From the NCBI GenBank assembly GCA_031316235.1, contig JALDRA010000001.1, positions 450,001-482,000 on the forward strand: a stretch of 32,000 bases of DNA. The letters are read 5' to 3'. Of the stretch, positions 1-32,000 are shown one piece after another (positions within the stretch are counted from its first letter, which is position 1; each line of letters begins with the position of its first letter). The notes below the pieces were generated by a model. The model saw nothing but the letters and a program-made list of their open reading frames with translations. It was not told the DNA's origin and ran no database searches. A program made the position numbers and the translations under genes. Origin of the DNA: Candidatus Scalindua sp. (lineage in GTDB: Bacteria; Planctomycetota; Brocadiia; Brocadiales; Scalinduaceae).

Positions 1-477
1 ATCGGGTGTACTGTGAACCAATTCGATTCCTAATTTCCATATCCTTTTTCTCATAACGAGAGTTTTGAGAAAAGAAATATTATCATCCCGGATAACTTTC
101 TTTGTCCAGTTTATGGATATACCTGCCGAAGATGCCATTACCGTATTAAGCTGGCCGATAACCCGTTGATCATGATTACCCGCTATTACGGTGGCCGTTT
201 TTCCAAGAGCACAAATAGAGTCAATGCTATCTCTTTTATCAGCAGCATCAATGTCAATTGTATCGATAATCTCTCTTATTTCACTCTTCAGGAAAGAGTC
301 TCCGTCTCTGAGAAATCTTACGATAGTGCAGCATTCATTGGGGTTTACACCGTAGCCAACGATATCACCCAGGATAAAAACTCTCTCTATCTTCTCATTA
401 TTTCTGTGAAGTTCCAAAAAAACAGAGATCAGGGCTTCAATATTGCTGTGGATGTCTGAAATAACCAGGAATCTCAT
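1..477 (-). CDS. Metallophosphoesterase (calcineurin-like phosphoesterase), 3' end cut by window edge
   Basis: Absent from the supplied ORF track because it runs off the left edge. Reverse-strand translation from ATG (477-475) reads MRFLVISDIHSNIEALISVF...RVFILGDIVGYGVNPNEC...TATVIAGNHDQRVIG... It carries the D-x-H, GD and GNHD metallophosphatase motifs in order. The frame stays open to base 1 (159 codons). Confidence 0.75.
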   Translation of the reverse strand, partial: MRFLVISDIHSNIEALISVFLELHRNNEKIERVFILGDIVGYGVNPNECCTIVRFLRDGDSFLKSEIREIIDTIDIDAADKRDSIDSICALGKTATVIAGNHDQRVIGQLNTVMASSAGISINWTKKVIRDDNISFLKTLVMRKRIWKLGIELVHSTPD

Positions 478-703
478 TTTTATACCTTTGCCTGTTGTTT
501 TTTATCGTCGAAATGATGAGTAAGCTGTTTATGATACCAATGTGGCTATTAAAGCAAAACAGCTCAAAATTTCAACATTTTTCCTGACCAGAACGAATTG
601 AAGAAGGATTTGAGCGTTACAAACTTCGGTTTTTTTCCGTCTCTCATGCCGCATAAATAGAAAGAAACAGATAAACCTCTATCTTGACTGAACAGGTATG
701 CAA

Positions 704-759
704 TATTACCATATCTACATCTTTCCTTCATCGTATCTTAATGATTGCTTTGTTATATT
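704..759 (+). promoter_or_regulatory. Phased 4-hexamer direct-repeat module plus -10 box (putative response-regulator-dependent promoter of the RND operon)
   Basis: H1 704 TATTAC, H2 715 CTACAT, H3 726 CTTCAT, H4 737 CTTAAT (starts exactly 11 bp apart), an 11-nt spacer, then TATATT at 754-759. It lies about 75 nt upstream of ATG 834. The same architecture occurs at six other sites in the window. Confidence 0.5.
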
Positions 760-833
760 AATGACAACTCATTACCAGCAGGCTTTTATTGTTTACCGGA
801 ATCTTTTACCGGTGAACTTCCGTCAACACAGGC

Positions 834-2165
834 ATGTGCAAGCGAACAGTATACAATATTCTGGTTTTTTTATCTGTATTGATTTCAACAGGCTGTGCAT
901 CGCACTATCCGCATGATCATGCATACGTATCTGATTCAATAAACGACCGGACCGGACACAATCTTGGATCAGACAATGAGATGGATGGTTTCAGACTGCC
1001 TGACGATGTTTCTCTCGCAGGCGGTCTGACAGAATATGAAGCGGTTGCAATCGCTTTATGGAATAATGCCAGATTCCAAGCAGACCTTACTGATCTCGGC
1101 TTTTCACGGGCAGATCTGATAGAAGCGGGTATGATCAGTAATCCTGAATTTACAACGCTTCTTTCGACGGGGCCGAAACAGATGGAAGCTTTCGTATTTT
1201 TGCCGCTTGTGTCGCTATGGCAGAGACCATATCAGGTATCTGCGGCAAAACTCAGCGCTGAACGCGTGGCTGAAAACCTGGTCCAGAATGGTCTCAACCT
1301 CGTTCGTGACGTTATCATGACCTACAGCGATCTTCTCTTTGCACAGAAGCGGGTAACTATTGCCGAAGAAGAAAAATATCTTGCTGAAGAAATAGCAGTT
1401 ATTGTACAGGCTCAGCTGCGGGCCGGTGACATAAGCGAGCTGGAGGAGACTACCTTTCAACTTGAAGCAGCTCAAAAACAGAGGGATCTGGTCGGTTACC
1501 GGCGTGATGCCGCTCTTTTAGGTGCGAAGTTGAAAACACTCATGGGTATGGAGCAGGAAGAAAATACCCTTACGCTAACGCCTGCTCAGATTGATGATAG
1601 CCGGACCCTCAATCTTGATGAACTCCTCACTTTAGCATATGCGGCACGGCCTGATTTACGTGCGGCAGAGATTGCTATTGAAGAAGCTGGCAAGCGTCTG
1701 GGATGGGAACGCTCAAAAATTTTCAATTTTACTGCCGTTGCGGATTATAATGAGAGGGGTACAAGCGGCCCGGAATTCGGGCCGGGCTTCAGGTTTGAAC
1801 TACCTGTCTTTAACCAGAATAATGGAAAGGTCGCACGTTCTCACGCGCAACTGGAGCTGGCAATAAGAGAGTACCTTGTTGTTAAACATGAAATAGCACT
1901 CAGGGTTCGTGAGGCCTATACAAATTATCGTGCTGCCCAGAAAGCATTGATGATACTGCGAACCAGGATATTGCGCATGGCGGCAACTGAAACACGCAAA
2001 GCTGAGAAACAGTATTCAATCGGAGAAATTTCCTATCTTGATTTTCTTGGATTCAAGCGTCGGCTTCTTGATTCACGCTTGAGAGATGCTGAATCAGAAG
2101 CTGAACTGCGCCGGTCATCGGCAGAACTCCGGCACAGTGTAGGTTTCAGGTTAGATAGTGCCTGA
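834..2165 (+). CDS. Outer-membrane efflux protein (TolC/CzcC/OprM-type OMF), lipoprotein
   Basis: 443-aa ORF. The N-terminus MCKRTVYNILVFLSVLISTGCAS has a signal peptide plus lipobox (LISTG|C). The body is long, alpha-helical and two-repeat OEP-like. It is the first gene of an OMF-MFP-RND triad. Confidence 0.85.
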   Translation: MCKRTVYNILVFLSVLISTGCASHYPHDHAYVSDSINDRTGHNLGSDNEMDGFRLPDDVSLAGGLTEYEAVAIALWNNARFQADLTDLGFSRADLIEAGMISNPEFTTLLSTGPKQMEAFVFLPLVSLWQRPYQVSAAKLSAERVAENLVQNGLNLVRDVIMTYSDLLFAQKRVTIAEEEKYLAEEIAVIVQAQLRAGDISELEETTFQLEAAQKQRDLVGYRRDAALLGAKLKTLMGMEQEENTLTLTPAQIDDSRTLNLDELLTLAYAARPDLRAAEIAIEEAGKRLGWERSKIFNFTAVADYNERGTSGPEFGPGFRFELPVFNQNNGKVARSHAQLELAIREYLVVKHEIALRVREAYTNYRAAQKALMILRTRILRMAATETRKAEKQYSIGEISYLDFLGFKRRLLDSRLRDAESEAELRRSSAELRHSVGFRLDSA

Positions 2166-2258
2166 ACGGCAACCCTGTGGTTGCAACGAACCGGTTTTAG
2201 TATAATTAAACTGTATGATCTACAACAGATCGCAATTTTCCCCTGCAAGGAGATATTT

Positions 2259-3449
2259 GTGTACAGAAGTACGTTTTCTCTCTTTTTTCTTTGTATTATC
2301 GTATGCTCCTGCAGCAGGAATGAACACCCCACAGGAGCGCCGAACACCCCGGCAAAGGTAAGTAAGGGCGTCAATGAGTCGCTGCTCACAACCGTTACCC
2401 TTACCCCGGAGGCAGAGCAGCGTCTGGGGATAGAGACTGCAGTGACAGAATATCGACAGGTGCAGGATACTTTGAGGCTCGGAGGAGAAACCATTGCACC
2501 CCCTGGTCATCAAGCCGTCATTTCCGCCCCGATGACCGGTACGATTTTCGGGATAAACAGTAATGTGCTGCTGCCTGCCGGATCCCGCGTTAAAAGGGGC
2601 CAGGCCGTCATGAACCTGCTGCTTCTCACGCCGGAGAAAGATCTTGCAGGCGCACGTGAAGCAGTTACCGTCAAACAGACTCAGCTGGAGGTTGCACAGG
2701 AGAAGGCCGTGCGCACAAAGCAGCTTTTACTCGATAAGGCGACCAGCGAGAAACTTTATACGGAGGCACAGGCAGAACTTGACAACGCAAGGGCATCTCT
2801 TACCGCAGCTGAGGCGCAGCTGGATCTCCTAAACGGCAAATGGTCTGAATCAGCACCGGAAGCTGTCTCCACGTTTGTGTTACGATCCCCTGTTGACGGA
2901 GTAATACAACACGTTCATGTTGCATCGGGTCAGACCGTTTCTCCGGCTACTCTCCTGTTCGAGGTTATCAGCCTCGATCCTCTCTGGGTACGCGTACCCG
3001 TTTATGTGGGAGACATGGCAGGGATAGACACTCAGATGGAAGCAGCCATTCATCCCCTGGGAAGTACGGGCAGCAAAACCCCTTGCATGGCAAAACCCGT
3101 AGATGGTCCCCTTCTGAGCGATCCAGCTACCGCATCGTCAGACCTCTTCTTTGAGATATCAAATCCCGGCCTCGTCTTTCGTTCGGGAGAGAGGGTAACC
3201 GTTTTACTGAAACTGCTGGGTTCAGGAGAAAGATTGGTTGTTCCCTGGTCTGCTGTACTCTATGACATCCATGGAGGAAACTGGGTTTATGTGAATACCT
3301 CACCGTACACATACGCAAGAAGGAGGGTTGAAATATCCAGCGTTATTGATGGTCTCGCTGTACTGACGAGGGGGCTTAAAAGAGGTGACGAGGTTGTTAC
3401 TACGGGAGCAGCAGAGTTATTTGGAACAGAATTTTGGGTGGGCAAATGA
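2259..3449 (+). CDS. RND efflux periplasmic adaptor (membrane fusion protein, HlyD/CzcB type), lipoprotein
   Basis: The track ORF 2181-3449 opens with TTG. I prefer GTG 2259, which is preceded by AAGGAG (2247-2252) and gives (M)[18 protein letters not shown], a lipoprotein signal. The protein has a coiled-coil hairpin ([17 protein letters not shown]...[20 protein letters not shown]) and a beta-rich C-terminus. Its stop overlaps the RND start (ATGA at 3446-3449). Confidence 0.85.
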
Positions 3450-6400
3450 TAAAATGGCTGGTTTCAACTTCACTCCGTCTGCGTGTATCCATCGTTGCAG
3501 TAACCATAATATTGTTGATTGCCGGTTCGTACACGGTGAGCAAACAAAGTTCCATTGACGTATTCCCTGAATTCGCCCCCCCCCTTGTCGAGATACAGAC
3601 AGAAGGACCCGGTCTTTCCACCTCCGAAGTTGAAACACTCATTACCATACCCGTTGAGAGTTCCATGAACGGTACCTCGTGGCTCAAGAAGATCCGGTCT
3701 AAATCAGTACTTGGTCTCTCTTCCGTCGTACTCTATTTTGATGAGGGAACCGACGTCATAGAGGCACGGCAGCAGGTCCAGGAGAGGGTATCCCGGCTTG
3801 TCAGTAAATTACCCTCTGCGGCAAAAACTCCCGTAATCCTCTCTCCCCTCTCCTCCACCAGCAGAGTTCTCAAGATAGGGCTCTCATCACAAAGACGGTC
3901 ACAGATGGAGATGACGACTGTTGCAAAGTGGACCATCAGGCCACGGCTGATGGCAATTCCGGGTGTTGCCAATGTTGCTATCTGGGGACAGCGTGACCGC
4001 CAGATCCAGGTCATCATAGACCCTGACATTCTGCATACCCACGGAGTTACCATAAACGATGTGGTTCTGTCTGTCCGCAACGCCACGTCAATCGGCGGAG
4101 GAGGATTCATCGACACACCCAACCAGCGGATTTCAGTCTCACACGTACTCACCCTGAAAACTCCGGAGGATCTTTCCTCTGTTCCGGTTGCTTTTCGTAA
4201 CGGGGTGACGCTGAAACTGGGTGACGTAGCTGAGCTGAGAGAAGGGTTTCCACCCCCCATAGGTGATGCAGTGATAAATGACGGACCGGGCCTGCTGCTG
4301 ATCGTCGAAAAAGAGCCGTGGGGAAATACCCTTGAAGTAACACAGAAAATTGAAGAGGTCCTCGATGCACTCAAGCCGGGAATTAAGGACATTGAAATAG
4401 ATTCAACAATATTTCGCCCGGCCACCTTTATCGAAATGTCACTCCACAACCTTAACAAGTCACTCCTTATCGGCTGTGTTCTGGTGATTATTATCCTGGC
4501 ATTTTTTCTCAATGAGTGGCGGACGGCCCTCATCAGTGTACTGGCTATCCCGACTTCACTTGTTATCGCTTCACTGATTCTGCACTACCGCGGAGGAACT
4601 ATTAATACCATGGTACTTGCTGGTCTTGTTATTGCACTCGGTGAACTTGTTGACGATGCCGTCATAGACGTAGAAAACATCATGCGCAGACTCCGTCTCA
4701 ACCGTGAGGCCGTCACTCCCCAACCGGCATTCATGGTTGTGCTCAATGCCTCACTTGAAGTGCGCAGTGCTGTAGTATATGGCAGCGTAATAGTCGTTTT
4801 AGTCCTCATGCCGGTTTTCTTCCTTGAGGGACTGTCCGGTTCTTTCTTTCGGCCTCTCGCTCTTTCCTACATACTGGCAATCATGTCATCCCTTTTCGTA
4901 GCCCTTACCCTCACCCCGGCATTGTCGCTTATTCTGCTGCCCGGGGCATCTCAACGCGGGGAACCCTCATTTGTAACATGGTTGAAGTCGCGTTACCGAA
5001 AAATACTTCCGGTAGTACTGTTGAGGCCGAAACGTGTTATCTCTTTTCTGGCCGGAGCCTTCATCTTGGCATTAGTCTCTCTAACCTTTCTGGGCGAAGA
5101 ATTCCTCCCCGATTTCAAAGAACACGATTTCCTGATGCACTGGGTGGAAAAACCGGGAACCTCACTGCAGGCAATGGAACGTATAACCACCCGCGTGAGT
5201 AAGGAGTTGCGTGCCATTCCCGGTGTCCGCAATTTCGGTTCACACATTGGCCGTTCTGAAGTCGCGGATGAGGTGGTAGGTCCGAATTTTGCCGAACTCT
5301 GGATCAGTATAGACCCTGAAGTTGATTACGATTCCACCGTAGCAGGAATACAGGAGGTAGTGGACGGGTATCCTGGTCTGTACAGAGATCTGCTTACGTA
5401 TCTTCGCGAGAGGATCAAGGAGGTGCTCACCGGTTCCAGCGCTACGATTGTAGTACGTATTTATGGTGACAACCTTGAAGTACTTCATGAGAAAGCCCTG
5501 GAAGTTCACGACACTATTTCCGGTGTGAAAGGGGTTTCTGACCTGAAGGTGCAGCCACAGATTATGGTACCGCAGGTAGAGGTGCATTTTCGTCCTGAAG
5601 CTGCTGCGAATTTCGGACTGAACAGCGGCATGGTTCGTGAAGCTGTTGGCTTACTATTAAATGGAATGAAAGTGGGAGAATTTTATGAAGACCAGAACAT
5701 CTTCGACGTTGTGGTAACGGGTGCCCCGCAGATTCGGGATAATCTCAGTGCCTTGCGTTCTCTCAGGATAGAGACACCTGCAGGGGGTATCGTTCCACTC
5801 AATGCTGTTGCAGACGTTGTCGTCGCCCCCACACCAGATAAGATTACACGAGAAGCCGCCTCCCGTTATACTGAAGTTACATGCAATGTACGCGATCGCG
5901 ATCTTTCTGGTGTGGCGGGTGATATTGAAAGCAGGATCACAAATATCCCCTTTGAGAGCGGTTATCACCCGGAGATCCTTGGAGAATATGCCGCTCAGGA
6001 AGCATCGAGAAACCGCATTATTGTTCTCTCAACTCTGGCCATTACCGGTATTTTCCTTATCCTGCATGTAAGTTTCAGTTCAGTAAGGCTCGCACTGCTC
6101 GTCTTCCTCGGTCTTCCATTCGCATTGATCGGAGGGGTGGTATCCGCATTTCTGGGAGGTGGTGTTCTTTCTCTTGGTTCACTCATAGGTTTTATCACGG
6201 TGCTTGGGATATCAGCAAGAAACAGTATAATGCTCATCAGTCACTATAACCACCTTCAAAGAGAAGAAGATCAGCCTTTTACTAAAGAGCTGATTGTCCG
6301 CGGTTCAATAGAACGGCTGGCACCTATCCTGATGACGGCCTTGACAACGGGCCTGGCACTCTTACCCATAATTATAGGCGGTAATCGCGCAGGCCAGGAG

Positions 6401-6520
6401 ATTGAGCATCCAATGGCAATCGTCATAATTGGCGGCCTGGTGAGCTCAACCCTGCTCAACCTGATTGTGATGCCGGTCATGTATTGGGAATTCGGTGCAA
6501 CAGACAGGGAGAGGAGTTAA
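3446..6520 (+). CDS. RND efflux permease (CzcA/CusA-like overall; substrate not assignable)
   Basis: The track ORF starts at TTG 3434; the first ATG is 3446 and gives [15 protein letters not shown]..., a typical RND N-terminus. The protein is about 1024 aa with two large periplasmic loops and 12 hydrophobic segments. TM4 reads [15 protein letters not shown]. The start is translationally coupled to the MFP gene. Confidence 0.9.
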
Positions 6521-6639
6521 CATAATGTGGTTTTACCCTGTATTATGCTGCAGCAATATTCCTTTTACATAAAATGAATTCGTGGTATTGTGACAGGACA
6601 CGAACGCCGGTCATGAAGAAAAAAGGGGATAATCCCCTG

Positions 6640-6694
6640 CATTAACGGTTGTTCATCCAGACTTCATCTTATCTTCATGTTTAATTGATATAAT
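6640..6694 (+). promoter_or_regulatory. Phased 4-hexamer module plus -10 box upstream of the two-component system (putative autoregulatory promoter)
   Basis: H1 6640 CATTAA, H2 6651 GTTCAT, H3 6662 CTTCAT, H4 6673 CTTCAT, a 10-nt spacer, then a perfect TATAAT at 6689-6694. It lies about 105 nt upstream of ATG 6800. Confidence 0.55.
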
Positions 6695-6799
6695 TGAGTC
6701 CATGATGTTTTTATCAGATAATCCTGATCGCGGATCTTGTCCACATCTTATCAAGGTTTTCGGACATTTGTGCCTCCGCATCAGAAAGGGATACATCAA

Positions 6800-7474
6800 A
6801 TGAAAATACTGATTGTCGAAGATGAAGTGAAATTGGCACGTTACCTGAAACAGGGTTTTGAAGAAAATTCTTTTGTAGTGGACCTTGCACATAATGGCAC
6901 TGATGGTTTACATCAGGCGGTACACGAAAGTTACGATATGATAATACTGGATATAATGCTTCCGCAGCATGATGGGATGGAAATACTTACTCGTATGCGC
7001 AGTGCCGGGATATATACCCCCGTAATCTTTCTCACCGCAAAGGATTCTATAGAAGACAAGGTAAATGGATTAAACAGCGGGGCTGATGATTATGTTATAA
7101 AACCTTTCTCTTTTCACGAATTATTAGCCCGTGTCCGCGTTTGTCTGCGAAGAGTATCAGACAAGAAAGAGGTAAAATTGAAGATAAACGGCTTGACACT
7201 TGACCCCATAGCACGAAAAGTATTTATGAAGGGTAAGAGGATAGACTTGTCACCAATTGAATTCTCCCTCCTCGAGTATATGATGCACCACTCAGGTCAG
7301 GTAGTAACACGAACAATGATTTCTGAGCATGTATGGGACTCCCATTTTGAGGGTTTCAGTAATGTTGTGGACGTACACATCGCCAAGTTAAGAGGTAAAA
7401 TAGACAAAAAACATCATAATAAACTCATACATACGGTAAGGGGAGTTGGCTATGTTCTCGAAGAACGCGACTAA
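6800..7474 (+). CDS. OmpR/PhoB-family response regulator (receiver plus winged-helix DNA-binding domain)
   Basis: MKILIVEDEVKLARYLKQ...MIILDIMLP... forms the receiver domain. The C-terminus ...VVDVHIAKLRGKID...IHTVRGVGYVLEE is a winged helix. ATG 6800 is preferred over the track start 6737, which would add 21 non-homologous residues. Confidence 0.9.
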   Translation: MKILIVEDEVKLARYLKQGFEENSFVVDLAHNGTDGLHQAVHESYDMIILDIMLPQHDGMEILTRMRSAGIYTPVIFLTAKDSIEDKVNGLNSGADDYVIKPFSFHELLARVRVCLRRVSDKKEVKLKINGLTLDPIARKVFMKGKRIDLSPIEFSLLEYMMHHSGQVVTRTMISEHVWDSHFEGFSNVVDVHIAKLRGKIDKKHHNKLIHTVRGVGYVLEERD

Positions 7475-8888
7475 ATTTTACCAATCAATCTGTTTTAAAA
7501 TTACGGTATGGTATTCAGTATCTATTTTCATAATATTGATTACAGCCGGAGGATTTCTGTATTTCCGATTAACGCATAAGCTGAATAAGGAAGTTAACCT
7601 TATACTCTTTGACGAAAGCGGAGAAGTATTGCAGGATATCATGGAGAAGAAATTCACACAGAACAGCTTAAAAGATGCGATAGAAATGGAAGCTTCTGAT
7701 GAGAAATACTTTAAGGTATCTGCAAGAGTGCTTGATATGGAACAGAACACCCTGATCACTTCAGCAAACTTTTTCGCACCAGACTTAAAGATTTCTGAAA
7801 GATCTATTGGAAATGCTGAAAAAGGTACGGTCACATTTGATACGATACGGGTTCAAGGCAGAGAATCTCCCTACCGCCTGATAACAAGGCCTGTATATCT
7901 TGACAACTCCCTGAAGTATCTCCTTCAGGTGGCTATCTACCTGAAGCCGACACAGAAAATAGTTGAAAATCTGGAAGAAAATTTCGCGATGCTGATACCT
8001 GTGCTCACGATAATCACCGTTCTTTGCGGATGGCTCATTGCAAAGCGGAGTTTAGCTCCCATCAAAGGCATAAACAAAATGACGCAAACAATAACGGCAT
8101 CTAATTTAAGTAAGAGGTTACACGCTACCCATACCGGGGATGAATTGGATACATTAACAGGCACCATTAACAATATGCTCGACAGGCTGGAGAATTCCTT
8201 TAAAAGAACAAGGCAGTTTTCCTCTGATGCGTCTCATGAACTCAGGACTCCCATTGCTTCCCTCAAAACCGGAATTGAAGTCACACTTTCAAAGAATAGA
8301 ACCACTGAAGAGTATTGTGTACTACTCATAAACAATTTAAGAGTATTAGAGAGGATGACCAGGCTGGTCAATGATTTATTAGAACTATCCAGAACAGATT
8401 CAGACGTTAACGTATTAGACATGAAATTGATCAATCTAGCCGATATCCTGAAGGATCAGCATGAGAAATTCATGCTGATATCGGAATCAAGGAACATAAA
8501 GATCCTCATGAACGAGGTACCAGACATGCATATCCTGGGGGATGAGGCTCTCTTGCGGCGTCTCTTCTGCAATCTGCTTGACAATGCCGTTAAATATACT
8601 TCCTCCGGAGACCATGTCACTATCTCTCTGGAAGAGAGAGGCAGAGAGATTTTCGTCCGTATTGAAGATACGGGTATCGGTATCCCTGAGACAGATCTTG
8701 AAAAGATTTTTGACCGTTTCTTCCGTGTCGACCCGTCACGTACCAGAGAAACTGGCGGGAGCGGTTTAGGACTGAGTATCTGCAAAAATATCGTAGCACT
8801 CCACAGAGGTACCATTGGAGTAGAAAGTAAAATAAACTCCGGTACTACGGTTACCGTACATCTTCCCAGAAATCACCCTCAATCCTGA
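7452..8888 (+). CDS. Sensor histidine kinase (2 TM, periplasmic domain, HAMP, HisKA, HATPase_c; CusS/PmrB-like class)
   Basis: The H-box is FSSDASHELRTPIASL; the N box is LLDNAVKYT; the G boxes are EDTGIGIP and GGSGLGLSI. Two hydrophobic segments flank a periplasmic region of about 130 aa. The track start 7446 is TTG; the first ATG is 7452. The gene overlaps the 3' end of the RR gene. Confidence 0.9.
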   Translation: MFSKNATKFYQSICFKITVWYSVSIFIILITAGGFLYFRLTHKLNKEVNLILFDESGEVLQDIMEKKFTQNSLKDAIEMEASDEKYFKVSARVLDMEQNTLITSANFFAPDLKISERSIGNAEKGTVTFDTIRVQGRESPYRLITRPVYLDNSLKYLLQVAIYLKPTQKIVENLEENFAMLIPVLTIITVLCGWLIAKRSLAPIKGINKMTQTITASNLSKRLHATHTGDELDTLTGTINNMLDRLENSFKRTRQFSSDASHELRTPIASLKTGIEVTLSKNRTTEEYCVLLINNLRVLERMTRLVNDLLELSRTDSDVNVLDMKLINLADILKDQHEKFMLISESRNIKILMNEVPDMHILGDEALLRRLFCNLLDNAVKYTSSGDHVTISLEERGREIFVRIEDTGIGIPETDLEKIFDRFFRVDPSRTRETGGSGLGLSICKNIVALHRGTIGVESKINSGTTVTVHLPRNHPQS

Positions 8889-9363
8889 ATGTCTTCTTTC
8901 TTCCGAGCAGACAAAGACAGGAGGTCTATTCAAAGATTAAACTGGGCGCTGCTTTTGGTTCTTATGGCTGGAGGGATGAAGCAGCGGGAATGATTGAGGA
9001 GAGACTGAATGACCTTCACATAAAGCTCCACAAACCATCATTAAGAATAAGGCTGGTTCCAGATGATAAGATTTTGGTAGAATGCCACAAATTTGGAAAA
9101 ATATTTGCAAATGCCTTAGACGAGAAATTAGACAAGAGAAATATATAACCAACCGAGACAACAATATCAACCAGAATTAAAGCACATCATAACATACCAA
9201 CATATCCTAAAACCAATTTCGTACGCAAAGCACGATATAATTGATCTCTCCTCACATATTTTATTTTACATTTAGATTTCCACTGTATTAGTTATCATAC
9301 AAAAAATTGAACTGTTGATTGTTTCTGGTGCAATGAACAGTTCATTTCTTTATGCAACAGGTT

Positions 9364-9419
9364 CATTAGCAATTTTTAATCTTTTTTTCACCATATGTTA
9401 ATGTTCAGTATGTTATATA
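9364..9419 (+). promoter_or_regulatory. Phased 4-hexamer module plus -10 box upstream of arnT
   Basis: H1 9364 CATTAG, H2 9375 TTTAAT, H3 9386 TTTCAC, H4 9397 GTTAAT, an 11-nt spacer, then TATATA at 9414-9419. It lies about 150 nt upstream of ATG 9569. Confidence 0.5.
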
Positions 9420-9568
9420 AATATACGTACGAAGTATTCATGGAAATCTCTATCTGGCAGGCACAGGCAGTAGACTCTCAGTTCTTGTATCACAAAGGTA
9501 CCTTCTCGGATTAACTTCGTGAGTTTTCGTCTTATATTTGAAAGTTTCTGTGTTCCGGTAACTTAACT

Positions 9569-11212
9569 ATGAATAAAAAGCTATTGTTCAGTTTATCTCT
9601 ACTATTTCTTCTCTTGTACATGGTACCGCTCAATGTACGCCCTGTTAACACACCGGACGAGACTCGATACGGAGAAATCTCCCGGGAAATGCTGATTACC
9701 GGAGACTTTATTGTTCCCCGGTTGAACGGGCTGAGATATTTTGAAAAACCGGTCCTTGGATACTGGCTGAATGCCGCATCCATGGCTCTGTTCAGCGATA
9801 ATGGTTTTGCTGTTCGTTTCCCATCTGCTCTTGCGGTTGGGCTTACCGCCATGATAATATTTTTACTTGTTCGTCGCTTTCATGGATACGATAAAACCGC
9901 ATTGTTGTCCGCCTTCATCTATATAACATTTATTGTTGTATACGGTGTTGGCACCTTATGCGTGATGGACAGCCTGCTGACTTTTTTCCTGACCGCAGCG
10001 ATGGGCTGTTTTTTTGTTGCCAGCACCAACACGACTGTGAGGAATCGAAACGTGTGGTTATTGCTCTGCGGGGTTTTCTGCGGTGCGGCTTTTCTGACAA
10101 AAGGTTTCCTCGCATTTGCCCTGCTGACGTTGACGGTGATTCCATTCCTGTTGTGGAATAGACGCGGAAGGGATATGTTCACCCTATTGTGGCTTCCTCT
10201 CCTCGCCGCCGTGGCTGTTTCGCTTCCCTGGTGCCTGATGATTGCCTCGCGTGAGCCAGATTTCTGGCGCTATTTTTTCTGGAACGAACATGTACAGCGC
10301 TTTCTCTCGGCAGACTCCAGCATGCATGCTCAGCCGTTCTGGTCCTTGATTCCGGTCTTCCTTGCCGGTGCGTTTCCCTGGATACTGGTCACTCCCATGG
10401 CTATTAGCCAATATAAACGTGAACTTCTCCGTAAACCGCTGATTCGTTTCTCTCTCTGCTGGATGGCTTTTTCGCTGGTGTTCTTTTCGGCTTCTTCAGG
10501 CAAACTAATTGCATATATTCTACCCTGTTTTCCTCCACTGGCAGTGCTTATTGCAATTGGTCTTACCGAATATTTCCGGAGTGGCAGCAAAAGAATGTTC
10601 CACTATTGTACCGTTTTGTCGATTATCATAACGGGCCTGATGGTTACTGCATTGCTTCTCATCGCGTTTACGCCTGCTCTGCACTGGAGGATTTACGGCA
10701 CAGAAGAGGGGCATAAACTGTGGTATTGCGTCTTCGGGGCGGTGTTGTGCCTTGTGATTATGATTAAGACTGTGCGGACACAGGACAGGCTGTGGAAAAC
10801 GGCTACACATGGACTCTCAGCCACCGCCATAATGCTGGTATTTCCTTTCGCTGTGCCGGTAGATAATTTTACCCATGCTGGAATGACAACTTTTCTGGAT
10901 TCTCAGAAAGATCACATAACTACGGATACATTCCTGATATCGGATTACCGAACAGTGCAGGCTGTCTGTTATACTTATAAACGTAAAGACGCCTATCTTT
11001 TTCTCAACAGCGGTGAACTCAGTTACGGGGTGTCCTATCCGGACAGCTCCTGCCGTTCCATCGATACTACCGGCCTGAAAAACCTTCTGCACGAGCGCAA
11101 CCGCCAGGTAGCAATTATCATAAAGGAAACCACGAAGTTAAGAGCCAATCTACCCTGGCCAGAGCCAATATATCAAACTATCTGGAAAGACTACTGGTTT
11201 GCGATATACTAA
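9569..11212 (+). CDS. arnT: Undecaprenyl-phosphate-L-Ara4N:lipid A 4-amino-4-deoxy-L-arabinosyltransferase (ArnT, GT-C/GT83)
   Basis: 547-aa polytopic protein, colinear with E. coli ArnT as I recall it: PDETRYGEISREML (Ec PDETRYAEISREML), LRYFEKPVLGYW (Ec LRYFEKPIAGYW), REPDFWRYFFWNEHVQRF (Ec REPNFWHYFFWVEHIQRF), GELSYGVSYPD (Ec GELKYGLNYPD). Confidence 0.9.
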   Translation: MNKKLLFSLSLLFLLLYMVPLNVRPVNTPDETRYGEISREMLITGDFIVPRLNGLRYFEKPVLGYWLNAASMALFSDNGFAVRFPSALAVGLTAMIIFLLVRRFHGYDKTALLSAFIYITFIVVYGVGTLCVMDSLLTFFLTAAMGCFFVASTNTTVRNRNVWLLLCGVFCGAAFLTKGFLAFALLTLTVIPFLLWNRRGRDMFTLLWLPLLAAVAVSLPWCLMIASREPDFWRYFFWNEHVQRFLSADSSMHAQPFWSLIPVFLAGAFPWILVTPMAISQYKRELLRKPLIRFSLCWMAFSLVFFSASSGKLIAYILPCFPPLAVLIAIGLTEYFRSGSKRMFHYCTVLSIIITGLMVTALLLIAFTPALHWRIYGTEEGHKLWYCVFGAVLCLVIMIKTVRTQDRLWKTATHGLSATAIMLVFPFAVPVDNFTHAGMTTFLDSQKDHITTDTFLISDYRTVQAVCYTYKRKDAYLFLNSGELSYGVSYPDSSCRSIDTTGLKNLLHERNRQVAIIIKETTKLRANLPWPEPIYQTIWKDYWFAIY

Positions 11213-11317
11213 AACCTATTTGGTTTTCGGTTTTACCGGAAACCAAATCCTGGTGAAGGTATACTCGCTCAATTTTATCCCGGATTTAATCCGAAATCCA
11301 GTATGAGATGAGTATAT
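11204..11317 (-). repeat. MITE-like intergenic repeat, copy A (inverted relative to copies B and C)
   Basis: 114 bp. Its reverse complement aligns end to end with 26836-26950 and 21526-21666. It has 7-bp terminal inverted repeats (ATATACT...AGTATAT) and two internal hairpins. Its left terminus (ATATACTAA) contains the last two sense codons and the stop codon of arnT. Confidence 0.8.
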
Positions 11318-11347
11318 ATTAATCAGAACACCGAAAAATATCCGAAG

Positions 11348-11402
11348 CATTACTATTTTTTAATCTATTCTTCATTATGACTTAATGTTTGTTTGTTATA
11401 AT
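11348..11402 (+). promoter_or_regulatory. Phased 4-hexamer module plus -10 box upstream of the cmoA-like gene
   Basis: H1 11348 CATTAC, H2 11359 TTTAAT, H3 11370 CTTCAT, H4 11381 CTTAAT, a 10-nt spacer, then a perfect TATAAT at 11397-11402. It lies about 68 nt upstream of ATG 11470. Confidence 0.55.
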
Positions 11403-11469
11403 GCTCATTTACGGTATGCAGAAGTAGAGGTTTTCTCCTCTCATACATAATTTTTATGCACTGATAGCG

Positions 11470-12216
11470 ATGAATAAAGATACAATTTTTGCAGATAAGA
11501 AAAATAGCATGTCTGACTTTAATTTTGGAAAGGAGACTGCGGCGGTATTTGATGATATGCTTGAAAGATCTGTCCCTTTCTATAACGAAATACAGAGGAT
11601 GTTATGCGAAATAGCGGTGGATTTTGCGGCGGACGGCACTCATGTCTATGATTTAGGGTGCTCCACAGGTACCACCCTTTTAAATATCTGTAAGGCGGTA
11701 AAAAAAGATGTCAGATATATCGGGATAGATTATTCACAAGACATGCTGAACAGGTGCAGAGTAAGGTTTTCTGAAAGCAAGGTAACAAAAGAATACTCTC
11801 TTACCTGCATGGACTTAAACAATGGGATTAATATCACAAACGCATCTGTTGTCATTATGAATCTGACACTGCAGTTTGTGCGTCCTTTGCACAGGGACCA
11901 TATAATAAAGAATATTTATAACGGTTTGTGTGAAAACGGCTGTTTAATCCTCATTGAAAAAGTGCTGGGCAACAACTCTGACTTTAACAGGATGTTCATA
12001 AAATACTACTATGAGATGAAGAAAAGAAATGGATATACTGAACTGGAGATATCACAAAAGAGAGAGGCGTTAGAAAATATTCTCATACCATACCGGTTAG
12101 ATGAGAACAGGGACCTCTTAAAAAAAGCAGGTTTTGACCACTGCGATACGTTCTTCAAATGGTATAACTTTTGTGGTCTGGTAGCATTGAAAAGCAGTTT
12201 GCACTCTCAAAAATAA
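11470..12216 (+). CDS. cmoA: CmoA-like class I SAM-dependent enzyme (carboxy-S-adenosyl-L-methionine synthase homologue)
   Basis: 248 aa, colinear with E. coli CmoA as I recall it: FDDMLERSVPFYNEI (Ec FPDMIQRSVPGYSNI), VYDLGCSTG (Ec VYDLGCSLG), NASVVIMNLTLQF (Ec NASMVVLNFTLQF), NGYTELEISQKREALENI (Ec NGYSELEISQKRSMLENV), KKAGFDH...YNFCGLVALK (Ec HKAGFEH...FNFGSLVALK). No cmoB-like gene is present in the window. Confidence 0.7.
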   Translation: MNKDTIFADKKNSMSDFNFGKETAAVFDDMLERSVPFYNEIQRMLCEIAVDFAADGTHVYDLGCSTGTTLLNICKAVKKDVRYIGIDYSQDMLNRCRVRFSESKVTKEYSLTCMDLNNGINITNASVVIMNLTLQFVRPLHRDHIIKNIYNGLCENGCLILIEKVLGNNSDFNRMFIKYYYEMKKRNGYTELEISQKREALENILIPYRLDENRDLLKKAGFDHCDTFFKWYNFCGLVALKSSLHSQK

Positions 12217-12558
12217 TATGTCTGCTACCCAACCTGGACAGGCCAGAACTAAACAGGAGTTAATAAATAACAAATTTCAAATCACAAACTACAAACAAAT
12301 TCCAATATATGAAATAATATACTAACTTGTTTGTTTTAAAAATAGTTCTTGAGATTTTCTTAATATAAAGAGAAACGTTTTTGGCAGACTGGATTTGTTT
12401 GTGCTTCTAAATCATATTGTTTGGACATTTTGAACTTAATTAATTGGAATTTGTTTGTTATTTGGATTTTATTATTTGGTGCTTGTTAGACGTTCTAAAG
12501 AATTTGTTTTAATAATTTTTTTGACAAAATTGGTTAAAATATTCTTATTAAGAGACTA

Positions 12559-13335
12559 ATGAAGAGCATGAGTGAAATTAAAATACCCTACGGTACAGGC
12601 TTTTTCAGAAAGTCTATGATAAATACCGGCAACATTCTGTTTCGATATAGAAATACGATGTTTTTCATGGTTGGAATCATATTGTTCATCAGCACAAAAC
12701 CAGAATTTATCTTTGAGAGTACGTTTTATGACAATTGTATGGATGTTGCCGGCTTTGCCGTAGCTGTAACCGGACAGATATTGAGGGCTTTGGTGATAGG
12801 CAAAGACTACATCAAAAGAGGAGGAAAAGATAATAAGATGATGGCGAACCGGTTAGTGCAGGGAGGCCTCTTTGCCCATTCCCGTAATCCCCTCTACTTT
12901 GGGAATATCTTGATTATCATTGGCCTGGGTATCATCTATAATTCAGTCTTGGGATATATTACTTCGTATAGTTTCTTCGTCTTTGGATATTTGGCCATTG
13001 TTATGGCTGAGGAAGATTTTCTGAGAACAAAGTTTGGTGTGGAGTACGAGGAATATTGTAAGAGGGTGCCCAGATTTATTCCACGATTTGCCGGAATCAG
13101 AAATACACTGAGTAATGGAGGTTTCGACTGGTTACGTTTCCTAAGGAAGGAATACAACATGATTTGCATATGGGTCGGTAGCGCTATCATTTTAAGGATA
13201 TGGGCAGAGATTCTCCATTTCGGATACGCCGCCAGGAAAAGGGACATATTGGTCATGTCTATATGCCTTATTCCGATTTTAATTTTTTACTGTGTAACAC
13301 GTTATTTGAAAAAAAATAAAAAACTTTCCACGTAG
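12559..13335 (+). CDS. ICMT/PEMT-family integral-membrane methyltransferase (Ste14/LmtA-like)
   Basis: 258-aa protein with multiple TM segments. It carries the family signature LVQGGLFAHSRNPLYFGNILIIIGL followed by AEEDFLRTKFGVEYEEYCKRVPRFIP. Confidence 0.75.
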   Translation: MKSMSEIKIPYGTGFFRKSMINTGNILFRYRNTMFFMVGIILFISTKPEFIFESTFYDNCMDVAGFAVAVTGQILRALVIGKDYIKRGGKDNKMMANRLVQGGLFAHSRNPLYFGNILIIIGLGIIYNSVLGYITSYSFFVFGYLAIVMAEEDFLRTKFGVEYEEYCKRVPRFIPRFAGIRNTLSNGGFDWLRFLRKEYNMICIWVGSAIILRIWAEILHFGYAARKRDILVMSICLIPILIFYCVTRYLKKNKKLST

Positions 13336-13483
13336 GTCCTGCCTGCTCGTCATAATACCAAATTTACTGGTTAATTTTTCGACTGTTATCTCTTATCCTT
13401 CCTGTCACGGAAGAAACATCCACCTGTATTTGTTATAGGTAAGAAGTGGGAGTTTTTCACTCGGTACCAATTAAATTTAAAAA

Positions 13484-14449
13484 ATGAAACAATACAAAAA
13501 ACTCCTGCTCTTATTTTTAACTATAATAATTCTTAGTTGTATTCTTGCTCCTCTCGTAAAAATACCTCTGGATTTTATGTTAGAAAAAGGAGAATTTTTT
13601 GCAGATAGTGTGGACTATGAAAATGGCACATATGATTTTGGCAAGGTAATGAGGCGACTATTAATGCTCGCTGCATTGATAGTGTTTGTGATTTTAAGAA
13701 AGTCTCTGAAAATTTACCCCCTAATGGCTTTAGGCATGAAGCAGAGGTCTGGATGTTTCAGGAAATTTCTTTTTGGCTTCCTAATGGCCATAATTTCGCT
13801 GCTAATTTACTACTCTCTTGCACTGTTTTTCGGTGCATGGATAGTTCACATAGATTATCATTTAGTTGGAATTGTAATATCTAAAATTATCAAATATCTT
13901 TTAGTCGGCTGTCTTATAGGTCTCATTGAAGAGATATTTTTTAGAGGTTTTGTCTTGCAATTCTTTATGAAGGACATGTCCGTAGCAATTGCCGTATGTG
14001 CAACCAGCGCGATTTACTCTGTTCTTCACTTTTTCCAGTCTGAAGTTCTTGTTACCAGAGGGTTTCAGCCATTTGTCGGTTTAATCACTATGTCACATTT
14101 TTTTAAACCTCTTTTTCTTCAATTCATAGAAAACCTGTCTTCAATCATTGGCCTTTTTTTGGTTGGTGTGGTGCTTTCTTATGCATTTCTTCTATCAAAA
14201 TCATTATACCTTTCTATAGGCTTGCACTCAGGATGGGTATTCATGATGAAGGCTGACAGCCTCTTCCTTGTTCGGGTTCGAGAGAAGTATGAGTGGGTTT
14301 TTGGTAATAGTAATCAGTTAGTGACAGGTTTTATTGTATGGGCTTCTCTGATATACGTCTTGTTTATAATAAAGAAGGTTTATCGTAATACTCATAATTC
14401 CGGAGCATATCTCAAATCATCCGATTCAGGCCAGAATTCTTTCAGATGA
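13484..14449 (+). CDS. CPBP-family intramembrane glutamic endopeptidase (CAAX protease / Abi family)
   Basis: 321-aa polytopic protein. Motif 1 is LIEEIFFRGF (EExxxR), motif 2 is SAIYSVLHFF (FxxxH) and motif 3 is IGLHSGWVF (H-containing helix). Confidence 0.75.
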   Translation: MKQYKKLLLLFLTIIILSCILAPLVKIPLDFMLEKGEFFADSVDYENGTYDFGKVMRRLLMLAALIVFVILRKSLKIYPLMALGMKQRSGCFRKFLFGFLMAIISLLIYYSLALFFGAWIVHIDYHLVGIVISKIIKYLLVGCLIGLIEEIFFRGFVLQFFMKDMSVAIAVCATSAIYSVLHFFQSEVLVTRGFQPFVGLITMSHFFKPLFLQFIENLSSIIGLFLVGVVLSYAFLLSKSLYLSIGLHSGWVFMMKADSLFLVRVREKYEWVFGNSNQLVTGFIVWASLIYVLFIIKKVYRNTHNSGAYLKSSDSGQNSFR

Positions 14450-14517
14450 AACACATCTGACGCAAACTTAATTTCGTCAACAACAAGTCTTCTTGTTTAT
14501 CCGCAAAAAAACATCTC

Positions 14518-14572
14518 CATTAACATTTCCTCATCTCCCATTCATCATAACTTAATTTTTAATTGGTATAGT
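14518..14572 (+). promoter_or_regulatory. Phased 4-hexamer module plus -10 box upstream of GT-C paralogue 2
   Basis: H1 14518 CATTAA, H2 14529 CCTCAT, H3 14540 ATTCAT, H4 14551 CTTAAT, a 10-nt spacer, then TATAGT at 14567-14572. It lies about 44 nt upstream of ATG 14616. Confidence 0.55.
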
Positions 14573-14615
14573 ATGAAACTTATTTAACCTATTGATTTAT
14601 TCCTGTTTCTAGTAA

Positions 14616-16406
14616 ATGGCAAAACTTCAATCTATCTGTCCTGACAAGCGAAGCAGAGATCTTGTTATTCTGTTCGTAGGTGGTTTACTCGTGTATTTTA
14701 TGAACATTGGTTCCCTTCCGTTATCTCATTCCGAAGACCGTTGGGGTGAGATTGCAAGGGAAATGGAGCTTTCAAATAATTGGTATACCCCGACGATAAA
14801 TGGAGAAATTTATTGGGACAAACCAATCTTATCTTATTGGGCGATCCTTGGCGTTAAAAAGATCATCGGGAGTCCTCAGCTCAGCGAATGGATAATTCGT
14901 TTTCCGACTCTTCTGGCCAGCTTCCTCATTCCATTCCTTATGTATGATCTTACCTCTTTTTTCTTTAACCGCAAGATTGGTCTAACCGGCGCTTTGATAA
15001 TCTTAACATCCTTTCAAATGTATCAGATTGGACGTGTGGCATCCTCGGACATGTTGAACCTGCTACTTTTTCTGACATCACTTTGGATCTATTTTAAGAC
15101 CGTTCAGAAAAACCGTGGTTTCTGGTGGTGGTTGCTGCTGGGCTTTATTATAGGAGTCAATTGCCATATCAAAGGGTTGATTGGAGTGCTTCCGTATCTG
15201 GTTATCTTGAGTCACAGGATTTTCAGCCATGGTTTCAAATCTCTCTCCCGGGAATTCTTATTCCGTTTTTCTCTAAGTACCTTCCTGGCAGGGACTATTT
15301 ATCTGGGTATGTGGTGCTGGATACTTGGAGATGTAATCAATACAATAAGCGGAATATATACCTATCTGATCTCTGGTTCGGCGGATGCTCTACCTTTACC
15401 GTTACGCATGGTTATACAGGAAAATCTAAACAGAGTTGCTACTGATTCAATAGACCATAAGAATCCTCCATGGATTTATCTGGAAGCGCCCTTCTCTTTT
15501 CTATTTCCCTGGTCTCTCTTTTTACCGGGTGCATTGGTCACATGGTGGCGGGACAGAAAAATGACAAAGGATAAAAAAGAACCATTCGGGATCTGGTTTT
15601 TTTCTCTCCTCATCTTTTTCTCCTTAATGTCTTCAAGAAGGCCGTATTATCTTTTACCGGCCATACCAGCTGCTGCGGTTCTTATTGCCGTGCATATCCA
15701 TCTGCTGATTAAATGTGATGAAACCAGCGGCATATCCGGCAACTTAAGAAAAAGAAGTGTGTTCATATACGGACTTTTACTGACATGTCTGGTTTTCACT
15801 ATGGGAGCCTTGCTTATTTTTGTTTCCGGTTCTGTTCCTGAGAGACTCAATTCTGTCTATTTGTATCCGTCGGGCATAGCTTCTTTTGTTATTGGAGGAA
15901 CGCTTTTGGTTGTTGCCGTAAAGAAGAGTTTTTCTACGGTAATTAATACCTTCACCGTTTTTTTAATTCTTCTTATTATTGTCGTAAACTTAAGTCTTCC
16001 GGATATCGGAAATAATTCTACTTTCAGAGAATTTACGAAAATAGTGAATGAGAAAACTTTAAACAAAAGAGTTGTTCTTTTTCTAGTAGATAACGCCAAA
16101 CTTATATACGGACTGGAGCATCCACCTTATCCATGTGTTCCTTCTGAGGTAAATGCATCTCCGGAAGAGTCAGTGAGACAACTTGTCGAAGAAACTGCTC
16201 CTGGTGATTTTGTTTTGTTAGAAAAGAGAAACCTTTCCCTTCTTTCAAGATTGAATTATGAACTCATACTTGAGGAACTACCCAATCCCTCCTACCTGAA
16301 GATGGAATGGAAAAACGGACCAAAAATTATTCCCAACGAAAACCATATCAAGAAGAAAACATTACTCTTATTACGTATTCTTAACCATGACTCCCAAAAG
16401 AAATAG
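14616..16406 (+). CDS. ArnT/PMT-family GT-C glycosyltransferase (paralogue 2, acceptor unknown)
   Basis: 596-aa polytopic protein. The first periplasmic loop, HSEDRWGEIAREMELSNNWYTP...IYWDKPILSYW, reproduces the ArnT/PMT_2 D-E-x-R...E-I-x-R-E and [FW][ED]KP motifs. It has a soluble C-terminal domain of about 130 aa. Confidence 0.8.
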   Translation: MAKLQSICPDKRSRDLVILFVGGLLVYFMNIGSLPLSHSEDRWGEIAREMELSNNWYTPTINGEIYWDKPILSYWAILGVKKIIGSPQLSEWIIRFPTLLASFLIPFLMYDLTSFFFNRKIGLTGALIILTSFQMYQIGRVASSDMLNLLLFLTSLWIYFKTVQKNRGFWWWLLLGFIIGVNCHIKGLIGVLPYLVILSHRIFSHGFKSLSREFLFRFSLSTFLAGTIYLGMWCWILGDVINTISGIYTYLISGSADALPLPLRMVIQENLNRVATDSIDHKNPPWIYLEAPFSFLFPWSLFLPGALVTWWRDRKMTKDKKEPFGIWFFSLLIFFSLMSSRRPYYLLPAIPAAAVLIAVHIHLLIKCDETSGISGNLRKRSVFIYGLLLTCLVFTMGALLIFVSGSVPERLNSVYLYPSGIASFVIGGTLLVVAVKKSFSTVINTFTVFLILLIIVVNLSLPDIGNNSTFREFTKIVNEKTLNKRVVLFLVDNAKLIYGLEHPPYPCVPSEVNASPEESVRQLVEETAPGDFVLLEKRNLSLLSRLNYELILEELPNPSYLKMEWKNGPKIIPNENHIKKKTLLLLRILNHDSQKK

Positions 16407-16419
16407 GAAACTAATTGCC

Positions 16420-16571
16420 ATGAAAAAAAAGGAGTGGTCGGTTTATCTTTCCAGTTTCTTTTGTTGTACATAGCGCCACTGAATGCATGTTTTGTTGCTG
16501 CACCTGATGAAATGCGATACGGAGAGATAGCCCGGGAATTGCCTGAGAGAAAAGCTACACAAATTGATTAA
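16420..16571 (+). pseudogene. Frameshifted 5' remnant of an arnT-type gene
   Basis: ATG 16420 gives MKKKEWSVYLSSFFCCT*. Shifting one frame from about 16449 gives ...FLLLYIAPLNACFVAAPDEMRYGEIARELPERKATQID* (stop 16569-16571). Compare arnT (9569): MNKKLLFSLSLLFLLLYMVPLNVRPVNTPDETRYGEISREML. Only about 45 N-terminal codons survive. Confidence 0.7.
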
Positions 16572-16682
16572 GGTACATCAATTCTGGAGCAATCCTCAAA
16601 TCACCAGGGTTAGCATAAGATTATCATCCCCGCAAACGCTGTATCACCATTCATTTCATACATCCAGGTTACATAAGTTTCA

Positions 16683-16738
16683 CATTAATACAATTTAATT
16701 ACACTATCATCTTCTCTTAATGTTGCTTTTGATAGACT
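16683..16738 (+). promoter_or_regulatory. Phased 4-hexamer module plus -10 box upstream of GT-C paralogue 3
   Basis: H1 16683 CATTAA, H2 16694 TTTAAT, H3 16705 TATCAT, H4 16716 CTTAAT, an 11-nt spacer, then TAGACT at 16733-16738. Confidence 0.5.
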
Positions 16739-16825
16739 CGGAAAATTCATTTTCAGAATTATTGAAAATAGTACCTTCGAGTAATGATATCTTCTTACCT
16801 TCTCAAAGGAGTCAGGGAAAATAGT

Positions 16826-18523
16826 ATGAAACGTGTGCTGAAAATTACTGTCACATTGCTCCATTCCCGATACTGGTTAGTGTTAATGCTCCTAGCCGTG
16901 TCCTTTGTGGGGATATTTGACCATGACCTCTGGACATCCGATGAACCCCGTGTTGCTGAAATCGGGAGAGAATTTCTTGACGATGACGCTTCTCTCGCTG
17001 TACCGACGCTTGGCAGAGAGCCATTTCTGGAAAAGCCACCTCTCTATTTCTGGTGCGTGGCCCTCTCTTACAAGACCTTTGGAGGCCCATCGGCCAGTGC
17101 CGCCAGAATCCCTTCTGTATTCTTCGGACTTGGGACTCTTCTCTTTACCTATCTCCTTGCCAGGAAAATGTATGGCAGAAACAGTGCTCTCTGGTCATGT
17201 ATGGTCCTTGCCTTAAGCACTGAATACTTTACTATTACGCATAAATCACTCGTGGATATCTCTCTTGTATTTTTTGTGACAGGGACCGTTTACTGGCTCT
17301 ATCTGGCACTGACTGAGAAGAAAGATAAAAAAATGATCTATTATGCCCTGTGCTATCTCTTCGCCACCGGTGCTTTTTTTACGAAGGGATTTCTGGGCCT
17401 TGCGCTCCCAGCCCTGGTTTTTATCTGTTCGATAGCATGGACAAGGCAATGGAGTGAGCTAAAAAAAGCCAGGCTCTGGATGGGTTTCCTTATTGTTGGT
17501 GCTGGAATCAGCCTCTGGCTTTCTGACCTCTGGAAGGAAGGTTCCTGGGAATATATCAGTACATTCCTGGTGCATAACAACCTGCAGCGTTTTATGCCCG
17601 GGACGGGATATTCCGGGGGGCACGAAAAGCCATTTTATTACTACATGTGTGTGTATTGGAGTGCGTTTGCACCGTGGAGTGTATTGACACCCGCCATACT
17701 CCTCTATATCTGCCGTAAAGGGTTCCAGGAGAAGCAGATACTCTTTCCTGTTTTGTGGTTTCTCTCAGGCTTCCTCCTGCTCTCACTTGCCGAGACAAAG
17801 CGCTCTATCTATATTGTACCTCTTTTACCCCCCATTTCGATACTTACGGGTGCATGGTTCAGTGATTTGGAGACCCGCAGGGCTGAAGGCCGGTTAGATA
17901 GAGCCGGCCAGTGGTGTATCATCGGTATCTCTGTCATGTGCGTTGTTTTATTTCCCGTATTGGCTTTTAAGTACGACTTGTATAAGAGTGTTACGTTTAT
18001 TGTATTCATGCCCGTAATTCTCATTGGTTCTATCGCTCCCATTCACTCATTTATCAGGTGCAGGGTTATTAAGCTATATGGATTACCCATACTTTTGAGC
18101 ATGCTGTATCTCTCTTTTGTACTGGTTTCCTATCCATACATTAATAAGCACAAATCAATGAAACCTTTTTGTGATACCCTGGGCAGACTACAGGCAGTAA
18201 AAGGAAAAACTATCTATGCCTTCTGCCCCGATGAGACCACAGAGGCGGTAATACCATTCTATACCGGTAATTATGTCACACCGATCTGGGAGCTGGAGGA
18301 GATGAAAGCTGTTGGAAGAGAGAGAGATGCACTGGTCCTTGTTGTAGACAAACACGAGAACAGACCTCTCTATAACAGTCTCAGTGAACTGTTTTGCAAC
18401 ACCATCGTTTCAGGACAGACAGGAAGAAGGCGTATGGTGCTGCTCAGTAATTTCAGTACATTAAACCATGAAGAGGAGCACTACACCTCCATATTCGGGA
18501 ACATGAATAAAGGAACCAATTAA
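16826..18523 (+). CDS. ArnT/PMT-family GT-C glycosyltransferase (paralogue 3, tandem pair member)
   Basis: The track ORF starts at ATG 16784. ATG 16826 (MKRVLKITVTLLHSRYWLVLMLLAVSFVGIFDHDLW) aligns with the N-terminus of the downstream paralogue. Motifs are SDEPRVAEIGREF and PFLEKPPLYFW. The protein is polytopic with a soluble C-terminal domain. Confidence 0.8.
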   Translation: MKRVLKITVTLLHSRYWLVLMLLAVSFVGIFDHDLWTSDEPRVAEIGREFLDDDASLAVPTLGREPFLEKPPLYFWCVALSYKTFGGPSASAARIPSVFFGLGTLLFTYLLARKMYGRNSALWSCMVLALSTEYFTITHKSLVDISLVFFVTGTVYWLYLALTEKKDKKMIYYALCYLFATGAFFTKGFLGLALPALVFICSIAWTRQWSELKKARLWMGFLIVGAGISLWLSDLWKEGSWEYISTFLVHNNLQRFMPGTGYSGGHEKPFYYYMCVYWSAFAPWSVLTPAILLYICRKGFQEKQILFPVLWFLSGFLLLSLAETKRSIYIVPLLPPISILTGAWFSDLETRRAEGRLDRAGQWCIIGISVMCVVLFPVLAFKYDLYKSVTFIVFMPVILIGSIAPIHSFIRCRVIKLYGLPILLSMLYLSFVLVSYPYINKHKSMKPFCDTLGRLQAVKGKTIYAFCPDETTEAVIPFYTGNYVTPIWELEEMKAVGRERDALVLVVDKHENRPLYNSLSELFCNTIVSGQTGRRRMVLLSNFSTLNHEEEHYTSIFGNMNKGTN

Positions 18524-18524
18524 C

Positions 18525-18602
18525 CATTAACATATCTTAATCTTTCCTTCATAATTTATTAACCTTTGCTTCACCATTTCTTAATGCTTGACTTTATATA
18601 CT
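18525..18602 (+). promoter_or_regulatory. Extended phased hexamer array plus -10 box upstream of GT-C paralogue 4
   Basis: 18525 CATTAA, 18536 CTTAAT, 18547 CTTCAT, (18558 ATTAAC), 18569 CTTCAC, 18580 CTTAAT, all on an 11-bp register. The -10 box is TATATA at 18595-18600 or TATACT at 18597-18602. The array starts 2 bp after the stop of the upstream paralogue. Confidence 0.5.
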
Positions 18603-18722
18603 TTGCATACATACTGGGTAATTGTACTGCAGGCCTGCCTGTGCCTGGTAGTAAGTCGTCTGGCAGGTGCCACCGTAACCATTAGATGAGTATCACTCCG
18701 TAAAGAGGGTACTTTACAATAA

Positions 18723-20351
18723 ATGAACAAGTTAGCATTCAAATTTCCCGATTCTCAATACTGGATTGCCACCCTGATCCTCGCCGTGTCTTGTGTGGGG
18801 ATATTTGGCCATGATCTCTGGCCATCAGATGAGCCACGTGTTGCTGAAATCGGGAGGGAGTTCCTTGATGACGGTGCATCTCTGGCTGTACCACGGCTTG
18901 GCGGAGAACCATTTCTGGAAAAACCTCCTCTCTATTTCTGGTGCGTGGCCCTCTCTTATAAGGCATTTGGCGGTCACTCGGCAGGCGCAGCGAGACTCCC
19001 CTCGCTATTTTTCAGTATTGGAACTCTTCTCTTTACCTATCTCCTTGCCGGAAGGATGTATGGCAGAAACAGTGCTCTCTGGTCCTGTGTGATCCTTGTC
19101 TTAAGCCTTGAGTTTTTTTCAATTGCCCATAAATCGCTTGTTGATTCTTCTCTCGTCTTTTTCGTAACCGGAACTATTTACTGGCTTCATTCAGCCTTAA
19201 CCGCGGAGAATGATAAAAAGGGAGTTTTTTATACTCTCTCCTATATCTTTGGGACCGGGGCATTTTATTCTAAAGGGTTTCTTGGCCTTGCATTTCCAGC
19301 CATGCTGTTTATCTGCTGGATTGTGTTGACAAGAGATTGGAGTGAGATAAAAAGAGCCAGACTCTGGAGCGGAATCCTTATCGTTTGTGCCGGAATCGGT
19401 ATCTGGTTTTTTGCCCTCTGGAAAGAAGGTTCCTGGGAATATATCATTACATTTCTCGGACATAACAACCTGCAGCGTGTTCTCCCCGGGGCAACCTATA
19501 CAGGTGGGCATGAACACCCTTCTTACTATTACCTGGTTCGCTATTGGCGTGCGTTTGCACCATGGAGTATATTGACGCCGGCCGTAATTTATCATGTCTA
19601 TCGTAAGGGGTCCCGGGATAAAAACAGTCTCTTTCTTGTTCTGTGGTTTGCCTCCGGTTTCCTTATGCTCTCGCTTGCCGGAACCAAACGGCCTCTCTAT
19701 CTTGTCCCTCTTTTTCCCGCCCTTTCGATACTTACGGGTGCATGGTTTAACGATGTGGAAACACGCGTAACTCAGGGAAGATTAGTCAGCATAAGCCAAT
19801 GGTCTGTTATGTGTATTTCCTTTATCAGTATTGCTACAGCAGCTATTGCTGCTTTTAAGTACGACCTGCACAAGAGTGTTGCGTTTATTGTATTGATGCC
19901 CGTAATTCTCATCTCTTTTATCGCTCTCTTTCACTCTTTTATTACGCATAAGTGTATTAAATTATCTGGATTATCCATAGTGATGATGCCGATTTATCTA
20001 TCGTTTGTGCTGGTTTCCTATCCATATCTAAACGAAAACAGAAGCCTCAAGCCTTTCTGTAATGAGTTAGGTCAAATAGCTGCAATAAAAGAACAACCCC
20101 TTTATGCCTTCCAGCCGGGTGAGATTGAAAGGGCTATGGTACCCTTCTATACCGGATATTATATTACACCAATACAGAGTTTAGTTGAGATGAAATCCAT
20201 GGCCGGAAGCAAAGATGTGCTTGTCCTTGTATTGGATGAGCGTAACAGCAGGCCTTTATATAACAGCCTCAAGGATATATTTCCAGATGTTCTCGTTTCA
20301 GGACAATCTGGCAAAAGACATATGGTACTCATGACTAATAAAGGAAAATAA
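18723..20351 (+). CDS. ArnT/PMT-family GT-C glycosyltransferase (paralogue 4, tandem pair member)
   Basis: 542 aa, colinear with 16826-18523 and by eye roughly two-thirds identical. It has the same SDEPRVAEIGREF and PFLEKPPLYFW motifs. Its stop lies 3 nt before the arnB start. Confidence 0.8.
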   Translation: MNKLAFKFPDSQYWIATLILAVSCVGIFGHDLWPSDEPRVAEIGREFLDDGASLAVPRLGGEPFLEKPPLYFWCVALSYKAFGGHSAGAARLPSLFFSIGTLLFTYLLAGRMYGRNSALWSCVILVLSLEFFSIAHKSLVDSSLVFFVTGTIYWLHSALTAENDKKGVFYTLSYIFGTGAFYSKGFLGLAFPAMLFICWIVLTRDWSEIKRARLWSGILIVCAGIGIWFFALWKEGSWEYIITFLGHNNLQRVLPGATYTGGHEHPSYYYLVRYWRAFAPWSILTPAVIYHVYRKGSRDKNSLFLVLWFASGFLMLSLAGTKRPLYLVPLFPALSILTGAWFNDVETRVTQGRLVSISQWSVMCISFISIATAAIAAFKYDLHKSVAFIVLMPVILISFIALFHSFITHKCIKLSGLSIVMMPIYLSFVLVSYPYLNENRSLKPFCNELGQIAAIKEQPLYAFQPGEIERAMVPFYTGYYITPIQSLVEMKSMAGSKDVLVLVLDERNSRPLYNSLKDIFPDVLVSGQSGKRHMVLMTNKGK

Positions 20352-20354
20352 CAT

Positions 20355-21521
20355 ATGACCAGAAATAGTTTTCTCCCATTTTCAAGACCAGACATCGGCC
20401 AGGCAGAGATTAACGAAGTTGTCAGGGTTCTCTCCTCCGGATGGATAACCTCCGGCCCAAAAGCAGCATCCTTTGAGAAGGCATTTGCAGAATATGTCGG
20501 CTGCCCCTACGCATTGGCCCTGACCTCCTGCACTGCAGGCCTCCATCTGGCGATGGAAATAGTCGATCTGCAGCCTGGTGATGAAGTAATCACTACCTCT
20601 CTCACCTGGCCGGCAACCGTAAATATGATTCACCTGTGTGGAGGGAGACCGGTATTTGTTGATGTGGAACGGGAGACCTTCAATCTCGATGTGTCACAGG
20701 TTGAAAAAGCCGTTACGAAACGGACAAGGGCAATCCTCCCGGTTCACTTTGCCGGTCAGGCTTGTGAACTTGAAAAACTCAGGGAGATTTGTAAAGGTCA
20801 CGGTATCGTGTTAATCGAAGATGCTGCCCATGCCATTGGCAGTGAGTACAAGGGAAAGCGAATTGGTTCCGGGGACAATATGGCAGTTTTCAGCTTTCAC
20901 CCTATCAAGAACATGACTACCGGAGAAGGCGGCATGATCACAACACACGACGAAGAGACCTATGAAAGGCTTCGTCTCTTACGGTTCCACGGAGTTGATA
21001 AAGACGCATGGAAGCGGTATGGCAGCGCCGAAAAGGAAGGCTATGATCTGATAATTCCGGGGTGGAAGTACAATATGACCGACATTCAGGCTGCGCTGGG
21101 TCTCGTTCAATTGGAGCGCCTGGATACAATGATCGAAAAGCGCATGACGCTGGCCTCGCTGTATGATGATCTGCTCATGGAAGTAGAAGGGATAACACGT
21201 CCCCGCAGGGTCCTCTACGATATAAGACACTCCTGGCACCTCTATACGATACTGGTGGACAAGGAGAAAGCAGGGATATCACGTGATGAATTCATGCAGG
21301 AGATGAAGAAACGGAACATAGGAACTGGTATTCATTTTCTTGCCGTTCACCAGTTATCGTTTTACCGAAAGCATTATCCCTTACCTGACGGTTCGCTGCC
21401 GGAAACCGTATTTATATCAGAAAGAGTCGTTTCCCTTCCACTCTATTCCGGTATGAATGAAAGTGATGTACACGACGTAGTTGCAGCAATCAGGGATATA
21501 ATTGAGAAATTCGGAAAATGA
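20355..21521 (+). CDS. arnB: UDP-4-amino-4-deoxy-L-arabinose--oxoglutarate aminotransferase (DegT/DnrJ/EryC1 family)
   Basis: 388 aa. SFLPFSRPDIGQAEINEVVRVLSSGWITSGPK matches E. coli ArnB [32 protein letters not shown] as recalled. VFSFHPIKNMTTGEGG contains the PLP-lysine motif. Confidence 0.9.
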   Translation: MTRNSFLPFSRPDIGQAEINEVVRVLSSGWITSGPKAASFEKAFAEYVGCPYALALTSCTAGLHLAMEIVDLQPGDEVITTSLTWPATVNMIHLCGGRPVFVDVERETFNLDVSQVEKAVTKRTRAILPVHFAGQACELEKLREICKGHGIVLIEDAAHAIGSEYKGKRIGSGDNMAVFSFHPIKNMTTGEGGMITTHDEETYERLRLLRFHGVDKDAWKRYGSAEKEGYDLIIPGWKYNMTDIQAALGLVQLERLDTMIEKRMTLASLYDDLLMEVEGITRPRRVLYDIRHSWHLYTILVDKEKAGISRDEFMQEMKKRNIGTGIHFLAVHQLSFYRKHYPLPDGSLPETVFISERVVSLPLYSGMNESDVHDVVAAIRDIIEKFGK

Positions 21522-21525
21522 GTAT

Positions 21526-21666
21526 GTATCCTCATCTCATAATGGTTTTCGGATAAAATCCGAGATAAAATTGAGCGAGTAAGGCCCTCGGCGTTTTTTG
21601 TCCGGGGATACCTTCACCAGGATTTGGTTTCCGGTAAAACCGAAAACCAAATCGGTTTTAGTATAT
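21526..21666 (+). repeat. MITE-like intergenic repeat, copy B (carries a ~27-bp internal insertion)
   Basis: It aligns with copy C and with the reverse complement of copy A. The left end is degenerate (GTATCCT versus ATATACT). An extra segment, AGGCCCTCGGCGTTTTTTGTCCGGGGA, sits between GAGCGAGTA and TACCTTCACC. The copy lies in the 274-bp gap between arnB and arnC. Confidence 0.8.
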
Positions 21667-21801
21667 GATGTTTTAAGAGATATCCCATTGCCGGTAAACG
21701 GTAATTACCTGAATATCTGCGCATTGAGGTTGAGAGGATGAGATCAGTTTTACTATGTTCATGGCAGATGTTTGCTTTCGGGAAAGGAATGAGCGTTGTT
21801 A

Positions 21802-22758
21802 ATGGAAAATAAAATACCTTATCTTTCAGTAGTGGTACCTGTATTTAATGAGGAAAAGAATATCAGGGAACTTGCAGAACGTCTGAATATGGCCTTGAAG
21901 GATGTGGGACGTCTTTATGAAATACTATTCATCGATGATGGAAGTTCTGATAATTCACTCAAAATCCTCAAGCACTGCCAGACTGAGATTCCCGGCATAA
22001 CGATAATAGAATTCAACCGGAATTATGGGCAGCATGCCGCTATTTTTGCCGGATTTGAAAAAAGTTCAGGAGAGATAGTTGTAACGCTGGATGCCGATCT
22101 TCAAAATCCTCCGGAAGAGATCCCGAAACTTTTAAACAAGGCGGAGGAGGGATTCGAAGTCGTTGCAACTGTGCGTACAAATCGTAAAGATTCAATTTTC
22201 AGAAGGGGTGCCTCTTATGTAATAAACAGGATCACGGCAAAAATTACCGGTGTCAATCTTAAGGATTACGGCTGTATGTTACGGGCATATAGAAGAAACA
22301 TAGTTCAACTGATGTGCGAATCAAAGGAAATCTCAACTTTTATTCCCGTCCTCGCCACATCATATGCCAAGAATACGACCGAAATCGAGGTGAAACATGA
22401 TCCGCGTCGCGGTGATGAGACAAAATACAGCCTTACCCGTCTTATCTCGCTCCAATTTGATCTCATGACCAGTTTCTCAATCTGGCCGCTGAGGATGCTC
22501 ATGCTTGTTGGACTCGTGGTTTCACTGGCAGGAGTTGGTTTCGGTGTTTTCCTCCTCGCGGTAAGAATAATTATGGGAAGTGAATGGGCAGCCGAGGGTG
22601 TTTTTACCCTCTTTGCCGTACTCTTTTTCTTCGTGGGCGGGCAGTTTCTCGCCTTTGGCCTTCTCGGAGAATACATTGGAAGAATCTACTCCGAGGTGAG
22701 GAGAAGACCGAGGTTTGTAATCGAGAATGTACACACAAAGGAGAAAAATAAGGAATGA
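21802..22758 (+). CDS. arnC: Undecaprenyl-phosphate 4-deoxy-4-formamido-L-arabinose transferase (GT2)
   Basis: LSVVVPVFNEE..YEILFIDDGSSDNS..NRNYGQHAAIFAGF..TLDADLQNPPEEIPKLL..DYGCMLRAYRR..WAAEGVFTLFAVLFFFVGGQF..GEYIGRIYSEVRRRPRF is colinear with E. coli ArnC as recalled. The track start 21796 is TTG; the first ATG is 21802. Confidence 0.9.
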   Translation: MENKIPYLSVVVPVFNEEKNIRELAERLNMALKDVGRLYEILFIDDGSSDNSLKILKHCQTEIPGITIIEFNRNYGQHAAIFAGFEKSSGEIVVTLDADLQNPPEEIPKLLNKAEEGFEVVATVRTNRKDSIFRRGASYVINRITAKITGVNLKDYGCMLRAYRRNIVQLMCESKEISTFIPVLATSYAKNTTEIEVKHDPRRGDETKYSLTRLISLQFDLMTSFSIWPLRMLMLVGLVVSLAGVGFGVFLLAVRIIMGSEWAAEGVFTLFAVLFFFVGGQFLAFGLLGEYIGRIYSEVRRRPRFVIENVHTKEKNKE

Positions 22759-23678
22759 GGATCATTGTAATGGGGTATCACGCTATTGGATGCCGATGTC
22801 TTAAATATCTCATAGAGGAGAAAGAGCATATAGTGGCAATCTTCACTCACAAAGATAATCCCGGTGAGAACCTGTTCTTTGATTCGATGACTGAACTCGC
22901 CCGATTGCATGGTATCCCCTGCTACATGCCGGAACATATCAATACCCATGAGTGGATATCACTGATAGAAGGGCTTTCTCCCGACGTCATATTCTCGTTT
23001 TACTACCGTAATTTAGTTTCTCGGCAAATCCTTGATATCCCGAGGCTCGGAGCCATAAATCTCCACGGTTCACTTCTCCCAGAATACAGGGGGCGCTGCC
23101 CCGTTAACTGGGTGCTGGTAAATGGAGAGAAAGAGACAGGGGTTACCCTTCATTATATGGTGGAAAAAGCTGATGCCGGTGACATCATTGCACAAAGGAA
23201 AATTCCTGTTTTATTCGATGATACCGCCTATAGTCTTTACAAAAAAACGGAGAAGGAGGCCGTAACAATTCTTGATGAAACATTGCCACTGATAAAAAAG
23301 GGAAAAAACAACAGGATACCGCAGGATCTGTCACGCGGTACGTATTTCGGAGGAAGAAAACCTGATGACGGAAGGATACACTGGGAAAGGAAGAATTCTG
23401 AAATCTATAACCTTGTAAGGGCGGTAACCCACCCCTGGCCGGGTGCCTTCTGCTTTTTCAGAGAGAAGAAGGTCTTTATCTGGCAATGTCTGCCTTTATC
23501 TGTCAATGGTCATCACAAACCTGGTAATTTGATCTCTTTTGATAAGGAGGGAATAATTGCAGCTGCCGGCAAAGGGACACTATTATTGAAAAGATGTCAG
23601 ATAGAGGGAGAAGAAGAAAAAAGCGGTTATGAATTTGCCCAGACATATGTTCTCCGTGAAGGAGAAATGTTTACTTAG
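22755..23678 (+). CDS. arnA: UDP-L-Ara4N formyltransferase (stand-alone homologue of the ArnA N-terminal domain)
   Basis: 307 aa. [46 protein letters not shown] matches E. coli ArnA [46 protein letters not shown] as recalled. The start overlaps the arnC stop (ATGA at 22755-22758). Confidence 0.85.
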   Translation: [307 protein letters not shown]

Positions 23679-23713
23679 TGTCGGGAAGATAACTGTCCAT
23701 CTACTGCGTTATG

Positions 23714-23769
23714 GTAATAATTCCGTAATCCTCACGTACTTGAGTACGTTCCGGTTACACAATTATTAC
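23714..23769. other. 56-nt imperfect nested hairpin in the spacer between the two arnA halves
   Basis: GTAATAATT (23714-23722) pairs with AATTATTAC (23761-23769). GTAA (23725-23728) pairs with TTAC (23755-23758). ACGTAC (23734-23739) pairs with GTACGT (23744-23749) around a TTGA loop. Confidence 0.5.
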
Positions 23770-23848
23770 ACGCCTTGTCCCTGGGCAGTTCTCGTCCAAA
23801 CACCGGGTTTCTATTCAAGCACTACTTAGCATTTAAAAGGAGAAAAAA

Positions 23849-24901
23849 ATGAAGATTCTTATTTTAGGCGTAAACGGTTTTATTGGACATAGTCTTGTCA
23901 ATCGGATTTTAGAATTAACTGACTGGAAAGTATTTGGCATGGATCTGTCATCTTCGAAGCTGACAGATTCAATACACAATTCACGATTCCACTTTATTGA
24001 AGGTGATATCTCTATCCACAGGGAGTGGGTTGAGTATCACATCAAAAAGTGCGATGTGATTCTTCCCCTTGTAGCCATTGCAACACCTGCTCATTATGTT
24101 AAAGAACCGCTTCGGGTTTTTGAGCTTGGTTTTGAAGAAAACCTCCGCATCGTTCGCCTGTGTGTGAAATACGGCAAAAGAATCCTGTTTCCATCGACTT
24201 CTGAAGTATATGGTATGTGTGACGAACCAGAATTTTCGGAGGAGACGAGCAACTTTGTACTTGGCCCCATAAAGAAGCAGCGGTGGATTTACTCATGCGC
24301 AAAACAGCTTCTTGACAGAGTCATCTGGGCATACGGGTCTGAAGGAAGGCTGGATTTTACCCTTTTCAGGCCCTTCAACTGGATAGGCCCAAGGCTTGAT
24401 GACATCGATGCCGCCAAAGAAGGCAGTTCCAGGGTAGTAACACAGTTCATTATAAATATTGTGATGAACGAGCCGCTCAGACTGGTTGATGGGGGAATGC
24501 AGAAAAGATGCTTTACGTATATAGATGACGGGATAGATTGCTTAATGAAGATTATTGAAAACAGAAATAGCGTGTGCAGCGGAGAGATTTTCAACATCGG
24601 TAACCCGAATAACGATTGCAGTATGAGGGAGCTTGCTGAGAGACTGCTTGATTTGTACAGGAAACATCCTGAAACAGAGGCGTATGCAAGTACCTCTCGA
24701 ATCCTTAACGTAAATTCGAATGAGTACTATGGTGAGGGATACCAGGATATCGTTGCAAGGAAACCCTCGATAAAAAAGGCTCAGGAGCTCTTAGGATGGG
24801 AACCTCAGATAAACCTGGACAAAGCTCTTGAAAATACTCTTGATTTCTTTATCGAGGAAAGCAAGGTAAATGGTTTGATATGCGCATCTACAGCCATTTA
24901 A
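23849..24901 (+). CDS. arnA: UDP-glucuronate oxidative decarboxylase (stand-alone homologue of the ArnA C-terminal SDR domain)
   Basis: 350 aa. MKILILGVNGFIGHSLVNRILE is the Rossmann GxxGxxG motif (Ec ArnA RVLILGVNGFIGNHL). The catalytic YSCAKQ (YxxxK) is present. An AAAGGAG RBS precedes ATG 23849. Confidence 0.85.
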   Translation: MKILILGVNGFIGHSLVNRILELTDWKVFGMDLSSSKLTDSIHNSRFHFIEGDISIHREWVEYHIKKCDVILPLVAIATPAHYVKEPLRVFELGFEENLRIVRLCVKYGKRILFPSTSEVYGMCDEPEFSEETSNFVLGPIKKQRWIYSCAKQLLDRVIWAYGSEGRLDFTLFRPFNWIGPRLDDIDAAKEGSSRVVTQFIINIVMNEPLRLVDGGMQKRCFTYIDDGIDCLMKIIENRNSVCSGEIFNIGNPNNDCSMRELAERLLDLYRKHPETEAYASTSRILNVNSNEYYGEGYQDIVARKPSIKKAQELLGWEPQINLDKALENTLDFFIEESKVNGLICASTAI

Positions 24902-25779
24902 TATCACTAAAAATTGATGTGGACACTTATCGTGGCATGGAAAAGGGTGTTCCTGTGCTCCTGGATATTCTCCGAAGCCATGATATAAAGGCATCCTTCT
25001 TTCTCTCGTTTGGTCCTGATAACTCTGGAAAAGCGATATGGAACATATTTCGAAAGAAGGGGTTTCTCTCAAAGATGGTGAGGACCGGTGCCCCCCGCCT
25101 CTATGGCCTGAAGACGATGCTTTACGGGACACTGCTTTCCGCCCCCCTTATAGCTTCTGCATTTCCGGATCTTACGAGGCAGATAGCTGAAGAGGGGCAC
25201 GAAATAGGCATCCATGCCTGGGATCACAGGCTATGGCAGGACAACCTCGATAAGCTCTCAGAAAGAAAGATCAGTGAAGAATTCGAAAAGTCATTCAGTT
25301 CATTCAAAAATATCCTGGGAATTACCCCGAAAGCAACCGCAGCGCCTGCCTGGTCCTGCAATTCCCGGAGTCTTAAGATCCAGGATTCATTAGGTCTCGA
25401 TTACTCAAGCGATACAAGAGGAGTATTGCCTTTCTATCCACGTTGTAATGGCCAGGTATTTAAGACACTCCAGATACCAACAAACCAGCCATGTATTGAG
25501 GAATTGATTGGCCTTGATTTTGTAAATAGTGACAATCTGGTTGAATACCAGGTTTCCCTCCTGAAACAATACATACAGAATGTGATTACAATTCACGCGG
25601 AAGTGGAGGGTGGAATATATAAAGAACAATTTGACCAATTTGTCAGAAAAACAATTTGCAAAGGTTACCGGTTCTGCCCTTTGAATTCAATTGCTGCAGA
25701 CTTTCATGGTGCCCCGGCAAGGAGCCTAGAGCACGGTCATCTTCCAGGAAGGAGCGGGAGAGTGGCAATTTCCTCCTGA
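24880..25779 (+). CDS. arnD: 4-deoxy-4-formamido-L-arabinose-phosphoundecaprenol deformylase (polysaccharide deacetylase fold)
   Basis: 299 aa. LKIDVDTYRGMEKGVPVLLDILRSHDIKASFFLSFGPDN matches E. coli ArnD [39 protein letters not shown] as recalled. ...ITIHAEVEGG... matches Ec YTIHAEVEG. It overlaps the preceding gene by 22 nt. Confidence 0.85.
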   Translation: MRIYSHLISLKIDVDTYRGMEKGVPVLLDILRSHDIKASFFLSFGPDNSGKAIWNIFRKKGFLSKMVRTGAPRLYGLKTMLYGTLLSAPLIASAFPDLTRQIAEEGHEIGIHAWDHRLWQDNLDKLSERKISEEFEKSFSSFKNILGITPKATAAPAWSCNSRSLKIQDSLGLDYSSDTRGVLPFYPRCNGQVFKTLQIPTNQPCIEELIGLDFVNSDNLVEYQVSLLKQYIQNVITIHAEVEGGIYKEQFDQFVRKTICKGYRFCPLNSIAADFHGAPARSLEHGHLPGRSGRVAISS

Positions 25780-25791
25780 TAGGAATTTTTT
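25770..25791 (+). terminator. Weak candidate intrinsic terminator at the arnD stop
   Basis: TTCCT (25770-25774) pairs with AGGAA (25781-25785) around a 6-nt loop that contains the TGA stop, followed by TTTTTT (25786-25791). The stem is only 5 bp and AT-rich, so support is marginal. Confidence 0.25.
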
Positions 25792-25808
25792 ATGGATCCT
25801 TGTTTACA

Positions 25809-26588
25809 TCACGTTTTTTTGACAGGATAAAATCTGGCCGGGTCCTGCTGATAGTAAAGCATGAACTCTTCATAAAGCTCCGGATATTTCCGCTTGAGTT
25901 GTACAGGTTTTTCGAAGAAACACTCCGTGACTACAGCAAAGAATTCCGCAGGGTTTGTAGCGCCGTATCTGTCCATCACGGTACGCCTTCCATGCTCGGT
26001 ATCCTTTCTGAACCTGACATATTCAGCGCCAAGTACCCGTGCCCACGCAAGATACATTGATCTTCTCTCCATGACGGGTGACCCGCGCGATTCGCCACCA
26101 TCATGATCAATCTGATGGGCGAATTCATGAAATACGACGTTGTGTCCGTCATGGATATCAGCCGCGCCAGAGAGAACGTCACTCCACGATAAGACCACGG
26201 CTCCCCGGTGCCACGACTCACCAAGTCTGACTGATTCTCCTTCTGCTAAAATCCCATTTCCTACAGATCGAGACTCATGCGCTACATATGCGCTGGGATA
26301 GACCACAATAGACTTAAGAGCATGGTAGTAATCAGTCTTCCGGTGGAGCAGTAGAATGCATGCCTGAGCGGCAATCGTAACCTTGATCTCATCGTTGATC
26401 TGTAAGCCTCCGCATCCTTCAAATTTCTTCTCATGGAGGAAGATGAGAATATGGCCATGCAGCTCATTCCGGTCAGCTTCCGGCAGGTACCGGTATAAAG
26501 GGACATTGCGTTCTACAATAATGAGCCAATCCGTTGGAAATGGGGCCATACGAAGCTGCTTTCTTCGACGTTGTCTAAATCCGAACAT
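25809..26588 (-). CDS. mtfA: MtfA-like zinc-dependent peptidase (M90 family)
   Basis: It carries the HExxH motif in VVFHEFAHQIDH. The C-terminus NPAEFFAVVTECFFEKPVQLKRKYPELYEEFMLYYQQDP matches E. coli MtfA [39 protein letters not shown] as recalled. The track start 26603 is TTG. ATG 26588 (MFGFRQRRRK...) follows GAGGAA at good spacing. Confidence 0.8.
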   Translation of the reverse strand: MFGFRQRRRKQLRMAPFPTDWLIIVERNVPLYRYLPEADRNELHGHILIFLHEKKFEGCGGLQINDEIKVTIAAQACILLLHRKTDYYHALKSIVVYPSAYVAHESRSVGNGILAEGESVRLGESWHRGAVVLSWSDVLSGAADIHDGHNVVFHEFAHQIDHDGGESRGSPVMERRSMYLAWARVLGAEYVRFRKDTEHGRRTVMDRYGATNPAEFFAVVTECFFEKPVQLKRKYPELYEEFMLYYQQDPARFYPVKKT

Positions 26589-26611
26589 ACTCAGATTCCT
26601 CAATCTTCATG

Positions 26612-26840
26612 TTAGAAAACATGACTAATCATGGGGTGCATTACCACTTCCCTCCGCCCATTCACCAACTGGTATCGTGTATCATAAAGCCCTCCTCGTA
26701 AGTGGAGAGATAAGGCGATGCAGTTTCTCCATTTCGGCCAACTCCAGGTTGAAGTCTCTCGCCGCACGTTTGCGATCGTGATGGTCCCACCCGTTAGTGA
26801 GCAGAACACCGCCAATATCCAGAAACAGCGTCGTAATATA
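26612..26840 (-). pseudogene. Decayed HAD-superfamily hydrolase fragment (N-terminal ~50-75 codons, frameshifted, no start)
   Basis: The reverse-strand frame starting at 26840 reads YITTLFLDIGGVLLTNGWDHHDRKRAARDFNLELAEMEKLHRLISPLTRRAL* (stop at 26684-26682), with a HAD motif I-like FLDIGGVL. The expected continuation (..TYEEG..) appears only after a frame change (STYEEGFMIHDTSW*). The track ORF 26612-26845 is a different frame of the same remnant, and its ATG lies inside repeat copy C. Confidence 0.55.
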
Positions 26841-26950
26841 CTCATCTCATAATGGTTTTCGGATAAAATCCGAGTTAAAACGGAGCGAGTATAACTGCAA
26901 CCAAGCTTTGGTTTTTAGAAAAATCTAAAACCAAATCGGTTTTAGTATAT
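26836..26950 (+). repeat. MITE-like intergenic repeat, copy C
   Basis: 115 bp: ATATACTCATCTCATAATGGTTTTCGGATAAAATCCGAG...GGTTTTTAGAAAAATCTAAAACCAAATCGGTTTTAGTATAT. It has 7-bp terminal inverted repeats. Hairpin 1 is TCGGAT-AAA-ATCCGA. Hairpin 2 has an apical stem different from but complementary to that of copies A and B. Confidence 0.8.
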
Positions 26951-27005
26951 CTGTTGAACGTCTCATTATATGGGCACCCAGATTTCTGTTGTTATGTGAT
27001 ACCGA

Positions 27006-28124
27006 TTACGTTTCCAATTCCTGGAGTGTTTGCAGGAAGGTAATGACATCTTCTCGGCTGAGCATTCCCACAATTTTCCCATCCACCATTACGGGAAGCT
27101 GGTTGACTCCATCACGGTCCATCTCTTTGAGAGCTGTCCATAATTTTGCATCCGGAACCACCTGTTTTGTTCGCCCGATCGGGATCATGGCCTGGGCGCT
27201 GGTCGTAGTAGGCCACTTAGATCGCGAAATCTCTTTAACGTGACGCAGGGTCAACAAGCCAATCGCCTCGTTATTTTTCATGACTACAAAACTCCGACTG
27301 CCGCTGCCCAGGATGTGTTCGTCCACCAGGCTCTGCAGGGAAGTATCAGCAGGTATCGCTGTAAACTGCCGATTCATCGCCTGCGACACTCTATGGCCGG
27401 CCATTATGTCCTGGATCATCAGCTGCCGAACTTGTCCCATGGCAGCATTTTCCAGGAACCAGCCGATGAAGGCGATCCATATGCCGTTTATGAAATTACC
27501 GGTAAACATTTGCCACACACCCAAAATAATAAAGAAGTAGGCGATGAATCGCCCCAGATTGGCGGCGATCAGAGTGGCTCGGCGTACGTTCTTGGTAATA
27601 CCCCATACAACGGCTCGAAAGATGCCGCCGCCGTCCAGGGGAAAACCTGGAATCAGGTTGAACAGGCCAATTACGATGTTGATAAAGACCAGATATTTGA
27701 CCAGAGCCATTAGCGGCACAATGTCAGTGAAGATCATCTGTAACAGAAAAAAGATGCCCGCCAGAGCAAAACTAACAGCTGGTCCGGCGATGGAAATCCA
27801 GAATTGAGCTGTAGCAGTGGTTGGTTCGGTGGCGATTTGGGAAATACCGCCGAATATAAAGAGCGTGATGCTTTTCACCCGGATTTTGTAATACATTGCT
27901 ACCGCCGAATGGCCCAGTTCGTGGAGCAGCACACTCACAAAGAGCATAACGGCGGTCATCGCTGCTACAATCCAATACTGAACTACCGGCCAGTCCTTAA
28001 ATTCAGCCGGATAGTAACCAACGGCCATCGTCCAGGTAATCATCCCAAAAATCAAAAACCAGGAATAGTCCAGGCCGATAGGAATACCCAGAATACGTCC
28101 CAATGGAATGGTATGTCGGTTCAT
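27006..28124 (-). CDS. M50-family (site-2 protease class) membrane metalloprotease with C-terminal CBS pair
   Basis: 372 aa. The HExxH motif is in LLHELGHSAV and the second zinc-ligand motif is NLIPGFPLDGG. There are six or more hydrophobic segments and two CBS-like repeats (..FTAIPADTSLQSLVDEHI...; ..VVPDAKLWTALKEMDRDGVNQLPVMVDGKIVGMLSRED..). A GAGGAG RBS lies upstream of ATG 28124. Confidence 0.85.
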   Translation of the reverse strand: MNRHTIPLGRILGIPIGLDYSWFLIFGMITWTMAVGYYPAEFKDWPVVQYWIVAAMTAVMLFVSVLLHELGHSAVAMYYKIRVKSITLFIFGGISQIATEPTTATAQFWISIAGPAVSFALAGIFFLLQMIFTDIVPLMALVKYLVFINIVIGLFNLIPGFPLDGGGIFRAVVWGITKNVRRATLIAANLGRFIAYFFIILGVWQMFTGNFINGIWIAFIGWFLENAAMGQVRQLMIQDIMAGHRVSQAMNRQFTAIPADTSLQSLVDEHILGSGSRSFVVMKNNEAIGLLTLRHVKEISRSKWPTTTSAQAMIPIGRTKQVVPDAKLWTALKEMDRDGVNQLPVMVDGKIVGMLSREDVITFLQTLQELET

Positions 28125-28203
28125 CTCTTTTTCTCCTCTTATTTGTCAGAATTTTATTGCAAATAATATCACACATTCTGTTCACATACACCTCAAAATA
28201 GAA

Positions 28204-30750
28204 TCATCGCTGCCACAGGATTTGTGCGGCTTCGAGAGGGATCGTAGCGTCTGAACAGCGCGGTATCACTCGCGCCGTATAGTCAGCTGGAGGGCGGAAC
28301 GCAGACACAGCTGCACCGTAAACGTAGTCGCCACACGTGCCGTCCAGTTGGCGAATGCGATTCATCACCTGCCGCACGGGATCGCTGCCCATGACACCAT
28401 CGGCGTAAATCTCTACCTGAACCTCCTTGGGATCGAGATCGTCGAGATACAACTGGACTTCAAACAGATGCTTCTCCCCGCGAGTCTCAACTTTCACTTC
28501 TCCGAAGCGCAATGCGTCCCATTTTTGATCCAGAGTGCGCCGCCAATTAACTATATCTCCGCCGATTTTACCTTTATCAACAGCCCGCGCAAGGTAGGCT
28601 GAGGCCGCCGGGAGGTAGTATTGCTCAGTGTATTCACACACCGCGCGGTTTGTGGAAAATCGTGGCGTCAATCGCGCCATGCTTTCTCGCATCCGGGTCA
28701 ACCAGGCGCTGGGGATACCGTGTTCATCACGGGCATAGAACTCAGGGATAACCTCGTGTTCGAGCAGATCATAGAGGGCTTCAGCTTCGATAGCATCCCA
28801 TGCCGGATCGTTATCATGTTCCTTGCCATCCCCCAACGCCCACCCTACTTCCGGCGTATAGGCTTCCGCCCACCAGCCGTCCAATACAGAGAGGTTGATG
28901 CCGCCGTTAACCAGCACCTTCATGCCGCTCGTTCCGCACGCTTCCCAGGGGCGTCGTGGTGTGTTGAGCCAGACATCCACTCCCTGAACCAGCTGCGAGG
29001 TCAAATACATATCATAGTCACTGAGGAAGATCACATGGGGACGTGCCTCCGGCTGATAGATGAAACGCATCCATTGCCGAATCAGGTCCTGTCCTGCAAT
29101 ATCTGCCGGATGGGCCTTGCCGGCGATAATGAGTTGCACCGGACACTCTGGATTAGTCAACAAGCGAAGCAGTCGCTGCGGGTCGTGCAGCAGCAGATTC
29201 GGCCTTTTGTAAGTCGCAAAGCGGCGCGCAAAGCCCAGTGTCAATGCATCGGAACAAAACAGATGCTTCGCTCCATCAATCTCATCGGGTGGCGCGCCTG
29301 AGGCTGCCAGTTGCCTTGACAATCGTTCGCGGGCGTATTCAACGAGGGACTTGCTGGCGGCGATTCGAAATTGCCAGAGCCTGTTGTCAGGGATTCGAAG
29401 AATATCCCGCTCCATGGTTTCCGTCATCCCGAGCCAGCGGTCTTTTCCGCAGGCCTCTGTCCAGAGATCGTCGGCTGCCGCCGAGTCCCAGCTTGGCATA
29501 TGAACTCCGTTGGTCACATTTCCGACCGGTATTTCGTCCACCGGCCAGTGACGAAAGAGTGGCTCAAACAGATGTTGGCTCACCTTGCCATGCAAGCGAC
29601 TCACGCCATTCACTGCCCCGCTCCCGCGAATCGCCAGATAAGCCATATTGAAAAGTTCCGAAGGGTCGTTAGGATTCCGGCGGCCCAGAGCGAGCAGGTC
29701 GTGAAGTGGTATGCCGAGCTTCTGCTCGGCATACACACCGAGGTATTGCTCGATGAGGGCAGGATCAAAACGGTCAAAACCTGCGGCCACTGCCGTGTGG
29801 GTGGTGAAAAGATTCCCCGCTCGCGTGACGGTCAGCGCCACATCGAAGGACTGTGAGTTCTCCTTCATGAAACTGCTGGCGCGTTCCAACACGGCAAAGG
29901 CTGCATGCCCTTCATTCAAGTGGCAGACTTCCGGCTTGATGCCGAGCGCCGAAAGCAGTCGCCATCCACCAATACCGAGCAGCATTTCCTGTTGAAGGCG
30001 CAACTCCGGCCCACCTCCGTACAGCTGGCTGGTAATACCTCGATGCGCAGGGTAATTTGCTGCGTCGTTGCTATCCAGCAGATACAGTTTCACGCAGCCG
30101 ACCTGAACCTGCCAGGCGCGTAGCCAGACCGAGTAACCGGGCAACACGACCTCTAATCGCAACCACTCTCCATTCGGCTTACGCAAGGGAGTAATCGGTA
30201 ATTGTCCCGGATCGTTATACGGAAAGAGGGCTTGCTGCGCGCCATCCTTGTCGATCGCCTGGCGAAAATAGCCTTGCTGGTAGAGCAGTCCCATGCCGAT
30301 CACCGGTACACCCAAATCACTGGCAGCTTTGAGTTGATCTCCTGCCACGTTACCCAGTCCACCCGAGTAGATGGGCAACGCTTCGCTCAACATGAATTCC
30401 ATGCTGAAATACGCAACACAGTTCAGCGGAGATTGCGGGTAAGTTTGCTGAAACCACGCTGGCTCTTCCGCAGCATCCCGACTGGCTCGCACCAAATCTT
30501 CAACGTTTTTATGGAAAGCGGGTTCGACCAATACACGCTTGATCTGTTCACGCGAGACCGTCTGCAGGACAACCCAGGGGTTATGCGTGATTTCCCACAG
30601 TTCGGGATCAAGCTGCCGCCACACTTTGTCGGTAGCATGATTCCACGACCAGCGCATATCCAAGGCTAGTTCTACCAGAGAAGAGACTCCCTTGATTTCT
30701 GTGGGCAGATGACTGTATATCGGGTGGCAGGAACGTGTTTGTTTGCTCAT
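28204..30750 (-). CDS. glgP: Alpha-glucan phosphorylase (GT35, long bacterial GlgP type with N-terminal DUF3417-like region)
   Basis: 848 aa. Motifs include IYSGGLGNVAGDQLKAASDLG, HLNEGHAAF and the PLP-lysine region EACGTSGMKVLVNGGINLSVLDGWW. An AAGGAG RBS lies 5-6 nt upstream of ATG 30750. The gene is markedly GC-rich, which generates long spurious antisense ORFs in the track. Confidence 0.9.
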   Translation of the reverse strand: MSKQTRSCHPIYSHLPTEIKGVSSLVELALDMRWSWNHATDKVWRQLDPELWEITHNPWVVLQTVSREQIKRVLVEPAFHKNVEDLVRASRDAAEEPAWFQQTYPQSPLNCVAYFSMEFMLSEALPIYSGGLGNVAGDQLKAASDLGVPVIGMGLLYQQGYFRQAIDKDGAQQALFPYNDPGQLPITPLRKPNGEWLRLEVVLPGYSVWLRAWQVQVGCVKLYLLDSNDAANYPAHRGITSQLYGGGPELRLQQEMLLGIGGWRLLSALGIKPEVCHLNEGHAAFAVLERASSFMKENSQSFDVALTVTRAGNLFTTHTAVAAGFDRFDPALIEQYLGVYAEQKLGIPLHDLLALGRRNPNDPSELFNMAYLAIRGSGAVNGVSRLHGKVSQHLFEPLFRHWPVDEIPVGNVTNGVHMPSWDSAAADDLWTEACGKDRWLGMTETMERDILRIPDNRLWQFRIAASKSLVEYARERLSRQLAASGAPPDEIDGAKHLFCSDALTLGFARRFATYKRPNLLLHDPQRLLRLLTNPECPVQLIIAGKAHPADIAGQDLIRQWMRFIYQPEARPHVIFLSDYDMYLTSQLVQGVDVWLNTPRRPWEACGTSGMKVLVNGGINLSVLDGWWAEAYTPEVGWALGDGKEHDNDPAWDAIEAEALYDLLEHEVIPEFYARDEHGIPSAWLTRMRESMARLTPRFSTNRAVCEYTEQYYLPAASAYLARAVDKGKIGGDIVNWRRTLDQKWDALRFGEVKVETRGEKHLFEVQLYLDDLDPKEVQVEIYADGVMGSDPVRQVMNRIRQLDGTCGDYVYGAAVSAFRPPADYTARVIPRCSDATIPLEAAQILWQR

Positions 30751-31149
30751 GACCTCTCCTTATATATTTGCCCCTCATGTAATCTACGGCTGAATTGACC
30801 CAATTCTCATAACTGCGTCATAGATGCAGGGCTTCTTTCAAATATACAATTAGCAATACTCCATTTCTCCTTGCTGCGGCAGCGCCATGGTTTTGACTAT
30901 GTCCCGAGTGATCAGCGACACTGCTAACCTCTTCAGGTGAGCACACAGACTATACAGTTACCTCACCAGCGTATACCAGATTCAGTGTAAATTCAAATCT
31001 ATTTTTGAACCTTTTTACGGCACAGCCCCACCGGGAGATTGTCTTTTCTTCCCCTCATCAATGTTTTTCTCGGCTGATCTTCTCTCCCGCTGCATTTCCT
31101 CAAGCGACATAAGAGAAAAACAAGAACAGAATGGCTTTGTACCATAATA

Positions 31150-32000
31150 CTATAGTGACCCGATTCCAACCTCACCATTTTCAGTAATTAAATGATCGAC
31201 AAGTTTAAGGTCTATCAGATCATGGGAGTGTGTGGTTAGATGATAGACACAATCGTCTTGTACCATATCTACCACTTTTAAATAGATATGCTGGCGTGAA
31301 CAGGGTTGGTGGGAAAATTTCAGAGATTTCACAAAGAGGTATACCGGTATATGGTTGATATGGCAGAAGGAGACAACATTTGCCGTTCCTACTACAGTCA
31401 CTGCATGCCTGTCATGGGTAACGGATACCGCACCGATGAACAGTTTAGTTGCTTTTTCAAGCTGCAGGCTCAGGGAATATTCCGGCACTATGATATGGTC
31501 TATACCGGCTTTTGTCAGCAAGGTGATCATCTGTTTTGTCCTCAAAAAATCCTGCTTGAGAACTATTGCTGAAAAATTACGACGCAGTTCTTTTTTGGCT
31601 TCGACTAAAATGCGTTCCACAACAGTACTGGCGGAATGGGTAATAACGATATCATTGTCCTGAACGTATTGCCGGCCGGCCAGGACGACTTTTTCCGTCA
31701 TGGACTCAAACAGTTTTATTTTCTGATTGAGGATCTTAACCGTATGGTCTATGATCTCATCATAACCTGCATCCGCATAGGCAGTTATTTCTGTTTCAAA
31801 CTGTTCGATGAGATGGATAAGGGGTACTATTCTCGGCTCAGTGTTTTTAATGGTTTCAATCAGTTCGGCATACTGGGCCAGAAGATATCCTCTCTTACAC
31901 CGTAACAATTTTACGGCATTTATAAAGGACTTCAATACCGTTATCGTAGTACGGTTAGTTCCAAGCGCTTCTCCATGGTCTCTGAAAAGGCTATATAATT
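31150..32000 (-). CDS. eIF-2B alpha/beta/delta-family protein (sugar-phosphate isomerase-like), 5' end probably beyond the window
   Basis: It shows the IF-2B family pattern DIVITHSASTVVERILVEAKK...AIVL...LLTKAGIDHIIVPEYSL...ATKLFIGAVSVTHDRHAVTVVGTANVV...NHIPVYLFVKSLKFS. The track start (31935) is TTG, and the frame remains open upstream to base 32000, so the true start is likely off-window. Confidence 0.6.
   Translation of the reverse strand, partial: LYSLFRDHGEALGTNRTTITVLKSFINAVKLLRCKRGYLLAQYAELIETIKNTEPRIVPLIHLIEQFETEITAYADAGYDEIIDHTVKILNQKIKLFESMTEKVVLAGRQYVQDNDIVITHSASTVVERILVEAKKELRRNFSAIVLKQDFLRTKQMITLLTKAGIDHIIVPEYSLSLQLEKATKLFIGAVSVTHDRHAVTVVGTANVVSFCHINHIPVYLFVKSLKFSHQPCSRQHIYLKVVDMVQDDCVYHLTTHSHDLIDLKLVDHLITENGEVGIGSL

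Follow-up and report, generated by a model that had tools for sequence, protein, structure and literature searches.

A 43-bp module recurs at seven promoters of Candidatus Scalindua in the window, that is, the whole 32-kb stretch of DNA that was analysed, and every copy lies on the plus strand and in intergenic DNA. The sites exceed chance by far, have a fixed geometry and are conserved alongside a response regulator across species and phyla. We consider it likely that the modules are operators for the CusR/CopR-family regulator encoded at 6800-7474, which would act from them as a class II activator. The sites, with the start of each hexamer and the leave-one-out score of a 43-bp position weight matrix (PWM), are as follows.

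704..759, plus strand: module 1 (704 TATTAC, 715 CTACAT, 726 CTTCAT, 737 CTTAAT; the inverted half-site H1 at 705-710, H2 from 715, H3 from 726, H4 from 737) with a TGn-extended -10 box, TATATT, at 754-759; upstream of OMF-MFP-RND; 36.5 bits
6640..6694, plus strand: module 2 (6640 CATTAA, 6651 GTTCAT, 6662 CTTCAT, 6673 CTTCAT) with an extended -10 box, TATAAT, at 6689-6694; promoter of the response regulator and kinase (RR-HK) genes, predicted to be autoregulatory; 27.6 bits
9364..9419, plus strand: module 3 (9364 CATTAG, 9375 TTTAAT, 9386 TTTCAC, 9397 GTTAAT) with TGn and TATATA at 9414-9419; promoter of the arnT-like GT-C gene; 36.6 bits
11348..11402, plus strand: module 4 (11348 CATTAC, 11359 TTTAAT, 11370 CTTCAT, 11381 CTTAAT) with an extended -10 box, TATAAT, at 11397-11402; promoter of the cmoA-like gene; 41.9 bits
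14518..14572, plus strand: module 5 (14518 CATTAA, 14529 CCTCAT, 14540 ATTCAT, 14551 CTTAAT) with an extended -10 box, TATAGT, at 14567-14572; promoter of GT-C paralogue 2; 36.8 bits
16683..16738, plus strand: module 6 (16683 CATTAA, 16694 TTTAAT, 16705 TATCAT, 16716 CTTAAT) with an extended -10 box, TAGACT, at 16733-16738; promoter of GT-C paralogue 3; 17.5 bits, the weakest copy
18525..18602, plus strand: module 7 (six phased hexamers, at 18525/6 CATTAA, 18536 CTTAAT, 18547 CTTCAT, 18558 ATTAAC, 18569 CTTCAC and 18580 CTTAAT) with a -10 box, TATACT, at 18597-18602 that lacks the TG; promoter of GT-C paralogue 4 and arnB; 21.0 bits, and 38.1 bits in a second register

Architecture of the module and its promoters

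All hexamers and -10 boxes that an earlier note on this DNA had listed read as claimed, with starts 11 bp apart in every copy. That note had skipped one hexamer of site 7, ATTAAC at 18558; because this extra hexamer is in phase, site 7 resolves into two overlapping modules, offset by 22 bp and starting at 18525 and 18547. The earlier description of four direct repeats holds for H2-H3-H4 and for the 11-bp register, but H1 is inverted, with (C)ATTAAC as the reverse complement of GTTAATG in H4. In particular, H1-N4-H2 forms a 6-4-6 inverted repeat, ATTAAC-N4-yTTmAT, with centres 10 bp apart, and is followed in phase by the direct half-sites H3 (CTTCAT) and H4 (CTTAAT) at 11-bp steps. No copy in the window lacks any of the four half-sites. 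The spacers between them are rich in T.

At all seven sites 10-11 bp separate the end of the module from the -10 box. A TAnnnT box starts 16 or 17 bp from the start of H4, the promoter-proximal hexamer, at six of the seven sites, the exception being site 3, where TATATA stands at H4+17; an extended -10 TG is likewise found at six of the seven. No -35 hexamer is recognisable at any of these promoters, and a sigma70 -35/-10 scan calls none.

Genes downstream of the modules

The candidate targets and the Ara4N genes beyond them, all on the plus strand, are listed below.

834..6520, plus strand: efflux operon with OMF (834-2165), MFP (2181-3449) and RND (3434-6520) genes; target of module 1
6800..7474, plus strand: response regulator of 224 aa with receiver and winged-helix domains (Pfam), CusR/CopR family; candidate binder of the modules
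7452..8888, plus strand: sensor histidine kinase of 478 aa (Pfam; TIGR01386, 308.9 versus 292.55)
9569..11212, plus strand: arnT-like GT-C glycosyltransferase (Pfam PMT; ArnT model 486 bits, under the cutoff of 567); target of module 3
11470-12216, plus strand: cmoA-like Cx-SAM synthase (CmoA model, 244.6 versus 193.3)
12559-13335, plus strand: PEMT/ICMT-family membrane methyltransferase (LmtA model 86.6 bits, below cutoff)
13484-14449, plus strand: Rce1/CPBP-like protease, last gene of the cmoA block
14616-16406, plus strand: GT-C paralogue 2; target of module 5
16784-18523, plus strand: GT-C paralogue 3; target of module 6
18723-20351, plus strand: GT-C paralogue 4; target of module 7
20355-21521, plus strand: arnB-like aminotransferase, in one unit with GT-C paralogue 4; target of module 7
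21796..25779, plus strand: arnC-like, split arnA (formyltransferase 22755-23678, decarboxylase 23849-24901) and arnD-like genes, which round out the Ara4N gene set

Within the cmoA block (11470..14449) the internal gaps hold no module and module 4 is the only one; the cmoA-like, PEMT/LmtA-like and Rce1-like genes probably share a transcript, and the block is kept at three loci of other genomes (L003, L028 and L034). In agreement with the earlier note, which had found no module upstream of arnC or of any minus-strand gene, a scan of the window above 15 bits detected neither a full nor a half module upstream of arnC, the PEMT-like gene, the Rce1-like gene or any minus-strand gene. The arnC-like, arnA and arnD-like genes lack a module and could belong to the regulon only through read-through from module 7; the stretch between the arnB-like and arnC-like genes (21522-21795) yielded no call of a terminator-like site.

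Chance, copying and conservation

With the PWM applied leave-one-out, the seven sites scored between 17.5 and 41.9 bits, whereas the best other position on either strand of the whole window scored 8.9 bits, and the maximum in 100 Markov-1 sequences of 32 kb was 15.9 bits (mean 5.5). Moreover, a degenerate 39-nt pattern matched five sites against 0.00 expected from 100 dinucleotide shuffles, and an independent repeat search recovered the module as a family (D3) made up of six of the seven sites together with the second register of site 7. Mean pairwise identity falls from 0.73 over the heptamer columns to 0.46 over the spacers and 0.27 over the 40 bp that flank each side. GT-C paralogues 3 and 4 are 64% identical, and all other GT-C pairs are 24-28% identical. 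Identity is thus limited to the half-sites and most targets are old paralogues, which argues for selection on a binding site rather than recent copying.

We scanned 185,579 species genomes, among which the window's own genome was not included, and the pattern matched 79 loci. A homologue of the regulator, the kinase or both lies within the 8-kb locus of 26 of the 59 non-redundant matches. The taxa represented are Brocadiales, Nitrospirota, Verrucomicrobiota and Omnitrophota; among the matches outside Brocadiales an estimated 9-57 are due to chance. In these four taxa, homologous regulators are adjoined by variant modules in which inverted and direct half-sites have changed in step; the Nitrospirota version, for example, reads CATGAAG-AATT-CTTCAT..CTTCAT..CTTCATG. 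Consistent with this, position 3 of H1 (T/G) covaries with position 4 of H4 (A/C), both of which the scan pattern left free (15/10/5/26 among non-redundant matches; Fisher p = 9e-4, phylogeny ignored).

Closer to the window, the module precedes both RR-HK and OMF-MFP-RND in Scalindua AMX11/SCAELEC01, in S. japonica and in another Scalinduaceae genome (44-56 bits), and it keeps this place despite a swapped order of the two operons. Sites orthologous to module 1 lie upstream of OMF at L003, L006, L007, L061, L062 and L077, and those orthologous to module 2 upstream of RR at L003, L006, L007, L024, L033, L046, L048, L056 and L067. For module 4 they lie upstream of cmoA at L003/L072 and L028 (with variants at L034 and L059), for module 5 upstream of GTC2-like genes at L051 and L061, for module 6 at L072/L003 and for module 7 at L063. 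The earlier proposal that OmpR-family operators unite efflux, the two-component system and envelope genes is supported by this upstream conservation in three other Scalindua lineages and by the module's presence beside RR-HK homologues in several phyla.

The same data bear on the idea that the module has no dedicated regulator and is a promoter cassette copied with its genes, or else a generic promoter, UP-element or alternative-sigma form. The T-richness of the spacers would suit such a form, and the 64% identity between GT-C paralogues 3 and 4 leaves room for the duplication of at least one promoter along with its gene. We regard this idea as extremely improbable: the flanks are at background identity while the half-sites are not, most targets are unrelated or ancient paralogues, and four phased half-sites over 40 bp are unlike a sigma-factor -35 element. 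The module is also absent from the window's other promoters and tracks RR-HK genes across phyla, its inverted and direct half-sites changing together. No Scalindua species representative has more than four strict matches in its genome, and all of these stand at this type of locus, which argues against a generic promoter form, an outcome that the earlier note had named as grounds for abandoning the proposal.

The regulator and its relatives

A Candidatus Scalindua sp. protein matches the regulator at 6800-7474 at 100%; E. coli CusR shares 50% identity with it, and BasR 37%. The regulator passes the NCBIfam model for heavy-metal response regulators, TIGR01387, by a margin of 0.9 bit (280.1 versus a cutoff of 279.2). 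PmrA was ruled out as its identity, with 197 bits against a cutoff of 330 for the PmrA model and the low identity to BasR. The kinase has two transmembrane segments, a roughly 140-aa periplasmic domain with one His and no Cys, and HAMP, HisKA and HATPase domains.

The main binder of the operators, or an additional one, might be a paralogous regulator of CusR type whose gene lies elsewhere in the genome; several two-component systems would then share the locus or cross-regulate it. In a 5.1-Mb Brocadiales genome, three or more paralogous RR-HK pairs share 65-68% identity with the window's regulator, and the locus of each carries near-identical modules in front of unrelated genes (P-II, dCache, LysM and radical SAM). 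Moreover, the recognition helix, SNVVDVHI[A/S]KLR, is the same in all aligned orthologues and paralogues. Tying all seven sites to the regulator at 6800-7474 is therefore not secure, and the words "or a paralogue" in the earlier note were justified. We nevertheless think the idea rather unlikely, since in each of the Scalindua lineages compared the module stands directly upstream of the orthologous RR-HK genes and the efflux operon next to them, and since orthologous sites keep the asymmetry of H3 (TTCAY) and H4 (TTAAT), whereas the paralogue locus L089 has TTAAT/ATAAT at H3.

The closest operator relatives of the module are the CusR and AgrR boxes. The AgrR box, ATKACA-N4-TGTMAT, has extra in-phase direct half-sites, a class II position and autoregulation (PMC7380067), and in E. 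coli the cusR-cusC intergenic region (PcusC) reads ATGACA-ATTT-TGTCAT-TTTTC-TGTCAC, pointing at cusC. These boxes share the 6-4-6 inverted geometry of H1-N4-H2; as in the CusR, CopR, PcoR and AgrR systems, both regulator and kinase pass heavy-metal family models, and as at cusCFBA and czcCBA, the two-component system adjoins an OMF-MFP-RND efflux operon. The module differs from them in its half-site, (C/T)TT(A/C)AT rather than TGT(A/C)AT, and in always having four half-sites, whereas the extra half-sites of those boxes are optional additions to an inverted repeat. Within 19 kb here stand seven predicted operators, compared with a single CusR box in E. coli, and Ara4N, GT-C and methyltransferase genes are the predicted targets in place of copper, silver or zinc resistance genes. 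Synechocystis CopR belongs to the same broad regulator family and, as predicted here, controls RND efflux and its own operon. Its site, TTCAT-N4-5-TTCAT, has the TTCAT core of H3 and, in several copies of the module, of H2 and H4 (PMC4182526), but it is described as a two-repeat site at the cop operons only, with no inverted distal half-site or envelope targets described.

The earlier note had likened the proximal pair to the PmrA box. This box is described as XTTAAY-N5-XTTAAY (PMC10570014); H4 (CTTAAT) does fit XTTAAY, and as with PmrA/BasR a predicted regulator site replaces the -35 element at Ara4N lipid A modification genes and at the regulator's own operon. The likeness ends with H3, which is CTTCAT, with the two extra upstream half-sites, one of them inverted, and with the regulator, which is not a PmrA orthologue. 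Compared with the enterobacterial arn (pbgP) regulon, the putative regulon adds an RND pump, three GT-C enzymes and the cmoA/methyltransferase block, whereas it has no dedicated site at arnC, arnA or arnD. The module also resembles the pho box of PhoB and the sites of M. tuberculosis PhoP in having an 11-bp register in place of a -35 element, and its proximal half-site, as in the pho box, ends about 10 bp before the -10 box. M. tuberculosis PhoP binds as two tandem dimers (four DNA-binding domains), the proximal dimer lying over the -35 region (PMC11825685), and we propose the same stoichiometry for the module. PhoB and PhoP half-sites are, however, all direct and bound head-to-tail, unlike the inverted distal half-site here, and regulator subfamily and regulon differ.

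In the activation model that we favour, the kinase at 7452-8888 would phosphorylate the regulator, two dimers of which would fill the four half-sites, which share one DNA face. With H4 ending 10-11 bp before a mostly TG-extended -10 box and with no -35 element, the promoter-proximal H3-H4 pair may recruit sigma70 RNA polymerase in place of a -35 contact. This would switch on seven transcription units at once: the RND pump, the two-component system, arnT, the cmoA/methyltransferase/CPBP block and three further GT-C genes, the last with arnB. With the regulator's own operon among its targets, the circuit would include positive feedback.

Conversely, the bound regulator could act as a repressor whose occupancy from -60 to -20 blocks RNA polymerase until a signal arrives, given that the modules overlap the -35 region and that some OmpR-family regulators repress from such positions, as PhoP does at amtB (PMC11825685). 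This seems very unlikely, since the seven promoters have no -35 hexamer and should therefore be weak without an activator, since the same geometry means activation in PhoB, PmrA, AgrR and CusR, and since an autoregulatory site of identical layout fits positive feedback.

The RND pump is best matched by the CusA/CzcA model TIGR00914 (601 bits, under the cutoff of 701) and carries in TM4 the DD motif of multidrug-type pumps. In contrast to the Cus system, it thus lacks the HME signature, and no obvious ligand set of the CusS kind is present in the kinase. The DD motif, the missed HME cutoff and the single His without Cys in the kinase's periplasmic domain make a metal signal doubtful and lend no support to classical induction by copper, silver or zinc; the inducing signal may instead be some envelope or cation stress. 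If the activation model is correct, an efflux pump, the regulator's own genes and genes that modify the outer membrane would be under joint control in an anammox bacterium.

A 43-bp module at seven promoters

The comparative evidence supports reading seven putative promoters in the window as one regulon under a CusR/CopR-type response regulator. Each carries a 43-bp module of four half-sites (H1 to H4); all of the modules are intergenic and on the + strand, with a start codon 40-150 nt downstream.

Module starts and the genes downstream
704, +, module 1: OMF-MFP-RND efflux operon (834-6520)
6640, +, module 2: response regulator (RR, 6800-7474) and histidine kinase (HK, 7452-8888)
9364, +, module 3: arnT-like GT-C glycosyltransferase
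11348, +, module 4: cmoA-like Cx-SAM synthase, then PEMT/ICMT-family membrane methyltransferase, then Rce1/CPBP-like protease
14518, +, module 5: a further GT-C paralogue (GTC2, 14616-16406)
16683, +, module 6: a further GT-C paralogue (GTC3, 16784-18523)
18525, +, module 7: third further GT-C paralogue (GTC4, 18723-20351), then arnB-like gene (20355-21521)

The sites read exactly as the earlier note had listed them, with the 11-bp spacing of hexamer starts in every copy. Once the copies were anchored on the promoter-proximal hexamer H4, the conserved unit was seen to be 7 nt, and the module consensus is CATTAAC-ATTT-yTTmATC-TnTnC-CTTCAYC-nTnT-CTTAATG-tTT. When scored with a 43-bp PWM in leave-one-out fashion the seven sites reached 17.5-41.9 bits; the next-best position in the window, on both strands, reached 8.9 bits, and the maximum in 100 Markov-1 random 32-kb sequences was 15.9 bits (mean 5.5). 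Moreover, a degenerate 39-nt pattern matched five sites versus 0.00 expected from shuffles, and an independent repeat search of the window picked it up as repeat family D3. Site 7 contains an extra sixth in-phase hexamer, ATTAAC at 18558, that the earlier note omitted, and scores as two overlapping modules with starts at 18525 and 18547.

Where four direct hexamers had been described, H2, H3 and H4 are indeed direct, with starts 11 bp apart in all seven copies, but H1 is inverted. Its sequence, (C)ATTAAC, is the reverse complement of H4 GTTAATG and fits the other hexamers poorly in direct register, and the centres of H1 and H2 lie 10 bp apart. Module positions 1-6 (H1) and 11-16 (H2), with four bases between them, make up an inverted repeat, ATTAAC-N4-yTTmAT in the window, that has the 16-bp 6-4-6 form of the CusR/CopR/AgrR box; H3 and H4 follow this pair as direct half-sites in 11-bp steps.

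When the seven copies are compared in pairs, identity averages 0.73 in the heptamer columns, 0.46 in the spacers and 0.27, which is background, in the 40-bp flanks on either side. The genes that follow the modules are either unrelated or anciently diverged paralogues; between GT-C enzymes identity is 24-28%, GTC3 and GTC4 (64%) being the sole exception. The half-site identity, when compared to the flanking background, and the unrelated or long-diverged targets thus argue, in line with the earlier note, for selection on a binding site rather than for a copied cassette.

The sequence TAnnnT begins 16-17 bp past the start of H4 at six of the seven sites (site 3 has TATATA there), the gap from the end of H4 to the -10 is 10-11 bp, and an extended -10 TG is found at six of the seven. 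No -35 hexamer was found at the seven promoters and a scan for the sigma70 -35/-10 consensus called none of them, which is consistent with activator dependence and does not count against it. The operator position is best described as class II, at predicted promoters that lack a -35 and mostly have an extended -10. Class II geometry, in which a half-site ends about 10 bp from the -10, is known for the pho box and the pmra-box (PMC10570014). The OmpR/PhoB-type architecture proposed previously was borne out: the response regulator encoded in cis has both a receiver and a winged-helix (Trans_reg_C) domain (Pfam PF00072 and PF00486 on 6800-7474), the register is 11 bp, and the -35 is replaced by a proximal half-site about 10 bp before the predicted -10. 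An Rfam scan of the whole window matched no family, so that the leaders are without a known riboswitch.

Among the Ara4N genes (the arn assignments are HMM hits, several of them under equivalog cutoffs), the arnT-like gene and the GTC4-arnB unit have a module upstream; the arnC-like, split arnA and arnD-like genes have no module of their own. The absence of a module upstream of arnC, as noted earlier, holds both with the full-module PWM and in half-module scans (H1H2 alone, H3H4 alone), which gave no isolated pair above 15 bits and no cryptic sites upstream of the arnC, PEMT-like or Rce1-like genes. In the gap between arnB and arnC no terminator-like site was called, and read-through into arnC and onward is therefore possible. 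(The split arnA consists of a formyltransferase gene at 22755-23678 and a UDP-glucuronate decarboxylase gene at 23849-24901, with a 170-bp gap.)

The cmoA-like gene passes TIGR00740 (244.6 versus a cutoff of 193.3), and the PEMT/ICMT-family methyltransferase weakly matches the model for LmtA, the Leptospira lipid A 1-phosphate methyltransferase. The block may point to an envelope lipid that is carboxymethylated in a Cx-SAM-dependent way. Literature searches for a link between CmoA and lipid modification, and for regulation of Ara4N or lipid A among anammox bacteria, returned nothing relevant. The cmoA block, with its PEMT/ICMT-family methyltransferase and Rce1/CPBP protease partners, recurs in Scalindua and Brocadia (window 11470-14449; 15208-18062 of L003, a locus from a Scalindua relative; and loci L028, L034 and L059) and is a recurrent module target. 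The AT-rich cmoA-PEMT gap (12217-12558, 342 bp) contains four or five copies of (A/G)ATTTGTTTG, and in module 4 the stretch from H4 to the -10 includes a similar TTTGTTTG run.

The window also holds a second family of repeats, which is not related to the module: an intergenic element, structured and roughly 125 bp long, that looks REP- or MITE-like, with identity blocks of 93% and 84% and, for one copy, an RNA fold of -47 kcal/mol (z = -3.5).

Copies of the ~125-bp element
21527-21666, +, in the arnB-arnC gap, carrying a 27-nt insertion
26837-26950, +, between the genes for the M90 peptidase and the M50 protease
11212-11272, -, in reverse orientation directly past the arnT stop

Family of the regulator and of its predicted operator

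The regulator passes the NCBIfam model TIGR01387 ('heavy metal response regulator') marginally, at 280.1 versus a cutoff of 279.2, and the kinase passes TIGR01386 at 308.9 versus 292.55. Against the PmrA model NF007928 the regulator scores 197.2, where the cutoff is 330, and it shares 50% identity with E. coli CusR and 37% with E. coli BasR/PmrA. Taken together, these values indicate a CusR/CopR-type system and not PmrAB, and membership of the regulator in the PmrA/BasR family was rejected. (The regulator is 100% identical to a Candidatus Scalindua protein; its best match among solved structures, Thermotoga DrrD (1kgs), is uninformative on DNA specificity.)

With respect to the signal, the genes downstream of modules in the window and in other phyla are of envelope type and are not metal genes. 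The best model for the RND pump is CusA/CzcA, at 601 and below the cutoff of 701, and the TM4 motif carries a DD pair, as in multidrug-type pumps and unlike the CzcA or CusA signatures; assignment of the pump to the heavy-metal efflux class is thus unsupported. The periplasmic domain of the kinase, of approximately 140 residues, is acid-rich and has one His and no Cys.

An experimental parallel to the operator is the AgrR box of Cupriavidus, ATKACA-N4-TGTMAT, which has been footprinted; some AgrR operators have extra in-phase direct half-sites that aid binding and activation, and these operators occupy a class II position, one of them being autoregulatory (PMC7380067). The 6-4-6 inverted pair of the module has the same geometry as this box. 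Its half-site yTTmAT has four of six positions in common with the CusR/AgrR TGTMAT, and in Brocadia, Kuenenia and Omnitrophota variants H1 is ATTACA (compare ATKACA). The E. coli cusR-cusC intergenic region, which contains the sole CusR box in that genome, reads ATGACA-ATTT-TGTCAT-TTTTC-TGTCAC-CGGAA-AATCAG toward cusC, and its layout, compared at the level of sequence, is the same as that of the Scalindua module. In this K-12 region (L090, 3013-3067) the third half-site TGTCAC is exactly 11 bp beyond ATGACA-ATTT-TGTCAT, a weak fourth half-site, AATCAG, is 11 bp past TGTCAC, and a TAAAGT hexamer follows 11 bp further toward cusC. We would therefore class the operator of the window as an extended box of the CusR/CopR type, made up of an inverted pair and two phased direct half-sites. 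Among other operators, the Synechocystis CopR site is TTCAT-N4-5-TTCAT (PMC4182526), and for M. tuberculosis PhoP it is structurally established that two dimers bind in tandem, the proximal one over the -35 (PMC11825685).

A likeness of the proximal pair to the PmrA box had also been proposed. With that box taken as XTTAAY-N5-XTTAAY (PMC10570014), H4 fits it in six of the seven copies and H3 is TTCAY in all copies; the regulator is no PmrA orthologue. The Scalindua system would work like the PmrA-arn circuit, with a regulator from a different family.

Conservation and specificity in other genomes

Orthologous regulators, 73-86% identical to that of the window, are encoded in Scalindua AMX11/SCAELEC01, S. 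japonica and another Scalinduaceae genome. There the module lies directly upstream of both RR-HK and OMF-MFP-RND (44-56 bits) and is kept though two of the genomes have these operons in the opposite order; AMX11 has it upstream of the cmoA block too, as well as ahead of a GT-C gene. Its retention at both orthologous operons supports the one-regulon reading of the earlier note, in which the OmpR-family regulator or a paralogue is the activator.

We entertained the idea, raised in the same note, that the module is simply the generic promoter form, of which hundreds of matches per genome would be expected. A strict pattern that recovers 12 of 17 known sites occurs at most four times per genome in Scalindua species representatives, always in the TCS, efflux or GT-C region and not elsewhere, and in SCAELEC01 all four matches are on one 92-kb contig in a region homologous to L003. 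Thus, the generic-promoter explanation fails in the related genomes.

When 185,579 species-representative genomes were scanned with the pattern ATNANNRNWWNTNMAYYNNNNNNTCAYNNTNNSTTMATG, 79 loci, none of them from the window's own species, were returned versus an estimated 9-57 or so chance matches. Approximately one third are from Brocadiales, where the downstream genes are the regulator, OMF, cmoA or GT-C; many of the remainder are from Nitrospirota, Verrucomicrobiota and Omnitrophota. A regulator and/or kinase homologue is present within the 8-kb locus for 26 of 59 non-redundant matches. The Nitrospirota module, CATGAAG-AATT-CTTCAT...CTTCAT...CTTCATG, is a perfect palindrome and then two direct repeats. 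Among the non-redundant matches, H1 base 3 (T/G) covaries with H4 base 4 (A/C), with counts of 15/10/5/26 (Fisher p = 9e-4, in a test that ignores phylogeny); the search pattern is free at both positions. The recognition helix differs between groups.

Recognition helices
Scalindua and closest Brocadiales orthologues: SNVVDVHIAKLR
Brocadia, Kuenenia and some Omnitrophota: TNVIDVFVNRLR
Verrucomicrobiota: TNVIDVTVYHLR
Nitrospirota: TNIVDAHIRALR
E. coli CusR: TNAIDVAVKRLR

Downstream genes in other phyla encode a DUF3413+sulfatase protein (presumably YejM-like), a PEMT/ICMT methyltransferase, a PEP mutase, a phosphodiesterase/EEP-domain protein and YceI; another unit is a methyltransferase gene followed by a GT-C gene. 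A variant, GATGAAC..TTTTTCATCC..GTTCAT..GTTCATG, is found in Verrucomicrobiota and similarly binned MAGs (L014, L026, L057, L075 and L082), where it is divergent from the RR gene and upstream of a gene whose product is secreted, large (about 950-1,000 aa), without a Pfam match and conserved among those loci.

The CusR-like regulator family appears to be expanded in anammox bacteria. A 5.1-Mb Brocadiales genome (ERZ25071401) encodes at least three paralogous RR-HK pairs, with regulators 65-68% identical to that of the window, and closely similar modules are present at their own loci (L087, 8114-8156; L088, 3571 and 4510; L089, 4541, 5842, 8258 and 11911), upstream of P-II, dCache, LysM and B12-radical SAM genes. 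Since these paralogues have similar modules and the same recognition helix as the window's regulator, binding by a paralogue or cross-talk is possible. (One module of this genome lies past the kinase gene and is oriented toward minus-strand genes, beside ammonium transporter/P-II and bc1/multihaem (HAO-like) genes.)

A predicted envelope regulon in an anammox bacterium

What is new is the predicted wiring, in which a CusRS-family system of an anammox bacterium would drive Ara4N, GT-C and cmoA genes. Also notable is that the four-half-site layout is conserved across phyla; the class of mechanism is itself well established. It is conceivable, although we consider it somewhat doubtful, that this lineage of CusR-like systems, which is found in Brocadiales, other PVC bacteria, Nitrospirota and Omnitrophota, does not serve metal resistance but constitutes an envelope-remodelling regulon that is so far undescribed, a counterpart of PmrAB in function that comes from the CusRS lineage. 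If so, the fixed operator of an inverted pair plus two direct repeats would imply a tetramer of the regulator whose DNA-binding domains are mixed head-to-head and head-to-tail. In Scalindua, Ara4N addition would be co-induced with several extra GT-C glycosyltransferases, and with a Cx-SAM-dependent (carboxymethyl) modification of an envelope lipid.

Because anammox bacteria have not been obtained in pure culture and cannot be genetically manipulated, almost nothing is known, to our knowledge, of their gene regulation. The locus provides a concrete predicted regulon, made up of a single sensor-regulator pair and seven promoters that share a 43-bp operator, and it predicts that Scalindua decorates its outer membrane with aminoarabinose and other groups and induces an efflux pump in one coordinated response. 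The comparative result suggests that an inverted pair with phased direct half-sites next to the -10 is general for CusR/CopR-type regulators in several phyla, and that many proteins annotated as 'heavy metal response regulators' may have envelope genes as their targets instead. If true, this would have consequences for automated annotation and for regulon inference in metagenome-assembled genomes.

Follow-up and report, generated by a model that had tools for sequence, protein, structure and literature searches.

A candidate two-component regulon of Candidatus Scalindua that may join RND efflux, the Ara4N pathway and a carboxy-SAM-dependent membrane carboxymethyltransferase

In enterobacteria, the genes for modifying lipid A with aminoarabinose (Ara4N) form a single operon (arnBCADTEF or pmrHFIJKLM) that is controlled by the two-component system (TCS) PmrAB (BasRS) from CTTAAT-type half-sites that lie 5 bp apart and replace the -35 element. 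The Rhizobium Rgt system (RgtA-D/RgtE) contains several GT83-type GT-C enzymes that share one polyprenyl-phosphate-sugar donor supplied by an ArnC-like GT2 and place the sugar, galacturonic acid, at different positions of lipid A and the core. LmtA from Leptospira interrogans is a lipid A 1-phosphate O-methyltransferase that uses SAM, and we know of no CmoA partner reported for it. In the pairs CmoA/CmoB, TglE/TglF, MccS/MccB-CTD and phage CmoA/CmoX, a CmoA-type synthase is encoded beside a dedicated transferase, often with translational coupling, so that the transferase has its own source of a rare cofactor. The transferases of these pairs are soluble Rossmann-fold enzymes that act on tRNA, a peptide, a nucleotide antibiotic or DNA.

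We compared these systems with a 32,000-nucleotide stretch of DNA (the window) from Candidatus Scalindua, a marine anammox planctomycete. We estimate at about one in two the probability that the window holds the regulon of a single TCS, which would comprise RND efflux, the Ara4N pathway and a carboxy-SAM (Cx-SAM)-using pair formed by cmoA and an ICMT-like carboxymethyltransferase gene (Table 1). An initial annotation had described an envelope-decoration island with the Arn enzymes, three additional GT-C transferases and a CmoA/ICMT/CPBP trio. That interpretation is partly supported. Profile matches confirmed the identities of arnT, arnB, arnC, both arnA genes, arnD, the three GT-C genes and the CmoA, ICMT/LmtA-like and CPBP genes, all of which lie on one strand as proposed, and the promoter module and synteny also held up. 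The trio did not, and the idea of separate chemistries probably needs revision. In the literature searched we found no description of this combination, as the annotation had supposed, and none of a CmoA-ICMT pairing.

Table 1. Genes and promoter modules in the window
Feature	Coordinates	Strand	Basis
Promoter module, RND efflux operon	704-742	+	Repeat family D3, motif scan, geometry; outside the interval annotated initially
RND efflux operon	834-6520	+	Outer-membrane factor 834-2165; membrane-fusion protein 2181-3449; permease 3434-6520
Promoter module, TCS	6640-6678	+	Repeat family D3, motif scan, geometry
OmpR/PhoB-family response regulator	6737-7474	+	Pfam Response_reg, Trans_reg_C; TIGR01387 279.6 (cutoff 279.2)
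Sensor histidine kinase	7446-8888	+	TIGR01386 308.9 (cutoff 292.6); transmembrane segments
Promoter module, arnT	9364-9402	+	Repeat family D3, motif scan, geometry
ArnT-like lipid A Ara4N transferase (GT-C, GT83)	9569-11212	+	NF009784 486 bits, full length
Promoter module, cmoA	11348-11386	+	Repeat family D3, motif scan, geometry
CmoA-type Cx-SAM synthase	11470-12216	+	TIGR00740 244.6 (cutoff 193.3)
ICMT/PEMT-fold, LmtA-like integral membrane transferase	12559-13335	+	PF04191; LmtA_Leptospira 86.6 bits, full length, best NCBIfam match
CPBP (Rce1-like) intramembrane protease	13484-14449	+	PF02517; EEIFFR and YSVLH motifs
Promoter module, GT-C1	14518-14556	+	Repeat family D3, motif scan, geometry
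GT-C paralogue 1 (ArnT family)	14616-16406	+	PMT_2; NF009784 116 bits; ArnT-type motif
Promoter module, GT-C2	16683-16721	+	Motif geometry; slightly degenerate, weaker
GT-C paralogue 2	16784-18523	+	PMT_2; ArnT-type motif
Promoter module, GT-C3-arnB	18547-18585	+	Repeat, motif; extended form 18525-18585 with six phased hexamers
GT-C paralogue 3	18723-20351	+	PMT_2; ArnT-type motif; repeats D1/D2/D9
ArnB-like UDP-Ara4O aminotransferase	20355-21521	+	NF008658 456 bits, best match
ArnC-like undecaprenyl-phosphate Ara4FN transferase (GT2)	21796-22758	+	NF007986 411 bits, best match
Stand-alone ArnA-type formyltransferase (ArnA-FT)	22755-23678	+	NF005414 344 (cutoff 316)
Stand-alone ArnA-type UDP-GlcA decarboxylating dehydrogenase (ArnA-DH)	23849-24901	+	NF008872 563 (cutoff 294)
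ArnD-like deformylase	24880-25779	+	NF011923 248 bits, best match

The arn genes and their PmrAB-like logic are ordinary. As in enterobacteria, there are best-match homologues for ArnB, ArnC, ArnA-FT, ArnA-DH, ArnD and ArnT, and control appears to be of the OmpR/PhoB type with the same kind of half-sites. By contrast with the enterobacterial system, ArnA is split into two genes, the flippase gene arnE/F was not found at this locus, there are four ArnT-family paralogues rather than one and several promoter units rather than a single operon, the TCS is of the CusRS/CzcRS type by score, and the host is an anammox planctomycete. The ArnT-like protein matched the C. metallidurans ArnT structure 5EZM (E 1e-32) and contains the motif PDETRYGEISREM, with the pattern PDExRYxEISREM. 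The ArnT-type N-terminal motif is kept in all three additional GT-C (PMT_2) proteins, the third of which is encoded by a tandem duplicate of the second (71-80% nucleotide identity). The several ArnT-family paralogues resemble the Rgt and other multi-GT-C systems, although they are presumably not orthologous to the Rgt proteins. The four enzymes probably move an undecaprenyl-phosphate-linked sugar onto different acceptor positions.

Repeat grouping of the window yielded a family (D3) with seven copies of a 46-nt unit. The motif TTCAYN6TTMAY had nine matches where 1.04 were expected, and none of 100 shuffles reached nine. All nine were on the + strand and eight were inside promoter regions. The promoter module is genuine rather than a chance pattern. 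It consists of CATTAA / TTTAAT / CTTCAT / CTTAAT hexamers in an 11-bp phase, followed after 10-12 nt by a TATAAT-like -10 box, and its geometry relative to this box is identical at all seven promoters. The PmrA box matches it in the sequence of the half-sites, in their spacing and in taking the place of the -35 element (PMC3973317; PMC10570014). The module precedes the five units that had been assigned to it (arnT, cmoA, GT-C1, GT-C2 and GT-C3-arnB) as well as the adjacent TCS, which suggests that the five are co-regulated by this TCS and that the TCS regulates itself. The regulon had been drawn too narrowly, since the module extends it upstream to the RND operon (704-6520). The motif scan of the window found no separate module at the ICMT, CPBP, arnC and arnA dehydrogenase genes. 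Co-regulation of arnC-arnA-FT and arnA-DH-arnD would hinge on read-through, which is uncertain given intergenic gaps of 148-342 nt, some with repeat elements.

The TCS scores as CusRS/CzcRS-type and not as a PmrAB orthologue, with the PmrA and PmrB models giving 197 bits (cutoff 330) and 168 bits (cutoff 314). The periplasmic domain of the histidine kinase is acidic and about 135 residues long, and inspection of its sequence revealed no His, no Cys and no obvious metal ligands. In the RND operon, Pfam OEP and HlyD were matched, and the permease scored 601 bits with the CusA/CzcA model TIGR00914, below its cutoff of 701, and has a TM4 motif with an AcrB-like DD pair. We propose that the phosphorylated regulator binds head-to-tail (C/A)TT(C/A)AT hexamers with an 11-bp spacing. 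As at promoters that depend on PmrA, the hexamer nearest the promoter would substitute for the -35 element. The bound regulator would activate the RND efflux operon, the TCS itself, the full Ara4N pathway with its split ArnA and four ArnT-family GT-C enzymes, and the cmoA-ICMT-like pair.

The initial annotation had made its reading depend on conservation of the block, and we found the association of TCS, CmoA, ICMT, GT-C and arnB/C/A/D genes kept in further Scalindua as well as in Brocadia, a distant genus of anammox bacteria. The order in Brocadia is response regulator and histidine kinase (HK), motif, CmoA-ICMT, two GT-C genes, arnB, arnC, arnA-FT, arnA-DH and arnD. A two-half-site motif lies directly after the orthologous HK and before a LAB_N or chorismate mutase gene and CmoA-ICMT in Brocadia (L039, L040, L030), and Acidobacteriota (L025, L032) have the same arrangement. 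This motif was found at four of 15 TCS-adjacent loci and at two of the 58 remaining ones, where chance alone would give 0.011 matches per upstream region.

Could this be an ordinary PmrAB/arn locus for resistance to cationic peptides or metals that has acquired unrelated genes? CmoA would then be the housekeeping enzyme for cmo5U in tRNA, and the ICMT-like protein would be an ordinary LmtA-like enzyme that adds a methyl group (+14 Da) from SAM to lipid A. The CmoA-like protein scores above the cutoff of the equivalog model for tRNA CmoA, and some Acidobacteria and Verrucomicrobia reportedly carry CmoB orthologues (PMC4482062). The ICMT-like protein keeps the SAM-binding core motifs RNPxY and EE...FG..Y, and to our knowledge all characterised members of the ICMT/PEMT/LmtA/MddA superfamily use SAM. 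We nevertheless consider this improbable. At 73 of 80 loci CmoA is encoded immediately before the ICMT-like gene and in the same orientation; four of the seven exceptions are at contig edges, so that the pair is present at 73 of 76 informative loci. These span at least ten phyla (Planctomycetota, Acidobacteriota, Eisenbacteria, Nitrospirota, Delta-, Beta- and Gammaproteobacteria, Binatia, Verrucomicrobiota, Gemmatimonadota, Bacteroidota and Methylomirabilales), and the stop and start codons often overlap. Where the tRNA pathway is known, cmoA and cmoB are neighbors, whereas CmoB never adjoins this pair, and the 1.25 Mb of DNA flanking the pair loci contained no CmoB homologue. Prephenate, the co-substrate of CmoA, is the product of chorismate mutase. 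At ten loci, and also at L025, a gene for this enzyme, with or without fused DAHP synthase, directly precedes the pair on the same strand. The Scalindua cmoA gene also has its own TCS-type promoter. At most pair loci arn genes are not nearby.

The CmoA protein matched 4GEK and 1IM8 over its full length and conserves Arg199, Lys198, Gln136 and Phe137. Arg199, the sole side chain that contacts the carboxylate of Cx-SAM (PMC4482062), was present in 74 of 77 proteins. The AF2 model of the ICMT-like protein (pLDDT 85) had the ICMT structures 4A2N and 5V7P as top fold matches. Among characterised families, LmtA gave the top score with each of the 26 subfamily members tested and aligned nearly full-length over about 250 residues. 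LmtA and the subfamily share the ICMT-type membrane fold, and both occur in diderm bacteria. The subfamily scores of 87-110 bits are far under the LmtA cutoff of 325.

CPBP does not belong with this pair. It adjoins it only in four Scalinduaceae loci (L001, L002, L006, L008), is absent from about 70 pair loci outside this family, and is an add-on limited to Scalinduaceae. In eukaryotic CAAX processing Rce1 trims the protein and ICMT then modifies the C-terminus, and by analogy CPBP, which keeps the EExxxR and YxxxH motifs, could trim a lipidated envelope protein whose new C-terminus the ICMT-like enzyme would esterify or alkylate. The restricted distribution of CPBP makes this highly improbable, as does similarity to ICMT proper that is limited to an 80-residue core, and the neighborhood contains neither a prenyltransferase gene nor one for a candidate substrate. 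Detoxification is also a very unlikely role. In this reading the ICMT-like enzyme would be co-induced with the RND pump and would alkylate some small volatile or hydrophobic compound, much as MddA methylates methanethiol. An RND pump does adjoin in the window and at L004, L025 and L044, and 15 of the 26 subfamily members weakly matched the MddA model, but MddA scores far below LmtA and LPS-type genes (GT-C, GT2, LAB_N) recur next to the pair in several phyla.

These patterns lead us to favor the reading that the ICMT-like protein is a Cx-SAM-dependent integral-membrane carboxymethyltransferase. CmoA would convert SAM and prephenate to Cx-SAM, and the LmtA-like enzyme would use it to carboxymethylate (+58 Da) a lipid on the cytoplasmic side of the inner membrane. 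The +14 Da and +58 Da modifications that had been proposed as separate are more likely a single pathway, since the ICMT-like enzyme would be fed by CmoA. Compared with CmoA/CmoB-type pairs, the partner is a polytopic membrane protein of the ICMT fold, a membrane lipid is expected to accept the group, and at about ten loci the operon also includes chorismate mutase. Comparison of paired and unpaired homologues identified no Cx-SAM-specific residues in the ICMT-like protein; unpaired homologues retain all invariant residues and so offer no natural contrast for cofactor specificity.

With LmtA as the nearest relative of characterised function, our best guess for the acceptor is a phosphate of lipid A. 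Carboxymethylation of a phosphate leaves the net negative charge unlowered, which counts against a fit with Ara4N, and the absence of any LPS genes from most pair loci also weighs against the proposed scheme. Alternatively, Cx-SAM may be used on the amine of Und-P-Ara4N or another polyprenyl-phosphate amino sugar, or on a bulk phospholipid such as phosphatidylethanolamine. With the sugar amine, an N-carboxymethyl zwitterionic sugar would form after deformylation by ArnD and be transferred by the GT-C paralogues. Consistent with this, Brocadia and other Planctomycetota (L030, L036, L039, L040, L047) have aminotransferase-GT2-LAB_N-CmoA-ICMT-GT-C operons, two GT-C genes flank the pair in a deltaproteobacterium (L016), and the Pfam match is to the PEMT family, members of which N-alkylate lipid amines. 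We regard these other acceptors as rather unlikely, given that neither a GT2 nor a GT-C gene lies within 10 kb at about three quarters of loci and that the best full-length match throughout the subfamily is a phosphate O-methyltransferase. If the ICMT-like enzyme does use Cx-SAM, lipid carboxymethylation would represent an envelope modification of a new type.

The initial annotation described a sensor-controlled envelope island at 9364-25779, with canonical Arn enzymes, additional GT-C transferases, a CmoA-like enzyme, an ICMT-like membrane enzyme and a CPBP protease on one strand. The ICMT-like protein is 100% identical to one from a Candidatus Scalindua sp. assembly, which places the window in a marine anammox planctomycete (Brocadiia). 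By ORF listing and Pfam/NCBIfam searches we found all of these genes, and all are on the plus strand. Homologues of ArnB, ArnC, ArnA-FT, ArnA-DH, ArnD and ArnT are present in one locus (arnA is split into formyltransferase, FT, and dehydrogenase, DH, genes), and the top NCBIfam match of each is the corresponding Arn model over its full length. Curated NCBIfam cutoffs were exceeded by ArnA-FT (344 > 316) and ArnA-DH (563 > 294). Equivalog cutoffs were missed by ArnB (456 versus 631), ArnC (411 versus 529), ArnD (248 versus 382) and ArnT (486 versus 567). Because calibration of these cutoffs was on Enterobacteria, whereas the host is a planctomycete, the four proteins are still likely, if unproven, orthologues of the Arn enzymes. 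We found no small membrane ORF suitable as an ArnE or ArnF flippase subunit within 8800-26700. A related Scalindua has a 321-aa LPG_synthase_TM gene between arnB and arnC, which may encode a flippase.

Coordinates of features in the window and in loci (L numbers) retrieved from other genomes around relatives of the ICMT-like gene
Feature	Location	Strand	Remarks
RND efflux operon	834-6520		upstream of the arn/GT-C interval
RND permease	3434-6520		
OmpR-type regulator and histidine kinase	6737-8888		upstream of the arn/GT-C interval
Flavodiiron protein gene, C-terminal remnant	8891-9145		
ArnT	9569-11212	+	NCBIfam best match
CmoA-type enzyme	11470-12216	+	TIGR00740 (CmoA equivalog model), 244.6 > 193.3 cutoff
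Spacer before ICMT-like gene	12217-12558		342 nt
Imperfect inverted repeat (53 nt) in this spacer	12261-12313 / 12436-12488		
ICMT/PEMT-fold membrane protein	12559-13335	+	top NCBIfam match: Leptospira lipid A 1-phosphate methyltransferase LmtA
CPBP/Rce1-like protease	13484-14449	+	PF02517, 51.6 > 22.4 cutoff
GT-C1 (ArnT family)	14616-16406	+	
arnT-like N-terminus remnant	16425-16571		in GT-C1/GT-C2 spacer
GT-C2 (ArnT family)	16784-18523	+	
GT-C3 (ArnT family)	18723-20351	+	
ArnB, ArnC, stand-alone ArnA formyltransferase, stand-alone ArnA dehydrogenase, ArnD	20355-25779 jointly	+	
Spacer between arnA-FT and arnA-DH	23679-23848		170 nt
Two-hairpin repeat	11203-11319	-	
Two-hairpin repeat	21524-21666	+	
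Two-hairpin repeat	26836-26951	+	
Two-hairpin repeat, L002	9813-9980, 13295-13438		
LAB_N small gene, L030	8801-9127		
LAB_N small gene, L036	5932-6288		
LAB_N small gene, L039 and L040	8903-9265		
LAB_N small gene, L047	3921-4283		
GT-C, CmoA, ICMT, GT-C, L016	942-5386		
Two GT-C genes and ICMT-like gene, L046	4419-8108		

In the window, the exact site of the LPG_synthase_TM gene is occupied by a copy of an intergenic repeat of approximately 116-143 nt that is common to Scalindua genomes, contains two hairpins and resembles a MITE or REP element. One copy of this repeat separates cmoA from the ICMT gene in the Scalindua locus L002. Two spacers in the window are unusually long compared with those in another Scalindua, L008: the one before the ICMT-like gene (versus 53 nt) and the one between arnA-FT and arnA-DH (versus 24 nt). 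The former is AT-rich and contains the inverted repeat, and the latter holds a palindrome (CACGTACTTGAGTACGT).

The ArnT N-terminal signature (DExRxxEIxRE...EKPPLxYW) is kept in all four GT-C proteins, the first of which, ArnT, aligned with the solved structure of C. metallidurans ArnT (E 1e-32). A repeat search of the window identified GT-C2 and GT-C3 as tandem duplicates. The arnT-like remnant between GT-C1 and GT-C2 has approximately 70% nucleotide identity to 9575-9692 and encodes ...APDEMRYGEIARE... with a premature stop, which is evidence of repeated GT-C gene duplication and decay. Four ArnT paralogues are unusual, though not without precedent.

The same repeat search grouped seven copies of a 46-nt unit. 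Alignment of the seven promoters on the proximal hexamer showed four hexamers in an 11-bp phase (CATTAA, TTTAAT, CTTCAT, CTTAAT) with a TATAAT-like -10 box 10-12 nt further on in all seven, so that the last hexamer takes the -35 position. The pattern TTCAYN6TTMAY occurs nine times in the window versus 1.04 expected, a count reached by none of 100 shuffles; all nine occurrences are on the plus strand and eight are promoter-proximal. The module is upstream of arnT, cmoA, GT-C1, GT-C2 and GT-C3-arnB, the five units inside the interval previously credited with it. It is also upstream of the RND operon and of the two-component system (TCS), and the predicted regulon therefore reaches further upstream than first described. 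The ICMT-like gene, the CPBP gene, arnC and arnA-DH have no module of their own. Consensus scans of the window did no better than on shuffled sequence for promoters (41 versus 38.8) or terminators (23 versus 15.1) and are thus uninformative on operon boundaries and on read-through into the genes that lack a module.

PmrA-dependent promoters are described as having CTTAAT or CTTAAG half-sites 5 bp apart, arranged head to tail, that replace the -35 element (PMC3973317; PMC10570014). The PmrA box is defined as direct-repeat YTTAAK half-sites 5 bp apart that overlap or replace the -35 (PMC3973317). The seven promoters resemble those of the PmrA/PmrB regulon in having CTTCAT-N5-CTTAAT 10-12 nt upstream of the -10 box. 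By contrast, the regulator scored 196.7 against a cutoff of 330 for the PmrA model and the kinase scored 168.3 against 314 for PmrB; their top matches are the heavy-metal TCS subfamilies TIGR01387 and TIGR01386. We looked for metal specificity in the TM4 motif of the RND permease and in the periplasmic domain of the kinase and found no clear sign of a metal signal. The periplasmic domain, approximately 135 residues long, is acidic and contains neither His nor Cys. The best family of the permease is CusA/CzcA (601 bits, below the 701 cutoff) and its TM4 has an AcrB-type Asp-Asp pair; its substrate class is ambiguous. Next to the kinase gene is the flavodiiron remnant, most of that gene having been deleted; it has 75% protein identity to an intact 405-aa gene downstream of the kinase gene in L002. 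The PmrA-like promoter logic, like the Arn pathway, is of a known kind.

We searched an alignment of the ICMT-like subfamily against 185,579 species, one genome each, and obtained 349 relatives. The best 80 of these 349 loci were retrieved and searched by tblastn with the window proteins. In 73 of these 80 loci the ICMT-like gene directly follows a CmoA-like gene in the same orientation, and in four of the seven exceptions the ICMT-like gene is at a contig edge. Cultured carriers include Parapedobacter lycopersici KACC 18788 and Planctomycetales bacterium ZRK34. Carriers of the pair are found in Planctomycetota, Acidobacteriota, Eisenbacteria, Nitrospirota, Delta-, Beta- and Gammaproteobacteria, Binatia, Verrucomicrobiota, Gemmatimonadota, Bacteroidota and Methylomirabilales. 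The arn genes are absent from most of the pair loci among the best 80 of 349. The CmoA-ICMT pair is the conserved core. Spacing between the two genes was taken from ORFs and is biased by the use of the first possible start codon, so their overlap stands qualitatively only.

Outside the Planctomycetota, the pair in L016 (Deltaproteobacteria) is also located between two ArnT-family GT-C genes, and in L046 (Binatia) two GT-C genes accompany the ICMT-like gene on a contig with no CmoA. The pair is also present on short contigs binned to an archaeon (L026, 'Methanoperedens' MAG) and an actinobacterium (L073, 'Bifidobacterium' MAG); all other named carriers belong to diderm phyla, so these assignments are probably binning errors. 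In Brocadia and other Planctomycetota, a LAB_N protein of approximately 110-120 aa is encoded between an ArnC-like GT2 gene and cmoA. It could be a flippase or an accessory subunit, and it has no counterpart in the window.

When flanking ORFs were counted, the gene most often found upstream of the pair encoded a type II chorismate mutase, in many cases as a fusion with DAHP synthase. In 10 loci (L013, L020, L021, L053, L055, L057, L058, L065, L074, L078) it directly precedes CmoA in the same orientation, and L025 also has it upstream of CmoA. It usually overlaps the start of CmoA by 3 nt, and the result is a three-gene operon in which chorismate mutase would supply prephenate, CmoA would synthesize carboxy-SAM (Cx-SAM) and the ICMT-like protein would be the membrane transferase. 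The product of chorismate mutase, prephenate, is the co-substrate of CmoA. Its presence in these loci is indirect support for the prediction that the CmoA-like protein makes Cx-SAM from SAM and prephenate.

CmoA-like proteins from different phyla share 50-66% identity, and the window protein aligned over its whole length with E. coli CmoA (4GEK) and H. influenzae YecO. The window protein and 74 of 77 ICMT-linked homologues retain Arg199, the only side chain touching the Cx-SAM carboxylate (PMC4482062); Lys198, Gln136 and Phe137 are kept in all 77. Organisms with the known tRNA cmo5U pathway have cmoA and cmoB as neighbours (PMC4482062). With E. coli CmoB as the tblastn query, neither the window nor the 86 loci (1.25 Mb) gave a match at E < 1e-3. 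A divergent class I methyltransferase, 31-38% identical to CmoA and with Ala or Lys in place of Arg199, is encoded ahead of the ICMT-like gene in L059 and L083 (both Massilia) and in L085. This protein might be a synthase of another SAM analogue or an ordinary methyltransferase.

The LmtA model (TIGR04571) is the best match of the ICMT-like protein over its full length, yet the score is 86.6 versus a cutoff of 325. LmtA was likewise the top model for all 26 subfamily members tested, nearly full length and far below the cutoff. The curated ICMT family score was also missed (NF040696, 38.3 versus 160), and phmmer aligned 4A2N (E 9e-5) with residues 96-176 only, the 80-residue cofactor core. A confident AlphaFold2 model of the protein (pLDDT 85.3, pTM 0.82) had as its top Foldseek matches 4A2N (Ma-ICMT) and 5V7P (eukaryotic ICMT) at TM 0.30-0.39, followed by sterol reductases of the same superfamily, all at low TM-scores. 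This fold search confirmed only an ICMT-superfamily core at TM 0.3-0.4 and returned no close solved structure; judged by the phmmer alignment and these fold matches, the protein has an ICMT membrane fold with a C-terminal cofactor-binding core. Since similarity to ICMT is limited to the core and the LmtA scores are below the cutoff, the protein is an orthologue of neither enzyme, LmtA being its closest characterised relative as judged by sequence. Comparison with unpaired homologues identified no residues specific for Cx-SAM. The ICMT-like proteins that have no adjacent CmoA (L031, L046, L082) or follow the divergent methyltransferase (L059, L083, L085) keep all invariant residues and thus offer no clue to such residues. 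The invariant Arg31, Arg76, Arg87, Arg109 and Arg172 are candidate partners of the Cx-SAM carboxylate. An Rfam scan of the window, including the spacer before the ICMT-like gene for a SAM element, detected no riboswitch or other family at the gathering score.

The CPBP protein has EEIFFR at residue 149 and YSVLH at 178-182, and its third motif is HSGWV, with no Asn or Asp (expected EExxxR, FxxxH and HxxxN). All three genes of the proposed CmoA/ICMT/CPBP trio are in the window, but among the retrieved loci the CPBP gene adjoins the ICMT-like gene in Scalinduaceae only. This makes it probable that the likeness to CAAX processing by Rce1 and ICMT in eukaryotes is a coincidence; at most it is lineage-specific.

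The initial annotation had proposed synteny as a check on its hypothesis, and the gene order of the larger block held in other Scalindua and in Brocadia. Three Scalindua loci (L002, L003, L007) have the order RND, regulator-kinase, cmoA, ICMT, CPBP, GT-C, GT-C, arnB, arnC, arnA-FT. L008 is rearranged (GT-C, arnB, arnC, arnA, arnD, arnT, cmoA, ICMT, CPBP, GT-C, GT-C). Three species of Brocadia, which belongs to another anammox family, have a compact single-strand cluster (L030, L039, L040) with the order regulator-kinase, (GT2), LAB_N, CmoA, ICMT, GT-C, GT-C, ArnB, ArnC, ArnA-FT, ArnA-DH, ArnD. Directly 3' of their kinase gene the motif occurs with two half-sites and a TATAAT after them. In these loci and in two from Acidobacteriota (L025, L032), TTCAT-N6-TTCAT follows the stop codon of the kinase gene and precedes (LAB_N or chorismate mutase)-CmoA-ICMT. 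An orthologous TCS adjoins the pair in approximately 15 loci (regulator identity 40-53%). Of 15 TCS-adjacent loci, 4 have the strict motif upstream of cmoA, versus 2 of 58 others (Fisher p = 0.014), with a background expectation of 0.011 per upstream region. It is thus enriched upstream of cmoA and is mainly a feature of anammox bacteria and Acidobacteriota. We rejected it as a universal feature of the pair, as only 6 of 73 loci have it upstream of cmoA. Its distribution beside TCS-linked pairs makes the cmoA-ICMT pair look like an ancestral target of this sensor family.

The adjacency of the pair, the CmoA residues, the upstream chorismate mutase and the lack of CmoB matches together suggest that CmoA would supply Cx-SAM to the ICMT-like membrane enzyme. 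The two would parallel the known pairs CmoA/CmoB, TglE/TglF, MccS/MccB and phage CmoA/CmoX (PMC10491745; PMC12783734). We give roughly even odds (about 0.5) that the pair, often with chorismate mutase, is a widespread undescribed pathway that places a carboxymethyl group from Cx-SAM on lipid A or another envelope lipid, and that in anammox bacteria and some Acidobacteriota a dedicated envelope-stress TCS controls it together with Ara4N addition. By analogy, our best guess for the acceptor is a lipid A phosphate because the nearest characterised relative is LmtA, the named carriers come from diderm phyla, LAB_N (a Pfam lipid A biosynthesis domain) recurs beside the pair, and GT2 and GT-C genes recur beside it in several phyla. 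A polyprenyl-phosphate amino sugar or PE are serious alternatives to lipid A phosphate as acceptor. The genes and promoter module first noticed are confirmed, and the integrated hypothesis built on them is partly supported; its functions are predicted by sequence, by synteny and by likeness to known families. What is new is the module of CmoA and an LmtA-like protein, with or without chorismate mutase, which spans phyla and predicts Cx-SAM-dependent lipid carboxymethylation. In open-access and bioRxiv full text we found no paper that links CmoA or Cx-SAM to ICMT, Ste14, LmtA or lipids, nor any that deals with arn genes in anammox bacteria. An apparent mention of 'CmoA' in a Coxiella lipid A paper was rejected, as the text meant the culture medium cMoAb.

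Carboxy-SAM is a rare cofactor with tRNA, a RiPP thiol, a nucleotide antibiotic and phage DNA as proven acceptors. If the proposed pathway is correct, it would be the first lipid-directed use of Cx-SAM, extending this chemistry to lipids by a membrane-embedded transferase, and the first case of an ICMT-fold enzyme whose cofactor is not SAM. The list of lipid A and envelope modifications would gain a new entry (+58 Da) that provides a carboxylate handle. A role would also be assigned to a conserved gene pair whose present annotation is 'hypothetical' or 'methyltransferase family' and which at least 349 species-level genomes from environmentally important phyla carry. E. coli has Cx-SAM of its own, which makes the hypothesis directly testable. 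To our knowledge, little has been learnt so far about the chemistry of the anammox envelope. In anammox bacteria the locus predicts that LPS is remodelled inducibly and at several sites, which could affect how the cells aggregate, bind metals and resist cationic compounds in reactors and oxygen-minimum zones.

Follow-up and report, generated by a model that had tools for sequence, protein, structure and literature searches.

A probable IS630-type miniature inverted repeat transposable element (MITE) family in the anammox planctomycete Candidatus Scalindua

Repeat copies in the window

The DNA analysed here (the window) is a stretch of 32,000 nt from Candidatus Scalindua sp. (GenBank assembly GCA_031316235.1, contig JALDRA010000001.1, positions 450,001 to 482,000, forward strand). 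It includes an arn-type lipid A modification cluster, and three copies of a repeat, A, B and C, adjoin gene edges of this cluster. An earlier note, made from the sequence alone, had placed the copies at 11204-11317 (minus strand), 21526-21666 (plus strand) and 26836-26950 (plus strand), and all three are confirmed. A 21-nt 3′ motif and a 24-nt 5′ motif of the repeat are each found exactly three times in the window without a mismatch, and 100 dinucleotide-preserving shuffles contain no match to them, even with three mismatches allowed. With a covariance model run with its filters off, the only real copies in the window are again these three. A transposase is not present within the window, in agreement with the note. 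The features of the copies are listed below; TIR denotes terminal inverted repeat.

11207..11314, minus strand: copy A (putative MITE), short form, 108 nt without the duplicated TAs; 126 bits
11205..11206: TA next to copy A, half of the putative target-site duplication; seen in the sequence itself
11315..11316: TA at the opposite end of copy A, second half of the putative target-site duplication; seen in the sequence itself
21529..21663, plus strand: copy B (putative MITE), 135 nt; 89 bits
21527-21528 and 21664-21665: TAs flanking copy B; read from the sequence
21582..21608, plus strand: nested 27-nt GC-rich hairpin of type G3, AGGCCCTCGGCGTTTTTTGTCCGGGGA; from alignment of short and mid-size copies
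26839..26947, plus strand: copy C (putative MITE), short form, 109 nt; 130 bits
26837-26838 and 26948-26949: TAs flanking copy C; read from the sequence
26855..26873, plus strand: hairpin 1 of copy C, TTTCGGAT-AAA-ATCCGAG; left arm within the left TIR block TGGTTTTCGG
26907..26937, plus strand: hairpin 2 of copy C, TTTGGTTTTTAGA-AAAA-TCTAAAACCAAA; the right arm is the right TIR inner block

An ArnT-like open reading frame (9569-11212) runs into the plus-strand end of copy A, TACTAAAAC, which supplies its final codons and its TAA stop (11210-11212), and the protein end ...WFAIY* is encoded by this end of the repeat. For copy A, the reading of the flanking TAs as a target-site duplication draws on the family-wide pattern N-TA-[TACT...AGTA]-TA-N and on empty sites elsewhere. 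Copy B starts 7 nt past the TGA stop of a DegT/ArnB-like open reading frame (20355-21521), or 5 nt when the flanking TA is counted, and stands between the ArnB-like and ArnC-like genes. Its first bases are TCCTC, where TACTC is found otherwise. It is longer than the other two because the separate 27-nt G3 hairpin is nested inside it, between two internal TAs at the junction of two parts of the repeat, module 1 and module 2. Copy C belongs to a subfamily with the hairpin-2 apex TTAG-AAAAA-TCTAA, and the same variant is found in loci L085, L041, L010, L024, L086 and L118.

Family size and distribution

At least 119 stretches matched the 3′ motif in a scan of the genome collection, nearly all from Scalindua or Scalinduaceae metagenome-assembled genomes (MAGs). 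An nhmmer search gave 180 matches, 114 of them full-length with flanks, and most of the flanks are unrelated. Thus at least 114 full-length copies were recovered from about 1 Mb of sampled sequence, representing several Candidatus Scalindua and Scalinduaceae genomes; as lower bounds, at least 54 copies belong to RBC_AMX3, at least 30 to SCAELEC01 and at least 19 to CBDCUS01. In these marine anammox bacteria the element is scattered between genes, with dozens of copies in a genome. A few contigs that bear the element are filed under unrelated phyla and may be mis-binned.

The copies are 108-230 nt long and non-coding, and none of the 114 lies inside an open reading frame of 120 aa or more. They are present in every type of intergenic region, and for many the distance to a gene end is only a few nt or some tens of nt. 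Relative to tandem genes 31 copies have the same orientation and 22 the opposite one, which is no bias. The earlier note had suggested a search for copies elsewhere; those found are not parts of segmental duplications. Two short-read contigs (L125 and L126) end inside copy B. To our knowledge this family has not been described before.

Ends of the element and the TA duplication

The ends of the element are sharply defined (TACTCATC...GGTTTTAGTA). The true TIRs, TACTCATCTCATAATGGTTTTCGG on the left and TACTAAAACCGATTTGGTTTTCGG on the right, span about 24-26 nt and are imperfect. The left TIR and the reverse complement of the right end are identical at 16 of 24 positions, where the random mean is 6.6, and the parts identical in both are the first 4 nt and the 10-nt inner block TGGTTTTCGG at positions 15-24 from each end. 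All 114 full-length copies with flanks display the pattern N-TA-TACTCAT...TTTAGTA-TA-N. The earlier note described TIRs of 7 bp and saw no clear target-site duplication. Inverted ends do exist, but only four of those seven bases belong to the true TIR. The filled and empty sites described below show a duplicated TA, and the “7-bp TIR” is therefore composed of one flanking base (the outermost, which is variable), the TA duplication and four true TIR bases. The target-site duplication is thus TA, and it was hidden inside the claimed TIR.

Insertion at a TA dinucleotide with duplication of the TA is seen in two independent comparisons of filled and empty sites. Copies at L009:7586-7699 and L015:6936-7050 interrupt members of a different repeat family, of which many intact copies exist; the empty sequence CCTTG-TA-CCTGGG (L001, L044, L025 and L051) is found as CCTTG-TA-[element]-TA-CCTGGG in L009 and L015. 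The other comparison is from an orthologous arn locus, L127, where a copy lies inside the DegT 3′ end (AGGGATA-TA-[element]-TA-GTAGAG). This site is empty in L128 (AGGGACA-TA-GTAAAG), and the same spot is empty in L129 and in the window. Neither L128 nor L129 has a copy at the ArnB-ArnC junction, which in the window is filled downstream of the stop codon; the L127 copy at this junction is inside the gene and has the orientation opposite to that of the window copy. Two further arrangements involve a TA: at L001 a single TA is common to two head-to-head copies, and at L106 a sister MITE is nested at a TA within a copy.

For copy C no orthologous empty site was found, the L128 sequence beyond the M90 peptidase gene being too diverged to align, and the site of copy A is outside the span of the fetched orthologous arn loci. 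At the level of the compared sequences, the orthologous sites demonstrate a presence/absence polymorphism, and these comparative data suggest that the element is mobile.

IS630-family relatives

An IS630 transposase sequence served only as tblastn probe, and what follows rests on the L079 sequence and its database homologues. The search showed that L079 contains the 3′ portion of an IS630 transposase, which stops 20 nt before ...CCATTTCGTAATGAGTA and an adjacent TA. Homologues of the L079 transposase have the domains PF13358 (DDE_3) and PF13592, and the source databases give several of them the name IS630 family transposase. Locus L130 contains a complete 1.12-kb IS630 element with TA flanks and both TIRs, and L123 contains a near-complete one. 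The IS630 candidates come from Scalinduaceae, one Brocadiaceae genome and metagenome contigs.

These Brocadiales elements (L130, L123, L079 and L120-L122) share with the MITE the TA flanks, TIRs that begin with TAC(C/T)CAT and an inner block GTTTT(C/A)G that is equally far from the end. Their identity to the MITE left TIR is 16-20 of 24 nt: 18-20 of 24 for five IS630 right TIRs (random mean 6.6 of 24) and 16 of 24 for both TIRs of the complete L130 element, the IS630 TIRs recovered being mostly right ends only, from truncated copies. The likeness is confined to the ends, as the IS630 elements are 1.12 kb long and encode a DDE_3 transposase, whereas the MITE is non-coding. In the roughly 1 Mb sampled, no IS630 element has TIRs identical to those of the MITE, the closest being the 18-20 of 24 matches; thus the IS630 elements are candidate partners only. 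The mobilising partner itself may be extinct.

Among the 119 fetched loci, an autonomous parent was also sought as TIR-like ends 0.7-3 kb apart. Only separate MITE pairs, the IS110 insertion of L115 and the sister MITE with a group II intron of L106 were found. A candidate 2.1-kb unit, L085:2275-4435, proved to be a pair of separate partial copies with unrelated genes (toxin-antitoxin, flavodoxin-like) in between, and multi-copy open reading frame clusters in the fetched loci, considered as possible transposases, are ordinary paralogous genes.

Size classes and nested hairpins

The copies fall into size classes of about 114, 141 and 165-230 nt because small GC-rich hairpins are nested in them at fixed points. 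At least four kinds of GC-rich palindromes of 27-33 nt (G1-G4) occupy such points. At least 58 family copies contain the G3 insert of copy B, which is not confined to MITEs: L093, for instance, has it in tandem outside them. G1 is found in the loops of both hairpins, and one G2 lies inside another G2. Larger insertions are an IS110 element in the loop of a nested G3 hairpin and a group II intron inside the nested sister MITE. A TTTTA target for the nested GC-rich hairpins was considered; it fits three loop insertions and fails for the copies outside MITEs.

It is possible, though rather less likely than not, that mobile DNA of several ranks, all of it structure-seeking, uses the MITE as a landing pad. 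If the GC-rich palindromes were undescribed tiny mobile elements that target extruded hairpin loops, they would constitute a natural record of hairpin-targeted transposition. These nested repeats are the only part of the system that might repay more work.

Hairpins, covariation and rival explanations

The hairpins described in the earlier note are present, and when folded as single-stranded DNA of either strand each window copy folds clearly better than its shuffles (z = -3.0 to -5.5). Together with the closeness of many copies to gene ends, this could be expected of an element that is a structured RNA or has turned into one (such as an sRNA, a transcript-stabilising or processing hairpin, or a terminator), with its hairpins kept by selection. 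Selection on structure had been proposed in the note from copy C. In copy C and its subfamily three apical pairs of hairpin 2 are changed on both arms, with pairing kept (GGTTTTTAGA-AAAA-TCTAAAACC, versus GGTTTCCGGT-AAA-ACCGAAAACC in copies A and B). This compensatory change is real, yet it marks a subfamily. Module 1 has further double changes in its outer stem (TACAC..GTGTA in L009 and L015, TATCC..GGATA in L057). In an alignment of 109 copies, 15 cells are changed on both sides where 9.1 are expected (reached by 7 of 500 shuffles) and 7 pairs have double changes where 4.3 are expected (22 of 500), counts that are inflated by an alignment fitted to the structure and by the kinship of the sequences through descent. 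The 40 short copies have 5 such pairs where 3.2 are expected, a number reached by 61 of 500 shuffles and not significant. However, the percentage of paired cells is practically that of controls with shuffled partners, 91.0% versus 90.7% in the 40 short copies and 89.6% versus 89.3% in the 109. The two apical pairs of hairpin 2 are unpaired in 65-75 of about 103 copies, and the commonest apex is mismatched. The pairs of hairpin 1 are formed in 97.8% of cases across the 109 copies and are almost invariant, and therefore they are uninformative on selection. The well-paired positions vary hardly at all and fall on TIR blocks, and the outer stem of hairpin 2 consists of the conserved 10-nt block of the right TIR and an internal inverted copy of the same block. 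Also against an RNA role are the lack of any strand or orientation bias with respect to neighbouring genes, loops that accept insertions of 27-110 nt, and the absence of Rfam matches (none at the gathering score over the whole window, none at E <= 1 over copy B). A canonical intrinsic-terminator tail is not present, and promoter and terminator scans are near the shuffled expectation (34 versus 33.2 +/- 5.1 and 21 versus 13.3 +/- 4.1). A structured RNA is thus improbable. Covariation is weak across the 109 copies and selection on structure only weakly supported, although the small excess of pair-preserving double changes leaves room for some structural constraint. Among the outcomes that the note had named as counting against its proposal, weak covariation with more copies aligned is the closest to what was found, and none was found in full.

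The presence of two prominent hairpins, one near each end, would also suit a palindromic element of the REP/RAYT type or one derived from IS200/IS605 (PATE), moved as single-stranded DNA by a Y1/HUH transposase that recognises subterminal hairpins; REP-like GC-rich hairpins are moreover nested in the element, and in three cases they adjoin TTTTA (on the opposite strand). However, such elements have no TIRs and make no target duplication, whereas the element here has both, the TA duplication being displayed by the two empty-site comparisons, and its ends resemble those of IS630-family DDE elements. The TA duplication therefore largely refutes this reading, to which we give hardly any credence. 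A different proposal concerns the origin of the unit and is compatible with a MITE: two or three independent smaller mobile modules may have fused, a 54-nt mini-MITE (module 1, with ends TACTCAT../..GCGAGTA) and module 2 meeting at a shared TA. The internal ...GAGCGAGTA-TA-... junction mirrors the left end, the G3 hairpin is found exactly between the two TAs at the junction, and divergent relatives in other MAGs (L093, L102, L008, L031 and L052) keep module 2 with a different module 1. Against this, the loci examined contain no free-standing module 1 flanked by a TA duplication of its own. The apparent solo modules in L051 and L085 are truncated copies, and that at L018:3917-4007 still has the two outer ends and is an internal deletion. 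Such a fusion is conceivable, but the odds are rather against it.

Discussion

The three repeats very probably represent a MITE, and hence a non-autonomous DNA transposon, of IS630/Tc1-mariner type and with a basic form of about 110 nt. The earlier note had called the element MITE-like, and this is borne out by more than 100 dispersed copies with unique flanks, the TA duplication, the insertion polymorphism at the arn locus and the IS630-like TIRs. The element would be cut and pasted in trans by the DDE transposase of an IS630-family insertion sequence of the same lineage, whose N-terminal helix-turn-helix domains would recognise the terminal and inner blocks of the TIRs. It should be noted that the match of 16 of 24 between the two TIRs of the MITE is low for an efficiently mobilised element. 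The internal hairpins are by-products of the way the element is built: within module 1 its own left end is repeated in inverted form, and in hairpin 2 the right TIR block pairs with an inverted copy of itself inside the element. Larger sizes result from other small GC-rich palindromic repeats that landed at fixed points, mainly in hairpin loops; in rare cases the insertion is a sister MITE, an IS110 element or a group II intron.

Elements of similar design are RUP of Streptococcus pneumoniae and Nezha of cyanobacteria. These are likewise non-coding and about 100-150 nt long, with TIRs, a TA duplication and tens to hundreds of intergenic copies, and their TIRs resemble those of IS630 elements of the same lineage. 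The element described here is not known to be related to them in sequence, is hosted by an anammox planctomycete, has unusually dissimilar TIRs and internal inverted copies of TIR blocks, and is a scaffold for several nested GC-rich hairpins. The Correia elements (NEMIS) of Neisseria have a TA duplication, TATA... ends and TIRs of about 26 nt, a likeness that is architectural only. Both they and the Scalindua element adjoin or overlap gene ends and have a strong hairpin potential. Correia size classes of about 105 and 155 nt arise by internal deletion, whereas those found here, about 114, 141 and 165 nt or more, are due to other small repeats that inserted into the element. For Correia elements, functions as promoters, in IHF binding and in RNase III processing are documented.

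The family accounts for three intergenic blocks that would otherwise be puzzling in the arn-type lipid A modification cluster of the window. Copy A gives an ArnT-like gene its stop codon, and in a related genome another copy truncates an ArnB-like gene, the last codons of which are rewritten. The family also matters for the assembly and binning of anammox metagenomes, in which short-read contigs are broken at the copies, and whether an orthologous site has a copy or lacks it is a ready-made marker for strain typing of Scalindua populations. In its biology the element is an ordinary selfish one, a tidy example of a well-known class of selfish DNA and not a new kind of RNA or regulatory structure.

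Copies of the element and adjacent genes

Sequence alignment and a repeat finder both place a repeat of about 115 bp at the three positions given for it in an earlier note, and the hairpins named there are present in the sequence.

Copies of the MITE in the window
11204-11317, reverse strand: MITE copy A
21526-21666, + strand: MITE copy B
26836-26950, + strand: MITE copy C

The copies are alignable end to end, save for a 27-nt insertion in copy B. The window has three exact occurrences of the 3′ motif AACCAAATNGGTTTTAGTATA and three of the 5′ motif CTCATCTCATANTGGNTTTCGGAT, and neither was matched in 100 shuffles with up to 3 mismatches tolerated. On both strands every copy gives a better fold than its shuffled versions (z = -3.0 to -5.5). 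A covariance model run with filters off recovered these three as the only real copies in the window. The MITE right end has weak partial matches elsewhere (9203-9223 on the - strand and 2145-2205; TACGAAATTGGTTTTAGGATA, 3 mismatches; covariance model E = 0.93), which may be old remnants or chance.

The window encodes an RND efflux system, a two-component system and an arn-type cluster for lipid A modification. The cluster comprises four ArnT/PMT-like paralogues, a DegT/ArnB-like aminotransferase, a GT2/ArnC-like transferase, a deacetylase, and domains of the formyltransferase and epimerase types; the other genes are for M90 and M50 peptidases and a glycogen phosphorylase. Each of the three copies sits at the edge of a gene. 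The ArnT-like ORF 9569-11212 runs into copy A, and its last codons and TAA stop are supplied by the flanking TA and the MITE end. Copy B starts 7 nt past the aminotransferase stop codon (5 nt counting the flanking TA), and copy C has a HAD-like fragment on one side and the end of the M50 peptidase gene on the other. This fragment, a HAD-hydrolase-like reading frame (ITTLFLDIGGVLLTNGWDHH...; 26612-26835, - strand) that adjoins copy C and has no in-frame start codon, is probably what is left of a gene that lost its 5′ end when copy C inserted or later.

A separate 46-nt motif is present at 705-750, 6641-6686, 9365-9410, 11349-11394, 14519-14564, 18526-18571 and 18548-18593, about 50-200 nt upstream of most + strand efflux, two-component and ArnT-like gene starts. 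It consists of TTAAnn-like hexamers with 11-nt spacing (e.g. ATTAAC-ATATC-TTAATC-TTTCC-TTCATA), looks like the direct-repeat boxes of OmpR/PmrA-type response regulators, and may mark out the regulon of the neighbouring two-component system (6737-8888).

Element ends and target site duplication

The pattern N-TA-TACTCATCTCATAATGG...GGTTTTAGTA-TA-N is conserved in all copies, with the outermost base variable. Several lines of evidence from sequence comparison show that the flanking TA is a duplicated target. Two MITE copies (L009:7586-7699 and L015:6936-7050, in loci fetched for comparison) are inserted in a second family of MITE-like repeats (about 175 nt). This family has numerous uninterrupted copies, in which CCTTG-TA-CCTGGG stands where the two interrupted ones have CCTTG-TA-[element]-TA-CCTGGG. 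The second empty site is in L127, an orthologous arn locus with an aminotransferase 85% identical, where the MITE is found in reversed orientation within the final ten aminotransferase codons: AGGGATA-TA-[element]-TA-GTAGAG as compared with AGGGACA-TA-GTAAAG in Scalindua sp. AMX11 (L128). This site is also uninterrupted in the window and in a further orthologous locus, L129, and the copy B site is empty in both L128 and L129. In addition, L001 has a head-to-head MITE pair with one TA in common, and in L106 a TA within a main-family copy holds a nested sister MITE.

The earlier note had seen no clear target-site duplication, which the two empty-site comparisons show to be wrong. Of its 7-bp terminal inverted repeat (ATATACT/AGTATAT), the inner four bases are indeed the element end; the rest is one flanking base plus the TA duplication and is not part of the TIR.

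The second family has the ends TAGTGTTTGAACGAAAAC...GTTTTCGTTCACGCACTA, with many copies in the fetched loci (e.g. L001:314-481, L044:2521-2678) and a diverged copy in the window at 23663-23828, in the gap separating the formyltransferase ORF from the epimerase ORF. At L127:7144-7258 the MITE at the 3′ end of the ArnB-like gene alters the C-terminus (383 vs 388 aa). Scalindua sp. AMX11 has an additional LPG_synthase_TM gene between ArnB and ArnC (L128:7164-8129), which is reduced to a short remnant in the window (21667-21795) and in L127.

Terminal inverted repeats and probable transposase lineage

The MITE left end TACTCATCTCATAATGGTTTTCGG and the right end, which reads TACTAAAACCGATTTGGTTTTCGG when reverse-complemented, show 16/24 identity, and the 10-nt block TGGTTTTCGG is identical in both TIRs. 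The window has no transposase gene, as previously noted, and none adjoins any copy elsewhere. A probe search showed that L079, from a Scalinduaceae genome, opens with the 3′ portion of an IS630-family transposase, followed by ...CCTAAAACCATTTCGTAATGAGTA|TA. Database homologues of this transposase have Pfam DDE_3 (PF13358) and HTH_33 (PF13592); several are labelled IS630 family transposase, some of these from Brocadiaceae and Kuenenia. The contigs encoding the homologues provided four additional IS630 right ends. Contig L123 has a near-complete IS630 element and L130 a complete one, both of about 1.12 kb, the latter with TA on both sides and the TIRs TACCCATCGCGATTTAGTTTTCG and TACCCATTGCGTTTAGGTTTTCG. 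The MITE left TIR displays 18-20/24 identity to the five IS630 right TIRs and 16/24 to both L130 TIRs; random pairs have a mean of 6.6/24, and 15 or more is reached in 0.06% of them. A sister MITE family (~180 nt, TIR TACCCATYGCAAAWTGGTTTTCGG; copies at L011:4156-4337, L032:6614-6795, L064:3793-3973 and L106:429-2506) is nearer to the IS630 ends than is the main MITE.

Insertion at TA with TA duplication is a hallmark of the IS630/Tc1-mariner superfamily, and the MITE is therefore assigned, as a putative member, to the IS630/Tc1-mariner type.

Internal organization and nested palindromes

In the basic MITE two modules meet at an internal TA-TA. Module 1 (TACTCATCTCATAATGGTTTTCGGATAAAATCCGAGATAAAATTGAGCGAGTA) holds hairpin 1, and its end is an inverted copy of its own start. 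Module 2 holds hairpin 2, the right arm of which is the right TIR block and the left arm an internal inverted copy of that block. Size classes of about 114, about 141 and 164-230 nt exist because small GC-rich palindromes of 27-33 nt (G1-G4) nest at fixed points, mostly hairpin loops.

Palindromes nested in the MITE
G1: CCTGCCTGTGCG..CGCACGCAGACAGG; hairpin 1 loop or hairpin 2 loop
G2: CCCGCCCGGCCTGTCAGCCGTTCGGACGGG; hairpin 2 loop
G3: AAGTCCTCGGCGCCTTTTGTCCGGGGA; module junction (the copy B insert, window 21582-21608)
G4: CCGCCTGAACGACATGTCGGGCAGG (approximate); spacer

G1-G3 are clearly found outside MITEs as well, in intergenic DNA and at times in tandem; G4 has only two diverged matches outside MITEs. 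G2 is also nested within G2. The palindromes are REP-like repeats, and the pattern is at most suggestive of MITE hairpin loops as favoured targets of putative tiny GC-rich palindromic mobile elements. Nested or free sites are seen at L016:1793, L082:2203, L103:7148, L017:4296, L040:3551, L093:2962 and L009:256-452.

At L115:4440-6277 the loop of a MITE-nested G3 hairpin holds an IS110-family element whose reading frame is apparently split (ORFs of 283 and 121 aa), consistent with the known preference of IS110-family elements for REP-like hairpins. In L106 the nested sister MITE is itself host to a group II intron that encodes a 415-aa reverse transcriptase.

Conservation of the stem loops

The earlier note regarded the altered but still paired apex of hairpin 2 in copy C as a sign of selection on structure. 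Pairing in the module-1 stem, hairpin 1 and hairpin 2 was assayed in 40 short copies: 91.0% of cells are paired, vs 90.7% with partners shuffled, and 5 pairs have changed on both sides vs 3.2 expected, a number reached in 61/500 shuffles. In 109 model-aligned copies 89.6% of cells are paired (89.3% shuffled). Here double changes are found in 7 pairs (4.3 expected; reached in 22/500 shuffles) and 15 cells (9.1 expected; 7/500), a small excess from an alignment biased towards structure and from sequences related by descent. This excess lends slight support to the proposed selection. Against it are the paired fraction, which is close to that of the shuffled controls, and the two apical pairs of hairpin 2: the most frequent apex (CCAG-TAAA-ACCG) is mismatched, which leaves these pairs open in 65-75 of about 103 copies. 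The copy C apex, TTAG-AAAAA-TCTAA, is common to at least six other copies and is thus a subfamily marker; the TIR block in the right arm of its hairpin 2 is nearer to the IS630 version (TGGTTTTAG). The well-paired positions are nearly invariant and fall on the TIR blocks.

No Rfam match was obtained with the window or copy B, orientation relative to neighbouring genes shows no bias (31:22), and no copies are within long ORFs. Consensus scans for promoters and terminators stayed near the shuffled level, with 34 promoter-like sites against 33.2 +/- 5.1 and 21 terminator-like sites against 13.3 +/- 4.1. The copy C terminal mini-hairpin contains two of the terminator-like sites. The hairpins follow mainly from the way the element is put together. 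Some weak constraint on structure could act on the DNA as transposition substrate, or via hairpin-templated repair.

Distribution and relation to known elements

One pass with the 3′ motif over 185,579 species-representative genomes found at least 119 stretches, so the further copies that the earlier note proposed to look for exist. Among the matches listed, almost all are from Candidatus Scalindua sp. SCAELEC01, Scalindua sp. RBC_AMX3, Scalinduaceae CBDCUS01, S. arabica and two Planctomycetota MAGs. A profile built on the three window copies gave 180 matches in the fetched loci, 114 of which are full-length and have both flanks, with at least 54 copies in RBC_AMX3, 30 in SCAELEC01 and 19 in CBDCUS01. 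Flanks are mostly unrelated, thus the copies do not belong to segmental duplications; in the few cases of common flanks, the copies are located within other repeat families.

Two short-read contigs (L125 and L126; Logan, SRR28338161 and SRR28338162) have the exact aminotransferase of the window and stop 35-39 nt into copy B, and the repeat therefore breaks assemblies. MITE-bearing contigs L042, L092, L093 and L102 are labelled Neomarinimicrobiota, Marinamargulisbacteria or 'uncultured bacterium', which may be mis-binning.

The designation MITE-like is borne out by the TIRs, the TA duplication and the dispersed copies, at least 114 of them full-length with both flanks. RUP, Nezha and Correia elements are nearest in architecture, and we know of no published description of this family. 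The element works like an IS630-type bacterial MITE and has the defining features of one.

Follow-up and report, generated by a model that had tools for sequence, protein, structure and literature searches.

The 32-kb stretch of Candidatus Scalindua DNA analyzed here (the window) carries Arn homologs, assigned by their best NCBIfam matches, namely ArnT, ArnB, ArnC, the formyltransferase and dehydrogenase of ArnA, and ArnD, together with three more GT83 paralogs, all encoded on the + strand around a pair of genes for a CmoA-like protein and an LmtA-like membrane protein (Table 1). The ArnT-like protein scored 486 bits against NF009784 (below the cut-off of 567) and 114.9 bits against Pfam PMT. 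Because ArnT, ArnB, ArnC, and ArnD all fall below their equivalog cut-offs, the identity of the sugar transferred is not certain. Upstream of the arn genes are a two-component system, which scored 279.6 bits against TIGR01387 and 308.9 bits against TIGR01386 (each over the cut-off), and a CzcCBA-like RND pump. The original prediction had placed the cmoA-like gene inside a lipid A modification locus, and the arn genes and three further GT83 genes identified in the window bear this out.

Table 1. Features of the window around the cmoA-like gene.
Feature	Position	Strand	Basis or remark
Promoter module before the response-regulator gene	6640..6678	+	pattern search
Two-component system, heavy-metal/PmrAB-like	6737..8888	+	OmpR-family response regulator 6737-7474; sensor kinase 7446-8888
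Promoter module before arnT	9364..9405	+	pattern search
ArnT-like lipid A 4-amino-4-deoxy-L-arabinosyltransferase (GT83)	9569..11212	+	NF009784, Pfam PMT
Hairpin just past the arnT stop codon	11217..11250	+	14-bp stem; dG -20.2 kcal/mol, z -4.9
Promoter module and TATAAT before the cmoA-like gene	11348..11402	+	module 11348-11389; TATAAT 11397-11402
CmoA-like predicted carboxy-SAM synthase	11470..12216	+	248 aa; TIGR00740, PDB 4GEK
AT-rich spacer between the cmoA-like and LmtA-like genes	12217..12558	+	four exact TTGTTTGT copies
LmtA/ICMT-like polytopic membrane transferase	12559..13335	+	258 aa; PF04191, TIGR04571, AF2 model
CPBP/Rce1-like intramembrane protease	13484..14449	+	PF02517 51.6 bits; accessory
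Promoter modules before three further GT83 genes	14518, 16683, 18525	+	one per gene
Three GT83/ArnT-like glycosyltransferases	14616..20351	+	14616-16406, 16784-18523, 18723-20351
ArnB	20355-21521	+	NCBIfam best match; below equivalog cut-off
ArnC	21796-22758	+	NCBIfam best match; below equivalog cut-off
ArnA formyltransferase	22755-23678	+	NCBIfam 344, over cut-off 316
ArnA dehydrogenase/decarboxylase	23849-24901	+	NCBIfam 563, over cut-off 294
ArnD	24880-25779	+	NCBIfam best match; below equivalog cut-off

A response-regulator-type promoter module of 39-42 nt, built of four half-sites ~11 bp apart, was found by pattern search in six copies in the window against 0.15 expected. The copies precede the response-regulator gene, arnT, the cmoA-like gene, and the three GT83 paralogs, and the claim that the cmoA-like gene has a promoter module of its own is therefore correct. 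The copy in front of the response-regulator gene suggests autoregulation, and the adjacent two-component system is the likely regulator of the island. Including the window, 16 loci have a histidine kinase gene upstream of the pair, and 16 have a response-regulator gene there. The hairpin behind arnT, of which a near-identical copy follows arnB, is likely to be a terminator that makes the cmoA-like gene a separate transcription unit.

The product of the cmoA-like gene scored 244.6 bits against TIGR00740 (carboxy-S-adenosyl-L-methionine synthase CmoA; cut-off 193.3) over the entire model (1-239 of 239), and 186.8, under the cut-off of 285, against the narrower, enterobacterial-type NF011995. It aligns end to end with the CmoA structures 4GEK (E 1.4e-49) and 1IM8, is 36% identical to Escherichia coli CmoA, and contains the motifs ERSVPFY and EISQKRE. 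The contacts of E. coli CmoA with SCM-SAH have been listed, including a salt bridge from Arg199 to the carboxylate (Byrne et al., 2013; PMC3663124), and the window protein has R198 at the position of Arg199 and Y38, D61, G63, S65, D87, D115, and N131 at other positions of the list, the sole differing contact being Y88 at the position of N90. At the sequence level, the protein is confirmed as a true member of the CmoA family, and the predicted CmoA homolog with the carboxylate-binding Arg is what was found.

Its relatives, all of which are annotated in the databases as plain "CmoA," form a subfamily with 34-42% identity to E. coli CmoA and 50-85% identity to the window protein (with one outlier at 36%), and the mean identity within the subfamily is 65% across phyla. 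In E. coli numbering, R199, Y39, D62, G64, D89, and F137 are each conserved in 71 of 71 members, S66 in 68, and D117 in 69. The cofactor-contact positions N90 and N132 are variable, which counts against the carboxymethylation proposed below. Five substitutions (E139R, H181Y, H182Y, S200E, and M201A) are fixed in the subfamily and may change the chemistry.

The LmtA-like protein, which has 255 aa when counted from the database start instead of the 258 aa of the open reading frame, matches Pfam PEMT (PF04191) with 40.1 bits (cut-off 25). The only characterized family that it matches over its whole length is TIGR04571 (LmtA_Leptospira; E 2e-24, 86.6 bits, model 9-246 of 252), and this match takes in the C-terminal helices that are absent from ICMT. 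Because 86.6 bits is far under the TIGR04571 cut-off of 325, we regard the protein as a homolog and not an ortholog of LmtA. Weak NCBIfam matches were obtained to isoprenylcysteine methyltransferase (38.3 bits) and MddA (16.9 bits). With the AF2 model (pLDDT 88.6), the top Foldseek matches were Ma-ICMT (4a2n) and ICMT (5v7p), with a probability of 1.00 and weak E values of 7e-3 to 0.1; the search returned ICMT-type folds only and is uninformative on the acceptor. A profile of the LmtA-like proteins matched the ICMT structures at E ~1e-11 with the cofactor motif aligned, and this C-terminal motif is intact (LVxxGxF...R-N-P-L-Y and EE..L..FG..Y..Y....R..P). These results agree with the earlier description of the gene product as an ICMT/PEMT-type membrane transferase. 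The hallmark motifs of the protein are YIKRGGK and SRNPLY. Its invariant R73 aligns with R173 of beetle ICMT, which we take to bind the anionic group of the acceptor, and the invariant loop of R84-G85-G86 and K87 is a candidate binder of an extra carboxylate. Database labels of this partner are "methyltransferase family protein," "ICMT family," or "hypothetical."

The LmtA-like gene lies directly downstream, in most cases touching or overlapping its neighbor, in 76 of the 79 genome loci that hold close relatives of the CmoA-like protein (57-85% identical); the loci without a membrane partner nearby are L051, L070, and L079. The 79 loci span ~12 phyla, and the pair occurs in Planctomycetota, Omnitrophota, Verrucomicrobiota, Nitrospirota, Acidobacteriota, Eisenbacteria, Gammaproteobacteria, Gemmatimonadota, Myxococcota, and others. 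In a reciprocal scan with the LmtA-like profile, 51 metagenome loci could be tested, and 49 of these have a cmoA-like gene upstream. Among the 29 contigs that leave <700 nt upstream of the LmtA-like gene, 23 hold the 3' part of a cmoA-like gene, which is broken off by the contig edge in nearly all of the 23. Seen from both search directions, the two genes are near-obligate neighbors, known as a pair from ~125 bacterial loci besides the window. The pairwise identities of the two proteins correlate (r = 0.83), and the two genes overlap in ~60 pairs. The median gap is 3 nt (n = 151 pairs), so that the 342-nt spacer of the window is an outlier; it contains no open reading frame of ≥60 aa and no predicted terminator, and a chorismate mutase or small gene hidden in it was rejected on the lack of such a frame and of any chorismate mutase match. 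The CPBP gene accompanies the pair only in the Scalindua loci, one Binatia locus, and one metagenome locus (<10 of ~160 loci). All credibly labeled hosts are diderms; labels of archaea or monoderms (Methanoperedens and Bifidobacteriaceae; L014, L037, and L057) belong to short contigs or to contigs with TolC/RND-type genes and are probably due to mis-binning. A search for cultured hosts gave Planctomycetales bacterium ZRK34 and otherwise essentially metagenomic sequences only. Complete genomes with the pair include those of ZRK34 (CP050848.1) and Ca. Brocadia pituitae (AP021856.1).

The product of chorismate mutase is prephenate, which is the co-substrate of CmoA. A chorismate mutase gene of the Pfam CM_2 family, which may stand alone or be fused to a DAHP synthase gene, directly neighbors the pair in 17 of the 79 genome loci and is found in its vicinity in 10 of 80 metagenome loci; in L083, the CM_2, CmoA-like, and LmtA-like genes overlap. 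Moreover, proteins in which an N-terminal LmtA-like domain is fused to a C-terminal CM_2 domain were found in at least five independent clusters (P0296, P0322, P0324, P0326, and P0332), and the fusion gene of P0324 overlaps a CmoA-like gene by 14 nt. An apparent fusion in L063 was rejected, since its LmtA-like and chorismate mutase parts do not share a reading frame and Pfam finds CM_2 alone in the open reading frame.

The absence of cmoB from the 32 kb, as originally noted, was confirmed: tblastn with E. coli CmoB gave no match in the window at 1e-5, and every large open reading frame of the window is assigned to another family. Likewise, a tblastn search (1e-4 to 1e-5) of ~160 related loci, taken with flanks of up to 5-10 kb, revealed no CmoB-like sequence, and the 79 genome loci have no E. 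coli-type cmoB within 10 kb. The cmoA and cmoB genes of E. coli have a 4-nt overlap; an adjacent cmoB, the mark of the CmoA-CmoB pathway to cmo5U in tRNA, was seen neither in the window nor in the ~160 loci.

Judging from these results, we consider it somewhat more probable than an even chance that the pair is a conserved module making carboxy-SAM (Cx-SAM, also SCM-SAH), which would be used in the membrane to carboxymethylate a lipid of the envelope, with a lipid A phosphate as the most likely target. A Cx-SAM-dependent carboxymethylation of an envelope lipid or glycan had been offered earlier as a speculation, and the adjacency of the two genes (76/79 and 49/51), the correlation of their products, and the adjacency or fusion of chorismate mutase now speak for it at the level of sequence and gene order. 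Prephenate, implied as the co-substrate by the chorismate mutase linkage, would be supplied by general aromatic metabolism; many other lineages would obtain it from the dedicated chorismate mutase beside the pair or fused to the membrane enzyme. From its family membership and residue conservation, the CmoA-like protein would then convert SAM and prephenate to Cx-SAM, by the known reaction of CmoA (SAM + prephenate -> Cx-SAM + phenylpyruvate + H2O; PMC6599085, PMC3663124). The LmtA/ICMT-like enzyme, whose cofactor site is predicted to face the cytoplasm and which keeps the SAM-binding motifs of ICMT, would transfer carboxymethyl instead of methyl, and the receiving group would be an anionic or nucleophilic one on an acceptor embedded in the membrane; this step is suggested by the near-obligate synteny, the fusions, and the fold.

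The least secure step is the choice of acceptor, which by analogy may most likely be a phosphate of lipid A or Kdo2-lipid A. GT83/ArnT-like genes are present in the fetched flanks (≤10 kb per side) of 19 of the 79 genome loci and ArnB/ArnC-like genes in those of 12-14, and this repeated position beside ArnT-type lipid A glycosylation genes, together with the analogy to LmtA, makes a lipid A phosphate the likeliest acceptor. A setting inside a lipid A locus is true of only about one-fifth to one-quarter of the pair loci, and most have no LPS genes nearby (e.g., ZRK34, L082), which counts against lipid A as the acceptor of the membrane enzyme. LmtA, the only characterized relative of the membrane enzyme, transfers plain methyl from SAM, which also counts against the proposal. 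Furthermore, a carboxymethyl phosphodiester would leave the net charge about unchanged, so that the charge-masking logic of lipid A modification is not obviously applicable. In this Scalindua-like genome, the cmoA-like gene would form its own transcription unit driven by the response-regulator promoter module. Because this module is common to the cmoA-like gene, arnT, and the three ArnT paralogs, the adjacent two-component system probably switches on carboxymethylation together with the other envelope modifications.

In one alternative, Cx-SAM is formed as proposed but the membrane enzyme uses it on an acceptor other than lipid A, such as an aminolipid (like the PE or ornithine lipid of PEMT and OlsG-type enzymes), undecaprenyl-phosphate or a sugar attached to it (e.g., at the free amine of Und-P-L-Ara4N), the C-terminus of a lipidated protein (in view of the CPBP/Rce1-like neighbor), or a small hydrophobic thiol (as for MddA). 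The substrates of the PEMT/ICMT superfamily comprise amines, carboxylates, phosphates, and thiols, the pair often occurs without LPS genes in its flanks (L082 and most other loci), and heavy-metal-type two-component systems and RND genes are recurrent nearby; the weak isoprenylcysteine methyltransferase and MddA matches and the CPBP gene behind the ICMT-like gene in the Scalindua loci and one Binatia locus point the same way. Yet the best full-length characterized match is LmtA, GT83/ArnT-type genes near the pair are far commoner than by chance, CPBP is rare among the loci, and the credibly labeled hosts are all diderms, and we regard an acceptor other than lipid A as unlikely, if a serious candidate.

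It is also conceivable, and in our judgment improbable, that only plain SAM is involved, the CmoA-like protein having lost Cx-SAM synthesis and being a conventional methyltransferase or a SAM-binding accessory subunit and the membrane enzyme methylating a lipid like LmtA. The precedent of LmtA (in the description of TIGR04571), the fixed substitutions, the variable N90 and N132, and the NF011995 score below its cut-off would all fit, whereas the only known role of Arg199 is its salt bridge to the extra carboxylate (PMC3663124), and this residue is invariant in the subfamily. In addition, the recurrent adjacency or fusion of chorismate mutase has no rationale unless prephenate is consumed, and a mean identity of 65% across phyla would be expected of a constrained catalytic enzyme. 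Finally, the gene might be an ordinary tRNA-modification cmoA, with cmoB elsewhere in the genome and its place beside the membrane enzyme and the arn genes meaningless. The public annotation of the relatives is simply "CmoA," the search for cmoB in this genome covered the 32-kb window, and three loci have no membrane partner nearby; but adjacency in ~12 phyla with overlapping reading frames, ~160 loci without cmoB in their flanks where the E. coli genes overlap, a chorismate mutase fused to the membrane enzyme and to nothing related to tRNA, and a promoter module in common with arnT and the GT83 genes make this reading very improbable.

The proposed carboxymethylation module resembles CmoA-CmoB of E. 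coli in that the first enzyme is of the same family (TIGR00740 over the cut-off, 36% identity, Arg199, and most contacts), the implied co-substrate is again prephenate, and the logic is one of two genes, with a synthase directly followed by a transferase. In contrast to CmoB, a soluble Rossmann-fold carboxymethyltransferase of ho5U34 in tRNA, the transferase is a polytopic ICMT-fold membrane protein, its predicted acceptor is membrane-embedded and not tRNA, and the synthase belongs to a distinct subfamily with fixed substitutions. LmtA of Leptospira interrogans was reportedly identified by Boon Hinckley and colleagues in 2005 as an O-methyltransferase of the lipid A Kdo2 1-phosphate. It shares with our enzyme its membrane nature and a full-length match, and the gene described here lies in a lipid A modification locus. 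Unlike LmtA, the enzyme has a Cx-SAM synthase as its partner, often joined by chorismate mutase, so that the group transferred is predicted to be carboxymethyl and not methyl; moreover, the LmtA-like pair spans ~12 phyla, while the TIGR04571 family is, to our knowledge, confined to Leptospira. Compared with ICMT/Ste14 (Ma-ICMT 4A2N and beetle ICMT 5V7P), the fold and the conserved cofactor-binding C-terminal half are alike, and the Scalindua loci have an Rce1-like CPBP gene behind the ICMT-like one, as in the pairing of ICMT with Rce1 in eukaryotic CAAX processing. However, RHPxY of ICMT is RNPLY in the LmtA-like enzyme, which also has an extra invariant YIKRGGK loop and ~70 extra C-terminal residues, the CPBP neighbor is kept in few lineages only, and we know of no prenylated-protein substrate in bacteria.

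In enterobacteria, PmrAB and Arn constitute a regulon for the modification of lipid A with L-Ara4N. The locus described here is similar in its two-component system beside arnT and arnB/C/A/D homologs and in the promoter module common to several units, but the two parts of ArnA are encoded separately, four GT83 paralogs are present, the CmoA-like, LmtA-like, and CPBP genes lie between arnT and the other GT83 genes, and the sensor is of the heavy-metal (CusS/CzcS) type with a CzcCBA-like pump upstream. Herbert and colleagues are said to have reported in Angew. Chem. in 2020 that SAM-dependent O- and N-methyltransferases, engineered with few active-site changes, transfer the carboxymethyl group of Cx-SAM made by CmoA. 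Such enzymes make a donor switch in an ICMT-fold enzyme chemically plausible; they are soluble and laboratory-evolved, whereas the pairing seen here is natural, ancient, and membrane-bound.

The only consumer of Cx-SAM known to us is CmoB, whose substrate is tRNA. A paper of 2019 (PMC6599085) describes this role alone. We see about an even chance that there is a second, widespread role, in which chorismate mutase, a CmoA-type synthase, and an ICMT-fold membrane carboxymethyltransferase, joined in operons or fusions in at least 12 mostly uncultured diderm phyla, would attach a carboxymethyl (glycolate-type) group to a lipid A phosphate or to another envelope lipid. Judged by database names and general knowledge, this points to carboxymethyl decoration of the cell envelope as a so far undescribed modification. 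If this is true, a natural membrane user of Cx-SAM would double the known biology of the cofactor, and anammox bacteria, Verrucomicrobiota, Acidobacteriota, Omnitrophota, and others would possess a new type of envelope-lipid modification. It would also account for the many bacteria whose cmoA has no cmoB beside it, and thousands of "CmoA" database annotations that imply a role in tRNA would be wrong for this subfamily, a systematic error that could then be corrected. The pair would, in addition, offer a natural template for carboxymethyl-transfer biocatalysis.

The CmoA-like protein scored 244.6 bits against TIGR00740, the CmoA model (cut-off, 193.3 bits), with the whole model covered, and its residues 2-242 align with E. 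coli CmoA (4GEK; E = 1.4e-49; 36% identity) and H. influenzae YecO (1IM8), bearing out the original prediction of a CmoA homolog. In E. coli CmoA, Arg199 forms a 2.7-Å salt bridge with the extra carboxylate of S-carboxymethyl-SAH (carboxy-SAM, Cx-SAM), which is also contacted by Y39, D62, G64, S66, A70, D89, N90, D117, I118, N132, and F137 (Byrne et al., PMC3663124). The window protein has R198, Y38, D61, G63, S65, D87, D115, N131, and F136 at contact positions, so that the carboxylate-binding Arg is retained as predicted, and the sole side-chain change among the compared contacts is N90 to Y88. Its nearest relatives are found in Candidatus Scalindua MAGs (80-86% identity), which places the window in a Scalindua-like anammox planctomycete. 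CmoA-like proteins paired with an LmtA/ICMT-like membrane transferase form a tight subfamily (50-85% identity to the window protein, with one outlier at 36%; 34-42% to E. coli CmoA), which shares 45 positions with the E. coli and Haemophilus enzymes and shows fixed differences including E139R, H181Y, H182Y, S200E, and M201A, among others. Judging from sequence, the window gene is a true member of the CmoA family belonging to a distinct subfamily.

With the CmoA-like protein as query, a search covering one genome per species gave 79 loci (57-85% identity) in Planctomycetota (Scalindua, Brocadia, and others), Omnitrophota, Verrucomicrobiota, Nitrospirota, Acidobacteriota, Eisenbacteria, Gammaproteobacteria, Gemmatimonadota, Hydrogenedentota, Methylomirabilales, Binatia, Myxococcota, and Auribacterota. 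An LmtA-like gene lies directly downstream on the same strand in 76 of these loci, and no CmoB-like gene is present within 10 kb of any of them; the predicted absence of cmoB from the 32 kb also held, tblastn with E. coli CmoB giving no match in the window. The remaining three loci belong to two related gammaproteobacterial MAGs and one Tepidisphaeraceae MAG. In the gammaproteobacterial MAG loci L051 (9386-10723) and L070 (313-1035), a cmoA-like gene of the subfamily without a membrane partner is followed by rplM-rpsI, and an APS kinase gene abuts it upstream in L051. The reverse scan of JGI metagenomes, using the membrane protein profile and the family-specific peptide H[SC]RNPLY[LVF]G, matched >600 stretches; among the returned loci with 700 nt or more of upstream sequence, 49 of 51 have a CmoA-like gene there, and 23 of the 29 contigs with <700 nt show its 3' part upstream, truncated by the contig edge in nearly all cases. 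Between the cmoA-like stop and the beginning of the aligned LmtA-like region the median spacing is 3 nt (151 pairs, about 60 of them overlapping), and the pairwise identities of the two proteins are correlated (r = 0.83, 54 loci). The pairing recurs far beyond this locus, and the conserved partner of the CmoA-like gene is an LmtA/ICMT-like membrane transferase, not CmoB. One orphan LmtA-like copy (locus L096, 1739-2458) lies between MgtC-like and TrkA/TrkH genes without a cmoA-like gene. Three pair-bearing contigs labeled Candidatus Methanoperedens and Bifidobacteriaceae (L014, L037, L057) look like mis-binned contigs in public MAGs, because their sequences are similar to the versions from Brocadia and other diderms, and RND/OMF genes are present on L037.

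The membrane protein, for which all public names are generic, matched Pfam PEMT, in agreement with the predicted ICMT/PEMT-type neighbor. The only characterized family aligned over its full length is Leptospira LmtA (86.6 bits, against a 325-bit cut-off). A PDB profile search matched only ICMT structures (5VG9, 5V7P, 4A2N; E about 1e-11), and the aligned half is the cofactor-binding one (LVxxGxF...R-x-P-x-Y; EE..L..FG..Y..Y....R..P), in which the His of the ICMT RHPxY motif is replaced by Asn; R73 aligns with R173 of beetle ICMT. R28, R73, R84-G85-G86, R106, P108, Y110, E148-E149, Y163, R169, and K248 are invariant among 52 homologs. The confident AF2 model (pLDDT 88.6) comprises an ICMT core extended at the C-terminus by about 70 helical residues, and Foldseek ranked Ma-ICMT and ICMT at the top with weak E-values. 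Architectural variants (proteins P0365 and P0241) include one with an extra transmembrane segment followed by a C-terminal OmpA-like periplasmic domain and another that is a tandem double ICMT-like protein.

The genes between 834 and 25779 are all on the + strand, and the surrounding arn genes agree with the predicted lipid A modification locus.

Features of the locus around the cmoA-like gene
Feature	Position	Strand	Remarks
TolC-like, RND adaptor, CzcA-like pump genes	834-6520	+
Promoter module	6640-6678
OmpR-family response regulator, heavy-metal-type sensor kinase	6737-8888	+
Promoter module	9364-9405
ArnT	9569-11212	+
Hairpin 1	11217-11250		just past arnT stop; 14-pair stem; dG -20.2 kcal/mol; z -4.9
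Promoter module	11348-11389
CmoA-like gene	11470-12216	+	248 aa
LmtA/ICMT-like membrane protein	12559-13335	+
CPBP/Rce1-like intramembrane protease	13484-14449	+	directly 3' of ICMT-like gene
Promoter module	14518-14559
Three further GT83/ArnT-like genes	14616-20351	+
Promoter module	16683-16724
Promoter module	18525-18588
ArnB, ArnC, ArnA formyltransferase, ArnA dehydrogenase, ArnD	20355-25779	+
Hairpin 2	21621-21656		about 100 nt past arnB stop; 13 pairs, one internal mismatch; dG -17.8 kcal/mol

Of the four GT83 genes, those at 16784-18523 and 18723-20351 arose by recent duplication in tandem (71-80% nucleotide identity, period 1888 nt). ArnA, fused in enterobacteria, is split here into a formyltransferase (22755-23678) and a dehydrogenase/decarboxylase (23849-24901). 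The CPBP/Rce1-like gene recalls the eukaryotic Rce1 and ICMT CAAX-processing pair, and CPBP accompanies the pair in Scalindua loci (L002, L003, L006, and in part L007) and otherwise only in one Binatia MAG (L077) and one metagenome contig (L146).

The predicted response regulator-type promoter of the cmoA-like gene was found as a 42-nt module (CATTA-N8-TTAATC-N5-TTCAT-N6-CTTAAT), with TATAAT 3' of it at 11397-11402. The spacing of its four half-sites (CATTA/TTAAT/TTCAT-type), about 11 bp, is that expected of OmpR/PhoB-type regulators, and six copies of the module occur in 32 kb against 0.15 expected. The module defines a regulon: one copy precedes the response-regulator gene, one arnT, one the cmoA-like gene, and one each of the three GT83 paralogs (the last copy with an internal duplication at a 22-nt offset). 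It ties the CmoA-like gene to the envelope regulon. The two hairpins are near-identical (ATTTGGTTT.CGG...CCG.AAACCAAAT) and are likely terminators or a REP-like element. The AT-rich 342-nt spacer within the pair (12217-12558) is atypical, those of other Scalindua being 53-229 nt; it contains no promoter module or predicted terminator, but has four exact TTGTTTGT copies, the sole other copy in 32 kb lying just 5' of the cmoA-like gene, and is possibly a second regulatory region or small RNA.

On a 403-kb JGI contig (L083), genes for chorismate mutase (113 aa; Pfam CM_2), the CmoA-like protein, and the LmtA-like protein overlap in that order. CM_2 genes (stand-alone or CM-DAHP synthase fusions) are immediate neighbors of the pair in 17 of the 79 genome loci, and 10 of 80 metagenome loci have one close by; they are located upstream in Acidobacteriota, Eisenbacteria, and Gemmatimonadota, and 3' of the pair or between its genes in Gammaproteobacteria. 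Searching 1.84 billion representative proteins exhaustively with the LmtA-like profile HMM gave 490 clusters (E ≤ 1e-30), and among the longer matches five independent clusters (P0296, P0322, P0324, P0326, P0332) have an LmtA-like domain followed by CM_2 in one polypeptide, which places the C-terminus of the membrane protein in the cytoplasm. The P0324 fusion gene overlaps by 14 nt a gene for a CmoA-like protein 45% identical to ours. Chorismate mutase produces prephenate, and its fusion to a membrane "methyltransferase" would serve no purpose unless the enzyme needs a prephenate-derived cofactor. CmoA uses prephenate stoichiometrically as its co-substrate (PMC6599085 gives the reaction scheme again). 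Alongside the invariance of Arg199, this fusion gives the best grounds for thinking that Cx-SAM is formed and that the membrane protein consumes it. We consider it more probable than not that the CmoA-like protein would convert prephenate to Cx-SAM, whose carboxymethyl group the LmtA/ICMT-like transferase would pass to a membrane acceptor. Use of ordinary SAM appears improbable, and an ordinary tRNA cmoA located here by coincidence is less probable still.

The acceptor is the weakest step of this model. GT83/ArnT enzymes decorate lipid A phosphates, and GT83/ArnT-like genes are present in the flanks (up to 10 kb) of 19 of the 79 genome loci, against a roughly estimated chance rate of about 1%; ArnB-/ArnC-like genes are present at 12-14 loci, which are spread over Planctomycetota, Acidobacteriota, and Gammaproteobacteria. 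A gene for a LAB_N domain is also found at L083. Because of these recurrent neighbors, the full-length match to LmtA, and the place of the window gene in the arnT regulon, we tentatively favor lipid A phosphate, which takes roughly half of the probability given to Cx-SAM-dependent transfer. However, many loci, including that of the cultured strain ZRK34, have no nearby LPS genes, and a carboxymethyl phosphodiester would not reduce the negative charge. An acceptor different from lipid A phosphate is, in our estimate, rather unlikely; possible ones are aminolipids, Und-P-linked sugars, small thiols, and a lipidated protein, the last in keeping with the neighboring CPBP gene. The original observation is confirmed as stated; we are aware of no earlier account of a system of this kind, and provisionally regard the CmoA-like and LmtA-like proteins as a novel one.

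Follow-up and report, generated by a model that had tools for sequence, protein, structure and literature searches.

The window analyzed here, a stretch of 32,000 nucleotides from Candidatus Scalindua sp., encodes at positions 12559..13335 (+) an ICMT-fold, LmtA-related integral membrane transferase of 258 aa with about six transmembrane (TM) helices. On balance, we favor its being a carboxymethyltransferase that depends on carboxy-S-adenosyl-L-methionine (Cx-SAM) and modifies a lipid of the envelope on the cytoplasmic side of the membrane. The coupling of this gene to cmoA is near-obligate and occurs without CmoB, which argues for carboxymethyl rather than methyl transfer; the methyl transfer proposed in a preliminary description of the locus is therefore held to be less likely. 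The specificity of the transferase for Cx-SAM as a donor is read from gene linkage alone, and the carboxymethyl-transfer step from the gene coupling together with the absence of CmoB.

An integral membrane enzyme of the ICMT/PEMT superfamily

The open frame of 258 aa at 12559-13335 (+) is intact. A total of 155 homologues of the transferase were found in the database, and at least 582 stretches of species-representative genomes encode a relative; consequently, the ORF has not arisen by chance but is a conserved gene. Its close homologues belong to Candidatus Scalindua and the Scalinduaceae, and it is the sole PF04191/LmtA-related gene of its genome. The ICMT/PEMT signature reported in the preliminary description was borne out: both of the motifs quoted there were recovered (residues 107-116 read HSRNPLYFGN, and residues 151-175 read EEDFLRTKFGVEYEEYCKRVPRFIP), the Pfam model for PEMT (PF04191) gives 40.1 bits against a cut-off of 25, which places the protein within the superfamily, and the predicted fold is of the ICMT type. 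The conserved positions are RGG (87-89), HSRNPLY (107-113), EE (151-152), W191, and E198. Judged from its sequence, the transferase is confirmed as a real membrane enzyme of the ICMT/PEMT superfamily.

The AlphaFold2 model of the transferase, built on 25 relatives, reached a pLDDT of 86.8 and a pTM of 0.83, and about six helices were obtained by both hydropathy and the model. The top Foldseek matches of this model in the PDB (8xku_G, 4a2n, 5v7p, and sterol reductases) belong to the ICMT superfamily, with E-values of just 0.035-0.3, and since these values are weak, the result is taken merely as a fold check. The family profile matched 5vg9, 5v7p, and 4a2n in the PDB at E-values of ~1e-10 to 1e-11, over the core only, with beetle ICMT and Methanosarcina ICMT among the structures matched. 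The transferase shares with ICMT/Ste14 (4a2n, 5v7p) and PEMT the cofactor-binding core (residues ~97-176) and a membrane-embedded active site oriented towards the cytoplasm, but it differs from them in its extra N- and C-terminal helices and in having no conserved prenyl-protein context. The protein also falls outside NF040696, the family of protein-S-isoprenylcysteine O-methyltransferases, with 38.3 bits against a cut-off of 160 and a match restricted to the C-terminal core. Basic residues of the transferase cluster in both terminal tails, in the 82-112 loop, and in the 150-198 segment, and because of this clustering, all of the loops bearing conserved motifs are predicted to lie on the cytoplasmic side.

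Coupling to CmoA across diderm phyla

Directly upstream of the transferase gene lies the only cmoA gene of the genome (11470..12216, +), which encodes a carboxy-S-adenosyl-L-methionine synthase of 248 aa that scores 244.6 bits to TIGR00740 against a cut-off of 193.3. The protein aligns end to end and over its full length with E. coli CmoA (4gek, E 1e-49), and its R198, which is conserved in at least 90% of the partners, aligns with the arginine of the QKR motif of the E. coli enzyme. The two genes are separated by an AT-rich spacer of 342 bp (12217..12558, +), in which no copy of the promoter module described below, no terminator-like site, and no Rfam match were found, whereas in Brocadia-type loci cmoA and the transferase gene overlap by 4 bp. 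The 342-bp gap counts against the Cx-SAM reading. A complex prediction for CmoA and the transferase gave a score of 0.00, to which we attach weight neither for nor against.

The neighborhood survey covered the best 80 of at least 582 loci in species-representative genomes, 79 of which were evaluable. These loci came from Planctomycetota, Acidobacteriota, Gemmatimonadota, Bacteroidota, Verrucomicrobiota, Nitrospirota, Eisenbacteria, Krumholzibacteria, Binatota, Myxococcota, and Pseudomonadota. CmoA is encoded directly upstream and on the same strand in 74 of the 79 loci (73 complete copies and one cut copy), which span more than 10 diderm phyla, and the gap between cmoA and the transferase gene is -168 to +20 bp in most of the surveyed loci. 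Approximately the CmoA equivalog cut-off is reached by 70 of these 74 partners. Furthermore, blind all-against-all clustering of the ORFs within 6 kb returned CmoA and the ICMT-like protein as the only recurrent families in the surveyed loci. The next-largest clusters (26 loci each) overlie the ICMT-like and CmoA genes on the opposite strand and for this reason are read as antisense ORFs. The next real cluster is a chorismate mutase-DAHP synthase fusion (CM_2-DAHP synthase) that flanks the pair in seven loci (L018, L020, L029, L039, L042, L070, and L092); at L039, the fusion is immediately next to the ICMT-like gene, in a genome in which CmoA was not found at all. Prephenate, the product of chorismate mutase, is the co-substrate of CmoA (PMC10491745).

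For five of the 79 homologues, no CmoA gene adjoins the locus, and in four of these five cases none was seen elsewhere in the genome either; thus, some members of the family may use SAM. All five exceptions nest within the CmoA-linked family in the tree, a placement that suggests secondary separation or loss.

Within the Brocadiia, CmoA exceeds the cut-off in 15 of 81 genomes, and in all 15 it adjoins an orthologue of the transferase. The orthologue is missing from 65 of the 66 Brocadiia genomes that lack CmoA, and in the single remaining genome it sits at the first bases of a contig, where the sequence is cut. None of the six genomes searched (the genome of the window and five pair-bearing genomes from five lineages) yielded a CmoB over the cut-off; in the genome of the window, the CmoB model TIGR00452 reached at most 37.5 bits (cut-off, 275), and this at other loci. 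For the transferase itself, no homology to CmoB (TIGR00452) was found, and its fold differs; the carboxylate site of CmoB is formed by Lys91/Tyr200/Arg315. Since the co-occurrence is strict and no CmoB was found as a tRNA partner, the transferase is the only consistent candidate for the user of Cx-SAM.

Irregular copies of the pair were also seen. One Brocadia-type genome carries two identical copies about 5 kb apart (G024:C29:6139-12656), and both in this genome and at G059:C34:1630681-1632189 the ICMT-like gene appears as two partial ORFs, which may reflect frameshifts or decay.

ICMT enzymes are carboxyl O-methyltransferases, and this chemistry would suit a transferase that acts one step later, in the SAM-dependent methyl-esterification of a carboxyl group set by another enzyme. 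The tRNA pathway has a second step of this kind, in which CmoM follows CmoB (PMC12783734). However, the module contains no third conserved gene for the carboxymethyl transfer itself, and CmoB-like genes were not found, so that a later-step role appears improbable.

The users of Cx-SAM given in the cited literature are CmoB, TglF, MccB's C-terminal domain, and phage CmoX, all of which are soluble and act on RNA, peptide, nucleotide, or DNA (PMC10491745, PMC12783734, PMC4482062). The last three are precedents for a pairing of CmoA with a transferase other than CmoB (PMC10491745, PMC12783734). In the literature consulted, the products that receive their group from Cx-SAM are limited to tRNA, two natural products of peptide or nucleotide type, and phage DNA. 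The pair described here resembles the two-enzyme Cx-SAM cascades CmoA/CmoB, TglE/TglF, MccS/MccB C-terminal domain, and phage CmoA/CmoX, in that a bona fide CmoA stands beside a SAM-type transferase that is the sole plausible user of Cx-SAM. It differs from them in that the transferase is an integral membrane protein with the ICMT fold rather than a soluble Rossmann or C5-MTase enzyme, and in that the acceptor is presumably a membrane lipid instead of tRNA, peptide, or DNA. The transferase would thus work in the manner of the CmoB/TglF type without being a member of that family. In the literature searched, we found no publication linking CmoA with an ICMT-type enzyme or with a lipid, and the Cx-SAM literature since 2019 included none on a membrane or lipid transferase among the matches listed. 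The CmoA/ICMT-like pair would therefore constitute a two-enzyme Cx-SAM cascade on a known fold that is undescribed in the literature.

Relation to LmtA and to LmtA-like genes of sister genomes

The closest characterized family of the transferase is LmtA, the enzyme with which the preliminary description had compared it. The best curated match (NCBIfam) is LmtA_Leptospira (TIGR04571; 86.6 bits, E 2e-24), the model for the lipid A Kdo2 1-phosphate O-methyltransferase LmtA of Leptospira interrogans, and the alignment joins residues 22-256 of the transferase to positions 9-246 of the 252 in the model. The same model was the best curated match for all 10 of the 10 relatives tested (70-101 bits). 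The transferase has the full-length architecture of LmtA, made up of N-terminal helices, the ICMT core, and a C-terminal extension. Both proteins combine the ICMT fold with N-terminal helices and a C-terminal two-helix extension that are absent from ICMT, they have in common the EE motif as well as a conserved Glu within the KEY motif, and both stand in an envelope-lipid context. This family relation stands, but an assignment to LmtA itself does not, since the score of the transferase is about a quarter of the TIGR04571 cut-off of 325 bits and its motifs are RNPLY and RGG, not RHPLY and RTS[SG].

Closer LmtA-like genes occur in sister Brocadiales, in genomes from which both the pair and CmoA are missing. 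Their scores to TIGR04571 are 191-220 bits, namely 211-220 bits over the full length at L115, L116, and L119, and 191 bits, with a partial match, at L120. The motifs of the first three are IVRHPLY, as in ICMT, and RTSS or RTSG, and this RHPLY/RTS[SG] core of the nearest LmtA-like sequences is absent from the transferase, which has HSRNPLY and RGGK; the comparison uses these Brocadiales genes as proxies and not LmtA of Leptospira. In the CmoA-linked family, the loop reads RGG in 83 of 84 sequences and the core reads RNPxY in 84 of 84 (HxRNPxY in 78 of 84), and the transferase bears this signature of RGG and H-x-RNPxY. Because the loop and core motifs split cleanly, the transferase is a relative of LmtA and not its orthologue. 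In the tree, the LmtA-like proxies and other paralogues fall on very long branches in a basal polytomy, by which strict monophyly of the CmoA-linked family with respect to the LmtA-like genes was not established.

LmtA is a true SAM methyltransferase, and the transferase might likewise perform a SAM-dependent, LmtA-type O-methylation of a lipid A phosphate, in which case CmoA would either have no functional tie to it or serve tRNA. The full-length top match to LmtA_Leptospira, repeated in every relative tested, agrees with such a role, as do the position of the gene within an arn/GT-C locus and the four CmoA-less genomes that retain a member of the family. These points have to be set against the low score relative to the cut-off, the existence of closer LmtA-like genes that occur without CmoA and have RTS/RHP instead of RGG/RNP, and the finding that CmoA of the Brocadiia occurs only beside this gene while CmoB was not found. 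We consider methylation of the LmtA type to be unlikely. In addition to their motifs, the two kinds of enzyme would differ in partner and donor: the transferase is near-obligately paired with CmoA, in contrast to the LmtA-like genes seen here, and its predicted donor is Cx-SAM, whereas that of LmtA is SAM.

In another family of the Brocadiales, two of the LmtA-like genes, both from one genus (L115:4035-4778 and L116:3903-4628, 211-219 bits), lie between ArnT-like GT-C genes, and a methyl-type relative is what fills the similar GT-C neighborhood in these sister lineages. In these anammox relatives, both genes are candidates for encoding a genuine lipid A phosphate methylase. A class-I methyltransferase other than CmoA lies near the LmtA-like gene at both loci.

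The arn/GT-C locus and the acceptor

All genes from the RND operon to arnD lie on the same strand of the window. A CzcA-like RND efflux operon (834-6520, +) comes first, followed by a CopR/CzcR-type response regulator and a heavy-metal-type sensor kinase (6737..8888, +; 279.6 bits to TIGR01387 and 308.9 bits to TIGR01386, both over their cut-offs) and by ArnT, a homologue of the lipid IVA Ara4N transferase (9569..11212, +; 486 bits to NF009784 against a cut-off of 567, and 114.9 bits to PMT). Downstream of cmoA and the transferase gene are a CPBP/Rce1-like intramembrane protease (13484..14449, +), three ArnT-like GT-C paralogues (14616-16406, 16784-18523, and 18723-20351, +), and the Ara4N synthesis genes arnB, arnC, arnA-FT, arnA-DH, and arnD (20355..25779, +). 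The location between arnT and further transferases given in the preliminary description is thus correct. LpxC is present in the same genome. Between positions 12001 and 14000, in the stretch of the transferase and CPBP genes, the G+C content is 0.34-0.36, lower than in the arn and RND genes on either side (0.44-0.50).

A three-hexamer module (YTTMAT, in 11-bp phase) has eight matches in the window against 0.02 expected by shuffling. Its sites at 715-753, 6651-6689, 11359-11386, 14529-14556, 16694-16721, and 18536-18563 lie upstream of the RND operon, the two-component genes, cmoA, GT-C2, GT-C3, and GT-C4, respectively, with a copy before each of the three GT-C paralogues. The cmoA copy is a perfect match to the module, and the promoter region of this gene (11359..11402, +) comprises TTTAAT, CTTCAT, and CTTAAT in 11-bp phase and a TATAAT at 11397-11402. 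The phased module is probably the binding site of a CopR/CzcR-type regulator and would define one regulon, and the two-component system at 6737..8888 is presumed to regulate the promoters that bear it. Since the spacer between cmoA and the transferase gene contains neither the module nor a terminator-like site, it is plausible that the transferase gene is co-transcribed with cmoA in this regulon.

The anammox pair is embedded in two-component/GT-C/arnBCAD loci with several different gene orders (L003, L103, L104, L105, L106, L112, L113, L102, L017, and the window). Outside anammox bacteria, arn or GT-C genes were found near the pair in 4 of ~74 loci (GT-C within 10 kb at L025, L032, L041, and L054), and because the pair is so rarely near such genes there, lipid A as the acceptor is a hypothesis specific to the lineage. 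Accordingly, the role in lipid A modification that had been drawn from the position in the arn locus keeps its footing in the recurrent Ara4N/GT-C context of anammox bacteria, but it does not extend to the other phyla, where the conserved partner is CmoA and not arn. An AU test with the Scalindua-type and Brocadia-type sequences as one clade gave a p of 0.045, which is borderline and concerns a group chosen after the tree had been viewed; for both reasons, two independent insertions into arn loci are not claimed.

The immediate neighbors of the pair bear on two further explanations. In three anammox loci (L001, L017, and L102), an RND permease directly adjoins the pair; it may serve to export a modified lipid, or it may lie there by chance. 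This adjacency, the presence of a heavy-metal-type two-component system and a CzcA-like RND operon in the same putative regulon, and a weak match (16.9 bits) to MddA, a small-molecule methyltransferase of the same superfamily, would agree with a non-lipid acceptor, either small and hydrophobic or related to thiols or metals, that is modified from Cx-SAM or SAM in a detoxification linked to RND efflux and the metal-type sensor. However, the score to MddA is negligible, neither efflux nor metal genes accompany the pair recurrently across phyla, and the full-length architecture is common to LmtA, a lipid-modifying enzyme; such an acceptor seems to us quite unlikely.

The second explanation concerns the protease gene. 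The ICMT-like gene (12559-13335) adjoins the Rce1-like gene (13484-14449) in the window and also at L109, an arrangement reminiscent of a bacterial CAAX-like pair, in which a CPBP/Rce1-like protease would trim a lipidated protein and the ICMT-like enzyme would methylate the new C-terminus. Nevertheless, a CPBP gene is adjacent in only 2 of ~94 loci, the window and L109, both from the Scalinduaceae, and is no part of the conserved module, whose partner is CmoA; neither prenylation machinery nor a CAAX substrate was seen. The CAAX-type reading is highly improbable and was rejected because the CPBP adjacency is confined to the Scalinduaceae. At L109, the pair itself is split by ~1.7 kb.

Returning to the Cx-SAM-dependent carboxymethylation that we favor, the upstream CmoA would, to judge from its family membership, convert SAM and prephenate into Cx-SAM in the cytoplasm. 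Acting second in the two-gene module with CmoA, the transferase would then pass on the carboxymethyl group (+58 Da), the target being a nucleophile in the head group of an inner-leaflet lipid of the cytoplasmic membrane. In the Scalindua-type genome, the module would probably be transcribed from the cmoA promoter, and since this promoter shares the phased module, the modification would join a sensor-controlled remodeling of the envelope with Ara4N.

Regarding the acceptor, we tentatively suggest, by analogy, the phosphate of lipid A before flipping, which would yield a carboxymethyl-phosphate diester. A bulk phospholipid or polyprenyl phosphate is about as likely, and because the module is free-standing in most phyla, a ubiquitous lipid (PE, PG, or polyprenyl phosphate) fits equally well. 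In anammox bacteria, lipid A is plausibly favored by the homology to LmtA and the arn/GT-C context. A carboxymethyl phosphate would keep the negative charge of lipid A undiminished, a poor fit with the usual logic of Ara4N.

It is an evenly balanced question whether the pair represents an undescribed class of Cx-SAM enzyme, in which an ICMT-fold protein would carboxymethylate an envelope lipid, and which in anammox bacteria would act on lipid A, in a metal-/envelope-stress regulon with Ara4N, to give a carboxymethyl-phosphate (phosphoglycolate-type) or N-carboxymethyl head group. If true, these would be head groups never reported in bacterial membranes, and a membrane-embedded user of Cx-SAM in more than 10 diderm phyla would mean both a new lipid modification and a new donor for the envelope. 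Such an enzyme would also explain why CmoA is kept by many bacteria without the cmo5U machinery. For anammox bacteria, the prediction is a regulated envelope modification beside Ara4N, with an adduct of +58 Da rather than +14 Da.

Two minor arrangements were observed around the pair. In Brocadia-type loci (L003:6110-7124 and L004:5960-6989), an ArnC-like GT2 gene and a small gene for LAB_N, the lipid A biosynthesis N-terminal domain, precede cmoA, which hints at an envelope-lipid context. In a small group of three loci that includes L090 (10695-11354), the CmoA-linked gene is followed directly by another member of PF04191 (PEMT family), which looks like a tandem paralogue.
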